A stretch of DNA of 64,000 nucleotides from Tetramitus jugosus (taxonomy: Eukaryota; Protista; Heterolobosea), in NCBI GenBank assembly GCA_937625935.1, contig OW569354.1:496001-560000 (forward strand), read 5' to 3'. How positions within the stretch are numbered: the stretch's first letter is position 1; every line of letters begins with the position of its first letter. This document shows positions 1 through 64,000 of the stretch, piece by piece. Below the pieces are notes generated by a model. The model worked only from the letters and a program-made list of their open reading frames with translations, did not search any database and was not told the origin of the DNA. The position numbers and the translations under genes are program-made.

Positions 1-863
1 ATTTCATCTTCCAACTCTGTTGGGAATGGACCACCACCGACACGTGTAGTGTAAGCCTTTACGACACCATACACATCCTTGATACTCGTTGGTGGCACTC
101 CGAGACCAGTGCAAGCACCACCGACACATGGTGAACTGCTAGTGACATATGGATAGGTACCAAAGTCAAGATCAAGCATCACAGCATTGGCTCCTTCAAC
201 CAAAATGGCACAGTTGGCATCTTCCTTCATCTTGCGATTCAAGTAGGACACAGTGTCCAAAATCATTGGCAACACAGCTGGAGCATACGTGTCCTTGAAC
301 AACTTTAGTTCAGCTTCCAAATCATGCACAGACGACAGAGTAGGATACTGCTGACACAGAGAGTGGAACAACGTACGAGTTCTCTTCTCAAACACATCCC
401 AAAAGAGCAAATCTCCGACTCTGACACCGTTTCTTGTGGCTTTGCTGCTATAAGTTGGACCAATGCCCTTCTTTGTAGTACCAATCTTGTCATTTCCAGT
501 GAGAGCAGCCTCTTGAATGCCATCAACTTCCTTGTGGAAACCAAACACAATGTGTGCACGATCAGACACAAAGATGCGACCATTGGTATCGATTCCACCT
601 TCCTTCAACACTCTTAGTTCCTCCAAGAGCTTTGGAATCTCAACAACAACACCGTTACCAATCAAATTGGTGCACGTTGGAGTCAGGATACCACTGGGCA
701 ACAAATTGGTGGCAAATTTCTTCTTTCCCAACACAATAGTATGGCCAGCATTGGCACCACCATTGTATCTTGCAATAATCTTTTGATCTTGAGCAATTAG
801 ATCGACTAATTTACCCTTTCCTTCATCTCCCCATTGACCTCCGACGACGACTGTGACTGGCAT
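1..863 (-). CDS. ADSS: Adenylosuccinate synthetase (3' end runs off the window)
   Basis: Manual translation from ATG at 863: MPVTVVVGGQWGDEGKGKLVD...GGANAGHT...IGTTKKGIGPTY...EGANAVMLDLDFGTYPYVTSS, the PurA signature motifs. Not in the ORF track because it is truncated. Confidence 0.97.
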   Translation of the reverse strand, partial: MPVTVVVGGQWGDEGKGKLVDLIAQDQKIIARYNGGANAGHTIVLGKKKFATNLLPSGILTPTCTNLIGNGVVVEIPKLLEELRVLKEGGIDTNGRIFVSDRAHIVFGFHKEVDGIQEAALTGNDKIGTTKKGIGPTYSSKATRNGVRVGDLLFWDVFEKRTRTLFHSLCQQYPTLSSVHDLEAELKLFKDTYAPAVLPMILDTVSYLNRKMKEDANCAILVEGANAVMLDLDFGTYPYVTSSSPCVGGACTGLGVPPTSIKDVYGVVKAYTTRVGGGPFPTELEDE

Positions 864-1671
864 AGTGTGTGATATGAAAACTAAGAAGTAGTTGTAGTTT
901 TAGTAGTAATAGTTTTAGCTATTATGGTGTTTGTTGTTGAGCTCTAGGAGTTTGCCGAAGCACACAAAAAACAATAAACAGAGAGTTTGGTTGTTTTAAG
1001 CTTAAGGAATCATATGCAAAGTGTGTTGATTCGATTTTTTGTTTGTGGAGGCTGCCTGCGACGTGTGTGGGAGATCGATCGTGATCGTTGGTGCTGAATT
1101 GATTCCGTATCCAAAATATTTGACTGGGCTTCTTATTCCCGACGGCATCAGAACTTCCAAGTTGTTCCTGTCGTAAAACAGTTTTCGCTCGCTGAACCCT
1201 ACTTATTCTTTGAATAGCAGGTTGTGACTTGGTTGAAATGGACAGAGAAGGTGCACTGGGTACATTTCCTTAGGTTCTGCAGGTGGAAACGTCTCCACTT
1301 TGGTGAAATACAATGATTGCGAGAGGAGAAACGAGAGTGCTTCAAACTTCAGTCATTCTTCAGCTAATAAAGGTATAGATGTTCAGTCATACTTTACAAC
1401 GAAACGTCTTGACCAAAAAACGAACTGACGTTGCCGACGGAGAATACCAACGAAAACCGCGAAAGATTTGACCTGAAAACATCAAGTGTTGTTCAGCTAA
1501 AGTCCCGTTCTTGGTGGCCAAAAAAATCTCCTCCAAGTCGCTCCTCACAAAAAACGTTCATCATCGCCGCAAGCAACAACAAAAAAAACATTTTTTTTTC
1601 ATCTTCTTCTTTGAACGAACCAATCACCAATCAACTCTTTATATAAAAACAACACCAACGACAACACAAAA

Positions 1672-2691
1672 ATGGCTCAATCCAAAAACTCACAATACGA
1701 CTATTTAATCAAGCTCTTGCTCATTGGTGATTCAGGTGTAGGAAAATCTTGCTTGCTATTGCGTTTTTCTGATGACACATTTACCACTAATTTCATAACA
1801 ACTATTGGGTATGTTGAGAGCTTTTTTTCTCTCTCTGTGTGTCAATGATGAGAGAGCGCGTACTTGTTGTTCCTCAAAAAAGCTTTTTTCATTGACAAGA
1901 AATCAAACAGCAAACTAACAAACATTTCATGTCACTTATACAGTATTGATTTCAAGATTCGTACCATTGAATTAGACGGCAAGCGCATTAAGCTTCAAAT
2001 TTGGGATACTGTATGTGCTGCTTTTTTTTTTCATTCTTCTGTTTTTTGTTCTGTTGAGAGAAAGATCTCTCTCTCACTCATACGAAGAAGGCTTTTTATT
2101 TCAATTGACTCACACACTCATTCATATCATCACCAACAATTATAACAACAATAATAACAACTATAATAACAACTATATCATGTATCGTAGGCAGGACAAG
2201 AACGTTTCCGAACCATCACAACAGCCTACTACCGTGGTGCCATGGGTATATTGTTGACCTATGATGTCACTGATGAAAACTCTTTCCAAAACATTCGAAA
2301 CTGGATGAAGAATATTGAAGAGTACGCTGCTGAGAATGTGAACAAGATTCTGATTGGAAACAAGTGTGACCTTGTTGAAAAAAAGGTGGTTGACTCTCAA
2401 AAGGGACAACAATTGGCTGCCAACTATGGCATTCAATTCTTGGAAACGAGCGCAAAGAACAATATCAATGTCGAAGAAGCATTCATCAGTATTGCAAGAG
2501 ACATTAAGACACGAATGATTGACAGTGGAGATGGTGAGTTGGATGGTATGATGTCCAATGGTAACAATAGCAATAGTGGATCGAACAGTGGTGGAGCATA
2601 CAATAACAACAATAGAGATGGTGGTAATATTGATATTGGATCAGGTGGAAATGGTGGAAAGGGAGGCAAGAAGAAGGAAGGATGTTGTTAA
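1672..2691 (+). CDS. RAB8: Rab8/Sec4-family small GTPase, 3 exons (1672-1808, 1944-2010, 2191-2691)
   Basis: [48 protein letters not shown]|[28 protein letters not shown] and C-terminal CC. GTATGT...AG introns join the exons in frame. Confidence 0.95.
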
Positions 2692-3220
2692 GAGGACAGA
2701 AATTGTTTTTTTTCATTTCTACATATTATTTCCTACACTCCATTATTCCCCCTCTCGGTTGTTGTCGTTGTTATGTTGGTGGTGGTGGTGGTGGTTGATG
2801 ATGAAGGGATGAGTCAATGGATGGTGTGAAGAGTAGTGATGATGGTGGTGGTGGCGGTTGGTGGGTAGTGGTAGTGTGGGCATATATGGATTGTTGTTGC
2901 GAAAGCATTGACATTTGGATGTTGTCTGGGTGACCAATCCTTTTTTTTTGATGAAAAAATGTACATATCGGATGCGCCATCCACACATGTGGTTTCTCAA
3001 TGAAGCGGTGCTCCTTGTCATCCTATCTATGCACTAACTCTGAAGCACCATATTATCATGCCTCCATAACCATCCACTATTTCTTCCTCCGTCCAAGATT
3101 CAACCTTCTCTCTCCTTCCTATTCAATCTATTGGATTCATATTTATTCCTGTACAGTAAACAAAGTTGATAAAATTTAATAATCTTTTCGTCATGCAATA
3201 ATTATTAATGTTTATCTTTT

Positions 3221-4336
3221 TTACTCTGTGAGTTTCCATATCTTGAGAGTGGCATCGTCAGACACTGTTGCCAACAAACTTGGATTGACTGGATTCCATG
3301 ACACACAATTCAAATCTGTTTCGTGTGCATTCAACTGTTCACAAACAAGTTCAAACTGAGGACTATTGTCACTCAATGAACTACCGTCCTTCAATCGAAA
3401 CAATCGAATCGTATCATCGCCAGCTGCTGTTGCAATCATCTCATGACCAGTCTTTGCCCAATCGGCACTGTACACGGTTCTCTTGTGTGACTGAGGCAAT
3501 CGAGCGCACTCTTTCCACATGAACTTTTTGTCTGTCATTTCCTCATCTTGATCATCCTGATCACCACCTTCGTCATTCTTCAAAATCAATCGACAAATGA
3601 CCAAATCCAAATCATCACCCACACTCACCATATGACTACCACTTGCATTGCAACTCAATGACCACACTGTAGACTTGTGAGCACGACAAATATCAGCACA
3701 GTACCAATCATCGACATCTTCGACCCAAGACCGCACAGTATCATCATAACTCGCTGTCAATAGCATCTCCATGGTCGGATGCCACAAGACACACTTTACA
3801 TCCTGAGTATGACCATTCAACACACTAATGCAATCAAAATCAGAGTAACCACAGTCGTCCAACGTTTCCCAGATCCAAACAGTCTTGTCTCTACCACATG
3901 TGGCCAACAATTGTCCATTGGAGTCCCATGAACAACTCTTGACTTCATTCTCGTGACCTTCTAGAGTCGAAACGCACTCAAATTTGAATTCATCATCATC
4001 ACCACCATTGTCACTACCACCAGAGCTTGTTCTTCTCTTCTCCCAAATGGTAACAGTGCCATCAAAGCTTGCACATGCGAGAACAGAGTCATTGGGTGCC
4101 CATGAGATGCATCGAATGGTTCTTGTGTGGTGACCCTTGAGTTCATCAATACATTCCCATGTTTGTTCTTCTTGTTGTTGTGTTGATGATGATGATGATG
4201 CTTGTTGTTGCTTGTAGATGCGAACTGTCTTGTCAGCACTGGAAGTGGCAAGGTATTTGCCATTGTGTGACCATGCACAACACCAAGCCCGATCTTTGTG
4301 ATCAGAGATGGATTGAACGAGTTGGAGCTTTGTCAT
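3221..4336 (-). CDS. CIAO1: Cytosolic Fe-S assembly WD40 protein Cia1/CIAO1
   Basis: WD40 repeats with the Cia1 motifs HTRTIR, LEGHENEVK, GHTQDVK, SYDDT and WYC. Confidence 0.93.
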   Translation of the reverse strand: MTKLQLVQSISDHKDRAWCCAWSHNGKYLATSSADKTVRIYKQQQASSSSSTQQQEEQTWECIDELKGHHTRTIRCISWAPNDSVLACASFDGTVTIWEKRRTSSGGSDNGGDDDEFKFECVSTLEGHENEVKSCSWDSNGQLLATCGRDKTVWIWETLDDCGYSDFDCISVLNGHTQDVKCVLWHPTMEMLLTASYDDTVRSWVEDVDDWYCADICRAHKSTVWSLSCNASGSHMVSVGDDLDLVICRLILKNDEGGDQDDQDEEMTDKKFMWKECARLPQSHKRTVYSADWAKTGHEMIATAAGDDTIRLFRLKDGSSLSDNSPQFELVCEQLNAHETDLNCVSWNPVNPSLLATVSDDATLKIWKLTE

Positions 4337-4581
4337 ACTGTTTTTTTTTGTTTTTATGTGGTGATTGTCTTGTTGTTTGTGATTTTTTTGTTATGAGAAC
4401 GGAGGAAATCAAAAAAAGCGGGAAATGCAACACTTGAATAATGCTGTTGTTTTTATCATTCATTGGTCACCAAGGACGACGAGATTATTGATACAATGGC
4501 TTTGGAGACGTCGTAATTGTCGCCATTGTAGATCTACTTCACCACACCCCCAAAAAAAACCATTTCGAAAAAAAAGCTTTT

Positions 4582-4791
4582 TTACTTTTCGCCTTCCTGC
4601 AACAATCCTCTTTCTCTCAATTCTGGTTCAATGTCCTTGAAGAGCTTTCCCTTGTTGTGTCTATCCCATAGCTTATCAATGCCTTGGTCGATGGCCTTTT
4701 CAGCAACGACAGCACCTCCCAAAATGAAGATGACATAAGGACCAGTTCTCTTGAAGAGAGTGTTATATACAACCTTTTGGAACAGACTCAT
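4582..4791 (-). CDS. QCR9: Cytochrome b-c1 complex subunit 9 (QCR9/UQCR10)
   Basis: 69 aa, VYNTLFKRT..YV.FI..GA...E......LWDRHNKGKLFKDI pattern. Confidence 0.9.
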   Translation of the reverse strand: MSLFQKVVYNTLFKRTGPYVIFILGGAVVAEKAIDQGIDKLWDRHNKGKLFKDIEPELRERGLLQEGEK

Positions 4792-5029
4792 TTTTTCGAT
4801 TGTTTTAATTGATGATTCACGCGGATGATGTTTTCTGTGTGTTTGGATTTTTTCTTTCCGAAAGTCAACCGCCCAGAAAATCCGCCTTTTTCCGATAGAA
4901 CCGCGAAAACTGGTGAAATGCCAGACTACAGGTATGTGTTGTTATCGACCAAGAGCTATCTCAAAATTTCGATTACTGAGTCCGTTTCTGATTTTATCTG
5001 TAACTCCGTGCAAATAGAGCTCTAAAAAC

Positions 5030-5460
5030 ATGGGAGTAAGCTTGGAGATTATCGTCAAAGGAGAGGGTAAGAGATTTGCAAAGAAGGGTCAAACAGTCGT
5101 TGTTCATTACACTGGTTACGTATGTGCTCAGACTACAAATTCACTTCATCTTTACAATAGCTCTTTTATTTATTGACACTAATATTGTGATCCCTTTTGG
5201 AACGTAAATAACATGCCCAGTTGAACAATGGAAAAAAGTTTGATAGCTCGAGAGATCGGGGTCGACCCTTCAAGTTTCGCTTGGGAGTGGGAGAAGTTGT
5301 TCGTGGTTGGGACGATGGAGTATCACAAATGTCTCTCGGTGAAAGAGCTAATGTAACAATGACACCTGATGTGGCCTACGGAGATAAGGGTCTTCCTGGT
5401 TTGATACCTGAAAATGAAACCATCACTTTTGATATTGAACTAATAGATGTGTTGGACTGA
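5030..5460 (+). CDS. FKBP12: FKBP12-type peptidyl-prolyl isomerase, 2 exons (5030-5119, 5221-5460)
   Basis: [11 protein letters not shown]...[12 protein letters not shown]|[28 protein letters not shown]. Intron 5120-5220 is GTATGT...CAG. Confidence 0.95.
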
Positions 5461-5526
5461 TCGAAGCGAGTACAGACCATATAGAACAAGGTAATAAAAT
5501 GTAGGTGTTCTGAGTATTGATGGTTT

Positions 5527-6081
5527 TCATTGTACCTTGGACGATAACCATTCGAGGGCTTCCTTTATCCCTGTGCCACTCAATACAGATATCATAAATA
5601 TCTCAATTGGTCTCGAGGATACACTCCTTGCTTGTTTTCCTGTCGTTGGAACGTCCAACACTTGTCGAAGCTCCATTTCAGATACTGCACCTCTACTGTC
5701 CAACTTGTTTCCCAAGATCAAAATGGGAACACTGGAGAGTGTTCCATCAGATAACAAGTTATGAAGTTCTTTCTTTGCTTCTTCGAATCGATCCCTTTCA
5801 TCTGCACTGACAAAGAAAACAAAACCTCGAACATCAGTGAAGTAGGGTTTCCAGAGTGCTCTCACTACCTTGTGACCTCCCATATCAAAAACATTCATAG
5901 TACTGTGTCCGCATGCTATCACAGCGCTTTCCGGAACTCTTGTGGGAGCATGTTGGACTAATCGACTCGAACGCATAAACTCCCACATGGAACTCTTGCC
6001 AGAGTTATCTAATCCAATAAACAGCACTTTGGGTGCTTCAGTCTCGGATATCGATTTCTGAAAGAACGAAAACAGACCCAT
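5527..6081 (-). CDS. SAR1: Sar1-like small GTPase (divergent); probable start MGLFSFF at 6081
   Basis: GLDNSGKS, FDMGGH..RALWKPYF, RFEEAKKEL, LILGNKLD, RPIEIFM.SV..G.G..E.L.WLS. Confidence 0.85.
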   Translation of the reverse strand: MGLFSFFQKSISETEAPKVLFIGLDNSGKSSMWEFMRSSRLVQHAPTRVPESAVIACGHSTMNVFDMGGHKVVRALWKPYFTDVRGFVFFVSADERDRFEEAKKELHNLLSDGTLSSVPILILGNKLDSRGAVSEMELRQVLDVPTTGKQARSVSSRPIEIFMISVLSGTGIKEALEWLSSKVQ

Positions 6082-6543
6082 TTCAACAAGTACTTCAAAA
6101 ATGAGTTGGGTGGATGAAGTTTGTTTGATTGGAGAAAAGATGTTCATACCATTCCGTCCCTCGGAAAGTCCCCAAACTTGCGATCGCATAGATTTTCTCC
6201 TCCAACCCTGCTGGTTACTGCTGTTTTCCATATTTGAGTTCCCAAAAAAATCAAGTGCAGATATCAACACCAGTGCTTCTAAAGCTCAACTACAACAAGA
6301 AATTATTGTACTTGAGCTCAACATCAACACCAACAACAGCCAACAGGTCTGCCAATCAACATTGAGAGCTTTCTTTGACATACTTTTTTCTTTGCAACCT
6401 CGCTTATAAATATATCCTATCTATCCAATCTTGAACCAACGAAAAACTTTCTCTCTGACACGAACAACAATAACAACAACGAAAAACACAAGTCGCGCAA
6501 CGAACATCAACAACAACCAAATCAACCAAATCAATCACAAAAG

Positions 6544-8844
6544 ATGGCAACACTGATGGATCACAGTGTCTTCAATCATTTGCAACAATCACAACAACAA
6601 GGCAAGAATCAAGTCATCACATCACTATCACCCTTCTTCAACAATCCACTATTGAGTGATGTGACGTTCATTATTCAAAACTCAAAATTTTTTGCGCACA
6701 AGCTCCTTCTCGCTGCACGTTCACCCTACTTTTATGCACTCATTTCACACAATTCACAATCCAATTCAAACACTCTTGAGATTGAGATTCAAGATGCAAG
6801 TGCCTTTGTGTTTCAACAAGTCTTGTATTGGATGTACAATGGGCAAGTCAATTGGAATGATTATTTGAGTGCAGGTGAACAAGTGTTGAAAAATTCTCTT
6901 CTTTTGCAACTCTCCTCATCACCATCTCCACAACAACAACAGCAACAAAAATCAAAAATGACAGGTACGACGACGACACCTGGTCATCATCATCATCATC
7001 TTGGCAACAATGGAAAGAATGATAATAATAATAATAGTATAATGAATAATAACAATAATAGTGGTAATAATGAAAAGATGGTTCATCAAAAGATGAGTTT
7101 GATGCCATCCATCGTGTGGGACCTATATCAAGCAGGTCAATTCTATCAAGTCAAAGGACTGTGTGATCAATGCGAGTTGAAGATTGTGAGTCAATTGACA
7201 AGGGACAATGTGTTTGCCAATTGGAGACAAGCTCAAATCTACTCTGCAATCAACACTCTCAACTATTGCATTGATTTTGTAAAGATGGAGTTTGCAAAAG
7301 AGTTGCAACACATTCCAGCTCCATTCTATCAACCACAGAGTGATCCACTGCAACTTCAAAAGCAAATTTTTGCCATTGTTCAACAACAACAGCAGCAGCA
7401 ACAACAGCAACAACAAGTGGTCAAGAATGAAGCAAGTCATCCAGCACAGCCGTCCGTGGGATCAGCAGGAGGATCAGAAATTTACAATTCACTTCAGCAG
7501 TACACGTTCCCATACAAGATGGCTCCCTCTGGTGGTGAATCTGTAAAGAAGGAGGATCATTCTACTACTTCTGTTGCTGTTGCACTTACAGGCAGTGGTA
7601 CGAGTGGTGGTGGTGGTGCTAGTAGACAAGTCAATGGACCACTTCGAAGATCAGTCAGTTTCTCTGATCAAGTGTCAGTCAGTGGTGGTGCCGCTAGAGA
7701 CTCCAAAACAGAGATTGTTGAGTTTGATATGTGGAACAAGAATGCTACACCACCGCCTGCCTATCCCACACCAGAGTCATTGGCTGCATTCCCACAATTC
7801 TTTGGTACTGGATCAGCGGCATCATCTCCGCTAGCAACCTCGCCACAAATGTCGTCAGATTCGATGACTGGCGTGAAAAAGTTGTGTCGTCGATTGAGTG
7901 TGATTCATGCCGAGTCGACAAGAGGTGTCTATTTGCAGCATTTGATATCTGGTGTTGGCAAGTTGTTGAGTGCTGAGAGAGCGAGTCTGTTCCTCTTGTT
8001 GAGTGAAGAAGTTTATTCTCAGGTGGCGCTAGGTGAGAAGAAGGGCAACGGTACGGAGCGACATGTCATGTGTTGTCCAGTGTTTGGTCACAGAGGAGCA
8101 ATCACAGGTGTTTTGGAAATTATTAATGGAACACAGAGTGGTGAGAACCACTTGCGAACAGTTGCGCTGCTAATATCTCTATTCTTGCAGGAGAATGGTG
8201 TCACAAACGCACCTACCTTACAACAGCAAGCGCCACAAACACTACAGCAGCAACAACAATCTCAATCGCAGCTGCAACCGCAACAACAACCTGTACTGCA
8301 ACAATTGGTTGAAAACCAACGACTGGTAGAACCATTGTACACTGATCCCGTAGCTTCTCTATCGCAACCTCTCTCATTGTCCAGTAACTGCTACAGAAGA
8401 CAATCAATCGTTAATCTACAAAAGATTGGTCTCGATTCAGACAATGGCAACGAATTCTCCCTGTTTTGGGACAATGAAGATGCGATTGACGAGAATCTGA
8501 GCGATTGGAACGTGGAGGAATTTTTGAGAGATGATGATGTATTACTAGAATCGCGCACAGGCTCTACTGCTGGCCTATTGTCCAACCGTCCCTCCAGTTC
8601 ATGCCTACTCGATGATCTGAGCGGTACCAACGACCCTCGATTATCAGTGACTGGTGGTAGCTCATTGGACCATCCATCCAGCAAGAAGAGGAAACGATCA
8701 GCAGATGGTCAATTGACCTATGGTGGCGTCCAACCAACTTCTCCTTCAGACTCTCAGGCTCCATTCATGCACTTTAGAATTCCACGATATGAACTGCAAT
8801 TTATTCAATTTGAAGGTGGGGCAATGAAGAAATCGAAAAAGTAG
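6544..8844 (+). CDS. BTB/POZ-domain protein with poly-Q/N tracts and a degenerate GAF-like segment
   Basis: FNNPLLSDVTFII...FFAHKLLLAARSPYFYAL (BTB) plus BACK-like helices. LLSAERASLFLL...MCCPVFGHRGAITGVLEIIN resembles GAF. Basic NLS-like KKRKR. Confidence 0.8.
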   Translation: MATLMDHSVFNHLQQSQQQGKNQVITSLSPFFNNPLLSDVTFIIQNSKFFAHKLLLAARSPYFYALISHNSQSNSNTLEIEIQDASAFVFQQVLYWMYNGQVNWNDYLSAGEQVLKNSLLLQLSSSPSPQQQQQQKSKMTGTTTTPGHHHHHLGNNGKNDNNNNSIMNNNNNSGNNEKMVHQKMSLMPSIVWDLYQAGQFYQVKGLCDQCELKIVSQLTRDNVFANWRQAQIYSAINTLNYCIDFVKMEFAKELQHIPAPFYQPQSDPLQLQKQIFAIVQQQQQQQQQQQQVVKNEASHPAQPSVGSAGGSEIYNSLQQYTFPYKMAPSGGESVKKEDHSTTSVAVALTGSGTSGGGGASRQVNGPLRRSVSFSDQVSVSGGAARDSKTEIVEFDMWNKNATPPPAYPTPESLAAFPQFFGTGSAASSPLATSPQMSSDSMTGVKKLCRRLSVIHAESTRGVYLQHLISGVGKLLSAERASLFLLLSEEVYSQVALGEKKGNGTERHVMCCPVFGHRGAITGVLEIINGTQSGENHLRTVALLISLFLQENGVTNAPTLQQQAPQTLQQQQQSQSQLQPQQQPVLQQLVENQRLVEPLYTDPVASLSQPLSLSSNCYRRQSIVNLQKIGLDSDNGNEFSLFWDNEDAIDENLSDWNVEEFLRDDDVLLESRTGSTAGLLSNRPSSSCLLDDLSGTNDPRLSVTGGSSLDHPSSKKRKRSADGQLTYGGVQPTSPSDSQAPFMHFRIPRYELQFIQFEGGAMKKSKK

Positions 8845-9095
8845 ATACTGTACATCATAAGCAATGTATAAACAACAAATTATGAAAATGATCATCGGCT
8901 TACAGCCTACGAGCAAGTTGAATGATCCAGTTCTTCGTTGGTTGTATCGTGTGAAGTCGGACTTTTCCGGAGCTGTCCATCGCCTGTCAAAAAACGCCAA
9001 CTTGTCCAACACTCACAACAAAACTCTCTTGCAACAAAAAAGCAACAAAAAACAGACAACACAGTCAAATAAACAACAACAACAACAATATCAAA

Positions 9096-9537
9096 ATGAG
9101 TTCATGGGAATCGTTAGACAGTGATCAAAAGGACCAAATTCGTCAAGCATTCGAAATTTGCGATGCTGATCACAATGGCTTCATTGACATAGAAGAATTG
9201 AAGGAAGTTTTGAAAGCTCTTGGTGAGGTACGTACTGTTGACATGAACGAACCTTTTTTTTCGCTCATTTTTTTGCCTGTACCATGTGCGCGCAAAAGAC
9301 TGTGAACGCTAAGAGCTAACTAACCACTCTCATATCTCACCATTTTTTTTTGATGAAATTGAAAAACAACACAAAAAAATGCTGCTTGTTTGCAACATTA
9401 CAACAACTACATTACAACAGGCTGCAACTGACCAACAAGCAAAGGACTTGATGAAGGAGATTGATATCGATGGAAATGGCATGATTAGCTTTGATGAGTT
9501 TAGAGAAGCTATGGCCTCATGGTGGGTAAAGGGATAA
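9096..9537 (+). CDS. Small two-EF-hand calmodulin-like protein, 2 exons (9096-9227, 9421-9537)
   Basis: DADHNGFIDIEE and DIDGNGMISFDE EF-hand loops. Intron GTACGT...CAG. Confidence 0.9.
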
Positions 9538-10014
9538 AGAAAATTTTTCACGTTCCACGCGTGCGAATTGACTCTCTCTTTCAATGGTAATATGTGCACA
9601 GGAGAGAGAAACGAGTAACAGCGAGTGCAGCACACACACGCACACTTTCACTCACCGTCAATATGTGCGTGTGCGCATGCTTCACTCTCAAAATTTGGAT
9701 ATTTGTATTATTCGCTGTGCCATCACAACTCCCAACCATCCTCCCATACAACTATTTGTAATTATATATCTACTACTCCTAAGAAGACAATACAAGAAAA
9801 AATACAAAAAATCAACTTTCGTAATCTCAGTTGGAATTTCTGTGTTTCTTTTGTCCATTGATTTCATGTCTGTTGTGTTACAAGCGGGATAATTGTTTTT
9901 TGTAATCTCACACAAACATACAATTCTAAGCTTCTTATTCAATCAACGAAAGTGAGCTCACTGAGTCCTCAGTCTGGGCTTGAACAGAAGCAAACAATGC
10001 TCTTCGACTATCTG

Positions 10015-10800
10015 TCAAGTGACAGAGAAGCTCATATCCTGTCCATCCTTGTCTGTAAATGTTACGTAGTGTTGTCCACGATAGCATCTCTCATCAGTCA
10101 ATAGCGTCAAGTTGCCATCTCCCAGTAGTTGAGTGTCCACAATCAAGCTTCCACTGTAAGATCCAGTAGTTTTCAAAATGGCTCTAAGGCAGATGGATCT
10201 CTTGTTGAGGCCGTAGATAGTTCCGCGCATGGATGCTAAATCCACAGCCAACAGTTCAACTTCACTCGTCGTTCTCTGGTTGACCGAAAAGAATGCTTTT
10301 CCAAGCTTTTCCTCGGGGATTGAAAGGTCTTTGCATCATCCAAGTTGTTCATAATGAGAGTTGCAACTCTTTCCAGGTGATACGGATAGATTGAACGTAG
10401 TACTGTTCCCATGGATTGCTAATGTAACTAGGAGACGGATAGAGAACAAGTTTTGCCTGCACAGAAATGGCTTCCAATTGACAATTGTTTTCAGGCTGCA
10501 AATGATAACAACATGTTGACCAAAATCTTCGCTCTTCATAGTAGAGCTTCCATCACCATAGTCCACAACGTGAGTCCAAGTGCTCGTCGGTTCACTGACA
10601 TCAGTGCCTTTCTTAGCTCAAAGTCATGAGTCATGTTCGTTCATTCTAAATTGGCATTCTGGAGAACCAGAGTACATTCTTACCAGTTTTCAAAATGCGT
10701 TTCGTGAAGAACCTACCGTTACTATCTCGATCATCGTGGTAGATGAGCAGAGTGACTCCGTCGTGAATGGGCGCGAACAAAAGCTGCTGATTTCTGTCGC
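10015..10800 (-). pseudogene. Degraded coding-like sequence, fragmented by stops
   Basis: Consecutive minus-strand ORF pieces (10646-10831, 10336-10566, 10015-10251). The last two are in the same frame and separated by a single TGA. No recognisable family. Confidence 0.35.
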
Positions 10801-10814
10801 AAACAGATCGACTC

Positions 10815-11977
10815 TTTTTTTTTAAATACAACCATTTCGGTTGCTCTTTTTATTGTCTTGCTTATTCACTTGCCTACGCTCGAAGAGCGTAGGCCCTGGT
10901 TAGTTACCAGTTGGTAGGCAATGATTCTCGGAGAGCGTCATTGCCGTTGATTACATTTATCCTTCGTTGTAGTGAACAGGTGGTGGAGAGTCTTAAGACT
11001 TCTCCTCTTGACACTATTCACATATGTTTTGGCTTTCTTCTGTGCCAGTGGCTTCTTCATTCCTCCAGACATAAGACCCTCAGCGACCTCCATGATGGCG
11101 TCCGTTTCTATACCCATCATTCCTTGTAGCAGTTCACGGCTAGACTTTTTGATTGGTTGCCTCACAACCTTTCCTTCCTTCAGTCGCACCTCATCAAACC
11201 AAACATCGGCGTAGGCAGAGTCCGGGATTCCCATATTCTTGAGCTCATGCCCCGCTTTCACAGCCAATTGCCTTCTAATCATAATGGGACACCTGATCAA
11301 ACAATGTAGCACACTTTCGGGCTCACTCTGACACCAGCTGCACATGATCTGTTCCTCACCAGTGTTGTATAGATATCGTACAACTTCTGCTGTGTGGAGT
11401 GTTCCACTGCGTACCTGTGCATGAAACCATTCCAGCTTCCTGTCTATACCATGGGGGTATTTGAGGAAGCTAAAATCTGCACCACTGTTATTTGCTGCCC
11501 TCTGTAGCCAACATCGCTCGTCTTCATCAATTCTTGCACTTCTTTCTTGATCAAACAGCGACTGTAGATGCGATCTACTTTCCACATGCAGATTTCCTTT
11601 GCACAAGTCCGGTTCTGCACCTTCGATGGACCTCTTCCCTTCGCATCCACACCCACTCATTTGGGATATTAACACTTTCAGCACCTCAAACGACATTGCT
11701 CCGACCTTGCAGGAGGGAAAAATATGTTTAAATTCCTTCAGACACAGTGGGTGATCGTCCACCATTAGTTGCTCACAGCTTGTGATACCTGCCTTGTAGA
11801 GCTTCTTGAGAATTTCACTTGGTACATACCTGGCCAACCAACAACTATCACAGTAGGGATTAGTTTTGGTGACACGTATTTCATGTTTGTGCATTCTGCA
11901 TGCACACCACTTGAGGTAGGAGTGCTTGACAAATTCAAGCCTGTTTCTTGACTGGAATACATTCTCATTTTGGAATG
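10815..11977 (-). mobile_element. 5'-truncated non-LTR (L1/Tx1-like) retrotransposon upstream of a 5S gene
   Basis: Poly(T) at 10815-10823 is the poly(A) tail. Exact 16-bp TSD GCAAACAGATCGACTC at 10799-10814 and 11978-11993. The ORF carries the post-RT LYKAGITSCEQL motif and a zf-RVT-type CSWC...ESVLHCLIRCP knuckle. Confidence 0.92.
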
Positions 11978-12028
11978 GCAAACAGATCGACTCGAAAGGC
12001 GGAAATAGGGCAATAATTTAAGTAAAGT

Positions 12029-12147
12029 GTCTACGTTCATACAATGGTGGAACCACCTCTTCCCATTTCGAATAGAGAAGTTAAGCACCATCTGGCTGAG
12101 TTAGTATTGAGATAGGAGACTACTCGAGAACCCTCAGTAATGTAGGC
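12029..12147 (+). rRNA. 5S rRNA gene
   Basis: 119 nt. Terminal helix GTCTAC/GTAGGC, A-box-like AGTTAAGCA, GTTAGTA loop E, C-box-like GATAGGAGAC, and a TTTT Pol III terminator. Confidence 0.93.
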
Positions 12148-12484
12148 TTTTACCTCTTAACTAACAAAGAAAGCTCCAACACAAATCACAGAAACAAGAC
12201 CCATGGATGACGGATTTTCTTATTTTCCGTGTAATCCAAATAGAGGCTAGCCATTCACAGACATCTATCCATTTGGTGTCAGTCCGCAGAGAAATCTCTT
12301 CAGCTGTCCAACATTCATGCCCCGTGTGGTAATTCTCTCCAAGTTGATTTGGACGTGTAACAGTAACACCAACGAATTTTTGTCTCCTGGGCGACTGAAA
12401 CGTGGTGTGACACCCACAAGAAAACAATCCCATCAACAGCTCGCTCTTCCATACTCAAACCAAAAGTGTCACTCTTTCGAAATT

Positions 12485-14398
12485 ATGCCACAATTAACCA
12501 AAGAGGAGATCTTTAAATTGTTCGAATTTGATTTCTTGAATGTGACTGAACATCCGGATTGCTTTCAATTATTCCTGGCACATGCAAAAACAGAGCTCAA
12601 CTCTGAAGCACTCTACCTGTACATTCATCTCGAACTCCTGTTGACAAGGACAGGCAAGCACGAGAACATTTATCGAAAGCTGGTCTCACTCACTGAGAGT
12701 CACAATGTCACGCGGGCACTTAAGTCTGAGCAAACAAGAACCCTGAATTTTCAATTGAAAAAGTGGAACGATTACAATCTTGACACTGAGCACAATAACT
12801 CGTATGTGAGTAACATGGCAACAAATGGTGATTTGTTATCTGATGCTCCATCGATGCAAACAATGACAACTGCAACAACAACGAATACGGCTGCTACTAC
12901 GATCGCATCCAATGTGTTTTCTCACCTCTTTTTCAGGAGAAGGTCCAGCTTGAGTGGTAAGGCACTAGGGAGTGATGCGACGTACGAAGATTTGAATCAA
13001 ACAGTTTTTGTGCGATTGGTTGACTTGTACGCCAAATGCAAGGCCTTACGAAAATTATTCTATGGAACGAACAGCAAGTATCAAGTCAATGTGAGTAATG
13101 CAGTGTTGAACAATGTGGAGGATAGCTGGAGGGAGTTTAAGGAAATGTATATGACTGTGATACCTCAATTGTTTACGAACAGGCAACAACAGGTGGAGAT
13201 GACGAAGAGGGATGAAGAGAGGTCAGAGAAACATAACAATCATGACGCTGATGATGACGAGTCATTGGCAAGTGAATTGGATAGGAGTGAGTGTGAGACA
13301 GAAGATGAATTGTACAATGATGAGGAGATGGACACCCTCGAGGGAGAAGAGAGACAAGCCGCTCGCAGTAATTTGGAGTCAATAATGAATAATGCAGAGA
13401 AGTTAGTCGAGTCCATGTTTGGTTCTTCTCGTCTCGTTCTCATGCTCACACTATCCTCTGATATCTTCCCTCGATTCAAGAGATCAAAGAATTGGATTCG
13501 ATTCATCAGTACTCGATCGCTGGACGAGCTCAAGAAGTTTGGTACGAGTAAATCCAGTCTTCAGATCGAACCGTTGTTACTCACACCTCATGATCTCACT
13601 AGGGCCACGATCAATGCCAAGGATGTGGAGTTGGCAAAGGTATTGCTGAGAGATTACTATCATTGGAAGCCGATCACGCAAAAGAAACTATCTGTTTACT
13701 ATTCGAATTTTAAGGTGATGACAGATGAGGCGATTGAACAGTGTGGTTTCTTGCATGCGTTTAGATTGACATACGAGTTTGACAAGAGTGCTCTAGATAT
13801 GGCTCGAATGTTCATTTCAAAAAAGTATTACACAGCGCTGTCCCATTGGAAAGATATGCAATCGATTAGTTATGTTCCCTTGCAGTACAAGGTTGATGAG
13901 GCAACCGGGAAGCGAACCATTGAAAATTATGGAACATCTATTCTCTATTATCGAAAGAGAATGATTGTCTTCAAGAGAGAGTTTATTCAAGCTCACACAC
14001 TGATTCACGATGAAGAAACAGGCACTTATCTCGATGTTTTCAAGGTTTGTGATCACATAAACGCACCTGAAAGCAAGAAGGGCTATAAACGAGCCCTTTC
14101 CTATGGTGTTGCAGCGTTCACAGAGATGGGAGACAAGTGTCGATACACTTCAGTCTTCATGGTCAACCTGAGAGGTCACCTGGAAACAAAATCAGAAAGT
14201 CCAACTCTTGTTGAGAGACAGTCCATAAAAGCACACACACGACAAGCTGTGAAGAACATGCAAAGTTTTGCGGACGAAGCAAGCTTGTCCAATTTTGAAT
14301 TGGATGATGATTTGAAAATTCTCAGGACCCTGCGGGAGCACCAGGAGTACAATAAGATGGAGAGAACATCAAGAAATATCTCACAGACACCGTCGTAG
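12485..14398 (+). CDS. RGS-domain plus START-like domain protein
   Basis: N-terminal F..FLAHAKTELNSEALYL, YQVNVS and LSSDIFPRFKRSKNW form a split RGS domain. The C-terminal KREFI...GYKRA...CRYT..FMVNLRG is START-like. Probable start ATG at 12485. Confidence 0.75.
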   Translation: MPQLTKEEIFKLFEFDFLNVTEHPDCFQLFLAHAKTELNSEALYLYIHLELLLTRTGKHENIYRKLVSLTESHNVTRALKSEQTRTLNFQLKKWNDYNLDTEHNNSYVSNMATNGDLLSDAPSMQTMTTATTTNTAATTIASNVFSHLFFRRRSSLSGKALGSDATYEDLNQTVFVRLVDLYAKCKALRKLFYGTNSKYQVNVSNAVLNNVEDSWREFKEMYMTVIPQLFTNRQQQVEMTKRDEERSEKHNNHDADDDESLASELDRSECETEDELYNDEEMDTLEGEERQAARSNLESIMNNAEKLVESMFGSSRLVLMLTLSSDIFPRFKRSKNWIRFISTRSLDELKKFGTSKSSLQIEPLLLTPHDLTRATINAKDVELAKVLLRDYYHWKPITQKKLSVYYSNFKVMTDEAIEQCGFLHAFRLTYEFDKSALDMARMFISKKYYTALSHWKDMQSISYVPLQYKVDEATGKRTIENYGTSILYYRKRMIVFKREFIQAHTLIHDEETGTYLDVFKVCDHINAPESKKGYKRALSYGVAAFTEMGDKCRYTSVFMVNLRGHLETKSESPTLVERQSIKAHTRQAVKNMQSFADEASLSNFELDDDLKILRTLREHQEYNKMERTSRNISQTPS

Positions 14399-14713
14399 AT
14401 GGATGAAGAATAAAGATATGATGAGTGACACTGAGATTCTGGTAAATCATACACTCCTTCATTTGGGAAAAAACAAGACGCGGTCAATTATTTGCAGGAA
14501 GCAACAAAAAAAGCGACAAGAAAGAAATGATGGCTGACGCAAACATTTATGAGCTTGTCCTTCAGGTTGCAAGAGAATCCGATTGGACAAGTGCCAAAAC
14601 ACTCATCCTCCCCAACAGCGAGTATCATCAGATGAACTCAATGATGACCAGTCAATTTCACACTCAATAAAACAAGCGTTTTTTGTTTCAAAGAGTACGC
14701 TTTATTGTTTCTC

Positions 14714-17194
14714 TTACAATTTGTCCAAGTACATCATCGCTGTAGGGATCTCAGGTTTGAGTCCTTTGCGAACACGGATTTCAGTTGCGATCTTATGTGC
14801 AATAGTGTCCTTCTCGTATGGATTCGAGTTCATTGTTCTCCAATGATCGAATGAACACTGAGGGAATGCTTGTCCAGATGTAGCAGCTCTCAATTCCTCT
14901 GTCAAACCAAAACTCTCAAGGACTGGAATATGACATATGACAGTGTACAACGTACCCACAGTTTGTTCTGTGGCCAATATCATTCCCTTTCTCTTATTCA
15001 CTACATTGTAAATTCCACCGAGAGCATTGTCAACAGTTTGGATTTCAACTTTGTACATTGGTTCAACTAATCGAGGTTGAGCTGAGAGTTGACTCGAGTA
15101 GTAGGCTTTTCTTGCTGCTGGTATCAATTGGCCACCACCTCTGTGAATAGCATCAGCATGCAGAACAGCGTCTATGACATTGAATCGTACTCCTCTCATA
15201 CTCTCCTCACAAAGACCACCTTCCTTTGAAGCCCATTGGAAACTTGAAACAACACTTTCTTTGATTTCGTTCATGAAGTCAGTGGACTTAGTACAATCCA
15301 CTACCACATTAGGTCCACAGTCAGCAGGTCCAAAACACCAAATCTTCTTTGCTGAGTTAGCATCCCAACCTTGGTAAGTGTCCACAATGTGTTTTGAAAG
15401 AGTCTTGGAATCCATTAGTGATGGGTTAAGAATGTTATTCTCCAAGTCAAGACTCATCTGCTCATCAATAGGAAGAGCTTGCATATAGAGTCTGTTGTGC
15501 TTGTTTGCAGATTTTGATAGGCAGATATCAGACATTTGAGTTACCGTTTCCTTGAAAGTGACCACTGGCTTTGATTTCAATAGTTTGATGCCTTTGCAGT
15601 ACTGATTCTCAAGATCTCCAAAACAAATATCCAGATGAAGTTCTCCAGCTCCAGCCATAATATGCTGACCTGTCTCTGATATCGTACATTGAAGCAGCGG
15701 ATCACTCTTGGTTAGTTTCTTCAGGCCTTCGACCAACTTGCCAATGTCAGAAGCCTTTTCTGTTTCTACAGCAATTTGAACGACAGGACTCACAGAGTAT
15801 TTCATATTCTTGAATGGGTGAGCGTCAGTGCATTCGAGATCAGTTACAGTACCAGTTTTGACGATCGCATTATCCAATCCCACCATACCAATACAGTTAC
15901 CGCATTGAGTTTCATCTACAGATCTAGTGACTCTTCCCATCATAACAAGAAGTCTTTGAACGCTTCCCTTGTAAACATCAGCTTTTGATTGTGTTGTTGC
16001 CTCATATTGAGGACCCATGATTCTTACTTTGTGACCCTGTTTAAGGGTGCCACTGAAGACTCTTCCAAATGCAACGAATTTACCTCCAGAACCTTCTGAA
16101 GGAACCATCTTTGAAACATAGACCATCAGAGGTCCATTTTCATCACAATCTCTAATTGCAGTAGCATACTTGTCATCTGTCGGGCCTGTATACAACAATG
16201 AATATCTGTACTTTTGGGCAGTTTTTGGTGAAGGTAATCGATCAACAATAAGTTCGATTAGAGCTTCGTGGGCTGGAAGAAACTTTTGCATTACATTTTT
16301 CATCAATTCCTTTGAAGTAGCTTCTCTTTCTTGAGTTGTCAGGCGAACATCCAGAGCCGACAACATTGAATCGAGTTGGATCAGATCATTGTCATTGACA
16401 ACTTTAAACAGATTGAAGATTGGTTCCAACACGAATTGACAGAAACCTCGTTTGAGAGTCTTCCCTGTCTTTTTGGAAATTCTATCTTTCTGCCACTTAT
16501 TCGAATCGGGACAGAAGAACCAATCACCCCAGAGTTTCTTCAGAACTTTGTCTTCAGCAATCTTGAATTTTGAAGCATACATCTTTGCGAATCTTCTCAG
16601 AGTGAATGCCCAACCCATTTTACCAGCTCCTATTGCAACATTGCCTTTCACAGGACTCACCTCGAAGCTATAACCAAGTGAGTGGTCAGTGTAGGTGGAG
16701 ATGATCACATTGACACTTTCGACAATTCTTAGAAGGTTCTGATAGCACTCCTCAGGATCTAATTGAAGTTCAACAATTGCACGATCAAGCTTGTTGATCA
16801 TTAACACTGGCACAATTCTTTCTTGGAGTGCCTGTCTTAGAACAGTTTCAGTCTGAGAACGACATCCCTCGACTGAGTCAACAACGACCATGGCTCCGTC
16901 AGTTACTCGAAGCGCGGCAGTCACTTCAGAAGAGAAATCAACATGACCAGGAGAATCAATGAGATTAATTAAGTACTCTTGTTCCTTGTACGGAAACATG
17001 AGAGAGATGGCTGTGGACTTGATCGTAATGCCCTTTTCGATCTCATCTGGACGAGTGTCCATGTACCTCTTGTTGCCAATGGCAGAGTGGGAGATGATAC
17101 CTGCAGCTCCAACGAGAGAATCAGTCAGGGTACTCTTGCCGTGATCCACATGGGCGATCACAGAAATATTTCGGATGTTTGTGCTTGATGTCAT
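14714..17194 (-). CDS. EEF2: Eukaryotic elongation factor 2 (divergent, intronless paralogue)
   Basis: NIRNISVIAHVDHGKSTLTDSL, GITIKST, LIDSPGHVDFSSEVTAALRVTDGA, NKLD, the diphthamide loop LHADAIHRGGGQ and C-terminal YLDKL. Confidence 0.95.
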   Translation of the reverse strand: MTSSTNIRNISVIAHVDHGKSTLTDSLVGAAGIISHSAIGNKRYMDTRPDEIEKGITIKSTAISLMFPYKEQEYLINLIDSPGHVDFSSEVTAALRVTDGAMVVVDSVEGCRSQTETVLRQALQERIVPVLMINKLDRAIVELQLDPEECYQNLLRIVESVNVIISTYTDHSLGYSFEVSPVKGNVAIGAGKMGWAFTLRRFAKMYASKFKIAEDKVLKKLWGDWFFCPDSNKWQKDRISKKTGKTLKRGFCQFVLEPIFNLFKVVNDNDLIQLDSMLSALDVRLTTQEREATSKELMKNVMQKFLPAHEALIELIVDRLPSPKTAQKYRYSLLYTGPTDDKYATAIRDCDENGPLMVYVSKMVPSEGSGGKFVAFGRVFSGTLKQGHKVRIMGPQYEATTQSKADVYKGSVQRLLVMMGRVTRSVDETQCGNCIGMVGLDNAIVKTGTVTDLECTDAHPFKNMKYSVSPVVQIAVETEKASDIGKLVEGLKKLTKSDPLLQCTISETGQHIMAGAGELHLDICFGDLENQYCKGIKLLKSKPVVTFKETVTQMSDICLSKSANKHNRLYMQALPIDEQMSLDLENNILNPSLMDSKTLSKHIVDTYQGWDANSAKKIWCFGPADCGPNVVVDCTKSTDFMNEIKESVVSSFQWASKEGGLCEESMRGVRFNVIDAVLHADAIHRGGGQLIPAARKAYYSSQLSAQPRLVEPMYKVEIQTVDNALGGIYNVVNKRKGMILATEQTVGTLYTVICHIPVLESFGLTEELRAATSGQAFPQCSFDHWRTMNSNPYEKDTIAHKIATEIRVRKGLKPEIPTAMMYLDKL

Positions 17195-17461
17195 GGTTCT
17201 ACTATCGGAAGGAGTGTTTTAGTCAGAGTATCTTTTAGATTCAGTTATGTTATTGTTTGTTCTTACTTTAACTCTGCTTTTCAAGATCCGCATTTTATAG
17301 CTGGTTAAGTCGGATTACTCCTACTGGTAGGTGCACATGGGAATTTGCACTCTCACCAAATATGGCAAATTATCTTCTGCAAGGGCGAAATTGCACTCAA
17401 CAGTGCAACGACAAAATTGCAGTCACACCAATCGGGGAAGCAAGAGAACACAAAACCAAAA

Positions 17462-17580
17462 GCCTACATTACTGAGGGTTCTCGAGTAGTCTCCTATCTC
17501 AATACTAACTCAGCCAGATGGTGCTTAACTTCTCTATTCGAAATGGGAAGAGGTGGTTCCACCATTGTATGAACGTAGAC
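17462..17580 (-). rRNA. 5S rRNA gene
   Basis: Reverse complement matches the 12029-12147 copy, with a T-run terminator and the same conserved 5' flank. Confidence 0.93.
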
Positions 17581-17631
17581 ACTTTACTTGAATTATTGCC
17601 CTATTTCCGCCTTTTTCTGAGCGGAATCTGA

Positions 17632-18341
17632 ATTTGGCCTTCACTGTCTTCCCAGAGCTCTGTTAAGAGTCGAAGATTGCTTGCAATGACAGTAGTAGAC
17701 GAGTTAGTGGAGCTAGGAGTGGCACGAAAGAGTTTTATCGACATCTGGTTTGACAATTTGCGACTGAGGGAAGGCAAATTGTCGCGAAGACCTATCAAGA
17801 AAACCAGCAAGAATATCTTCAAGGAATGATGGGCATCGAGGTAGATACCATCGAGCAGGTAACAGATAGATTGGTGCTTAACGGGATGAAGAAGTCAGTA
17901 GCCGCAAAGAAAGCCAAAACATTCGTGAACAGTGTGAAGCGGAGATGTCTCACAACCCTCCATCAACTGTTCACCTCAACCAAAGAGAAACAGAAGCAAT
18001 GACGAGCTGTATGTACCATTCTCAAGAAGCTCTACAAAGGTATCACAAACCGCGCGAAACTAATGGTTGACGATCACCCTCTGTGTCTAAAGGAGTTCGA
18101 ATACATCTTTCCGCCTGCAAGGTCGGAACAAGGTCGTTTATGGTGCTGAAGGTGTTAGTATCCCAGATGAGTGGGTGTGGATGTGCCGAAAGGAAAAAAG
18201 AGGTCAGTCGAAAGTGCAGAACCGAACGAGGGTAAGTTCGGGCGTCATTGCCTACCAACCGGTAACTAACCACGAAGAGCGTAGGCACGTGAAAGAGCAA
18301 GACAATAAAAAGAGCAACCGAAATGGTTGTATTTAAAAAAA
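17632..18341 (+). mobile_element. Degenerate, internally rearranged 5'-truncated copy of the same non-LTR element, upstream of a 5S gene
   Basis: Encodes IDIWFDNLRLREGK...QGMMGIE...KKAKTFVNSVKRR, homologous to the 10938-11981 ORF. Same 3' end (GCAACCGAAATGGTTGTATTT plus A-run). Degenerate TSD CTGAGCGGAATCTGA (17617-17631) versus CAGAGCTGAATCATGA (18342-18357). Confidence 0.88.
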
Positions 18342-20542
18342 CAGAGCTGAATCATGACAGTGCTTCCATGAGCAGCGATTTATTTCACATTTACTTTCGT
18401 ATTTGTTCCCGATTCATGGCGAGATTGATGATTCCTATTCATCATTGATATACTTGCTACTGGTGCACCGTGGAGTTAGTGCTTACTACTATCGAAGCCA
18501 AGTAGCGTCCACAAAGAAGTACCAGAAAGATTTTCAACTTTTTCTGGCCCAAGGACTGGAAACTACGAATGTTGAAAGAGGGATGTTATGCGTTCGTATC
18601 CTTGGCAAGTTATGCTCTTCTATATTCGCTGAAATATTTGAAGCACTCAAACCGTTTTTGTGGAATGTGGTTTTGAAATTTACCGATTCTGATGAGTTAA
18701 GTGAAAGTTAAGTGTTGATTGTGGAGTATCAGGCTAAGAGCGCTTTTGAAAAGATGTTTCTATAGCACAATCTATAGTACAGCTCCTGTTCGATCTTGCT
18801 TTTGAGTTCACAGAAAGATCTGAATTGACATTTAGCGAGGAGTTGGCTCACTTGATCCACGATGGAAGTGCCAAGATAGAGTCTAATAAGTTGTCATTGT
18901 ATTTGAGATCACTGACGACCACGTTGGAAAACCTAGCGGTAACCATTCTATCTAATCATCGTAATCACGAAGCAAGAGACAAACTAAGCGGTGCACTACA
19001 TTCAATTGAATTCGTCCCAGCGAACGCCGAATTGATTGACAATGGTGTTGTGCATAGATTGTATAGTACAGTATATAGTTGTCCATCTATTGAGGTGGAC
19101 ATAATCATATTTCCTTGCTGGACTCTCTATCTCGACTTTATTCGAAACAATCTTCTTGTTGGTGTGGAGGAAGCTCACAAATTGTCACCTTCAAATCACA
19201 TGAGTTTATTTCATTACACGATTTCATTGGTATGCAGGGGATTTAACGCTCAGAACTGACCACATTTCATCATTCGATGATGGATCGCTCATTTTTGAAT
19301 GAGCTGTCTGAGAGTGCAGTGTGTGAGAAGCATCAATAGATTCTTCAACCACTGGTCGCTCGTTTGATGGTGGCAACAAAATCAGCCGCCGAGTGATTGG
19401 GACACAAGGGTGCAATAGAGTGGGCAGATACTCCTCATTCATCACATGGCTGACTCCACATGACAACATCAATCATGAAACATTCGGTACAGTCAATGTC
19501 TGATTCTTCTGTTTCTTCCTTGCCAAGAACGGTCGTGATGTTCATATCTACACAGCATACCATTTGAGGTAGGTGCAGTTGGCTCAAACATATTTGTTGG
19601 TTGGGAAATTCTCTCTCTTGTTGGAAAGCTATAAGTCCCATTAACCGTTCCATCTCAAAGGAGTAGAACAGGGTTGCGATTACCCAAATACCCCTTCAGC
19701 AAGGGCAACAAGATAAAAATCTATCACCATTGTCTTTTCTGAGAGCTCGAATATCACGCAAAAGTTGCTGCTTGGTTCCCCTGGAGTTCTCAACCGACCA
19801 ACTGCCCCCTGGAGTTTTCAACAATACCAATATGTTGGATCTGATGAAGAAAGAGGATCCATGAGGGCCATTATTGGTATCACTCACAAAATGAGATAGT
19901 TTGAAATGAGAGATGTGAGACTGGTGGTGTCTCATGTGAATTACATTGCTGCATTCTCTGCTGTTGCTCTATGGAAACATGATTGGCCACCACGTGTTGT
20001 ACAATATTGGTCAATTTTCAATCGACTGCCGCTGCAAAGGATAATTAAGTACTTGAACAAAACTGGTAGTCCATGAAAAATAATGCTCATGTTTTGATCC
20101 TTTCGCTGCTCTGTTGAATAAAGTGCATAACATTTCTTTTTTTGGAGATGATCCGGGTTGTATTCCCCAATGAATCTTTCGAAACAATCAACGATCATTA
20201 TTTTGATTTAATAAGTGCAGTAATCATTTTCAATCCATGGGGCAAGAGGACCCCATGACGACACTCTGCAGCGCGATTTCTATGTACGGCTGTCTCCCCA
20301 TTTGTATAAATTATTGCAATGAACGGGACCTCGACGCGATCATTTTCTAAAAGAGATAGGCCTCGCTTCTTCTAGGTCAGAATGAGATGTTCTAGCAGAC
20401 CCCTTAGTCTTGTCACATGTTCTGAGTTATACCGTTAATCACCTGATCCAATAACCAGAAGCCTCTCAAAGAATAGTCTACAGCAGTACAAACACATCTA
20501 AACCAACATAACAACAATAATCCAGTTCGGTTAGGTATTATC

Positions 20543-21262
20543 ATGACTGAAGCCATTCTATTTAGTGACAAATTAACTGGAATTTCTCTACAAGTAACTG
20601 CGGTAGATCAGCCGCGACGAGCCACTGAACCGCAGCTCGGATCTCCAGAAAGCGATTCCTATCCGATGATCCACCTCCCTCGGATTGTAACTCGACCACA
20701 AGTTTCTTGCTCTCGTGCCATTGATCCATCAAAGCCAACATCCTTCCGCAACACCATCCAAATCTCAAGGTCTGACATGGAGAAGTACTTCAATTGTCCT
20801 CAGCGTTTGGCTGCTCAAAAGTTGGGTGTTTCCGTGTCAACTCTCAAGAGACGATTCTATCAATTGAAAATGGGTCGATGGCCTTGTCAGTTGACACAAG
20901 ACAGAAGGAGAAGAAGTGTGTGGCACTTGGTGAATGAAGTGGAGCCAAAGAGTGAAAAGGAACTGTGTCCAAACACTGTTCAAACACTGACTCGTCTCTT
21001 CTCAATGAACCTCCAAGAGCAACAAATGTTGGCCACTCAAAATCTATCATCACAAAGAAATCTCTCAATCAACGGAAGTGAACCTCCAAACTTCAAGTTC
21101 ATGCGATATGTGCCAAGCAGTGAAACTATGACCAAACCTGTGACAACCACCAATGGAATTCGAAAGAAGCACAGAAGATTTTTGAGAATAGATGGATCTG
21201 CAAAAGGGGAAGCCAACGGAACGAAGCAAAATCATTCTGGAACTACCTTCTCAGGCAATTAG
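20543..21262 (+). CDS. RWP-RK transcription factor, copy 1
   Basis: ISRSDMEKYFNCPQRLAAQKLGVSVSTLKRRFYQLKMGRWP matches the RWP-RK domain pattern. Confidence 0.9.
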   Translation: MTEAILFSDKLTGISLQVTAVDQPRRATEPQLGSPESDSYPMIHLPRIVTRPQVSCSRAIDPSKPTSFRNTIQISRSDMEKYFNCPQRLAAQKLGVSVSTLKRRFYQLKMGRWPCQLTQDRRRRSVWHLVNEVEPKSEKELCPNTVQTLTRLFSMNLQEQQMLATQNLSSQRNLSINGSEPPNFKFMRYVPSSETMTKPVTTTNGIRKKHRRFLRIDGSAKGEANGTKQNHSGTTFSGN

Positions 21263-22560
21263 AACCAGTGCGAAGAAGGACATCAAATCTACCAGAGTTC
21301 AAGTGCATGTTCTTATGGCTCAGCTGAAGAAGGCTTGTAGAACAACTCTGAACCATTTGTACACTACCTTATTACTATCGGCATCGTTCAACTTTGATTG
21401 TCGGCTGCGGACGAACACGGTTCTTCGATAATATTGCACCATTCACACTAGAAATGAAGGAGCTTCCAAGGTTATCAACCTTTGAATCTCGACAATGTAA
21501 ATACAACAAAAGAATTATTCAAACATCACCTCTTTGCTAGATTTAGAATTGCTTCTTATGTATGATTGAATGCAATCTCTCACCAATCAGAAGAGCTCCA
21601 TGCACCACCGGGACGTTCCATTCCACAACGAGAATGCACGACACCAACATAAATTCTCATCGGTTTGCACCAACATTCTTATGCTTGTTTTGTGTTGCGT
21701 TAAGGAGCCTGGGGGAGATTTACACCGTATCAAAAATAATCCATTTCTATTCGACACGACTTTCTGTAATTTTTGAGTTCGCGATAATCTGGCAGTATAT
21801 TTCATCGCTTTTGCTATCGGAAAAATGTGAAAGGGTTTCGCCTCCAAAACAGTTTAGTTGGACTGCTTTTCAAGTTGGCTGCTGTTCACATTAGTTTGGA
21901 CAAATTCAACTGCATTTAATTACAAACGTCAGCGGTCTATTGGAGGGGACTCCCCTTTTTAAACAGGAGCAACTGAACCCACTCCAGATCGAAGCAAAAT
22001 TAATCTTGCCAGCCCGAACACATTGCCGATCTCTATTTTTCCATGGGAGATTCGTCAGTGATGAGTGATAGTTAAGTCATGGATGAAAATGGTCATGTGT
22101 TGATCCTTTCGCTGCTCTGTCGAATAAAGCTCAGAACATTTCTTTTTTTGGTCTCCGGACGTTGTATGACACAAATGAATCTCCAGACACATCACCTACC
22201 AGTGACGAGAATTGTTAAGTTGAGCGATGATTGAAACAATACATGGGGAAAGCTTGTGGTTCTCCAAGGGTGACACCCCTACCAACACACCAACACACGA
22301 CTTCTATGTAGTGTTCCCTTTGTATAAAAGGTGTAATGATAGGGAACTCGGCGCGATCGTTTTCTAAAAGAGAGAGTTCTCGCTGCTTCTAGGTGAGCCT
22401 GACATGCCCGATGTTCACTTGCATCCCTTAGTGTTGACATGTTCAGAGTTATACCGTTGAGTAGCAGATCCAATAACGAGAAGACTGTTAGGACTTTTGT
22501 CACATTAAACACATCTAAACCAATAACTACAATCCAGTACTCCCCCTGTTAGGTATTATC

Positions 22561-23277
22561 ATGACAGAAGCCATACTACCAAGTGCCAAATTAACGGAAA
22601 TTTCTCTACAAGCCTCTGTGATATTTCATAAGCAACGAGCCACTGAACCACAGCTTGACTCTGCAGAAAATGATTTCCCTCGGGCAGGAAGTCAAATTCC
22701 AGTCTCTTGTTCTCGTGCCATTGACCCATCAAAGCCAACATCCTTCCGCAACACCATCCAAATCTCAAGGTCTGACATGGAGAAGTACTTCAATTGTCCT
22801 CAGCGTTTGGCTGCTCAAAAGTTGGGTGTTTCCGTGTCAACTCTCAAGAGAAGGTTCTATCAATTGAAAATGGGTCGATGGCCTTGTCAGTTGACACAAG
22901 ACAGAAGGAGAAGAAGTGTGTGGCACTTGGTGAATGAAGTGGAGCCAAAGAGTGAAAAGGAATTGTGTCCAAACACTGTTCAAACACTGACTCGTCTCTT
23001 CTCAATGAACCTCCAAGAGCAACAACTGTTGGCCACTCAAAATCTATCATCACAAAGAAATCTCTCAAGCAATGGGAGTGAACCTCCTCCTCTGAAGTTC
23101 ATGCGATATGTGCCAAGCAGTGAAACCATGACCAAACCTGTGACAAACACCAATGGGATTCGAAAGAAGCACAGAAGGTTTTTGAGATTAGACGCTGGCA
23201 TCAGCGATGGATCTCGAAAAGGAGATGCCAACGGAACCAGACACAACCATTCTGGAACTACTTTCTCAGGCAATTGA
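22561..23277 (+). CDS. RWP-RK transcription factor, copy 2
   Basis: Near-identical core to copy 1. Confidence 0.9.
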   Translation: MTEAILPSAKLTEISLQASVIFHKQRATEPQLDSAENDFPRAGSQIPVSCSRAIDPSKPTSFRNTIQISRSDMEKYFNCPQRLAAQKLGVSVSTLKRRFYQLKMGRWPCQLTQDRRRRSVWHLVNEVEPKSEKELCPNTVQTLTRLFSMNLQEQQLLATQNLSSQRNLSSNGSEPPPLKFMRYVPSSETMTKPVTNTNGIRKKHRRFLRLDAGISDGSRKGDANGTRHNHSGTTFSGN

Positions 23278-23672
23278 AACACTTTGAAGTTGTTGGCATT
23301 CACTATATCATTTGTTCAATGCATCCACTAGGAACCCTTTCTGCTGAAGAAGACTTATAGAACAGCTCTGGACTACTTGTACACTACATTACTATTATCG
23401 GCATCACTCAACTGTCACTAGAAACTGTAACTCTATCTAGAAAATATTGTCCCTTACACCCGTACCAGAAATGAAGGAGCTTTCAACGTTGTCAATATTT
23501 GAATCTCGACAATGTAAATACAACAGAATTATTCAAACATCACCTCTCATCGGTTTGCACCAATGCTCTTAAGTTTGTTGTGTTGGGCTAAGGCATCATG
23601 GAGAAGATTACTCCATGGATCGATCCTGCAGACAAATACGGTGCTGTTGGCGTTAGGTTCACTAATAGTATT

Positions 23673-25432
23673 TTAGTATTGTGTATCTCTGAATTGAGAG
23701 CACCAGGAAACGATGCCAGGAAACTCATGGATTGGTTTCTCCCGTTTCTTGTAGTGGTTAGGACTGTACCAGATCAATAATCGAGGAACGATGGCTTCTT
23801 GTATCACAGCCTCACCATAGTTCAGTTCCCATACTTCCATTTGGTCGGTCACTCTTCCAACATACTGTACGGCAAGAGCATATTCAGAGGCTTCTGAACC
23901 ATCAAGTGCCTTTACTCTTATCCAATCAAAGTATTTTGATGAATTCATTCTGGGGGATGCAAGTCCCGGAAAGAGATTACCATGGAATTGTGGATGAAAA
24001 AGACCCATTTTGTCCAAGTATACATCTGGATTCTTCATGTTACGTTTTGCTTTGACCTCTGTTGTTGAATCAAAATAATGTGGGTTAGAGACATTCTAAT
24101 CTGACCAGTATGCAAGTTATGATACGAACGTTCATACACATCTTCTGAGCTTTTATCCACAGAAAGGAACGCATACATTTTGCTTCACTTCCAAATGCAT
24201 CCTCGCTGTTTGGTACTATTGTTGAACCAGAGCAACTGATTAACCTTTTCATCTGACAGTAAACCAAGATCGTCTGCCCGAAGAGAGCGATTTTTCAACC
24301 ACCGTTTTAGATGATTAATATGGGGTGTATCACATAATTCATCATGGAGGTCTTTAAGCTCCCTCCCAGATCGTAGCATCTGTTGGTCATAGAACAAACA
24401 GGAGAATGGGGCAAAACAGCCTTCTTTGTAAGCATTCGCACTCCACAAAATATATCTCAATAAAGGCTCCTCATACTTGAGGTAGTGTCTCAACAATGAA
24501 TATACACTTCAATGCATTGATAAATCCAGGTCGATAACCCAAAGTACTTTGAATTCGACATTTGTATCTCTGATCGTACCGACTGAACAATGCTAGAGAG
24601 AACTCCTCGAGTAGGAAAGTTTCGTATCTCATCGAATATGGTACAGAAATGAGAGTACTGTTTGAAGACTGCACGAGTTGCACTTTGGAGCAACATGGAC
24701 GAACCAAAATCATTTCTGTCTTGGTTCATTTGTATGGCTACTCTCAAAAGAGACTTGGAATCACTTTCATCAACGTTAATCCCCTTTTCGTCTGCTTGTT
24801 CCTCGAGCTTTTCCTTCTTCGGGTTCTCATGGTCGAATGGAGAGTCATCATTCAACCTCGAAGGTTGAAAGACTTGCACATGCACAGAATTATCATCAAT
24901 CTTCTTATTGAGATACTCGCTGGCACTCCCAGATCCAACCTCACATATACAACAATTGCACTGTTTTGTCAATATATCTCGCGCCAAAAAAATTGGGAAA
25001 TAATTGTAAAGCATTCAACGACAAAAGAATATGAACACATTGTTGGTTATTCTCAGAATGAACAAGTTCCAAATCTCCAGTCATTTCCTCTTGTGTCATG
25101 ACGACACAATGGCGTACGCCTTGGACCTGTTGTTCGATCAACAATTGTTCGCTTTCATTTCAATCATTTTCTGATTGGAAATAATGTTGGACTTCATGGA
25201 CCTGAAATGGTTCGTCTGAACACAGAATCTTCTCAATGCACACAGAAGTGCTGTCGTTCTGTTTTGTCATCTTTTTTTCAGGTGCAAAAGTCCACCAGAT
25301 TTCACACAAATACTCCTCGGTTACAGTTCGTTGCACATCTGATATATAGAGCAGTATACCGAGTGTTTGTCGGGGTGTGTGAAATTTGGGGTTGCTCATT
25401 GCTGTTGTTGTTGTTGATATGGTAACTGCCAT
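23673..25432 (-). pseudogene. Fragmented long ORF of unknown family inserted in the RWP-RK array
   Basis: Collinear minus-strand ORF pieces 25160-25432, 24490-25014, 24185-24496 and 23673-24038 separated by frameshifts or stops. Confidence 0.55.
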
Positions 25433-26262
25433 TAACCGCTTTTGATTGGATTACTCGTAAATGACCGGTTGCGACAATCTACGCTTTTTCTAGAATCGTT
25501 AAATTTTTTCCAACTGCCATAGAGGGCCTCATTCAACAAATGAAACACCATCAATCATGGAACTTCCAGTATCGTCAGAGCTTGCTTCTACTGCTACCTG
25601 CGAAAGTTGATAGCCTGGTCTATTGGAGGGGACCCACTTTTTAAACAGGAGCAACTGAATCCACTCCAGATCGAAGCAACATTAATCTTACCTTTGTTTC
25701 TTCCAGCCCGAACACTTGGAATCACATTGCCGACCTCTATTTTGCTGCATGGGAGATGAAACTTCCACGTGGTGATTCGTCAGTGATGAATGATAGCTAA
25801 GTCATGGATGAAAATGGTCATGTGTTGATCCTTTCGCTGCTCTGTCGAATAAAGCTCAGAACATTTCTTTTTTTGGTCTCCGGACGTTGTATGACACAAA
25901 TGAATCTCCAGACACATCACCTACCAGTGACGAGAATTGTTAAGTTGAGCGATGATTGAAACGCTCCATGGGGAAAGCTAGGCGTGGTTCTCCAAGGGTG
26001 ACACCCCTACCAACACATGAACACGACTTCTATGTTCGGCAGTGCCCCCATTTGTATAAAAGGTGTAATGATAGGGAACTCGGCGCGATCGTTTTCTAAA
26101 AGAGAGAGTCTCGCTGCTTCTAGTATCCCTTAGTGTTGACATGTTCTGAGTTATACCGTTGATCACCATAAGATCCAATAACCAGAAGACTGTTAGGATA
26201 CTTTGTCACAGTAAACACATCCAAACTAATAACAACAATCCAGTACTCAATTAGATATTATC

Positions 26263-26967
26263 ATGACAGAAACCATACTTCCAAACGCAAAACAAGCCAC
26301 TGTGATAGATCAACAGCAACGAGCCGCTGAACCACGGCTCGGAGCCCCAGAAAGCGATTCCTATCCGATGATCCACCTCCCTCGGATTGTAACTCGACCA
26401 CAAGTTTCTTGCTCTCGTGCCATTGACCCATCAAAGCCAACATCCTTCCGCAACACAATTCAAATCTCAAGGTCTGACATGCAGAAGTACTTCAATTGTC
26501 CACAGCGTTTGGCTGCTCAAAAGTTGGGTGTTTCTATGTCGACTCTCAAGAGAAGATTCTATCAATTGAAAATGGGTCGATGGCCTTGTCAGTTGACACA
26601 AGACAGAAGGAGAAGAAGTGTGTGGCACTTGGTGAATGAAGTGGAGCCAAAGAGTGAAAAGGAATTGTGTCCAAACACTGTTCAAACACTGACTCGTCTC
26701 TTTTCAATGAACCTCCAAGAGCAACAACAGTTGGCCACTCAAATTCTATCATCACAAAGAAGTCTCTCAAGCAATGGGAGTGAACCTCCTCCTCTCAAGT
26801 TCATGCGATATGTGCCAAGCAGTGAAACCATGACCAAACCTGTGACAAACACCAATGGAATTCGAAAGAAGCACAGAAGGTTTTTGAGGTTAGATGCTGG
26901 CACCAGCGATGGATCTCGAAAAGGAGATGCCAACGGAACGAGACAAAACCATTCTGGAACTGCCTAG
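26263..26967 (+). CDS. RWP-RK transcription factor, copy 3
   Basis: Near-identical core to copy 1. Confidence 0.9.
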   Translation: MTETILPNAKQATVIDQQQRAAEPRLGAPESDSYPMIHLPRIVTRPQVSCSRAIDPSKPTSFRNTIQISRSDMQKYFNCPQRLAAQKLGVSMSTLKRRFYQLKMGRWPCQLTQDRRRRSVWHLVNEVEPKSEKELCPNTVQTLTRLFSMNLQEQQQLATQILSSQRSLSSNGSEPPPLKFMRYVPSSETMTKPVTNTNGIRKKHRRFLRLDAGTSDGSRKGDANGTRQNHSGTA

Positions 26968-28623
26968 GTCAGTTCACTTTCTCAAGAAAGCTTGAAGAAT
27001 GTTCTAGGCCATTTGTACACTATTGGCATCAACCAACTTCAAATTGTACGATACTATTGTCCCATAAAACAATAATAGAAACGACAAACCTCCAAGGTTA
27101 ACCAGATTAACATCCCGACAACCTGAATAAAAATGCTTTAAGCGCTATTGTTTTCATCTGACATCCTTTGCTAGTTTGACTCGAGACGTTCTTACAAGAC
27201 TGCGTATCCCCTTGAATTAGACGCAATCGAACTTCTCACAACTCGTATGAGATGTACCTTAACAAAGCGTACTTCTCAGTGATTATGTTCTTATGTCTAA
27301 ACTTGTTGCCACGAACAAGCGGTGGCAAGTGGCTGAAGAATTTGTTGGTTCTGATCATACTTCACTGTCATACATACAATCCACCCGGAGTGAGCGATAT
27401 ATCATCGATTTATGAAATGTGATCAACACTGAGCTCCGAGTATGCCAGCCAACACACACTGAATAGTTTGGTTTTGCTTCAGTTCGGTAATAGTGTCCAG
27501 GACAGTGTAGATATCCTTGGACAAGAATGGGTTATGCTGTGTTCTTTCAAACTGTGACAGAACACCTACGTGTGGATAATCTCAGTGCTTGCCATTCATC
27601 ATTTCAACTACGGTCGTAGATCAGATACAGCTCATTCAGGGCGCCAAATTACTTACTCCACATGATAGCAAATCTAATACTATCAATCATGAAGCAATTG
27701 GGACAATCAAAGTTGGCCAATGCATCGTGATGCTCATATCCACACAGCATACTATTTGAGGTCGGTGGGTTTGAGGGATTCAATTCCCTTTATCGGTTGG
27801 ACGCTACTTTTGTTGGAAAGCTAAAGTTCCATCAACCGTTCTCATCCCAAAGGAGTGCAAGGTAGAAGTACCCGAAAAGTGACCCATCAAATACTCCTTC
27901 AGCAAGGACAATAAGGGAACCCAACAAATACCCTTCCAACGCTGCCTGTCATGCACATGTTGATGCCTGGTCCACTGGAGCGTACACGTTGGACCAAATT
28001 AACATTCCCACCCGAGAAACATAAATCTTTCCTTGTTTTTCCTGCATACCGAATGTTGTGTGTTGGCTAGAATGACAGAAGAATTTCATTACTCAGCTGC
28101 CGAACTAGATTTTGGCTGCATGGGATAGGAAACCTCCACGTGGCAATTCAATCATTCACTATCGATGCGAATGATAACTAGTTTATTCAACCCACCGGAC
28201 TCCCGTGAATGAAAATGCTCATGTTTCGATGCTTCCGCTGTTTTTTGTCGAATAAAGCCAGAACAATTCTTTTTTTGGTCGTGATACGCGTTGTATTGAA
28301 CAATTGAATCTCGAACACATCACCTGCCAGTGGGAGAATTGTTAAGTAACGTGATGATTGAAACGATTCCCCATGAAAGCTCCAAGGGTGACCCCATTCA
28401 ATTTCCATGTATGGTTGTCTCCATTGGAATGACAGGAACACGGGGCGATTGTTTTCTAAAAGAGCGAGTTTCGCTCTTTCAAGGCCAGGCTGCCATCTCT
28501 TAAGTCTTGACATGTTTCAGAGTTATACCGTTGATCAACAGAAGATCCAATAACGAGCAAACTAGCAAGAAATATTTCGTAAACACAAAATAAACTACTA
28601 ACAATCCAGGCCAGTTATTCATC

Positions 28624-29346
28624 ATGAAAGAAGCCATACTCCCAAGTGCTAAGCAAACCGAAACTGCTTTGTTGACAGCAGAGGTAGATCAGCAGCAACG
28701 AGCCACTGAACCACAGCTTGACTCTGCAGAAAACGATTTCCCTCGGGCAGGAAGTCAAATTCCAGTCTCTTGTTCTCGTGCCATTGACCCATCAAAGCCA
28801 ACATCCTTCCGCAACACCATCCAAATCTCAAGGTCTGACATGGAAAAGTACTTCAATTGTCCACAGCGTTTGGCTGCTCAAAAGTTGGGTGTTTCTGTGT
28901 CAACTCTCAAGAGACGATTCTATCAATTGAAAATGGGTCGATGGCCCTATCAGTTGACACAAGACAGAAGGAGAAGAAGTGTGTGGCACTTGGTGAATGA
29001 AGTGGAGCCAAAGAGTGAAAAGGAACTGTGTCCAAACACTGTTCAAACACTGACTCGTCTCTTTTCAATGAACCTCCAAGAGCAACAATTGTTGGCCACT
29101 CAAAATCTATCATCACAAAGAAATCTCTCAATCAACGGAAGTGAACCTCCAAACTTCAAGTTCATGCGATATGTGCCAATCAGTGAAACCATGACCAAAC
29201 CTGTGACAAACACCAATGGCATTCAAAAGAAGCCCAGAAGGTATTTGAGATTAAACCATAGCACAAGCACCAACAATGGATCTCGAAAAGGAGATGCCAA
29301 CGGAACGGGACAAAACCGTTCTGGAAATACTCTCTCTGGCAAGTAG
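28624..29346 (+). CDS. RWP-RK transcription factor, copy 4
   Basis: Near-identical core, with RWPYQ in place of RWPCQ. Confidence 0.9.
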   Translation: MKEAILPSAKQTETALLTAEVDQQQRATEPQLDSAENDFPRAGSQIPVSCSRAIDPSKPTSFRNTIQISRSDMEKYFNCPQRLAAQKLGVSVSTLKRRFYQLKMGRWPYQLTQDRRRRSVWHLVNEVEPKSEKELCPNTVQTLTRLFSMNLQEQQLLATQNLSSQRNLSINGSEPPNFKFMRYVPISETMTKPVTNTNGIQKKPRRYLRLNHSTSTNNGSRKGDANGTGQNRSGNTLSGK

Positions 29347-30115
29347 AAACGGCAGGTACTATTTGGAGATTTGAACAAAGCCACTAGAATGCACCAGGTC
29401 ATTTGTACATTACATTAATGTTCTGCATCGCACTTCAATTGTCACAGGCGACGACAAACACTGTAACTCTATAACATTGTACAATAAAAAGTAAACAATG
29501 TAGATTGTCGGTGGGATGATCTGTTGAAAACAATTTAGAATCCAGATCGCTTCTATACCTTTCCGTTAGTTATGGTTGCTTCTGGCTTATTGCCACGAGT
29601 AAACGAGTGGCAAGTGGTTGGAGAATTTGTTGGTTCTTATCATACACTTCACTGTCATACAATTCACCCAGAGTGAACGATATATCAGATATCCTTGAAT
29701 AAGAATCGGACTGGGTTAAATAGCGCTTGTACAACAAATTGCATGTCCGCTTGCAAAGCGGAGGCGTGAAGTTTCCGAAGAGTTAAAAGACGCTGTTACA
29801 AACGATTTTTGATCGCTTGCTGTCATGTGTTTAGTCGAACAGTTCACTCCACAGTCGAACATTCCTTTCGGCATGGAGGCTGCTCACAAGGTCTCACCTG
29901 CAAAGCACATGAGTTTATTTCATCACTTGAAATTGATCATCGATCGAATGAAACTTATTGAGATGAAGGGGATGACTTTGGTGGAGCAGTAACGGAATAA
30001 GGTTTTGTGTGATTGTCCAATCCTTTTCAAGTACGATTTGATTGACTAGACCATCAACCTGAAGCTCTCTTACTTCTCTTTGTGAGCATGGTGGAGGTTT
30101 GTTTTTCTATGTGAT

Positions 30116-31552
30116 CTAAAATGCTCCAATACCTTGTGCAAACATCAAGTCCTCCCCAGTCTTTCTATTGCTCTCCATCATCCTTTGCCATTCCGGTACG
30201 AGAATATTGTCTGGGTCAAGCTGAATTAGTAATCGATAGGCATGAGCTATGTCTCCGTAATAATTGGAGTTATCTCCATTTTTCTTACCCAGTCTCCTTT
30301 CAACTATGATCTCCATATTCTCAATGAATTTGAAGACAAGGGATGTAAGAAAACTGACTGGAACCTTGGTCTCTTGTAGTTTAGCAACACAGTAGAAGAG
30401 CGACTCAGTGTAACGACGAACAGATAATTGGGCTAGGTGATTATCATTGTAATCAACATTCGGGTGTTCTTCTGAGAGTAAATAGTTGTAGGACCTTAAG
30501 ATATCAACAGATAACATTAGTGTTTGCTTCTCTGTGAATGGGAACTGCTTGAATCCATGAAGAATCATAGATAGAAACTTGGATTTCGAAAGCAGTGTCT
30601 TGTTTGGGTTTCTTGGGAAGACCTCGGCATATCGATCCAGTGCATCTTGGAGAGTTGTCCAGCTAAATTGCTCATGACAGAACTGTAGGACCAAGGATTC
30701 AGCTGAAGGTAGTAAATGTGGATTTCTATCCACTCTGAACTTGTTAACATTCTTGCGAATAAATTCATAGATAGCTGAGGAACCATCACCAATTAATGTT
30801 CTGCTCGTCATACATAATAAATTCAAACTGCTTTCAACTTTTGGCATCAATTGATAAGCCATGTTGCTTCTTCTCATCTCTTCTAATAGGACCCTTGCTT
30901 CACCAAAATTGTTATTTTTCACATAAAAGTAAACCAAGTCATGTTGAACCATTCTGTAGTCACATTCGTATAATCTGGGATTCAATATAGATGCAATAGA
31001 GAGATATTGCTCAGCATCTTCAAGCCAACATTCCTCTAGCCTTGCATGCTTGCTAAGGAAGTGCATCAAGGTACCCAAGTAGTAAAAACTCTCCTGAGTG
31101 TTATCAGGATACAACGCTTTCAAATCCTTGATGTAGGAATGCATTTGTTCATCATTTTTGTTACTAGACTCGTAAATAGCAAGACAAGCTAGGATCACAG
31201 CCTCGAATTCCTTATGGGTCGTTACTACCTTTTTGTAGATATCATATGCTCGGTAAACGACATCTCGCGATTGCGTCTGTAGATTCACTAGAGTTACACC
31301 CATGAGGATGAGGCAGACAGTCCACTCGAAGTATTCCTCTGAGTTCAGAGTTTTCTCAAGTTCTTTCTCTTCGAAATTCTTTACTTTTGCTTCGAAAAAG
31401 ATATAGGTATCTTGTGGAAGAGTTACGTCGATTATCCAATAAATCCCTTTAGGATCTTGATCAAGGATTTTACGAACCATTTGAAAAATATGATTTGGTG
31501 ACCAGTTTTTCAAAGAATGGTTGAAGAGGGGACCATCAAAATTATCTCCCAT
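30116..31552 (-). CDS. Hypothetical alpha-helical (TPR-like) protein
   Basis: 478-aa open frame with helical repeats such as YYLGTL...AEQYLSIA..LNP and NNFGEARVLLEE. Confidence 0.65.
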   Translation of the reverse strand: MGDNFDGPLFNHSLKNWSPNHIFQMVRKILDQDPKGIYWIIDVTLPQDTYIFFEAKVKNFEEKELEKTLNSEEYFEWTVCLILMGVTLVNLQTQSRDVVYRAYDIYKKVVTTHKEFEAVILACLAIYESSNKNDEQMHSYIKDLKALYPDNTQESFYYLGTLMHFLSKHARLEECWLEDAEQYLSIASILNPRLYECDYRMVQHDLVYFYVKNNNFGEARVLLEEMRRSNMAYQLMPKVESSLNLLCMTSRTLIGDGSSAIYEFIRKNVNKFRVDRNPHLLPSAESLVLQFCHEQFSWTTLQDALDRYAEVFPRNPNKTLLSKSKFLSMILHGFKQFPFTEKQTLMLSVDILRSYNYLLSEEHPNVDYNDNHLAQLSVRRYTESLFYCVAKLQETKVPVSFLTSLVFKFIENMEIIVERRLGKKNGDNSNYYGDIAHAYRLLIQLDPDNILVPEWQRMMESNRKTGEDLMFAQGIGAF

Positions 31553-31722
31553 GCTTCTTGTTGTTTGTTGCTTGATTTTATGGCAAGCGAAACAATAGAC
31601 TTTACTGTTGCAAAAATTGAAGAAAGAACAGTCGACCGGATTAAGTTTGGATTAGAGGAATCATAAAACGAAGTTGTGAGAATGAAGACTACTTTCATAC
31701 CTTTTTCCCAACTAATAATGTC

Positions 31723-32445
31723 TCAAAATCGAAAGTCGATCCTCTCTGAGAAAGCACAATACTCCATTGTTTGGCTCAATGTCGAACTCTGAATCACACA
31801 AACATGTGATAGTTGTGTAATGTTTTTGCAAGACCGTAACTCAAGCCTCTTGAGTTTCACACACTTGCTCGCGATGATTTGAACAACAAAATCAGTCACT
31901 GCGTCACAGCCGTTCAAAATGAAGTGTTCAATATGCTGTCCATGGGCCAATATGAAGTTAATAAGGGCTTCTTGACTGATCGCAGCATGAACCAGTTTGT
32001 CGTTTTCCGCTGAACTTCTTTCTCGAACTGTTGTTCGATTTCTAACCAAATCCACTCTCCGGTACAAGAATGCATGATAAATCTCTAGTTGCTCCAGTGG
32101 GATAACTCTCGTGAACGGATTCCCTCTGACTCGACGATTCCTATTGCTTGTGATGGCATCATAATTGTACAATCCAATCACTGATTCCGACACATGAGAA
32201 TGTCTCGGATTAGACAACAAATAGTGAAACAGTCGACAGACAAACTTTAGTCGAAGGATGTTGACTGTAGGAAGATAAGATATAATGCTGATCCAGAGAT
32301 CTTCGGACATGTGGTAAATATTTTCGTGGGCGTTGCCCAGTGATTCATCATACAGTTCCTTGATTGCCCTCTGCTTCTTTTGAACAAGTTTGAAGTTTCT
32401 TCTCTTGGCTCGTTTCTCTGCCTGCATCATCTTGGCACTCTTCAT
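31723..32445 (-). CDS. F-box/LRR protein
   Basis: MSEDLWISIISYLP...L....VCRLF (F-box) and LNGCDAVTD...IASKC.KLKRLELRSCKNIT (cysteine-containing LRR). Confidence 0.8.
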   Translation of the reverse strand: MKSAKMMQAEKRAKRRNFKLVQKKQRAIKELYDESLGNAHENIYHMSEDLWISIISYLPTVNILRLKFVCRLFHYLLSNPRHSHVSESVIGLYNYDAITSNRNRRVRGNPFTRVIPLEQLEIYHAFLYRRVDLVRNRTTVRERSSAENDKLVHAAISQEALINFILAHGQHIEHFILNGCDAVTDFVVQIIASKCVKLKRLELRSCKNITQLSHVCVIQSSTLSQTMEYCAFSERIDFRF

Positions 32446-32819
32446 TTTTGAATTGATTTGTTTGGTTCAGATCCAAAATGTTCAAGTTCAAGGAGAACGG
32501 CAGAAAGAGTTCCGAGCTTGGTTTTACTGTCAAACTATCTTCCCCGTTACAAGCATAACAAGAAGGTCCCTTCTGCAGCAATAAGCTCTTGTTGACGATA
32601 CCAATCATATTAATCAAGAGAAAGTTGAGCTACGAGCTGTTGCGCTTCGAGCCGATCCACTGCATGATCAAGTCCTTTTAATCCTGCAATTACTCCTCCC
32701 GCCATCAAACATCACTCTGTGAAAAAAACTCCCAACTGGAAATCACATTTCTCCCCCACAAAACACCGACAGCGAACAGGGGAAAGGAAACCAGAAAAAC
32801 AACAACATACAAAACAACA

Positions 32820-33874
32820 ATGAGACATCTTATTGCGCTTCTGGTTCTAGTGTTGGCTTTCACCACAGCATACACCACTGCAATCAACAACAGAGTCCAA
32901 TTGGCTCAAAACAAGAAAAACACAAAGGCTGGTTTTGTCAAGAATCACGCCTTTAGAAACAGTGCTCTCGGAAGCAGAATCACTCAGAGATTGCCATTGG
33001 AGTATGTTGATCCAAAAGCTCTTCCTGTTTCTTGGGATTGGAGAAATGTGAACGGTACCAACTACCTCAGTGCCACCAGAAATGTAAGCTTTTTTTTTCT
33101 GTCGACATTTGAAAAACCGCCAAAATTTTTTCTACGACTCGGGGGTGTGTGAAAAATTTGTCTGTGCAGAAGCTAATCGTCATCCTCTCTTTTTTACTTG
33201 CTGCTATATAGCAACACATTCCTCAATACTGTGGAAGCTGTTGGGCCCATGGATCCACCAGTGCTCTCGCCGACAGAATCAACATTCAAAGAAAGGGTCA
33301 ATGGCCATCCACCATGCTCTCTGTTCAACATGTGTTGGCCTGTGCCAACGCAGGAAGCTGCCACGGTGGTGATGACATTCCAGTCTATGCCTATGCTGCT
33401 TCTGAAGGTATCCCTGATGAGACTTGCAACAATTATCAAGCCATTGATCAAAAGTGTGAGCCTTTCAATGCCTGTGGAACTTGCACTGGATTTGGTGATA
33501 ACAAGTGTGCTCCAATCAAGAACTATAGAAGATGGAAGGTTTCAGACTATGGTCCAGTGAAGGGTGGTCGTGACGGTATCAAGGCTGAAATCTTTGCTCG
33601 TGGTCCAGTTTCCTGTGGTATTGATGCGACAGCTGGTCTCGATGCATACACTGGTGGTATCTACAAGGAGTATGTTGCAGTGCCAATGATTAATCACATT
33701 GTGTCTATTGTTGGATGGGGTGTGGAGAATAATGTGGAATACTGGATTGTGAGAAATTCTTGGGGACAACCGTATGGTGAGAATGGATTCTTCCGTATTG
33801 TCACTGGTGATGCTCAGTACAATCTTGGTATTGAGACTGACTGCTCATTTGGTGTTCCTGTGTTGCCAAACTAA
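32820..33874 (+). CDS. CTSZ: Cathepsin Z/X cysteine protease, 2 exons (32820-33083, 33212-33874)
   Basis: Signal peptide, [14 protein letters not shown]|[14 protein letters not shown] (HIP mini-loop), INHIVS and WIVRNSWG. Confidence 0.95.
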
Positions 33875-34140
33875 AACATTCAGGTGTGAATTGCCTTTTG
33901 AAATGTTTTTAAAGAACAACGACAACAACAACAACATGTATTCTATGCTTGCTAACCAGTAAAGAAACTGTACTTTCTTTCACACAAACTCACATCTTGA
34001 AATTTGCTGGGTCTTGTTGAATCAAGCGACCAATATCGTAAAAAAGAAATGCTCCTTTACGATAATTGAACAAAACTCCGGTCGTAGCAGAAAAGTTAAC
34101 AAGATCCCATCAACTTGTCTGATGATGGGGCTTGTTAACC

Positions 34141-34551
34141 ATGGCAATTGTCGTAACCCACGTTAGATCACAACAAACAAGAAATGCAAAACATATCCAC
34201 TATACTCAAGTTGGTCCCAGCACCATCAAGGATCTTAGCCAAATCATAAAGGCGTATCCCAGGGCAGAGTTCAAATCGAAAGGATCAATCGAATCGCGAG
34301 TGTATTTTGGAATCATATGCTACCACAAAGATGGCCGTGTCATCCAATCACATGACAACTTTAGGCGAGAGGAGCAGTGTACCATTAAGCTTGAGAGCAC
34401 GGGAGATGGTCAAACTGTATTCACACTATCTGGTTCACCAACCACTTGGTTTTCCAATGATTCAATTGGATACTACAGAGCGATTGGTTTCTACTTGGAT
34501 GGCGATACGACTCATGAGCCGGACAATGTCCACTTCGTCAATGCGGGCTGA
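34141..34551 (+). CDS. Hypothetical ~136-aa protein ending just upstream of a 5S copy
   Basis: Open frame with protein-like composition but no recognisable motif. Confidence 0.35.
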   Translation: MAIVVTHVRSQQTRNAKHIHYTQVGPSTIKDLSQIIKAYPRAEFKSKGSIESRVYFGIICYHKDGRVIQSHDNFRREEQCTIKLESTGDGQTVFTLSGSPTTWFSNDSIGYYRAIGFYLDGDTTHEPDNVHFVNAG

Positions 34552-34586
34552 AAAATGCGGAAATAGGGCAATAATGCAAGTATAGT

Positions 34587-34699
34587 GTCTACGTTCATAC
34601 AATGGTGGATCTTCCCATTTCGAATAGAGAAGTTAAGCACCATCTGGCTGAGTTAGTATTGAGATAGGAGACTACTCGAGAACCCTCAGTAATGTAGGC
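34587..34699 (+). rRNA. 5S rRNA variant or pseudogene (6-nt deletion)
   Basis: Matches the other two copies except for loss of ACCACC (GGTGGA^TCTTCCC). Keeps the conserved 5' flank and TTTT terminator. Confidence 0.9.
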
Positions 34700-34793
34700 T
34701 TTTGCTTCCGCTTCTCCGTGTTATTGCATGCTCTGACCCTGTAGTTTCTTTGTAGTTAATGCTTGTTCCCTCCGTTTCCCATTGAAAAAATAA

Positions 34794-37706
34794 TTAATTG
34801 AAGATTGATTTTACAGACATAAGTTCGGACTGAAGCAGTGGGAGCTTGTTCTTCTTGAACCTCAGAAATTCTCTTGCATCCTCTTCCAGAACAGCTAGTC
34901 TTGTCTTCAAGATGACATTGTTGGGCTCTCGCTCAAGACTTTGTCGAATTCGTTTTCGTTCTTCTAATTCTCGCATGTACTTTGGCTCCATTGTGCCAAA
35001 GAATGTCATCAGTTCTGATGTGAGATACTTGACTCGCGATACGGAATCTAATTGATTTAGGTTCTTGTTTGGAGAAGTGTTTGGTGGCATCATGGTCGGT
35101 TCAGACTTATCATTGTGTTGTTCATTGTCGAGTAATAGCTCAATCGGTCGTCTGGGTGGTGGTCTTTTCCATTCGATAGTAGAAAGGAAGAAAGGAGAGC
35201 TGGTGGATGGAGCTGTTACAATTGAACGAACCAAGTTAATTCTCTTCTTTTCTTGTTTCTTTAACAGGTGGAACTTCCAAGTTGAAAAGTACCGAACAAT
35301 GATACTAACAGACTCCATCGATATTGGCATTTCTCGTTGGACTTGATGTTTCACGTGGTTGTCGTACCTTTCAACTCCACGCATAAGGAACTGTCTTAAT
35401 GCTCGCTCCAACAAAATTCTCTTGTGTTTCTCCAGGGCTTGCAATGTCAGTTCTCCTTTCTCTTTCCTCATCTGAGAGAAGAGTTTGAAGCAACGAGCAA
35501 CCTTTTGGAAAGTTTTTCTTGAAAAGAAGATATCAGCTCTCCGTTTCGAGTTCAACTCTATATATCTTTCTTGCAACCTCTGCCTCCATAGTCGGAGGAT
35601 CTTCTGACGCAAAACACTACAATAACACGTAGTCGCTTCTTCTGATCGAGAATTCTTCCCTTTTCGAATCGACAAGTAAATACCCCATGCTTTCAAACAC
35701 CTCTTCAACAAATTCTTAACGAAGCTACTGTGAGCCCTTTTGTTCTCCAAATTCGATAGAATTCTAGAATGATAATATTGTTTCATGGAAGAGAATATTC
35801 TTTGCAGTCTTTTTCGATTCAAGGGTTGTTGAATCAACTTCACTCTTTCTAACATTAATTCTTCCTTCTCTTTTTGTTTGTGAGCATATAGACTTAGCGA
35901 CTGCATTACCTTTCTCTTTAAATGAGCCGAGTGAAACTGTTCTGCTTTTCGATACCACACACTCAACTCCATGTTTGAGTTGTATTCAGATATCCAATGG
36001 CGGAAATATGTGCGATAACATAGTTGTGAATAGAATGTTTGAGCAGTCTCCTCATCGAGTTGATTGGCGTCTCGAATTGTTTGTTCTCTCTTCCAGTAAT
36101 TAAAGTATCTATTCTTGACAAAGAACGAGTAAATATTCGTTGATTTGTTGATTTCATCTAACTTAATCTGTCTATGTTTTTGATACAACGTGAATGCCTT
36201 CAATGCTCGAAACATCAATCGGAAGGCATTAAAGCGGAGTGCTGATTGATGCTTCTGAAGATCCACGACATTTTTCTGTGTTTCCATCCACCAAATTTGA
36301 AAGAAATACCGTTTAGTGTTGAACAGATACAACCGAGTTGCTTCGAGTTCATACGCTCTCTTTCTATTAAACCTAACAAGCTCGCATAACCACACGTTGA
36401 AGTATCGAGCAATGAGATTTCGATTCGATAAAGCGATGACTTTTTGATGAGTAGTTTTCTGCTTAACTCTCTCATCTCGATACAATTTGAGAGCCTCAAA
36501 GTATTGGGAAGCGTAACGAAGCAAATAATGTCGATCCGCTTCTCTGATGAGAGCTTTACTGTGTCTATTGCTATCTACATAATAGAGTATGGAGTGAAAA
36601 GTTTTTCTGACCAATGTAGTATCATAGTGTTCTATTGCGAGCTTAACTTGTTTCAATTCTCGTTTTTCGATCTTCAATTTCGCTTTGATTGCCCATATTT
36701 GAAAGTATTTTCTCTTTGAACTGAACAGGTCATACTTTTTCGATTGTAATCTCTGATTTCGTCTCCTCCTATGAAGATCTCTATTCATCTTGAATGATTG
36801 CAATCCAACTTTCTTCAGGACAAACTCGCGGTACTTTTCGGATTGCTCCCATAGGGTTCGTTGTCGATTCAACCACCTCCAATACCGAAAATATTTCAGG
36901 ATTAATTGAGAGATAAAGTGGTGGTCTGCCAGTTGATTCAAATCTCTTTTCCATCTCGTATGCCGAGCATGACACGTTAAAGCTATTATTGCTCTGCTCA
37001 TTACATTCATGTTTGCTCGTTTAGCTGCTTCTTCAAGTTTCACATCTTCTTGACAACGTAAGTCATACAGTTTCGTCCTCCACTTGTAAAAGAATTGTTG
37101 CAAGATACTCAATTTCGATCTTGCTCCTAGTATGAATTCTTTTTTCCAAATTTCCATTCGGTCCTCCTTTTTCTTCTTCCATTGCTTGAACACTAACCTA
37201 TACAAGCGTCGGTTATAGGATTGATCTGCTTTGTTGGTTCGTTCTTCTTGTTTTTTCCTCACGTGCTCCTTCCATTTAATCACTGCTTTTGTGGCTATTT
37301 CATTGGATTTTCTGCTTCTCAATCTATTAAACAAAACTTGTTCCTTCTTGAATAATTCTGAAAATTGAGAATCTTCAGTTGGTTCGATCGATCTGTCAAG
37401 GGCATGACTAGAAATTTGTGGAGGGGATTTTTCCAATCCTTTCTTCACATTTCTGATCCTTTCTAATCTAGAGGGGATATTCGAGCTGGGTTGGTCCGAT
37501 ATCGTTGCTTGATTTGTTGGTTTCGGTATCTTGATGCCAGTCGACGGTTGAGGAGCAGCTCTAACCGATCGAGGAGTGGGAAACTCTGCCGTTTGAAGGT
37601 TCGATGCACGTTGTGCTATCCCTTGCTTCTTTGTTGCCGTTGTCGAGAGAGGAGGGTTTGATTTAATATTTCTTGTCAATTTCTGATTATTGAGTCGGGG
37701 ATGCAT
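34794..37706 (-). CDS. SFI1: Sfi1-like centrin-binding repeat protein
   Basis: Many repeats of A..(F/H/Y)...LL...F..W(K/R) over 970 aa. Confidence 0.8.
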   Translation of the reverse strand: MHPRLNNQKLTRNIKSNPPLSTTATKKQGIAQRASNLQTAEFPTPRSVRAAPQPSTGIKIPKPTNQATISDQPSSNIPSRLERIRNVKKGLEKSPPQISSHALDRSIEPTEDSQFSELFKKEQVLFNRLRSRKSNEIATKAVIKWKEHVRKKQEERTNKADQSYNRRLYRLVFKQWKKKKEDRMEIWKKEFILGARSKLSILQQFFYKWRTKLYDLRCQEDVKLEEAAKRANMNVMSRAIIALTCHARHTRWKRDLNQLADHHFISQLILKYFRYWRWLNRQRTLWEQSEKYREFVLKKVGLQSFKMNRDLHRRRRNQRLQSKKYDLFSSKRKYFQIWAIKAKLKIEKRELKQVKLAIEHYDTTLVRKTFHSILYYVDSNRHSKALIREADRHYLLRYASQYFEALKLYRDERVKQKTTHQKVIALSNRNLIARYFNVWLCELVRFNRKRAYELEATRLYLFNTKRYFFQIWWMETQKNVVDLQKHQSALRFNAFRLMFRALKAFTLYQKHRQIKLDEINKSTNIYSFFVKNRYFNYWKREQTIRDANQLDEETAQTFYSQLCYRTYFRHWISEYNSNMELSVWYRKAEQFHSAHLKRKVMQSLSLYAHKQKEKEELMLERVKLIQQPLNRKRLQRIFSSMKQYYHSRILSNLENKRAHSSFVKNLLKRCLKAWGIYLSIRKGKNSRSEEATTCYCSVLRQKILRLWRQRLQERYIELNSKRRADIFFSRKTFQKVARCFKLFSQMRKEKGELTLQALEKHKRILLERALRQFLMRGVERYDNHVKHQVQREMPISMESVSIIVRYFSTWKFHLLKKQEKKRINLVRSIVTAPSTSSPFFLSTIEWKRPPPRRPIELLLDNEQHNDKSEPTMMPPNTSPNKNLNQLDSVSRVKYLTSELMTFFGTMEPKYMRELEERKRIRQSLEREPNNVILKTRLAVLEEDAREFLRFKKNKLPLLQSELMSVKSIFN

Positions 37707-37774
37707 GTCATGTTTTTTTGATCGGTTTTATTGTAGTTATCGTTTCTCTCTTGAAACAAAACTCTCGACAAAGC

Positions 37775-38930
37775 TTACTCTAGTGATTCCAAAAACTCGT
37801 CAGATTCAATTAGTTCCTTCACAACGTCTAATCCGCCAATGAGTTGACCCTTGCTGTACAGTTGAGGAAAGGTTGGCCAGTTGGAATAAGTTTTCAATCC
37901 CTCTCGCACGTCATTATCACTCAAAATATCAAAATGTCCAAAAGCAACCTTTTGTTCGTTCAGCAATTGAACAATTTTGTTTGAGAAACCACACTTTGGA
38001 GCAGATGGAGCACCCTTCATGAACAACATGACAGGGCTTTGGTTAATGAGATGCTTGAGCTTTTCTTCCAGTGGCAGTTGATTAATTGGATCAATGTCCA
38101 ACTCCTCCAAGAAATCACCAGACTCAATAAGCTCTTTGACAACGTCCAACCCTCCAATAAGTTGACCCTTGCTATACAATTGAGGATAAGTTGGCCAATT
38201 AGAATAAGTTTTCAATCCTTCTCTCACTTCGTGATCACTCAAAATGTCAAAGTGTCCAAAAGTCACCTTTTGTTCGTTCAACATTTGAACCATTTTGTTT
38301 GAGAAGCCACATTTTGGAGAAGATGGAGAACCCTTCATGAACAACATGACAGGACTCTGGTTCACTAGTGACTTGAAATCAATGGCTGATTTTTGTTGTT
38401 GAGCAACAGACACATTTTCCTTTGTTGCTTCCTTTGCCAAGGCAGCCAATCGATTCACATGTTGAGCCACCATTTGTGGACTTGCACCTTCCACTTTGGC
38501 AATTTGAGTCTTTCCATGTTGACTCAGGAAGACAAATGCAGGAACAGATTCAATCGCATACTTTTCAGTCACTTCTGAAACATTCTCTGCTTCCACTCTT
38601 AAAAATTGTACCTTTTCTGTTTTGATGAAATCAGCAAATAAAACAAAAAATCAATTGTCGATAGTAGTAGTAATAGTAGAAAGGTGGTGATATGTTAGCT
38701 AAAAAACCATTGCAATCATCATCCAACTAGGGTCGAAAAAAAAAAAGTTTCATAAATGAAAAGAATTGGTACCACTAACCATTATTGATTTGAGATTCCA
38801 ATTCAAGCAAGAATTGATCCATCATTGTACATGGAGTGCACCAGTCGGCCCAAAAATGAATGACAGAGCATGGTTGTTGTGCAATCTTTTGATTAAAGTC
38901 TTGTTCGGATGCAATATCGAGTAGTGGCAT
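37775..38930 (-). CDS. GLRX3: Multidomain monothiol glutaredoxin Grx3/PICOT (Trx plus 2 Grx), 2 exons (38780-38930, 37775-38616)
   Basis: Exon 1 has IHFWADWCTPC. Two VMLFMKG.P..PKCGFS...YSNWPT.PQLY..G.LIGGLD domains follow. Confidence 0.93.
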
Positions 38931-39111
38931 GATTGAGTTCTACAAATATAGTTGTTATTGTTGTTATTGTTGTTGATTTGTTTTTTGTTTTCTGAGAAGC
39001 TAAAGATTCTCCAACAGTGTTTTGCCGCTTTGTTTCTAAGGATAATTGTCCGCACTGCTGCTTGAGCTGAATTTATGAGATCAAACAACAAATTAAAAAA
39101 CTGTGCATCAC

Positions 39112-42100
39112 ATGATAGGAGGAGAAGAACAAGTGAATGGCAATACTAATTCGAGCAAAATTGCACCCAACCTCTTTGGTCCAGTTCTCACCACCATCAA
39201 ACAACACATTCACACTCTTGAACAACAACAACAACAACAACAACACGACGTAAATGCAACCACATCAACACAACCAGCATCCACTCTATCGGTAGAAACA
39301 TGTTGGAACTTTGTTCAACAATTGATTGACATTATTGACCAAAATCATGCTGCTGCAAAAAACGCATCACACACAACAACAAGTGGACAAGAAGAGGAAG
39401 AACTCATCTCAACACAGACACTATCCGATTACAAGACTGGACTGGAGTTGATTGTTGTGTGGGGTATCGTTCCTAGACTATGCAAGGGTATTGGAATTGA
39501 TATGAAGAAGCGAATTGATATGGATACGAAAGCTTTTGTTCAACATTTGCAGTATCATGACACGAACATTGCAGAACATGAAAAGTTGTCGTTTGAAAAT
39601 TGTAGCCGAGTATTGAGTTGTGTGCACGCTCTTCTCACAATTTCTCGAAATGATTTATTGTTGCAACAAATTGTTTATGACTATTACTTTGCGGATGTGA
39701 TTGCTTCGTATATTCAACTCATTTATATGAAGAAACCGAAAAATGTTGAACAAGCGGTGGTCGAGTGTGTCGATGTGACAAAATTGAATGAATTTTCTTC
39801 GCCGGCTCATTTGTTTCAATTTTCATCATCGTCGTCGGCAGCTTCACACAAGACAATCATCAAGAGATATGGATTCAGCGAGAGAGAGACTGAGAGATGC
39901 GCCAATGAATTCAATCATTTGATGAAGAGTACTCCTGAAACAGTGATTGCCAATAGCTTATTGTTGTTGGTGTCTGAGAGTGGTTCGTCGAGTGCCAAAT
40001 GGTTCACTCACATGTGCAGTTCCTTCCTATCCATATTATTAACAAGACCGAAAGGAGTGTTTGCTGTGACTCATTCGCTGTTAGAAGACATTCCAGAGTC
40101 TCACTTGCAAAAGTATGAGCGTGTGGTGCAGTTGGTACTCAAGAAGCCTCAACAATGTGCAACGTTAGACATGTACTATGGTTATATTTGTCCACAAATC
40201 TTGAGAATGCTGCGGTTGAGAGGTCAAAAATTTGCTCACATTAGTAGAGCAGCTCAGCTCTATGCTGGTACAATTGTGCAACAACAGCCTGATCTAGCTC
40301 AAAAATATATTTTAGGACCCATAATTAAGCCATTGAATGATTTCATCAAATTTGGATCCATTGTGCCCGAGAATCATGAGAAGAGCAATGAATTACGTGA
40401 TGATGAAAGCACAATTGATGAAGAAGAAGAAGAAAGAGATGTACTCATTAGTGAAACAGAGCTGGGTCAATGCATTGAGGATCTTCATCACCTGTTACAT
40501 GGAAACGCACCTACTCCTACTTTATTTGATTGCATTACAATGGTTGTTCCAGCGATATTTCAATTGTACTGTTTTGTGAGTCGTACAAAGCTCAATTTGA
40601 AGACTGCGTGCGAGGAAATCATATCTAGCTATTTTAAAATTAGTGACAGAGCTCTGGATGTCATCAAGTCTCTTTTGATCTTTGAACGAAACAAGTTCGC
40701 CACTTATTGCATTTTTGCTGGTGGCAGTACAGGAGGCGTGTGTATCAAGCGAGTGAAACAAACGAGCAGAGATTACATGTGGGAAGCGCGGTGCATGATC
40801 CAACTATTGAAACTGATGAAAAACGACTCTGTTGCAGGTGATTTGTTTGTGCATTTAATGACACAATTCACATTGCTTGAGCAGAGAACTGAAGAAGTCA
40901 ATCATAATCTGACGCAGGCGCTCGGTCCTATGAATGAATCCTACATGCCGGAGGAGAATGTCATCATCTTACAAATGCTACAGCTCATTATGGAAGAGCT
41001 AGGCCCATCCATTATGAAAAACACGCTGCAGACTATAGCGTTTATCAAATTTTTGCTGTTGAAACATGAGAGCAATCACTCGGAGAACGATTTCGAAATG
41101 ATCACGATGGGATTGGGAATATTATCAACAATCATCTGTGGGGCTATTCCTGTTCGAACTGCCGAAGAGGAGCATGCTCTCAACGACGTTCAACCAATTC
41201 TGCGGAGGTTAGTAGATAGTCATCCAAACGAACAAGTCTCAGAGATGTCAGCAACGGCCAACTTGGGAATAGAGACAAAACAATATCGAGAACATTTTGA
41301 TGGAGCAACGGCTGAAGTCTCCGAGGAAGAAAAAACTGAAATCCGGTTAAGAACGATACTTAATGACCTGAAGGATCCACTGCTACCAGTACGTGCGCAC
41401 GGAGTCATGTCACTTCGGTCTCTCGTGCTTGAAAAGGGTAATCCTACAGTTAGAAAGCATATGAAGAATATATTGCGAATATTTCAAACGCAGTTGAAGG
41501 ATAGTGACTCGTACGTGTATATCGGAGCAATACGAGGTCTATCTGCCATGGCAGACATGTTTCCAGATGAGATTATACCTATAATCACTGAATCGTTTGA
41601 AGACAAGAATATGCCATGCACTGAACGAGTGAAACTCGGAGAAGCCATGGTTGAGATCATTGAGCGTTGTGGAGAGCTGTTGCCTAAATATGCACAGCAA
41701 TTTATTTTCTCACTTTTAAAATGTTGCCGAGAAATGCCTTCACAGAAATCCAAGAGAAAGGTAGAAACTCTGAGCAAGAGTGATTCTGATGGAAGTGAAA
41801 TTATTCCCTCCGTTAATGATGATAGTTCTATTATTCGAGCTAGTTCATTGTCCAATCTATCTGATGTAGTCGATGTCCTGAAGTATGGAATGCATCCCTA
41901 TGTGAGTGACATTCTCACCAATGCGGCCACTTTACTCGAAACAGATACGAGCTATCATGTTCGCAGAGCTGCGGTTCACATATTCTCACGATTGGTGAAC
42001 TCTCTGGATGTTGGCTTGTTCAACCTCTTTTTTACTACCGAAGAGTTGAACAAGGTTCATTTTGGAATGTACGAGGGTACTAATCCTGTGACTGAAGTCA

Positions 42101-42255
42101 TCCGTGTATTGAAATATGCTGAAACTTATGACACGGATAACCTGATTCGTGTGAATGCCAAGACGGTTCTTGTGGAAATAGAGGATATTATTTATGAGAT
42201 ACTACGCCCAAAGGAAACCCTTGAGGGAGCTCACAACCTTGTTAAGTTTAGATAA
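39112..42255 (+). CDS. TANGO6: TANGO6/Rtp1 HEAT-repeat protein
   Basis: LS.LLTRPKGV, YY..ICPQIL.ML, LKDPLLPVRAHG..SL, LKDSDSYVY..AI.GL and R.K.GE motifs. Confidence 0.85.
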   Translation: MIGGEEQVNGNTNSSKIAPNLFGPVLTTIKQHIHTLEQQQQQQQHDVNATTSTQPASTLSVETCWNFVQQLIDIIDQNHAAAKNASHTTTSGQEEEELISTQTLSDYKTGLELIVVWGIVPRLCKGIGIDMKKRIDMDTKAFVQHLQYHDTNIAEHEKLSFENCSRVLSCVHALLTISRNDLLLQQIVYDYYFADVIASYIQLIYMKKPKNVEQAVVECVDVTKLNEFSSPAHLFQFSSSSSAASHKTIIKRYGFSERETERCANEFNHLMKSTPETVIANSLLLLVSESGSSSAKWFTHMCSSFLSILLTRPKGVFAVTHSLLEDIPESHLQKYERVVQLVLKKPQQCATLDMYYGYICPQILRMLRLRGQKFAHISRAAQLYAGTIVQQQPDLAQKYILGPIIKPLNDFIKFGSIVPENHEKSNELRDDESTIDEEEEERDVLISETELGQCIEDLHHLLHGNAPTPTLFDCITMVVPAIFQLYCFVSRTKLNLKTACEEIISSYFKISDRALDVIKSLLIFERNKFATYCIFAGGSTGGVCIKRVKQTSRDYMWEARCMIQLLKLMKNDSVAGDLFVHLMTQFTLLEQRTEEVNHNLTQALGPMNESYMPEENVIILQMLQLIMEELGPSIMKNTLQTIAFIKFLLLKHESNHSENDFEMITMGLGILSTIICGAIPVRTAEEEHALNDVQPILRRLVDSHPNEQVSEMSATANLGIETKQYREHFDGATAEVSEEEKTEIRLRTILNDLKDPLLPVRAHGVMSLRSLVLEKGNPTVRKHMKNILRIFQTQLKDSDSYVYIGAIRGLSAMADMFPDEIIPIITESFEDKNMPCTERVKLGEAMVEIIERCGELLPKYAQQFIFSLLKCCREMPSQKSKRKVETLSKSDSDGSEIIPSVNDDSSIIRASSLSNLSDVVDVLKYGMHPYVSDILTNAATLLETDTSYHVRRAAVHIFSRLVNSLDVGLFNLFFTTEELNKVHFGMYEGTNPVTEVIRVLKYAETYDTDNLIRVNAKTVLVEIEDIIYEILRPKETLEGAHNLVKFR

Positions 42256-42337
42256 AAATTCAGACCACACAAACTTACCAATACCTGACCTATTTAATAT
42301 CTAATACACAGCTGCAAAACCAACTGACAAAACATCG

Positions 42338-42410
42338 TGGAGGCGCCGGGAATCGAACCCAGGACCTCTTCCATGCTAAGGAAGCGCTCTACCAACTGAG
42401 CCACGCCCCC
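42338..42410 (-). tRNA. tRNA-Ala (AGC)
   Basis: GGGGGCG acceptor stem with G3:U70, anticodon arm CTTCC-TTAGCAT-GGAAG, and GGTTCGATT T-loop. Confidence 0.95.
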
Positions 42411-42570
42411 TCCACACGTCTTGTTTGTCAGAAATATCAGTTTACTGTAATTCGGCCACCGGAGTAAATAAATTACAAAATCAATTTTCGCGACATTTTA
42501 TTTTTCCACACAAACAACAAAAACGCAATTGCACTTTCTTCACGCGACAAGCTATCCACCAAATCAAAAA

Positions 42571-43981
42571 ATGATTGCCAACAAACTTGTCAAGAGCAGT
42601 GCACAATCGTCACTGCGCAGCATGATCATCAACAACAACACTTGTGTACATACGCTGAATCGCATGATATTACCCTCATCCAACACTCTCTCACAACAAC
42701 AAACAAGAAATTATGCACCAAAACAACGAAGAATTAATTTGACAATGCAAAATCCGTTCGACATGTTGGAAGACTACAAGAAAAAGATGGCTACTATTGA
42801 GAGATTGGATGAGAACACACCAATTGGCAAAGTGATATACACTGATGATGTCCTGTTGCAGCGTAACATTGAAATTTATGAAAAGTTGAAAGCGAGTGGT
42901 GAAATACCTGGTATGTCGTGTTTGGTCAGACAAGATGCATTTTTGCACAACAACAACAACAAAAAAAATTTTCATTTTTTTCACATGGGATAAAACTCAC
43001 ACAACATTTTTTTTTTGCGTTATAGAGGAGGAACTGTTGGCAGAGGAGCCTCAAGTCCAGGAATATGTCGATTTTTTGAAAAAGACTGAACCAGGCCCAG
43101 GTGAGTACACTCACAGTAGCAAGCGAAGTGGTGTCATTGCAGTCAAGTGTGGCATGATCCCATTCTGGGACAAGTACATGAACAGAGTGTCTCTTACTGC
43201 TCTATGGGTGCCTGACTGTCAAGTCGTTCAAGCAAAAACCAATGAAAAGGAAGGTTACACTGCATTGCAATTGGGCGCAGGAAGCAGATCTGTCAAACAA
43301 ATCACAAAACCAATGTATGGACACTTTCAAGGTGCAGGTGTCGAGCCAAAGCAAGTACTCACTGAAGTCAAGGTGACTACGGATGCCATGTTGCCTGTTG
43401 GTTTCCGATTCGATGTCAGACATTTCCGCTTGGGTCAATTTGTGGATGTCACTGGTCGTACAAAAGGTAAGGGATTCCAGGGTCCAATGAAGAGATGGGG
43501 CTTTGCTGGTCAACCTGCCACTCATGGTGTCTCTGTGGTCCACAGATCTCACGGTTCAACGGGTAACAAGATTGGTAAGGTGTTCCCTGGTAAGAAGATG
43601 GCTGGTCACATGGGTTGCCAACAAAAGACTGTGTTGAACCTCTATGTTCACATGATGGACATTAAGAGAAATTTGATTTATGTGAGTGGAGCTGTGCCTG
43701 GATCAGAGGGAAGCTACGTTCTCCTTCAAGATGCAAGAAGAAAGAAGCCAAGTCTCACTAATCCACCACCATTCCCAAGTTACACCCCTGTTGAGGGAGA
43801 AGATGTTGCTTCATTGAGCGATTCAGAGGCCATTTTGGTTGCTGACGGTCAGAAGCCATTCGATTGGTCCGATTCAACCATGTCCTATGAACAAATCCAA
43901 GCCATGTTGGACGGTGAAGAAGTGAAGGTTGATAAGAAGCAAGACATCAAGACTTCCAACAAGGGTGGTGGTAGGAAGTAA
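42571..43981 (+). CDS. MRPL3: Mitochondrial ribosomal protein uL3m, 2 exons (42571-42910, 43026-43981)
   Basis: Targeting-peptide-like N-terminus, then RSGVIAVKCGM, GYTALQLG, GQFVDVTG.TKGKGFQG.MKRWGF and GKKMAGHMG. Confidence 0.93.
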
Positions 43982-43996
43982 TAAACACCAAAGATT

Positions 43997-45559
43997 TTAT
44001 GTTTGAATTTCCAGATTGACTGCACTATCGCTCGACAAGTTCAGTGATCCTTGTTGTGTCGTTGCTGTTCCATTGTAGAAACCTCGCACAATTTTCGGTT
44101 CATCCACTGTCCGGACGACACGGTCTTGCAACGAAGAAGACACCACCAAGGTGGCAGATGATTTAGACTCTAGAGTGAATTGGCCAGACCAATCGTCATC
44201 GTCCAACACCATGGAGATGGATCCGGAGCGAGAAGTCGATCGTATCGTTTGTGCGTTTCTGATCTGTTTATGCACCTGTTGTCCATAAACAGTCTCTGAA
44301 ATCAATTCACCTGAGCGAATCAAATTGACATCCTTGCCCGATACACTTGCACTTGATGAAGCTCGAATGACTAACCGAGGAGTTGATACGTGCTGATACT
44401 CTATCAATCCACTACCACTCTTTTCTCCACTGGTCAGAATCATCTCCTTCTCGCTCATTGAATTCTTGACTTTGATGCCTCTAGACGATGTCAAATAGGT
44501 ACCGTGCACCGTTGTTACAGAATCAACATCAACCAATCGATCACCAATCGCATTCAACACATTGAACCTCATATTGCCATTCTTGCTGTTGAATTTGATG
44601 GATCCAGAGGTTGTTTCAACCGTAATCGACACATCATTTGGCACTGAAATCAACATGCGAGAAGAGTAGCAATCCTCCTTGTTTTTCTGATCAATGGTTG
44701 TTTCAATCGTGTAAACCATTGGTTCATGAGATTGCAGTGCAGCAGCAATTACATTATCGCTATTGGATGTCCATGCACTGCGAATGTTTTTGAATCCAGT
44801 TGTTGATTTTGATTTTCGCGTTTCAGTAATCAACACATGATCACTTTGCATATTATTTCTCACAAATTCATATTCACCAAATCCATGAAATTTCAATGTC
44901 ACTGTATTCTGTTGTTGTTGCAGTTGTTGTTGCAATGGAATTTGCATGGATACAGTATCACCAAACTTGAAATCACTAGACTTTGTGCAGTGAGTCAATT
45001 TTTGATAACCACTCGCCACAATTTTAATGACCACAATCGGAACAACCAAACAACAACAACAGCACAATAGACACAACACGGTCAATATGATACCCGTATT
45101 CAAAAAACATGCATTGTCACCTGATTTTTTCAATGGTGGTGCTGTCGATTGATTATATTGTTGTTGTTGTTGTTGTTGCAACACAAATGGAGCTCTTCTA
45201 TTCTCATGATTCATAGTGTGGTTGTGATCATCAATGAGTGAAACGACTTGTTCTGCATGATGACTATTGTAGTTGTGTGCAGCAGCATCATCATCATCAT
45301 CATCATCATCATTGTAATCGTATGTTTCCATCATGATTGGAGTGGAAGATGGATTGTATTGATGATGATGAACAGATGATGATAATGATGATGGTAATGT
45401 TGTTGTTGTTGTTGTTATTGGATCATAGTGGTGAGAGTGAATGATGGGATAGGCTGTGTGACGGTTGATTGAGAGTACATTGGAACTAGTGGAGGGTGTG
45501 GGAGAAGAGGGAAAAGGACTTTCATACACGGGATCTTGTTCTTCTGCAATGTGATTCAT
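43997..45559 (-). CDS. Single-pass membrane protein with a beta-rich (DUF4097/adhesin-like) ectodomain
   Basis: Low-complexity N-terminus, Cys-rich TM segment, and repeated T.SG.I motifs (ETTSGSI, SRSGSI, SSDSAV). Confidence 0.65.
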   Translation of the reverse strand: MNHIAEEQDPVYESPFPSSPTPSTSSNVLSINRHTAYPIIHSHHYDPITTTTTTLPSSLSSSVHHHQYNPSSTPIMMETYDYNDDDDDDDDAAAHNYNSHHAEQVVSLIDDHNHTMNHENRRAPFVLQQQQQQQYNQSTAPPLKKSGDNACFLNTGIILTVLCLLCCCCCLVVPIVVIKIVASGYQKLTHCTKSSDFKFGDTVSMQIPLQQQLQQQQNTVTLKFHGFGEYEFVRNNMQSDHVLITETRKSKSTTGFKNIRSAWTSNSDNVIAAALQSHEPMVYTIETTIDQKNKEDCYSSRMLISVPNDVSITVETTSGSIKFNSKNGNMRFNVLNAIGDRLVDVDSVTTVHGTYLTSSRGIKVKNSMSEKEMILTSGEKSGSGLIEYQHVSTPRLVIRASSSASVSGKDVNLIRSGELISETVYGQQVHKQIRNAQTIRSTSRSGSISMVLDDDDWSGQFTLESKSSATLVVSSSLQDRVVRTVDEPKIVRGFYNGTATTQQGSLNLSSDSAVNLEIQT

Positions 45560-45973
45560 TGTAGTAGCTCAATGATGTTGTCTGGTCAGGTTTTTTTTGT
45601 GTTGAAAAGTTTGTCCTAGGAGTTTTTGATGATCGCTTCCAACACTGGATTTGAAGGCGGAATAATCGCGTTGTCTTAATCCAGAAAAAATCTAATCACA
45701 GCAGATGAGTGATTGAATTATATCTAGATTTCAAGACAATTTAAACCTTTTGAGTGATCAAAAGAAAAAACTGTTTCGGCAACAGATTCACGATACTTCA
45801 GTTATCACAAGGTTTTGGATCTTTTTTTGCCACCACAACGTTGTGTTTGGGTTGAATTTTTTTTCAAAGAACATTCATCCAAGGATTATTTGTGGCTCAG
45901 AGGAGAGCTTAGATATATTAAAAGTTATTTGGGTATGATACAACAATAAAACACATTGGACAACAAAATGAAG

Positions 45974-46324
45974 CTACTCAATTGAAGGGTGAATATTCTC
46001 CAATGCAATGGCATTTTGTTTCGCATCGTCAATGATTTTTGGATCAAATTCATACATCACACTCATTCTTTCCAATGCACCCACTGTGAAAAACCTCAAA
46101 TTCTTCAATGGGAATAACTCTCTGATTTCATCTTGCATCTTGTCCCAACGTCTACTATTCATCCCTTTGCTCAATGTTATCAAGAAATGACTATCTGCTG
46201 TTATGAAAAATTGGTGACCAACAATTGGCCCAAACAATTGGCACCCACATGGAGGAATATTGTATCGATTCATAATTTCAAGGATTTGATCTTTGTGTTT
46301 TATGAGCTCATCCAGCGTTAGCAT
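45974..46324 (-). CDS. Minimal nucleotidyltransferase (MNT)-like small protein, catalytic motif degenerate
   Basis: MLTLDELIKHKDQILEIMNRYNI...QLFGP...ADSHFLI...QDEIRELF...FFT..AL...NAIAL follows the layout of bacterial MNT antitoxins. Pattern recognition only. Confidence 0.5.
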   Translation of the reverse strand: MLTLDELIKHKDQILEIMNRYNIPPCGCQLFGPIVGHQFFITADSHFLITLSKGMNSRRWDKMQDEIRELFPLKNLRFFTVGALERMSVMYEFDPKIIDDAKQNAIALENIHPSIE

Positions 46325-46539
46325 TGTTTCACTGACCAATAAAATGGTGAATTGAAGTTATTTGTTCGTTGCGCTGTTGCCCAAAAAAATTGATTGTTGG
46401 AGAGCAAATGTGAAAACAATAAAACATGTCATTCGATTTGATCTCACAAAGTTTTGTTTGGCATGTATTCACCATGAAATCAACCAACAAGTTGCTCAGA
46501 TACTCGTTACATCCAACATGCTTGCAATTTTATTGGCTC

Positions 46540-46923
46540 TCAACAGGTCAACACACACAAACCTGGTTGCAAATGTTCATTCACATGAATTGATTGCTGA
46601 TTGCATCTTTCCACTTGAATACAATCAATTAACAAAGATATTTGTTGAGGTGTTTGTTTGATCCTGTCCAGATGTTGGCCTCCTCTGCTCTTGATTGATT
46701 TTATGGATTGGAACCACACACTGAAATTTCTAAGTTGTTTAATGCAATCGTCTTTTCCTTCAACAATAAATACTGTATCATTCAAAATTGCATGCAGCAC
46801 CAGCATAATACTTTCAATCGAGCTCACGTCTGATGAGTATGCCTTCTTCACTTTTTCATACATTCTTGTTAGAATACCGAGCAATTTTTCTATTGTTATT
46901 GTAGTATTATTTCGAGTAGACAT
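46540..46923 (-). CDS. Hypothetical helical protein, possibly a pseudogene fragment
   Basis: 127-aa ORF with ATG start in AT-rich sequence. Confidence 0.35.
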   Translation of the reverse strand: MSTRNNTTITIEKLLGILTRMYEKVKKAYSSDVSSIESIMLVLHAILNDTVFIVEGKDDCIKQLRNFSVWFQSIKSIKSRGGQHLDRIKQTPQQISLLIDCIQVERCNQQSIHVNEHLQPGLCVLTC

Positions 46924-47124
46924 AATAACTCTTTATCACATTCGAAGAATATGGGAATGAAGAAAAAGTGTAAGATGTTTAAGAATTGGAGCTCGATAGA
47001 TTAGAATAACCTAAAATTTGAATGAATCCGAAGTTCATCAGACACTGGATCTTCAATACTTGCTGTCATTAGTGAGCAAACATGAGAAGAGTAACCTCAA
47101 TGGGAGAAACTTCAATAATACTGA

Positions 47125-47317
47125 GGGAGCGTCCAGATATTATTTCTTACGCCCCCCTAGGGAGGGGGTATGAGAAATTTATTCAAATAGTTATTCATAT
47201 CCCAATCCTAGTAGGAGAATTAATGTAACGTTCGAATTTACAGGAAAATGTGTTATTCAAATTTATTCAAAACAGGCAGGGAGGGGTCAGATGTGAACAT
47301 AATATCTGGACGCTCCC
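47125..47317. mobile_element. MITE (PIF/Harbinger-like), copy 1
   Basis: Perfect 19-bp TIR GGGAGCGTCCAGATATTAT, 3-bp TSD TGA on both sides, 193 bp. Confidence 0.9.
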
Positions 47318-49485
47318 TGAGAAAGAGTGTTTAACATACAAAGTCATATATCAAAGTGGTCACCTTTTTCATCAACAATAAATAGTTTCATAGAATGCGA
47401 TTGTAAATTTGAATATTATCGATTGACCAATGAAAAATGGATACAAACACTTTAATCCATATAACATTAACAAAATAATCTAATAAAATATCACCAAAAC
47501 CCCTGGACAAACAAGATGAATTGCCAGGAAAGGGATGTAGACCATTATCTTCATCATCACCTATAGATATATAATTGGACCCAATTGCGAAGTCAGTAGT
47601 TTAATTTACGAATTAAAAAAGGAAATGTTAAGAAATGTTTCGTTGTTGTGGAAGCAGTTCGGAGGGGAAGCGTTTCATTGCTTGACCAGCATCCTTCCCA
47701 ATCTGTTCACCTTGAGTATCCATCCATCAGTCCAATCAGTGAACTCAGAGGAATATTTGAAATAGGGTGAATACATGTGTTCACTACTCATGCCACTTGG
47801 AAGATTGAACATCGATCAATGGATTACTGTCTTCAACCAACAATTTTAAAGTTGTAAGGATGAAAGAATAGCACATATCGAGGCAGATTCAACCCTCACT
47901 TCATGTTCATTCCCAGGAAGCCTCATCACTTTTTTAAAGGAATTAGGAGTGAAAACTGAGTTGACAAATTTTTTCACTCCAAATCCGGTGATGGCAAAAA
48001 TGATTTAATCTTTCCTCATCTCGTGTCTTTCGTACTGCAACAAACAACAATAATAATAATGTCGAAAAATAAAATAAAAACAAGAGAGCTTCAACAACCC
48101 AATCATCTCAAGATTCAAAGAAGAAGAGAGGTCCTAATCATACAAATTTGGAATCAAAGAAATTTGGAACTTGATCTTCCAGAAAGAGAGGCCTCAGATT
48201 ACAAGAAAAAGATTTCCGATTCATTTTCTTTGTGGAGACGCGAATTATCGATTGGTCTTGATGATCTCGAATGTGGTGATGATGTTGTATTGATGATTAA
48301 CAATAAGGCCGTTGGTATTGCCTCTCTTAACTGGTTTGGTGTTGACTCCAACAGTATTACAAGTTTTGCAGTCATATTAACCAACTTGTTACTGGAATGT
48401 CTCTTGGTAATCCTGGAACCAAAAGGAGATGGCAGAGCTTGATATATCAAGAGGTTCTAAGGTCTGTCCAAGATGCTATCATCGAGATCAAAGGAGGTGT
48501 TAGCGAAAACGAAAAGATGGTGTTTGTTTCCCTTCCCCTGAAATGTATTCGTAGAAGGTGATCCTGTCCTAAAATCGAATTTTGAATGATTTGGAACGAT
48601 TTACAACAAAAAACAACAAACAGAAAGAAAATCGCAACGCAACCTGATTATGATAGGGAAATATCTTCAATGGACAACGTAATACGTTAATTATTCCATA
48701 CGATGCCATGTCATGAACAAGTTTATTATGAGATAGACGACTTGTTTTCACTCGTAGCTTATAAGAATAAATTATAAGCAAATAGGTTTTCAATGACTGT
48801 TTTTAACGGATTTCTACCTTTTATTGAAAGCAATATCATCTGGATACAATTCTCTTTGGTATACATATACGGCAATACTACTTTCTTCCAGTAATAACCT
48901 TTGAATCCTTTATCTAGGGTATTATACTCATCAGAATCAAGATTCTCCCAAACGAAATTCTCTGGAAGTGCAACCAAGGGAGAGTCCGTCTTACTTCCAA
49001 TATACGTATCTGGTAAAGAATGTATAACCATTAGCACGAACACAAGTTTGGTAAATGTATAGTCACACTTCTTTCCAGAAGACAAACTCTTTTCAATTAA
49101 CTTCACAATCTCTTACTAACAGGTTGTTCAACCCCTACTTTTATATGAATTTGTTTTTAATTAACTCCCAGACTCTTTAATACTCCGGGGAGGTAAACAG
49201 ACGACATTCTGCATATTCATCATACTTTCGTCTCTTACTGCTGGGGTGTGGTTTGAACCCGGGCCTTTTCGTTCATTATTGATTGTTTCATTTTGTTTGT
49301 TCTTTGAATTCATGAACTTCTGAACAGCATTACCATCACTGAATGAAGCTATTATCTCACATATATCCTTCCTATATAGATTGCAACGAGCTCCTTCAAC
49401 TTGGATATAACAAACTTTGCTGGGAGTGTAGCGTTAACCTCATTCTGATGAAATTCACACCGCGGAGGATCCAAGAAACAAAAGT

Positions 49486-49567
49486 CGCCCACTGTAGGAT
49501 TCGAACCTACGCGGGATGAACCCAACGCATTAGCAGTGCGCCGCCTTAACCACTCGGCCAAATGAGC
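49486..49567 (-). tRNA. tRNA-Ser (GCT)
   Basis: 82 nt: GCTCATT/AGTGGGC acceptor stem, TGGCCGAGTGG A-box, GCGCA-CTGCTAA-TGCGT anticodon arm, long variable arm, GGTTCGAATCC. Confidence 0.95.
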
Positions 49568-49623
49568 TTGATATTTCGTTACATGGTAGATATACCAAAA
49601 CTGCTATTTTGAACTGAGGTTGC

Positions 49624-51010
49624 AACGCCGATGAAAAAACGAACACACACCCCTGTTGTTCGCGAGTATGAGAATCCACGCTATGCTGTGTGGACCACAG
49701 CACCAAGAGGAACTGCTCCAAGCAGCAAGGAGGTCATCATCACTGGAAAGTGTGATGACTCTCCCAAGGCTGCCTTGGCCAAGAAGATTGGCTTGGATTT
49801 TGGTGATTTGCTCACCAGGGTCCAAGTCATCAAGAAGGGCCCCAAGAGGTTTGTTGCGTGGGTAACTGTTGTTGATGACAACATTTACCCATTTGTTGAA
49901 TCCTTCAACCGCAACAAGAAGATGAGTGGCTGCAAGGCAGCACTCAAGCACAACGTAGATTGTGCCAAGAAGGTCGTCCTCCACGGAGTTAAAGGTAAGA
50001 CTGAGGACGACATCAAGGCCATGCTTGGCACAACAAAGGTCAAGAACGTGCTCAAGAAGCACGACACCTCCTTTGTTGTGATGGAGTCCGAAACGTATGC
50101 CGAAGCTTTGCTTCGGAACGTTCAATCCATGCCAGTGGAGGTGGAAGCAAAACGCTTCCTTCCACGCCCACGTGATCCGGTCAAGGCTGTCAGCAAGAGG
50201 CTGACCAAGATGTACCAAGAGCTCCTGGCTGTGGTGGACGACCTGCGCCACCAAGTCAGTGTGTTAAAAGATATGGCTTCCGTCAACCGGATTCCCCTCG
50301 CATCCCCGTCTCCAAGGACGCCGGAGCGAATCTCCGAATTCGAACCTTCGACTCCGTCTACGACCGATGACTGGGAGTCGATCTTGCCGGAGTCCCATCC
50401 CGCCACTCCAACTACGGTCACCCAAGAGCCAACCAACAACACCATTGATGAGGATGCTCGTAACAGAGCAATCCTCGAGCTAGTATTGAACACCTCCGAG
50501 GTGTTCAAGAAAGTCAAGAAAGAGATTGCTGCCCGAGCAATCATGGTGGACCGTGCAAGAAGCACAACCACCGAAGAAGATCCAGTTGAGTTGGATCTCA
50601 GTAACCCTGACTGTGAGTTACAGAGTCCCCAACTCAACGAACACAAGAAGCGATCAGCACGTGTCACCGTTGGTGACACTGCTGCCAACAAGATCCCGGC
50701 CAGGTTGGCCAGTATCAAGTCAGGTGCTCTCCGTAGGTCCTACCAACTGGCTAGGACTACGGAGCCATCTGATCTCACCAGTGGTGCTCCAGATGGTAGT
50801 GGAGGCCCTCGCAACGAATCCCTGAAGAAGGGATCAAAACAACATTCCAAGAAGAGAATGAATCCTGTTGCGTAGGCCTGCCACTCCACTGGGCAAGCAC
50901 CACATCATGTTAGACAATTGAGAGCAGGCAAGCCTGCTCTCACGCAAAAGAAAAATAAAAGTTCCGCAACGTGGTGCGTGAGCACCATTTGTTGTATTAA
51001 AAAAAAAAAA
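49624..51010 (+). mobile_element. ORF1-only non-autonomous retroelement nested upstream of tRNA-Ser
   Basis: Exact 15-bp TSD TTGAACTGAGGTTGC at 49609-49623 and 51011-51025, A12 tail, one ORF and no RT. Confidence 0.9.
49631..50875 (+). CDS. Putative retrotransposon ORF1 (gag-like) protein
   Basis: 414 aa, higher GC than the flanks. The basic N-terminal alpha/beta region is RRM-like (KVVLHGV...TEDDIKAML...FVVME...A.ALL), followed by a coiled coil and a Pro/Ser/Thr-rich linker. It lies inside a TSD-flanked poly(A) element. Confidence 0.7.
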   Translation: MKKRTHTPVVREYENPRYAVWTTAPRGTAPSSKEVIITGKCDDSPKAALAKKIGLDFGDLLTRVQVIKKGPKRFVAWVTVVDDNIYPFVESFNRNKKMSGCKAALKHNVDCAKKVVLHGVKGKTEDDIKAMLGTTKVKNVLKKHDTSFVVMESETYAEALLRNVQSMPVEVEAKRFLPRPRDPVKAVSKRLTKMYQELLAVVDDLRHQVSVLKDMASVNRIPLASPSPRTPERISEFEPSTPSTTDDWESILPESHPATPTTVTQEPTNNTIDEDARNRAILELVLNTSEVFKKVKKEIAARAIMVDRARSTTTEEDPVELDLSNPDCELQSPQLNEHKKRSARVTVGDTAANKIPARLASIKSGALRRSYQLARTTEPSDLTSGAPDGSGGPRNESLKKGSKQHSKKRMNPVA

Positions 51011-52689
51011 TTGAACTGAGGTTGCCTGATTCTGCCAAAATTGTACTCTGGTTTGACGGTGCGATATATGAAAAGGGCAAGATTATGCCACGAAATGTCA
51101 AGCGATCACCAGAAGGACTGTTGGAGGGACTAATGGGCAAAGAGGGAGGTTTTAGGAAAGAGCTACTGGACTCAATGATGCTCTCCGGCAGGAAACAAAA
51201 GGAGGCAGAGAAAGTAATAAGAGGTATGGTGGACTCCATGAAGAGGGCCTGTCAAAGCACTTCACAAGGTATATATTAACTCCGTCGTGAAGAGGAGTGA
51301 AACACTGCTCAGCACCTGACGGTGCTGAGCGGAATCATGACTCTGCAGCGGTGTATTGAATAAAGAGGCAACAATTGTTGTATGGAAAAAAAAAACTGCT
51401 ATTTTGCAAAAAACAAAGGCGTACGATGGTGCACCAGAACATGCATCTTTCTTCAACATGTGCACTCTGGATAATTTACGCTCTCTCGTGCTAATTGACA
51501 AGTTACGTATTATTGATGATGCATTTTCAGTGTACCGTATGTCAGATAGCACTCTGAGCGAATTAGAAATGGTATTTCGTGCTGTAGTATCGATTGGTAC
51601 TTCGAAGTGTGAAATTCAGTATTGCTAGTGTTTGGGATGATATCAATAGGGACAGTGAAAACCTAGTTTATATATTATTTGTGATTATATACCTACACAT
51701 ACAATAGCAATAGGGATCACGCAGAGATGAGTCTATCAGATTTCGGGTTACAGCATTTAACCGCTATTAGCGACGCTCCTCATAATATTGCTGGATCAGA
51801 CGATCAGGTACAATGTTATTATTTCAGAGTTATCTAGTGCTGGTTGATCGGTATGATGATATTATTCGTGCTCACAGATCTGCTATGAATCATAGTGATC
51901 GGCCGAGAAGTATTTTTTGGGGCGACCGAAATAGAAATAGGGCCTCCAGTTGAATTACCGAGCCAGAGTATAGATTTTGTGAGTTCATCTGAAGATTTAC
52001 CTCTGCATGATATATTACCAGCGAATGATGTTGATGGTGACATGATTATGCAAGACACTCTGACACAGACAGCAGAGACATCTCAACTGAGTGCAACAGA
52101 TGCATCTGAATAAACAGATTTGAGAGCTAAGCATGGTTTGACAGGGGATGTGACATCTGATCTGTATATTCCACTCCGATCAATGCTTGCAAGAATCTGG
52201 GATGCAGAGACAGAAGAAAATAACATCACCGGCTGCAACAAAGAGGAGAGCCCCTGAATCAATTGTAACTCCCACTACTAAGAATAGGCGATCTTCCAGA
52301 TGGAACTGGAGCATGAAAATGTGAATCTTCTTGCAAGAAACCTTTGCCATCTAGGATCAAAGGAGAAGCCTCTAGCTTATTGCTCACAAATGTTCCAGGA
52401 AAGCAGATAAGTTGTTGTCAGCTCAACATAGCGAGTTACAGATCAATACTAGTGTATCAGTCACTCACAACAAGATCCTTGTTGCAACAGGGACGATCAC
52501 AGCAAGTATTGGAAGCTGAGTTACAAGAAGGTACAATACAAACAGATTGCAAAATACACGTATGTTGCAAAAAGTATTTCAACCATCTTCTATTTATGCC
52601 ACAATTGGTTCAGACAAAAGGGCTTCTTCGGATTAAATATTTAGATGAAGTTCACTTTGTTTCGAAAGATTTAGAGAAATAAGGGATTT

Positions 52690-53667
52690 TCACTGCTTGG
52701 GAAGCGTCTCGTTGTGCCAACATGAGACTGTACATAAGAGAGACTCTCGATAACGTCCATTGTAATCATATCTTTGCTTGACAATTGGTTTTAATGTTCG
52801 ATGAATGGTGTTGTCAATAATGCATCTGATATCCTTTCCTAAATGACTATGGCGTTCACTGTTCAACTTATTTGGAATATATTTGATGAATTGTTCCACC
52901 AAAAATGGAAGAATGAAATCGAGAACAGCAGTTACATAGAACGCAGAGATTCCAAACATAAAAGGAAGTTGAAAAGTTGTAGGATAACCGATGACAAATA
53001 ATAGGGCAAGAATCAACTTTTTTTCAATAGACATTGACAGATTATCCTTCTTACCGACCACTATAATCTTAATTTCTTCCAAAATTATAAGATGTCGCTC
53101 AAACGCTTGATTTGTCATCCAATTGAGATAAACGTTGATGTGTTTTTGATTTGATCTTTCCACGACCCTTACCCAAATTTGTAAACAACATCTTCTTCAT
53201 TTCATTGGATTCCTTTCTCTCTTCTCTTTTATCTCTTTTATCATTCAGTTGTTCAGTTTTCTCTTCTTTCTTCTTCATGTCTCTGCTTTTGTCTATCTTT
53301 TGATGCTTGATTGAAATCGAGGTAATCAGAAGCATGTGCTCACATCAGACGATGATACTGATCCCTCATTGCTTTGTTGGTCAACGTCCTGAATGTTTCT
53401 CAGTCTTGGTGATGGCTCTCGGACTTGATCGGATGTTGGTGTAATGTCACGTGGAAATGGTTCATTTCGCATAACTTGATCAACAGCGTCATTGATATCT
53501 TCCGTGTCATCTTCCAACTGTTCATCGATCAAGTCGACTATTCGCTTCCTCTTCTTACTTCCTGTGACTGCTCATTGCTTGATTTTATTTCTTCTTCTCA
53601 AACAATCAATGTGATTTCTCAAATGGAATTCGCTGCGACCCAGTTCTTTGATCTTCTCTTCCTTCAT
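52690..53667 (-). pseudogene. Frameshifted, truncated PIF/Harbinger/ISL2EU-type DDE transposase
   Basis: SIEKKLILALLFVIGYPTTFQLPFMFGIS (HTH_Tnp_4-like) then IRCIIDNTIHRTLKP...YNG (first Asp of DDE_Tnp_4). The later D/E residues are absent and the upstream part is split across frames. Confidence 0.75.
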
Positions 53668-53726
53668 GATTTTATACCAACTACCTTTATGGTAGTGATA
53701 AAAATCAGTAACGAACAATCAAGTGT

Positions 53727-53931
53727 AGGAGCGTCTGTATATTATTTCTTACGGTCCCCTAGGGAGGGTCTGAAATATTTATTCAAATATTTATTCATAG
53801 GGGGTCTTTTGATCCCAATCCAAGTAGGAGAATTAATATAACGTTCGAATTTACAGGAAAATGTGTTATTCAAATTTATTCAAAACAGGCAGGGATGAGG
53901 TCAGAGGTGAATATAATATCTGGACGCTCCC
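53727..53931. mobile_element. MITE copy 2, adjacent to the transposase remnant
   Basis: Collinear with 47125-47317. The right TIR is perfect and the left TIR has 3 mismatches. Confidence 0.88.
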
Positions 53932-54307
53932 ACACTTGATTCTTCGTTTGTAATTCTTTTATTTTTTGTTTTCTTTCCAATATTCGGTGATGATGGAGAA
54001 GATGGTGATTGAAAGCCTTTGAGTTGAAGGAGATGCTGGAATTATAGATGGTGATTGTTGTGATTGCTCGGGTACTTGCTGGGATGACGATGTCGAATGG
54101 TTGTTGTTTTGTTTTTTTTGGTGATGTTGGCTGATTTTATGCAAGAAAAAAACTGGAAGGAAGAACAAAAAAGCTCTACAGTTCCGATTTTATGAGTCAG
54201 CTCGTGCATGTGATTTCCAAAGCAATGCTTCCTAGTATTCGGGGAAAATCATTTCGACCGTCTTTTAGGAAAGTCTTGCCCGAAGGTCGACAATTCAACA
54301 AAGAAAA

Positions 54308-55339
54308 ATGCACCTCAACAACAGAACCATCGATGTCGCATTTATTACATGTGCAGACTATCCAGCCATGAGTGATGATGACCTCGTCTTCATCCACAAG
54401 TTCAAGACTTTGTTCCCACAGAGAAAAATTGAATTCATCACTTGGACCAACTTTTTCGATGGAAGTGATGGAACAGGAGGAGATGACTCTCAATCTCCTC
54501 TAGCAAAAACTAGAGAGTACTTTAGTAATGTTAAGCTTGTGGTGTTGCGATCTGTTTGGGATTATCATCCCAAGCACAAACAGTTTATGGATTGGTTGAC
54601 TGCTGTTGCTGAAAGTGCTGCTTGTGTCTTGAATTCACGAGAGGCTATTGTTTGGAACTCTAACAAGATGTATTTGAAGGAGTTGAGAGATGTGACCGGT
54701 GTGTCTATTGTTCCCAGTTATTTCATGGAGTTGGACAAGGAGCAACTGGATAGTGCACATCTAAGAAGAGTCTGTGAGGAGAATGGTTGGAGTGATATTA
54801 TTCTGAAACCTTGCATATCTGCTGGATCATTCGGTGTAGAGAAGTTGAAGATGGAAGACTTGATAGATCAAAATGAACTCTTGACCAGTATTCTCAACAG
54901 TGAAAAACCATATGTGATGCAACCATTTGTTTCGTCCATTTTGAAACATGGTGAATACTCTCTTCTCTTCTTCAATGGTACGTTCTCGCATGCCAAGCAA
55001 AAAACATTGAAACCTGGTACTTTTACTTGGTCATCTTATGATGATGTGACTCCAGATCAAAGTGCAATGATTCTTGCTCAAAAGGTTCTTGACTCAGCAA
55101 TTGAGTTAATTCCAGTTAAGAAGAACAACGAAGTAACTTGCTCTAATTATCCTCTACTGTATGCACGCGTCGATCTATTAGTCGACGAAAATGGTAATTA
55201 CATGCTGGGAGAGCTGGAAATATTCGAACCTCTGCTCTACTTTAACGACCTTGAAGAGGAAGATCAGACCAAGGCTGCTGAACTCATGGCCAATACAATT
55301 CAAAGTTGGCTTAACAACATTGACAACCACAATCCTTAA
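54308..55339 (+). CDS. ATP-grasp ligase (RimK/glutathione-synthetase-like, bacterial type)
   Basis: VVLRSVWDY, N....WNSNK.YL.EL, ILKP.ISAGS, QPFV..I...GEYSLLFFNG.FSHA, LYARVDL and ELEIFEP.LYF. Confidence 0.85.
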   Translation: MHLNNRTIDVAFITCADYPAMSDDDLVFIHKFKTLFPQRKIEFITWTNFFDGSDGTGGDDSQSPLAKTREYFSNVKLVVLRSVWDYHPKHKQFMDWLTAVAESAACVLNSREAIVWNSNKMYLKELRDVTGVSIVPSYFMELDKEQLDSAHLRRVCEENGWSDIILKPCISAGSFGVEKLKMEDLIDQNELLTSILNSEKPYVMQPFVSSILKHGEYSLLFFNGTFSHAKQKTLKPGTFTWSSYDDVTPDQSAMILAQKVLDSAIELIPVKKNNEVTCSNYPLLYARVDLLVDENGNYMLGELEIFEPLLYFNDLEEEDQTKAAELMANTIQSWLNNIDNHNP

Positions 55340-55445
55340 ACTTTCCTACGGAATAAATACAGCACGTCTCCGTCTCGACTCTGTAACCAAGATTCCTGGG
55401 CTAGCTTGGAATTGTTGTAAACTATCACACCCGAGATCAAAAGTG

Positions 55446-55518
55446 TGCCGAAAGCGTGGATCGAACACGCGACCTTAAGATCTTCAGTCTCACGCTCTCC
55501 CAACTGAGCTATTTCGGC
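55446..55518 (-). tRNA. tRNA-Phe (GAA)
   Basis: GCCGAAA/TTTCGGC acceptor stem, TGAGA-CTGAAGA-TCTTA anticodon arm, GTTCGATC T-loop. Confidence 0.95.
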
Positions 55519-55668
55519 TCCATGTAAGTAATGAACGTCTCAATCTAGCCGTCGCGAGACCCGCCGTTGAGAAATATTTATATTGTATATATTTATATCG
55601 ATCAGAGTTTTTACAGTAATTTGCGTTATGTTTATGATTGGTATTGTTTACAGGTGAGTTATTTGGCT

Positions 55669-56105
55669 CTACTTTTGTTTGTCATTGTCAGATTGATTAT
55701 TCTCCTCTTGAATTCCAGCTTGATTCATCAAATCGCCAATACTCTTTTCAAGTTCGTCAATTCTAGAACCCATGTCATCAACTGTTGTGTGATGCAATTT
55801 TATTGTCATTCAAATATGGATATTTGGTGTTAGTTACTACTGTAAGCAAAGAAGAACAGACATGATAGTACGAAAAATATGAAGAAAACATACTTCTCTT
55901 AATAATGGTATCACTCATCTCTTGGAATCTTCCTTGCTGCAAGTTGAAAAAAGATTTTGGTGAGTTGAGAGTTGTTCGTTGCATGATGGTAGTACACATG
56001 TGTGAGATATCATCAATGAAGAAAGCTTACCATTTGTTGCAACAAATTTTGAACAAATATGGTCAATTCTTGAGTACCCTGTGGTGGTTGATTGCTGTCA
56101 CTCAT
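55669..56105 (-). CDS. HSBP1: Heat shock factor-binding protein 1, 3 exons (56031-56105, 55894-55936, 55669-55781)
   Basis: Spliced product ELTIFVQNLLQQM|QGRFQEMSDTIIKR|IDDMGSRIDELEKSIGDLMNQAG. Confidence 0.93.
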
Positions 56106-56262
56106 TGTTGTATGTGATTCGTTTGTTTTCTGTGTTTTTGCTTTCAAGTTTGATGCTTTTGTGTCGGTTTTACGAGCTTGCTCATTTCGGCGCCAAAAAC
56201 AACTGGAGCTGCCAAACACACGAAAAAAAACCAAAGCAAAAACAATCCTTGTCTCTGCGAAA

Positions 56263-57576
56263 ATGAATCGATTGAATATGATCTCCACTCCCACTCATGA
56301 TGACTCCATCATCATACACCATCACAACACCACCAACAACAACTCTTCCAACAATGTAACCAAACTACCAAAACTTGCCAATTCACTCGATCGTTTCTTG
56401 GACATGGAAACCAAATCATCTGTTCATCGATTCACCAATCATCTCACGTCCTATCATCACATTCTAGCCAATGAACCAACAGTTGCCATGTACCGTATCA
56501 CTGAACACATTAAGCGCTCTGTTCCATCACTCGAACAAAAAAAGAATGAAGTCAGTGTGAATCATCAAAAGAGTGAGGCACACTTGTTGGATGTACAGTT
56601 TGCAGTTGATAGTATACATGAGTGGCACCAAAATTCCACACAACAAAAATACTCTGCATTGTCTCACACTGTCTCTGATCTCATTTCTCAACTGAAACAA
56701 TCCATGATGACAACAACAACAACAGACAATAATAATAATAATAATAATAGTAGTTCTCATATGAAAAAAGGGATGCAAGCAAATAACAATAGTGCTGGTA
56801 AGGAAGAGAGTGAGACACCGACATCTGCTGTTTCTCGATTTGGATTGTCATTTGGTCGATTAATCAACAAAACATTGACCACCAACACATCATCAACAAC
56901 AACAACAACAGTAACAGTAAGTTCACAATCATCATCATCATCATCATCTTCACCAGTGAAAACAGACAATACTGTTGACAAGAGTAAAGATGAAACAAAA
57001 ACACAATCTTTATTGGTATTTGATGATGAAGATGTTCATGACAAGAAACAGGTTGACTCTTCTCAACCCTTATCCCCATCGTCATCATCATCATCATCAT
57101 CATTGTCAGTTGTTTCAACTGATGCAACCATCAAGTATGAACATGACGATGATCAGCCAAATATGAATGAATCAAGTGTGGAACATGCCAGGGATACTGT
57201 TTCCACTACTACAGATGTACCAACGACTACTCCAACGCCTACCATGGAATCCACACTACAGAATAATCATGTTGAGAGCTCGAGTGCAGCTGCATCTGGA
57301 CCATCCAACCATCTTCTTCTTGACAAACCAAGTCAATTGGTTGACAATAACACATCTGCAGACTCGGAAATTTTTGTTGTTGAAAACAAGGAAGACAATA
57401 CTCCCACAGTATCTGCAACAACCACAAATGATTGGCCAGAACTCATCACTCTACCAACAAACAATGAAGAGGCATCAAAAACAACCACTTTGAAAAAGAA
57501 ACGAAAAACAACAAAGAAAAAGAAGGCAGAGGCCAACATAACAACAAGCGGCTTCACGCTCCGCCAATTTGAGTAA
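56263..57576 (+). CDS. BORCS8: BORC subunit 8-like protein with a long low-complexity tail
   Basis: HILANEPTVAMYRITEHIKRSVP matches the BORCS8 LANEPSV.LYR.QEHVR motif. Probable ATG at 56263. Confidence 0.75.
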   Translation: MNRLNMISTPTHDDSIIIHHHNTTNNNSSNNVTKLPKLANSLDRFLDMETKSSVHRFTNHLTSYHHILANEPTVAMYRITEHIKRSVPSLEQKKNEVSVNHQKSEAHLLDVQFAVDSIHEWHQNSTQQKYSALSHTVSDLISQLKQSMMTTTTTDNNNNNNNSSSHMKKGMQANNNSAGKEESETPTSAVSRFGLSFGRLINKTLTTNTSSTTTTTVTVSSQSSSSSSSSPVKTDNTVDKSKDETKTQSLLVFDDEDVHDKKQVDSSQPLSPSSSSSSSSLSVVSTDATIKYEHDDDQPNMNESSVEHARDTVSTTTDVPTTTPTPTMESTLQNNHVESSSAAASGPSNHLLLDKPSQLVDNNTSADSEIFVVENKEDNTPTVSATTTNDWPELITLPTNNEEASKTTTLKKKRKTTKKKKAEANITTSGFTLRQFE

Positions 57577-57693
57577 AACGGAACTCTGTTATTTGCGTAT
57601 GCAGCTCCCTCCATTTTTCCTGTTGTGATCAAGAAACTTTGCAGACCGAACAAAGATTGAACAAAAAAAAACCAGAAGAACAAAACACAGCAA

Positions 57694-59007
57694 ATGACAG
57701 CACGGCCACAACAAGAACGAGAATTGGTTCAGAGCACAGTCTATGTCGCTGGTAGTGCCATCCATGGCCAATGTGGACTCACCGAAGACAAAATAACATC
57801 ATGGACCCCATTGAGAGTCAGTCTTGAGCCGTTGGATAAAAACGAAGAATCACAAGAGACTGCCGAAGACCAAGTAACCTCCATTGTCATGTTTGGATCT
57901 CGTCAAAGCATTGATCATCAGATTGTCAAAGTTCGCTGTGGAGGCAATTTTTCACTGTTTCTGATGCGAAACGGGCAGGTGTTTGGTATTGGGGATAGCC
58001 AATATGGAAATTATGGTAGAGTGAATGATGACAAGAAAGATAATTATCGGTTGTTTGAACTGAGGGCACTCAGACAGAAGAATATTGTAGATTTAGCGAC
58101 AGGATTCAACTTTAGTTATTTTCTCACATCAGATGGAAGATTGTTTCGTTGTGGATCGAATTCGTACTCACAATTGAGTAATCAAGTTGATTATAGTCAT
58201 GCTGATGTGCTGATCTCGCCTGTTGACCAATCATTGTTTGATGGATTTCCAGTTGTGCAAGTTTCATGTGGTGGCAATTTCGTCTATGCATTGACCAGTG
58301 ATAACAAGCTCTATGTATGTGGTCAAGATGGCACCGAAAGTTATTCAGTGTTTACAAGAGTGAACTTGCCACCATCAGCAGATGGACAGATCATAACGAA
58401 AATATCTTGTGGTGCTTATCATAGCGTAGTACTGATGTACAATGGTGTTCAATATGGAAGTGGTTCTCAATTATTTCCAGGAGAGATCAACACCGTCAGC
58501 TATTTCCATGAGATACCCTTTCCAATGAAAGTTCGGGATGTCATTTGCGGCTACAACTATTTTATGTGCATTGGTGAGGATGGGAAATTGTATGGAAACG
58601 TGGGTCTAAGCCAGAAAGACATGATCATGGATGGGCAGTTAGGGTCAATTGACAAGTGCGATGAGCCCTATGAGAATTTTGTTGTCATACAATTCGAGTA
58701 TCCAATATCGGAAGTAATTACGGGATCTTCCTCTACCACCACACTTGTCATTCTCTCCAATGGCGACATTTATGGCACAGGGTGCAATGACAGTGGTGGA
58801 CTGGGTCTTGGAGATACAGAAAATAGAGCCGAATTCGAAAAGCTTCCAAGAAGCGTGAATCAATCGATGGCAGTAGCAGCTGCGACTGGTGCATACCACT
58901 CAGTCATCTGTTACTATGATGATATACTCCACACAAACTGGCAGCGCAATCTTTGGAGGACCAGGAAAGAGAATAAGCTCACAGACCTGGATATCTTTCT
59001 GGATTGA
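57694..59007 (+). CDS. RCC1-repeat protein
   Basis: Repeats of V.CGGNFS.FL...G.V.G.G...YG, ISCGAYHS and G.N..G.LGLGD. Confidence 0.85.
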   Translation: MTARPQQERELVQSTVYVAGSAIHGQCGLTEDKITSWTPLRVSLEPLDKNEESQETAEDQVTSIVMFGSRQSIDHQIVKVRCGGNFSLFLMRNGQVFGIGDSQYGNYGRVNDDKKDNYRLFELRALRQKNIVDLATGFNFSYFLTSDGRLFRCGSNSYSQLSNQVDYSHADVLISPVDQSLFDGFPVVQVSCGGNFVYALTSDNKLYVCGQDGTESYSVFTRVNLPPSADGQIITKISCGAYHSVVLMYNGVQYGSGSQLFPGEINTVSYFHEIPFPMKVRDVICGYNYFMCIGEDGKLYGNVGLSQKDMIMDGQLGSIDKCDEPYENFVVIQFEYPISEVITGSSSTTTLVILSNGDIYGTGCNDSGGLGLGDTENRAEFEKLPRSVNQSMAVAAATGAYHSVICYYDDILHTNWQRNLWRTRKENKLTDLDIFLD

Positions 59008-59232
59008 GCTTTTTCGAAATTTGAAGCTTCACGTCGGAAGTCTATTAAAAATACCGACAAGGGTTACTCCGCGTTCGATGACACCAACGACACCCACACT
59101 GTGCCCCAAACAAAAAACACTCGTGTTTTTGGAATTGAAAGGGGTCTGTATCATCTTTTCCTCCATCATCACCAACATCCATTTTTTTGAGTATTCATTC
59201 AACAACAACAATAAGAACAAAAAAAACACACA

Positions 59233-61926
59233 ATGAAGATCAATACATGTAAATTCTTATTGTTCGTTTTGGCGGCAATTTCCCTCTTGTTGTTCACACA
59301 TCAACAACAACAAGCTACTGATGCTGATTTGATTAGCATGGCTGATGGAACCTACTACATTAGAGAATTGGAGAAGCTTCATCGTCACTCTAGAAAATTC
59401 GGCGGTAGTAGTAATGAGGCTGCTAGTGATGCTACTGCACAGTCAGCATCATCATCCCTCGACTATTATCAGAGCTTTGCCGATAGAGAGACTGGTGAAG
59501 TTCAAGTGTTTGTCACCTTTCGTTCCAAGCTGACTCATGAAGATTGGAAGTTGGTGCCCCATGGAGAGTACATTCCAAGGCACACGGTCTCTCTGTTGAC
59601 CAATGTGTCTCACATTGCTACACTCATGACTCATCCACGTGTGAGACACGTTTCTGTTCTTCCTCAAACCACAAAGTACTCCAACAATTTGATGTCACTG
59701 GATTTGGACAGTCAGGAATTGATGGCTGATATGGCTGGTTTGAATGAGATTGAAGAGAGCAGAAATATCAATGAGGAGAACAAGAAGATTGAAGCCCTCG
59801 AGTTTTTAATCTTTCCAAGTGAAAAAATGGGACAAGTCGTTAAAAAGTGGGAGAAGGAAGCAAAGAAACTGTTTCCATTCTTGCAAAAGATTGATATGAA
59901 GCCTGTGAGTGCAAAGAAGATTGTTGCTGAATTCAAGTTCCCTTCTCTAGAGTCCAGAATGGAGAATAGAGAGAAATTGATTGAATTTATTGCAAAGAAG
60001 AATCATATTAGACACGTGCAAATCACTGAAGATTTCCATATTAGCTCTGATGCTGATGTCGATTCAATGGGTATGACTGCATTCTTGAGCAAGTATGCCT
60101 CCAATCCAAAGTCTCTTGCCTATCAACAAATGCTTGAGAAGAATTATGCAAAGTTGGGTGTTCACTCTCTGACTGACGTCCAATTGTTCTGGAAGTGGAA
60201 TATTACTGGAAAGGGACACGTTGTTGGTGTTGGTGATACCGGTATCGACATTAACCATTGCATGTTCAGAGACAGCAAGAATCCAAAGCCAGTCATGTCT
60301 GATTACGGTGATGAGGATATTGTGAACAAGAAGTCTGTTGATGGCCTTCAAAGAAAGCACAGAAAGATTTCAGAGTATTGGGCATATGCCGACAATGACG
60401 ACACTGCTGGAGGTCATGGATCTCATGTGGTTGGTGTTTTGGCTGGATCTCTCGAAGGAACTGACAACAAGAATATTCACACCGGTATTCTACCAGATGT
60501 TAAGCTTGCCTTCATCGATATTGGTCTACCAGACAAGTCATTGAAGATGCCTGAGGATTTGGCTGAATCCTACTTCCCATTCATGAAGAAGTTGGGTGCT
60601 GATATCTTCAGTAACTCTTGGGGTAACAGAAACTATGGCGCTTACAGCTTGGCCTCTCGTGAAATCGATTATTACATGTGGAAGAATCCATATACCTTGG
60701 CCTTGTTTGCTGCTGGTAACTCTGGTAGAGAAGGTGCTGCCACCATCACCGCTCCAGGTACTGCAAAGAACTGTTTGACTGTTGGTTCATCTGAAGCTTC
60801 AGCAACCAATTTCAAGATGGGTATTCCATTGTACTCTGACTTGATGCGTGCTAGCGTCCCATGTGACAAATCTAGCTTCTTGTACTCTACTCCTGAATTC
60901 TGTGGTGATCGTCCAGTTCCATGTAATGACCGTCAAACCGTCGCCAAGACATGCAAGGCCATTCAAGCAGGTACCGAACAAGCCGAAGAAATTTGTTGCA
61001 AGGTTTCCTTCTTGAACAAGATGTGCTGCAGCAAGTTCCTGTTGAACAAGAATTTGTATGAACTCAACCGTGATTCCCTCGAGTACTCTGACAAGAATGT
61101 TGCCGTGTTCTCATCTAGAGGTCCAACCTCCGATGGTAGAATCAAGCCTGATATTGTCACTATTGGTCAACCAATTTTCTCTGCCCGTGCTCACGAGAAA
61201 CCATTCCAAGGAAAGCAATGCCCTATTCCTCAAGTCATGCAAGGAACCAGTCAATCTACTCCACTCGTTGCAGGATACTGTGTTATGATCAAGGAGTATA
61301 TGAAAACTTTGTACGAACAATTTACTAATGTTAAGGGAGCCGACAAGCTTCAAGCCACTCAAATGGCTGACTACAAGCAAGGAAAGGTCTTTGGATCTCT
61401 GTTGAAGGCTATTGTAATTAACTCGGGTTCTGAATTGACTGGTGTTGTCGACATCAACGGACAAGGCATCATTAGAAAGCTGAATGGTTTCCCTAGTTTC
61501 ACACAAGGTTTCGGTAACGTTAACTTGACTACTATCATGCCATTCCCAGAAACAACAAAGTTCATGTTCGCACACCAAGAATCCATCTCAACAAATGAAC
61601 AGAAACGATACTGCTTCCATACCACATCTGGAATGATCAAGAAGGTCACCTTGGTCTGGTCTGATTTCCCAGCATCCCCAAGTGCCAAATCAACCTTGGT
61701 CAACAATCTAGATTTGGCTCTCCAGTTTAGCAATGGTTATGAGGCACTCGGAAACAATGCCAAGGCCGGTCACGCCGATGATGTGAATAACGTTGAACAA
61801 ATTATTCTGGCGAAGCCACAAGAGTATGTCAAGGTTGTTGTCAGAGGGTCTGATGTTCCTCACGGTCCTCAGCCATTTGCTCTTGTTGTTACTGGCGAGG
61901 GAGAAACTCTGGTTTCTGAATGCTAG
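59233..61926 (+). CDS. Secreted subtilisin-like S8 protease (Kp43/Tag-type)
   Basis: Signal peptide, catalytic VGDTGID, HGSHV.G and QGTSQSTP, oxyanion AAGN, FSSRGPT.DGRIKPD, and C-terminal TLVWSD.P...LVNNLDL. Confidence 0.92.
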   Translation: MKINTCKFLLFVLAAISLLLFTHQQQQATDADLISMADGTYYIRELEKLHRHSRKFGGSSNEAASDATAQSASSSLDYYQSFADRETGEVQVFVTFRSKLTHEDWKLVPHGEYIPRHTVSLLTNVSHIATLMTHPRVRHVSVLPQTTKYSNNLMSLDLDSQELMADMAGLNEIEESRNINEENKKIEALEFLIFPSEKMGQVVKKWEKEAKKLFPFLQKIDMKPVSAKKIVAEFKFPSLESRMENREKLIEFIAKKNHIRHVQITEDFHISSDADVDSMGMTAFLSKYASNPKSLAYQQMLEKNYAKLGVHSLTDVQLFWKWNITGKGHVVGVGDTGIDINHCMFRDSKNPKPVMSDYGDEDIVNKKSVDGLQRKHRKISEYWAYADNDDTAGGHGSHVVGVLAGSLEGTDNKNIHTGILPDVKLAFIDIGLPDKSLKMPEDLAESYFPFMKKLGADIFSNSWGNRNYGAYSLASREIDYYMWKNPYTLALFAAGNSGREGAATITAPGTAKNCLTVGSSEASATNFKMGIPLYSDLMRASVPCDKSSFLYSTPEFCGDRPVPCNDRQTVAKTCKAIQAGTEQAEEICCKVSFLNKMCCSKFLLNKNLYELNRDSLEYSDKNVAVFSSRGPTSDGRIKPDIVTIGQPIFSARAHEKPFQGKQCPIPQVMQGTSQSTPLVAGYCVMIKEYMKTLYEQFTNVKGADKLQATQMADYKQGKVFGSLLKAIVINSGSELTGVVDINGQGIIRKLNGFPSFTQGFGNVNLTTIMPFPETTKFMFAHQESISTNEQKRYCFHTTSGMIKKVTLVWSDFPASPSAKSTLVNNLDLALQFSNGYEALGNNAKAGHADDVNNVEQIILAKPQEYVKVVVRGSDVPHGPQPFALVVTGEGETLVSEC

Positions 61927-62017
61927 TTCATTGGTGTAGATTATCTTTTGAAATAATGAAGAGTTCTCATGCTCGTTTTTCCAAGTTGCAAGTGATCTTT
62001 TATTCGTGTCGTTTCTC

Positions 62018-63185
62018 TCACATCATCTTCTTGGAGGATAGCTGCATTCGAGTCTTAAGAGTTCCATTGACGACAAGTAACCTGAATATCTTGTTTGTGA
62101 CATAGAGAAAAACAAGCAACAGGGACATGTATTGTACCCACGCCCACTTGACGACTTCGAGTACACCCGGTTCATACCATATTACCTGTGCGGGAACATT
62201 GATCAGGGCTTTCACATGGAACAACTTGCTGGAGGGTGTTGGTGTCAATCCTGAAAGCTTGGGTCTCCAGTACGTATTAGTGGGAGAGAAGGTGGCTGTC
62301 AGCTCTCGATTCACAGACACCTCCTCCAACAATTTGTCAATGTTAATCTGGTTGAGGTTCGTGATTGCACCGAAGTCAATCAGATCATCGCCATTGATAT
62401 CCTTGTTCTTCACACCATATCGTCTTCGAATTGGCATCGTCTGCTTGAATAACAAATCTCCATAAATTGAGAGTTGATCACCTGGAATTGGAGAGCTATA
62501 ATACAGATGAGCAAGTGCTTCAACACGACATATCCTCTCGATCTAAGTTCACTCATTAGCTACAATTCTTGATTCAAAACAACAAGTAGTGAAATGAATG
62601 AGATATGCTAATACATACCTTCAGTTTGTAATCGAAAAACAAGAGAGCCCGAATAGAAACAACCTCTTGATCATTTGCTAATGGAATCTTGAAGTCAAAT
62701 TGAAATTGATCAGCCAAGTTGGCATCAAAGTGCTTGTATGTCCGGTCCAATGGATTATGAGTTCTTATCCGATCATTGATGGAAGAAGTTTTGAGAGTAA
62801 AAGTTGGGAAAATGAGCTTATCTCTCATCATTTCATTGACATTGGCATTGCTTGTCCAAAACATTTGTGTCAATTGCGTTTTGCCCTGTTGTTGGACCAA
62901 CACTTCCAGTAGAATCTTGTTTTCAAAGGAGACTGTTGCTTTCTCGTGAAAGGAATTGTGTTTCCTCCAAAAATCTAACACATTAAGGTAGTGTGAGCCG
63001 ATAAGTTAACTCTCCTCATCCTTGACAAACTATCAATCATGTTGTTTCATACCTCCAGTGAATAGGACAATGATAAACGGTACAACAATCGTTACAACTA
63101 GAAATACAATGTAAACCACTAATGTACATTGGTCTCCATAATCCGAATAACGAACTGTGATTGGTTCTTCATGCACCACTGTCAT
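62018..63185 (-). CDS. TMEM231: Ciliary transition-zone protein TMEM231, 3 exons (63053-63185, 62619-62974, 62018-62542)
   Basis: VHEEP...Y, TM helix, G|DFWRK..F.E...V.F, YSSPIPG..L.I.GDL.F.Q and Y.PG.LE.VKWAWVQY. Confidence 0.88.
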
Positions 63186-63598
63186 TGCGATTTCATGTTG
63201 TGTTTGAATGAAAAATCGTAAAGGGAATGAACGGAAAATTCGAAGCTTCAAATCGTTTCCAGATCTCAAAAACAAAAAATCAAACCATACCAATGCAGTA
63301 TTACACAGTGGGAGAAGGTGATCATCCTACCAACATTAGAGTGTTCATCAATGATGAAAGTACACCAAGTGTTCAGTATTGGAACAAACATCATGGTCAA
63401 TGGGTACAGTGCACCAACGATAAGCCAATCATACATGGTAACTCAGGTGACATGCAAGAATCGAGCTCCACTAGCACTCCAAGAAACAAGAGATCTGCAC
63501 TTTCCATAAACGACGACAACGACAATGAGAGAAACAATAAGATTAGAAAACTGGAAGAAAGCTCAACTGGAGAAGCATCAAGTAATCAAGTGAGTATA

Positions 63599-64000
63599 AT
63601 GATGCCACTCATGTTCCATCATTTACCAATGGAGCTCATTGTGTATATTTTAGAGTTTGGACAGTATATGAACCTTGCGGAAATCAACAGTCTCGATGCT
63701 ATATTCTTCAAGAAGAAGGGATCATTGTTGTGTCGTAATCATGATGTCAATGGTGATGAGGATGATGATGAAAACAATGAAAATCAAGGAATTCATATGG
63801 ACCAGGTCGGTGTTCTGTATCCCAATATCTCCATTGATCGAAACTGTAGTCAATATGGAGTCTTGTTGTTGATTGCGCCATGGATACGACGGTTGAAGCT
63901 CGCATCCACCTATATGCGTATGAGTTCATCTCAAAAGAAACGGTTCGTTCACTTACTTCAAAGAAATTTACAGAGTGTCGAGATGGTAAATGATGAAATC
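63599..64000 (+). CDS. F-box protein, 5' part (runs off the window)
   Basis: MMPLMFHHLPMELIVYILEF; the frame is open to the end of the window. Confidence 0.6.
   Translation, partial: MMPLMFHHLPMELIVYILEFGQYMNLAEINSLDAIFFKKKGSLLCRNHDVNGDEDDDENNENQGIHMDQVGVLYPNISIDRNCSQYGVLLLIAPWIRRLKLASTYMRMSSSQKKRFVHLLQRNLQSVEMVNDEI

Follow-up and report, generated by a model that had tools for sequence, protein, structure and literature searches.

It is very likely that the 64-kb stretch of DNA analysed here (the window) carries insertions of an apparently active, APE-type, L1-like LINE family, which uses target-primed reverse transcription to insert before Pol III genes, always in one orientation and at a set distance. 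We found no published description of this Pol III-targeting family. LINE homing upstream of Pol III genes has been called unique to dictyostelids, its origin being unknown (PMC5006619), and the family is apparently a second large, active system of this kind, in an unrelated flagellate soil protist.

Insertions in the window

Pol III genes of the window were located with Rfam and ARAGORN, and elements and TSDs by reading the sequence. Each of the four elements with a poly(A) tail faces a Pol III gene head-to-head, with gaps from element 5′ junction to mature gene 5′ end of 51, 51, 44-45 and 56-57 nt; an earlier note on this DNA had claimed the arrangement and the spacings, and the sequence reading together with Rfam and ARAGORN found both at the same positions.

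Pol III genes:
12029-12148, + strand: 5S rRNA gene, target of element 1 (Rfam, 100.4 bits)
17461-17580, - strand: 5S rRNA gene, target of element 2 (Rfam, 100.4 bits)
34587-34700, + strand: third 5S gene or variant, 114 nt, unoccupied (73.8 bits), upstream motif present
42337-42410, - strand: tRNA-Ala(AGC), unoccupied potential target (ARAGORN)
49486-49567, - strand: tRNA-Ser(GCT), target of two nested insertions (Rfam/ARAGORN)
55445-55518, - strand: tRNA-Phe(GAA), unoccupied potential target (ARAGORN)

Elements and TSDs:
10815-11977, - strand: element 1, 5′-truncated LINE with ORF2 C-terminus, 3′ UTR hairpins and poly(A)
10938-11981: open frame of element 1, ORF2 C-terminus
10815-10823: poly(A) tail of element 1, seen as poly(T)
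10799-10814: TSD of element 1, poly(A) side, 16 bp, identical to 11978-11993
11978-11993: TSD of element 1, 5′ junction side, its gene-proximal edge 35 nt from the 5S start
17632-18341, + strand: element 2, old, rearranged, 5′-truncated copy, 51 nt from the 5S start
17617-17631 and 18342-18357: degenerate TSD of element 2, 13 of 16 positions matching, one indel
5′ end 49613, main part 51026-51395, + strand: outer element at tRNA-Ser, older, 5′-truncated
49599-49612 and 51393-51406: TSD of the outer element, about 11-14 bp
49625-51010, + strand: inner element at tRNA-Ser, ORF1-only, non-autonomous, younger, 56-57 nt gap
49631-50875: ORF1 of the inner element, 414 aa
49610-49624 and 51011-51025: TSD of the inner element, 14-15 bp, containing the outer element's first bases
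47650-47799, - strand: orphan ORF2-derived fragment, 150 bp, without poly(A), not at the upstream side of a Pol III gene

Element 1 is 98% identical to the full-length copy L035 (97% at the protein level over the ORF2 C-terminal piece), and its 3′ UTR folds with z = -4.7. Element 2 consists, in order, of the ORF2 C-terminus of a diverged subfamily, an internal ORF2 segment, a 3′ UTR and a short poly(A). At tRNA-Ser the outer element, 44-45 nt from the gene, retains the ORF2 C-terminus, 3′ UTR and poly(A); its first 12 nt (49613-49624) now lie within the TSD of the inner element, whose own 3′ UTR carries hairpins and a poly(A) tail. The homology of the ORF2 C-termini in three elements, also claimed earlier, was recovered by tblastn for elements 1, 2 and the outer element. 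TSD sequences are unlike one another in the four elements and one is degenerate, as previously described; their lengths, given there as 15-16 bp, were measured at 13-16 bp, with ~11-14 bp for the outer element. Counting six genes, a 30-nt zone at each and one orientation, 180 of 128,000 position-orientations would qualify, and by our own arithmetic the chance of all four elements falling there is ~4 × 10−12.

The window's two 5S genes share ~40 nt of upstream sequence, as they might if segmental duplication had copied gene and element together or if the element carried the Pol III gene within it. This shared stretch, however, is a motif found at 5S genes genome-wide, and the TSDs lie between gene and element, which places the gene outside the insertion. 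Flanks held in common, named in the earlier note as the sign of segmental duplication, were looked for at the window elements and the sequence beyond the TSDs is unique at each; with at least 10 different tRNA species targeted as well, such an origin has practically no chance of being correct and we regard it as refuted.

Placement across the genome

The genome is small (26 Mb) and gene-dense. Used as a query, element 1 returned 30 genomic copies, ~20 of them head-to-head with a tRNA or 5S gene; these have 5′ junctions 44-56 nt from the gene, a poly(A)-side nick at 30-42 nt and TSDs of 12-16 bp, each different, and the other copies sit in same-orientation stacks or fall beyond the fetched flank. 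The tRNA targets include Ser, Asp, Thr, Phe, Asn, Glu, Trp, Lys, Tyr and Arg. The junction distance at 5S genes (49-51 nt) is near that at tRNA genes, the offset between the two being 3-5 nt as judged from few sites. Copies L007 (28-nt gap, no TSD) and L020 (39-nt gap) fit this pattern poorly.

Chromosomal 5S genes are dispersed and number at least 47. Among 30 of them, sampled arbitrarily and anchored on the genes rather than on the elements, 14-15 have an element fragment upstream and antisense; no gene of the sample has a fragment in tail-to-head order that could be assigned to it. With about half of the sample occupied, the earlier suggestion that 5S genes are a main target stands; its novelty is smaller than implied there, as TRE5-A also hits 5S genes (PMC5391098). 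Cross-matching of independent coordinate lists placed 23 of 27 element/gene pairs upstream and antisense (binomial p ~10−10 against an expected 0.25), with 16 of 16 at tRNA genes. Two 5S-adjacent matches, C11:363481 and C20:342391, fall on the downstream side of the gene in the list. No element was seen near either U6 gene in the coordinate lists, which are incomplete and, at n = 2, uninformative on this class.

The geometry recurs in a related genome (GCA_037189345.1, ORF1 63% identical), where an ORF1-only element flanked by a TSD of its own begins 55-56 nt upstream of tRNA-Val and is backed by a truncated copy of greater age. Position- and orientation-specific targeting upstream of tRNA and 5S genes, proposed from the window, holds genome-wide and beyond this genome. 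Insertions are confined to a narrow zone beside genes of two Pol III promoter types and do not depend on the sequence there, as in the functional class of Pol III-gene-targeting retrotransposons.

In so gene-dense a genome many insertions elsewhere would be harmful, and random insertion followed by purifying selection might in principle leave only the copies near Pol III genes. Such selection cannot yield a ~6-nt window or the strict orientation at tRNA genes, however, nor can it place young, 98-100% identical copies exactly between a gene and the older copies, and we consider it extremely improbable.

Structure of the element, its proteins and its expression

A full-length element measures 5.3 kb and was recovered, as the earlier note had sought, in copy L035:345-5653, 53 nt from tRNA-Thr; this copy has frameshifts in both ORFs, and no intact autonomous master copy was seen. 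In full-length copies the ORF1 ATG comes ~6-9 nt after the 5′ end, and the 5′ UTR is put at only ~8-16 nt. The predicted fold of ORF1 (pLDDT 83) has tandem-RRM matches in the PDB, and on this model ORF1p is a tandem-RRM and coiled-coil RNA-binding protein.

ORF2 encodes ~1,270 aa in the order APE, RT and a CCHC/zf-RVT-like region. Its RT is well marked (RVT_1, E = 2.6 × 10−26, with a YVDD motif); the Exo_endo_phos match is weak (E = 1.4 × 10−3, below the Pfam cut-off), as is that to zf-RVT (E = 0.05-0.07), and a CX2CX8HX4C motif lies ~1,140 residues into the protein. Pfam scans of both ORF2 pieces detected no RNase H, although the threshold for the C-terminal piece was relaxed to E = 10. In the PDB, human L1 ORF2p matches best, over EN and RT (E = 10−17), the alignment covering L1 residues 93-709 and including part of the EN domain. 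To our knowledge no APE LINE other than L1 has a solved structure, and for this reason the match is uninformative on clade. Poly(A), variable 5′ truncation, TSDs of variable sequence and an ORF2 with APE and RT mark the family as APE-type non-LTR, and the order APE-RT-CCHC without RNase H is that of the L1 clade. After the zf-RVT-like region a C-terminal extension of ~110 aa is conserved across local subfamilies. The nearest database proteins outside the LINE family are at most 29% identical.

The genome contains hundreds of family matches, in several subfamilies with ORF1-only and other deletion derivatives. The ORF1-only element alone has at least 17 intact genomic copies of 95-100% identity, and there are ~40 copies of a subfamily at 50% identity. 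All subfamilies, including the ORF1-only one, share one plan in a ~130-nt 3′ UTR made of hairpins: a long hairpin, an A-rich spacer, a terminal CAAC/GTTG hairpin, TAT(T/G)n and poly(A). These hairpins score z = -3.9 to -6.2, and in L023 one shows a compensatory change, from CAACC/GGTTG to CAACT/AGTTG.

Reads of an oligo-dT RNA library cover exactly 49624 to ~50990, with a 3′ bias and with the flanks uncovered. One RNA contig joins a template-switch oligo to the 5′ end of the ORF1-only element; the start of an RNA contig was placed ~6-7 nt before the first base that is conserved in the element.

Integration and its proposed anchor

Integration starts with a nick in the strand that is sense for the Pol III gene, ~34-36 nt upstream of a 5S gene or ~38-42 nt upstream of a tRNA gene, and reverse transcription of the poly(A) RNA begins there. 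A second cut, in the opposite strand, falls 12-16 bp farther from the gene, which brings the element's 5′ end to 44-57 nt from the gene, head-to-head. A new insertion enters between the gene and the older copies, and the older copies accordingly form stacks of a single orientation. TSDs have no sequence in common, and therefore it is position, not sequence, that defines the site, as the earlier note had argued.

An endonuclease that reads DNA sequence or shape upstream of the gene, in the manner of Tx1-group elements in small-RNA genes, could draw on a conserved motif at about -36 to -20 of 5S genes (30 loci across the genome), whose upstream edge the nick abuts, and on a short GATAT-like motif near tRNA genes, on their upstream side. 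Against this, neither the TSDs nor the bases around the nicks show a consensus across more than 15 sites; the upstream regions of tRNA genes are otherwise related neither to one another nor to those of 5S genes, yet the spacing is equal; and new copies have entered older elements at their 5′ ends with the distance to the gene unchanged (the inner element of the window, L035, L068). We judge sequence-specific targeting very unlikely.

Positional targeting would be explained if the ribonucleoprotein were tethered to a factor that type-1 (5S) and type-2 (tRNA) promoters share and that sits just upstream of the start, for which TFIIIB, as proposed for TRE5-A, would be the most likely candidate. 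ORF2p may recognise the 3′ hairpin and could thereby mobilise ORF1-only RNAs in trans, with ORF1p presumably acting mostly in cis, and the outcome would be a safe harbour within a gene-dense genome.

Some other positional cue at active Pol III genes, be it Pol III, TFIIIC, the positioned -1 nucleosome or a nucleosome-free edge, is a less probable anchor that still deserves weight. Only geometry is observed, and its sameness at two promoter types could be explained by any common factor; the integrase of Ty1, for instance, binds AC40. Ty1 thereby makes use of a Pol III subunit (PMC7459421). TFIIIB is favoured over such cues by the nick lying just upstream of its position in yeast, where it spans -40 to +5 on 5S (cited in PMC5391098), and by the internal positions of TFIIIA and TFIIIC, which differ between the two kinds of gene, whereas the distance from insertion to gene start hardly differs.

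Comparison with known systems

The host genome encodes radial-spoke proteins and IFT57, and because radial-spoke and IFT genes are present the host is not a dictyostelid. Among named matches, those nearest to its EF2 come from heteroloboseans, Anaeramoeba and jakobids, which, with the dispersed 5S genes, upholds the earlier view of the lineage.

The TRE5 elements of Dictyostelium, L1-type non-LTR elements described by the Winckler laboratory, face tRNA genes head-to-head from ~47-50 bp upstream, and TRE5-A.2 is an abundant ORF1-bearing non-autonomous derivative mobilised in trans (PMC5391098, PMC3159450, PMC5006619). The family here resembles TRE5-A/B/C in being a poly(A) LINE with an ORF1 and an APE-RT-Cys/His ORF2, and in its structured 3′ end, which is essential in TRE5 (PMC5391098, PMC3159450, PMC5006619). 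Both lie ~50 bp upstream of tRNA genes with the 5′ end toward the gene, and both hit 5S; the abundant ORF1-only derivative here parallels TRE5-A.2. Unlike TRE5, the family lives in a host that builds a flagellum, lacks modular A/B (5′) and B/C (3′) UTRs, and occupies about half of a set of 5S genes dispersed on chromosomes. Its 5S and tRNA distances are nearly equal, whereas TRE5-A inserts 35-42 bp upstream of 5S and 47 bp from tRNA genes (PMC5391098). NLTR-B of Polysphondylium (Heterostelium) pallidum, a LINE outside the TRE group, sits 39-64 bp upstream of tRNA genes (PMC5006619). In NLTR-A and NLTR-B an RNase H follows the RT, whereas none is detectable in the family here, and only 3 copies of NLTR-B are known against hundreds of matches.

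Kojima and Fujiwara reportedly described, in 2004, Tx1-group LINEs such as Mutsu in 5S, Keno in U2 and Dewa in tRNA arrays. These are L1-clade APE LINEs that insert inside a gene or repeat at a defined sequence, unlike the present family, which inserts outside the gene at a defined distance and without a target consensus. Ty3 and Ty1 are LTR elements with an integrase, their distances differ, and Ty1 lacks strict orientation. They share with this family the upstream side of 5S and tRNA genes as target, reached via the Pol III machinery (reviewed in PMC5911963).

The system may either represent convergent adaptation to a compact genome or point to the missing ancestry of TRE elements. As dispersed 5S and tRNA genes are hit at nearly equal distance, it provides a natural setting in which to ask what component of the Pol III machinery the element reads, and position- and orientation-specific LINE integration is of practical interest for safe-harbour insertion tools. 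We suggest only tentatively that tethering to the Pol III pre-initiation complex evolved independently here, in flagellates (probably Heterolobosea/Discoba) that are remote from both Amoebozoa and fungi, and treats type-1 and type-2 promoters alike. Were that so, the ~110-aa extension of ORF2p would be a candidate tether alongside ORF1p, and, because the 5′ UTR is almost absent, the family's own transcription may depend on its fixed position before a Pol III gene.

Pol III genes and elements in the window

The following Pol III genes and retrotransposon copies were placed in the window, with distances counted from the mature 5' end of the gene.

10815-11977, minus strand: element 1; perfect 16-bp target-site duplication (TSD), 51 nt from its 5' end to the 5S start
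12029-12148, plus strand: 5S rRNA gene (Rfam, 100.4 bits)
17461-17580, minus strand: 5S rRNA gene (Rfam, 100.4 bits)
17632-18341: element 2; degenerate 16-bp TSD, 51 nt to the 5S gene
34587-34700, plus strand: third 5S copy, 114 nt, weaker (73.8 bits), unoccupied
42337-42410, minus strand: tRNA-Ala (Rfam and ARAGORN gene survey)
49486-49567, minus strand: tRNA-Ser (Rfam and ARAGORN gene survey)
55445-55518, minus strand: tRNA-Phe (Rfam and ARAGORN gene survey)

Compared with 60-odd loci of the same genome, the repeated sequences in the window are the Pol III genes, four elements and one small fragment (47650-47799). The junctions of the four elements were read directly, and the spacings that the earlier note had claimed for them were confirmed within 1 nt. 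At the tRNA-Ser locus two insertions are nested: an older truncated copy was inserted 44-45 nt from the gene, and a younger, 1.39-kb element containing ORF1 only lies 56-57 nt from the gene, its TSD taking in the beginning of the older copy. Homologous ORF2 C-termini are present in three of the four window elements, as the same note had described. Segmental duplication of a gene and its element together, the alternative to independent insertion, is excluded by unique flanking sequence, by TSDs of differing sequence and by the position of every TSD between gene and element; carriage of the gene as part of the element is ruled out likewise, as each TSD separates the two.

Three minor features of the window were also recorded. 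The third 5S copy may be a variant or decaying gene. Element 2 is rearranged: after the stop codon that ends a diverged ORF2 C-terminus, and before the 3' UTR, comes an internal ORF2 segment corresponding to full-length positions 4297-4503, an arrangement which could have arisen by template switching in reverse transcription or from two overlapping insertions. The small fragment (47650-47799, minus strand) is a 150-bp orphan piece of an ORF2 belonging to a diverged subfamily, with 88% identity to positions 2308-2464 of another element copy (L008); it lacks a poly(A) tail and faces no Pol III gene.

Targeting across the genome

We searched the 26.35-Mb assembly (56 contigs, the window being G000:C11:496001-560000) with element 1 as query, which returned 49 scored matches, from which 30 loci were excised. 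A tRNA or 5S gene lay head-to-head with the element at ~20 of these 30 loci, the targets including at least 10 different tRNA species, and the loci without a visible gene were stacks of same-direction fragments or copies reaching past the fetched flank. At clean junctions the TSDs were 12-16 bp long, every one different, and the distance between gene and 5' junction was 49-51 nt for 5S and 44-56 nt for tRNA genes. The gene-proximal TSD edge, which marks the nick from which reverse transcription is primed, lay 34-36 nt (5S) and mostly 38-42 nt (tRNA) from the gene.

Sampling in the reverse direction, we took 30 5S loci in contig order, regardless of elements: 14-15 of the 30 had an upstream antisense element fragment, and none had a tail-to-head fragment assignable to its own 5S gene. 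Independent coordinate lists (47 5S genes, 53 nuclear tRNA genes and 158 element matches) were then cross-matched for pairs no more than 3 kb apart, and the element was upstream and antisense in 23 of 27 pairs (16 of 16 for tRNA genes alone). The exceptions come from three loci, and at one of these the two fragments, on contig C7, are explained by a second 5S gene which faces the element (L026). The proposal that these elements insert upstream of Pol III genes in a fixed orientation therefore describes the family genome-wide, and the occupancy of the sampled 5S loci bears out the suggestion that 5S genes are a main target. Empty-site alleles were not seen in the metagenome and culture runs, in which contigs show the element and other tRNA-Ser flanks only.

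The insertions combine a TPRT footprint with a fixed distance and a fixed orientation, whatever the local sequence. Targeting holds at two promoter types that differ in the placing of their internal control regions, and the same distance recurs where an insertion has entered the head of an older element. Taken together, these features fit a protein tether positioned relative to the transcription start better than they fit the reading of a DNA sequence. TFIIIB, the obvious factor common to 5S and tRNA promoters, would be the candidate partner of such a tether. The nick is 3-5 nt farther from tRNA than from 5S genes, approximately the length of a tRNA leader, at the few sites available.

An upstream motif, roughly AAAACGYGGAAATAG, recurs at about -36 to -20 in 5S genes throughout the genome (window 11994-12028 and 17581-17616; positions ~1465-1480 in the excised 5S loci L038-L067) and probably serves as an upstream promoter or TFIIIB element. 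At these genes the retrotransposon nick abuts the upstream edge of the motif.

Structure of the elements

Full-length anatomy was read from genomic copies as found, the reference copy (L035:345-5653; 5.3 kb, 53 nt from tRNA-Thr) being used without repair or consensus; it has one frameshift in ORF1 and one in ORF2, and in other copies the reading frame runs uninterrupted through the ORF2 site. ORF1 starts ~8 nt from the element 5' end and the 5' UTR measures only about 8-16 nt. ORF2, of ~1,270 codons, has a weak APE match and a clear reverse transcriptase (RVT_1, YVDD), and no RNase H was found in it. A zf-RVT-like CX2CX8HX4C motif lies ~1,140 residues into ORF2 and is followed by a C-terminal extension of ~110 residues, conserved among subfamilies that are 35% identical overall. 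The C-terminal 347 aa of ORF2 had no match in a PDB sequence search, and their predicted fold (pLDDT 48.8) was too poor for a structure search.

ORF1 has no Pfam match, and its profile found nothing meaningful among PDB sequences. A weak RRM lead from the ESM Atlas was later supported by the predicted fold of the first 215 residues of ORF1p, which is confident (pLDDT 83) and comprises two RRM-like domains then a long helix, matching tandem-RRM proteins (HuR, PABP, DND1) and proteins with RRMs and a coiled coil (SFPQ/NONO). All subfamilies share a 3' end made up of a 10-12 bp hairpin, an A-rich spacer with AAUAAA, a terminal CAAC(N)/(N)GTTG hairpin, TAT(T/G)n and poly(A); the hairpin fold has z-scores of -3.9 to -6.2, with variable loops and one fully compensatory pair change. 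In another copy (L018:302-2207) ORF1 (56% identical) is joined directly to the C-terminal third of ORF2, and this is a second type of internal-deletion derivative besides the ORF1-only element.

Recent activity and transcripts

Copies of the main subfamily are 97-100% identical. At least 17 copies of the ORF1-only element are full length with open frames (95-100% identity), and a second ORF1 subfamily (50% identity) has ~40 open copies. An oligo-dT metatranscriptome run covered the ORF1-only element from 49624 to the poly(A) site, with depth rising towards the 3' end and no coverage of its left flank. One contig from an oligo-dT RNA library (run X15) joins a SMART-type template-switch oligo and GAGAAAA (6-7 extra bases) to the element 5' end at 49624, which suggests that transcription of the ORF1-only element begins slightly upstream, by a few bases, of its conserved 5' end. 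Contigs nearly identical to the element are present in metagenomes from groundwater, rhizosphere, soil and freshwater; being contigs, they show neither strand nor expression level.

Related elements and known systems

Close database relatives were found only in environmental assemblies and in the fragmented assembly GCA_037189345.1 (59% identity in ORF2, 63% in ORF1). On a contig of the latter (L068), an ORF1-only element with its own 14-bp TSD begins 55-56 nt upstream of tRNA-Val, with a 5'-truncated autonomous copy behind it. As the geometry recurs in this second assembly, the habit belongs to the family and is no accident of one assembly. On the same contig (L068:2348-2624) a 5S gene and tRNA-Val share one orientation with 80 nt between them, and the stack of elements is upstream of the tRNA gene. 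More distant relatives (~25% identity), on environmental contigs of 7-13 kb (L070-L072), have no tRNA neighbour and several carry RNase H; beyond the family and its 59%-identity sister, there was no sign of the targeting habit among these environmental relatives. An exhaustive protein search returned unnamed environmental relatives, and named matches of at most 29% identity (Artemia, Cordylochernes, Closterium).

In behaviour the family is TRE5-like, but it lacks the A/B/C modules and lives in a different host; judged by modules and host it is not a TRE5 member. Nor is it NLTR-like, because RNase H is absent. The TRE5-A contact is thought to be the binding of TBP by ORF1p, and Dictyostelium 5S genes sit on the rDNA palindrome (PMC5391098), whereas those of T. 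jugosus are dispersed on chromosomes. The ORF1-only derivative, with its common 3' hairpin, mirrors TRE5-A.2, for which ORF2p is supplied in trans, ORF1p shows cis preference and the 3' structure is essential (PMC3159450). The dictyostelid literature treats Pol III-upstream LINE behaviour as unique to that group (PMC5006619), and a full-text literature search gave no account of elements of this kind beyond dictyostelids and yeasts. The family is well supported and of interest to transposon biologists, the mechanism itself being already known.

The host genome

Genes for two radial-spoke proteins (349 and 276 bits) and for IFT57 (311 bits) are present in the host genome, and the host therefore builds a motile flagellum, a structure which dictyostelids are not known to have. 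The presence of these genes upholds the view that the host lineage is not dictyostelid. Its GC content is ~41%. EF2 (14714-17194, minus strand) is unusually divergent, no protein in the database being more than 71% identical to it; its best named matches (54-57%) are Acrasis, Willaertia, Anaeramoeba and Stygiella (heterolobosean, Anaeramoeba and jakobid), and on this sequence comparison a heterolobosean affiliation would be compatible. A 970-aa open-reading frame (34794-37706, minus strand) has no Pfam match and, judged by language-model features (score 0.91), resembles the centrin-binding Sfi1 proteins. Contigs C54 and C56 share identical tRNA gene coordinates (941, 12773, 14364, 14438 and 44585) and are probably one organelle genome assembled twice.
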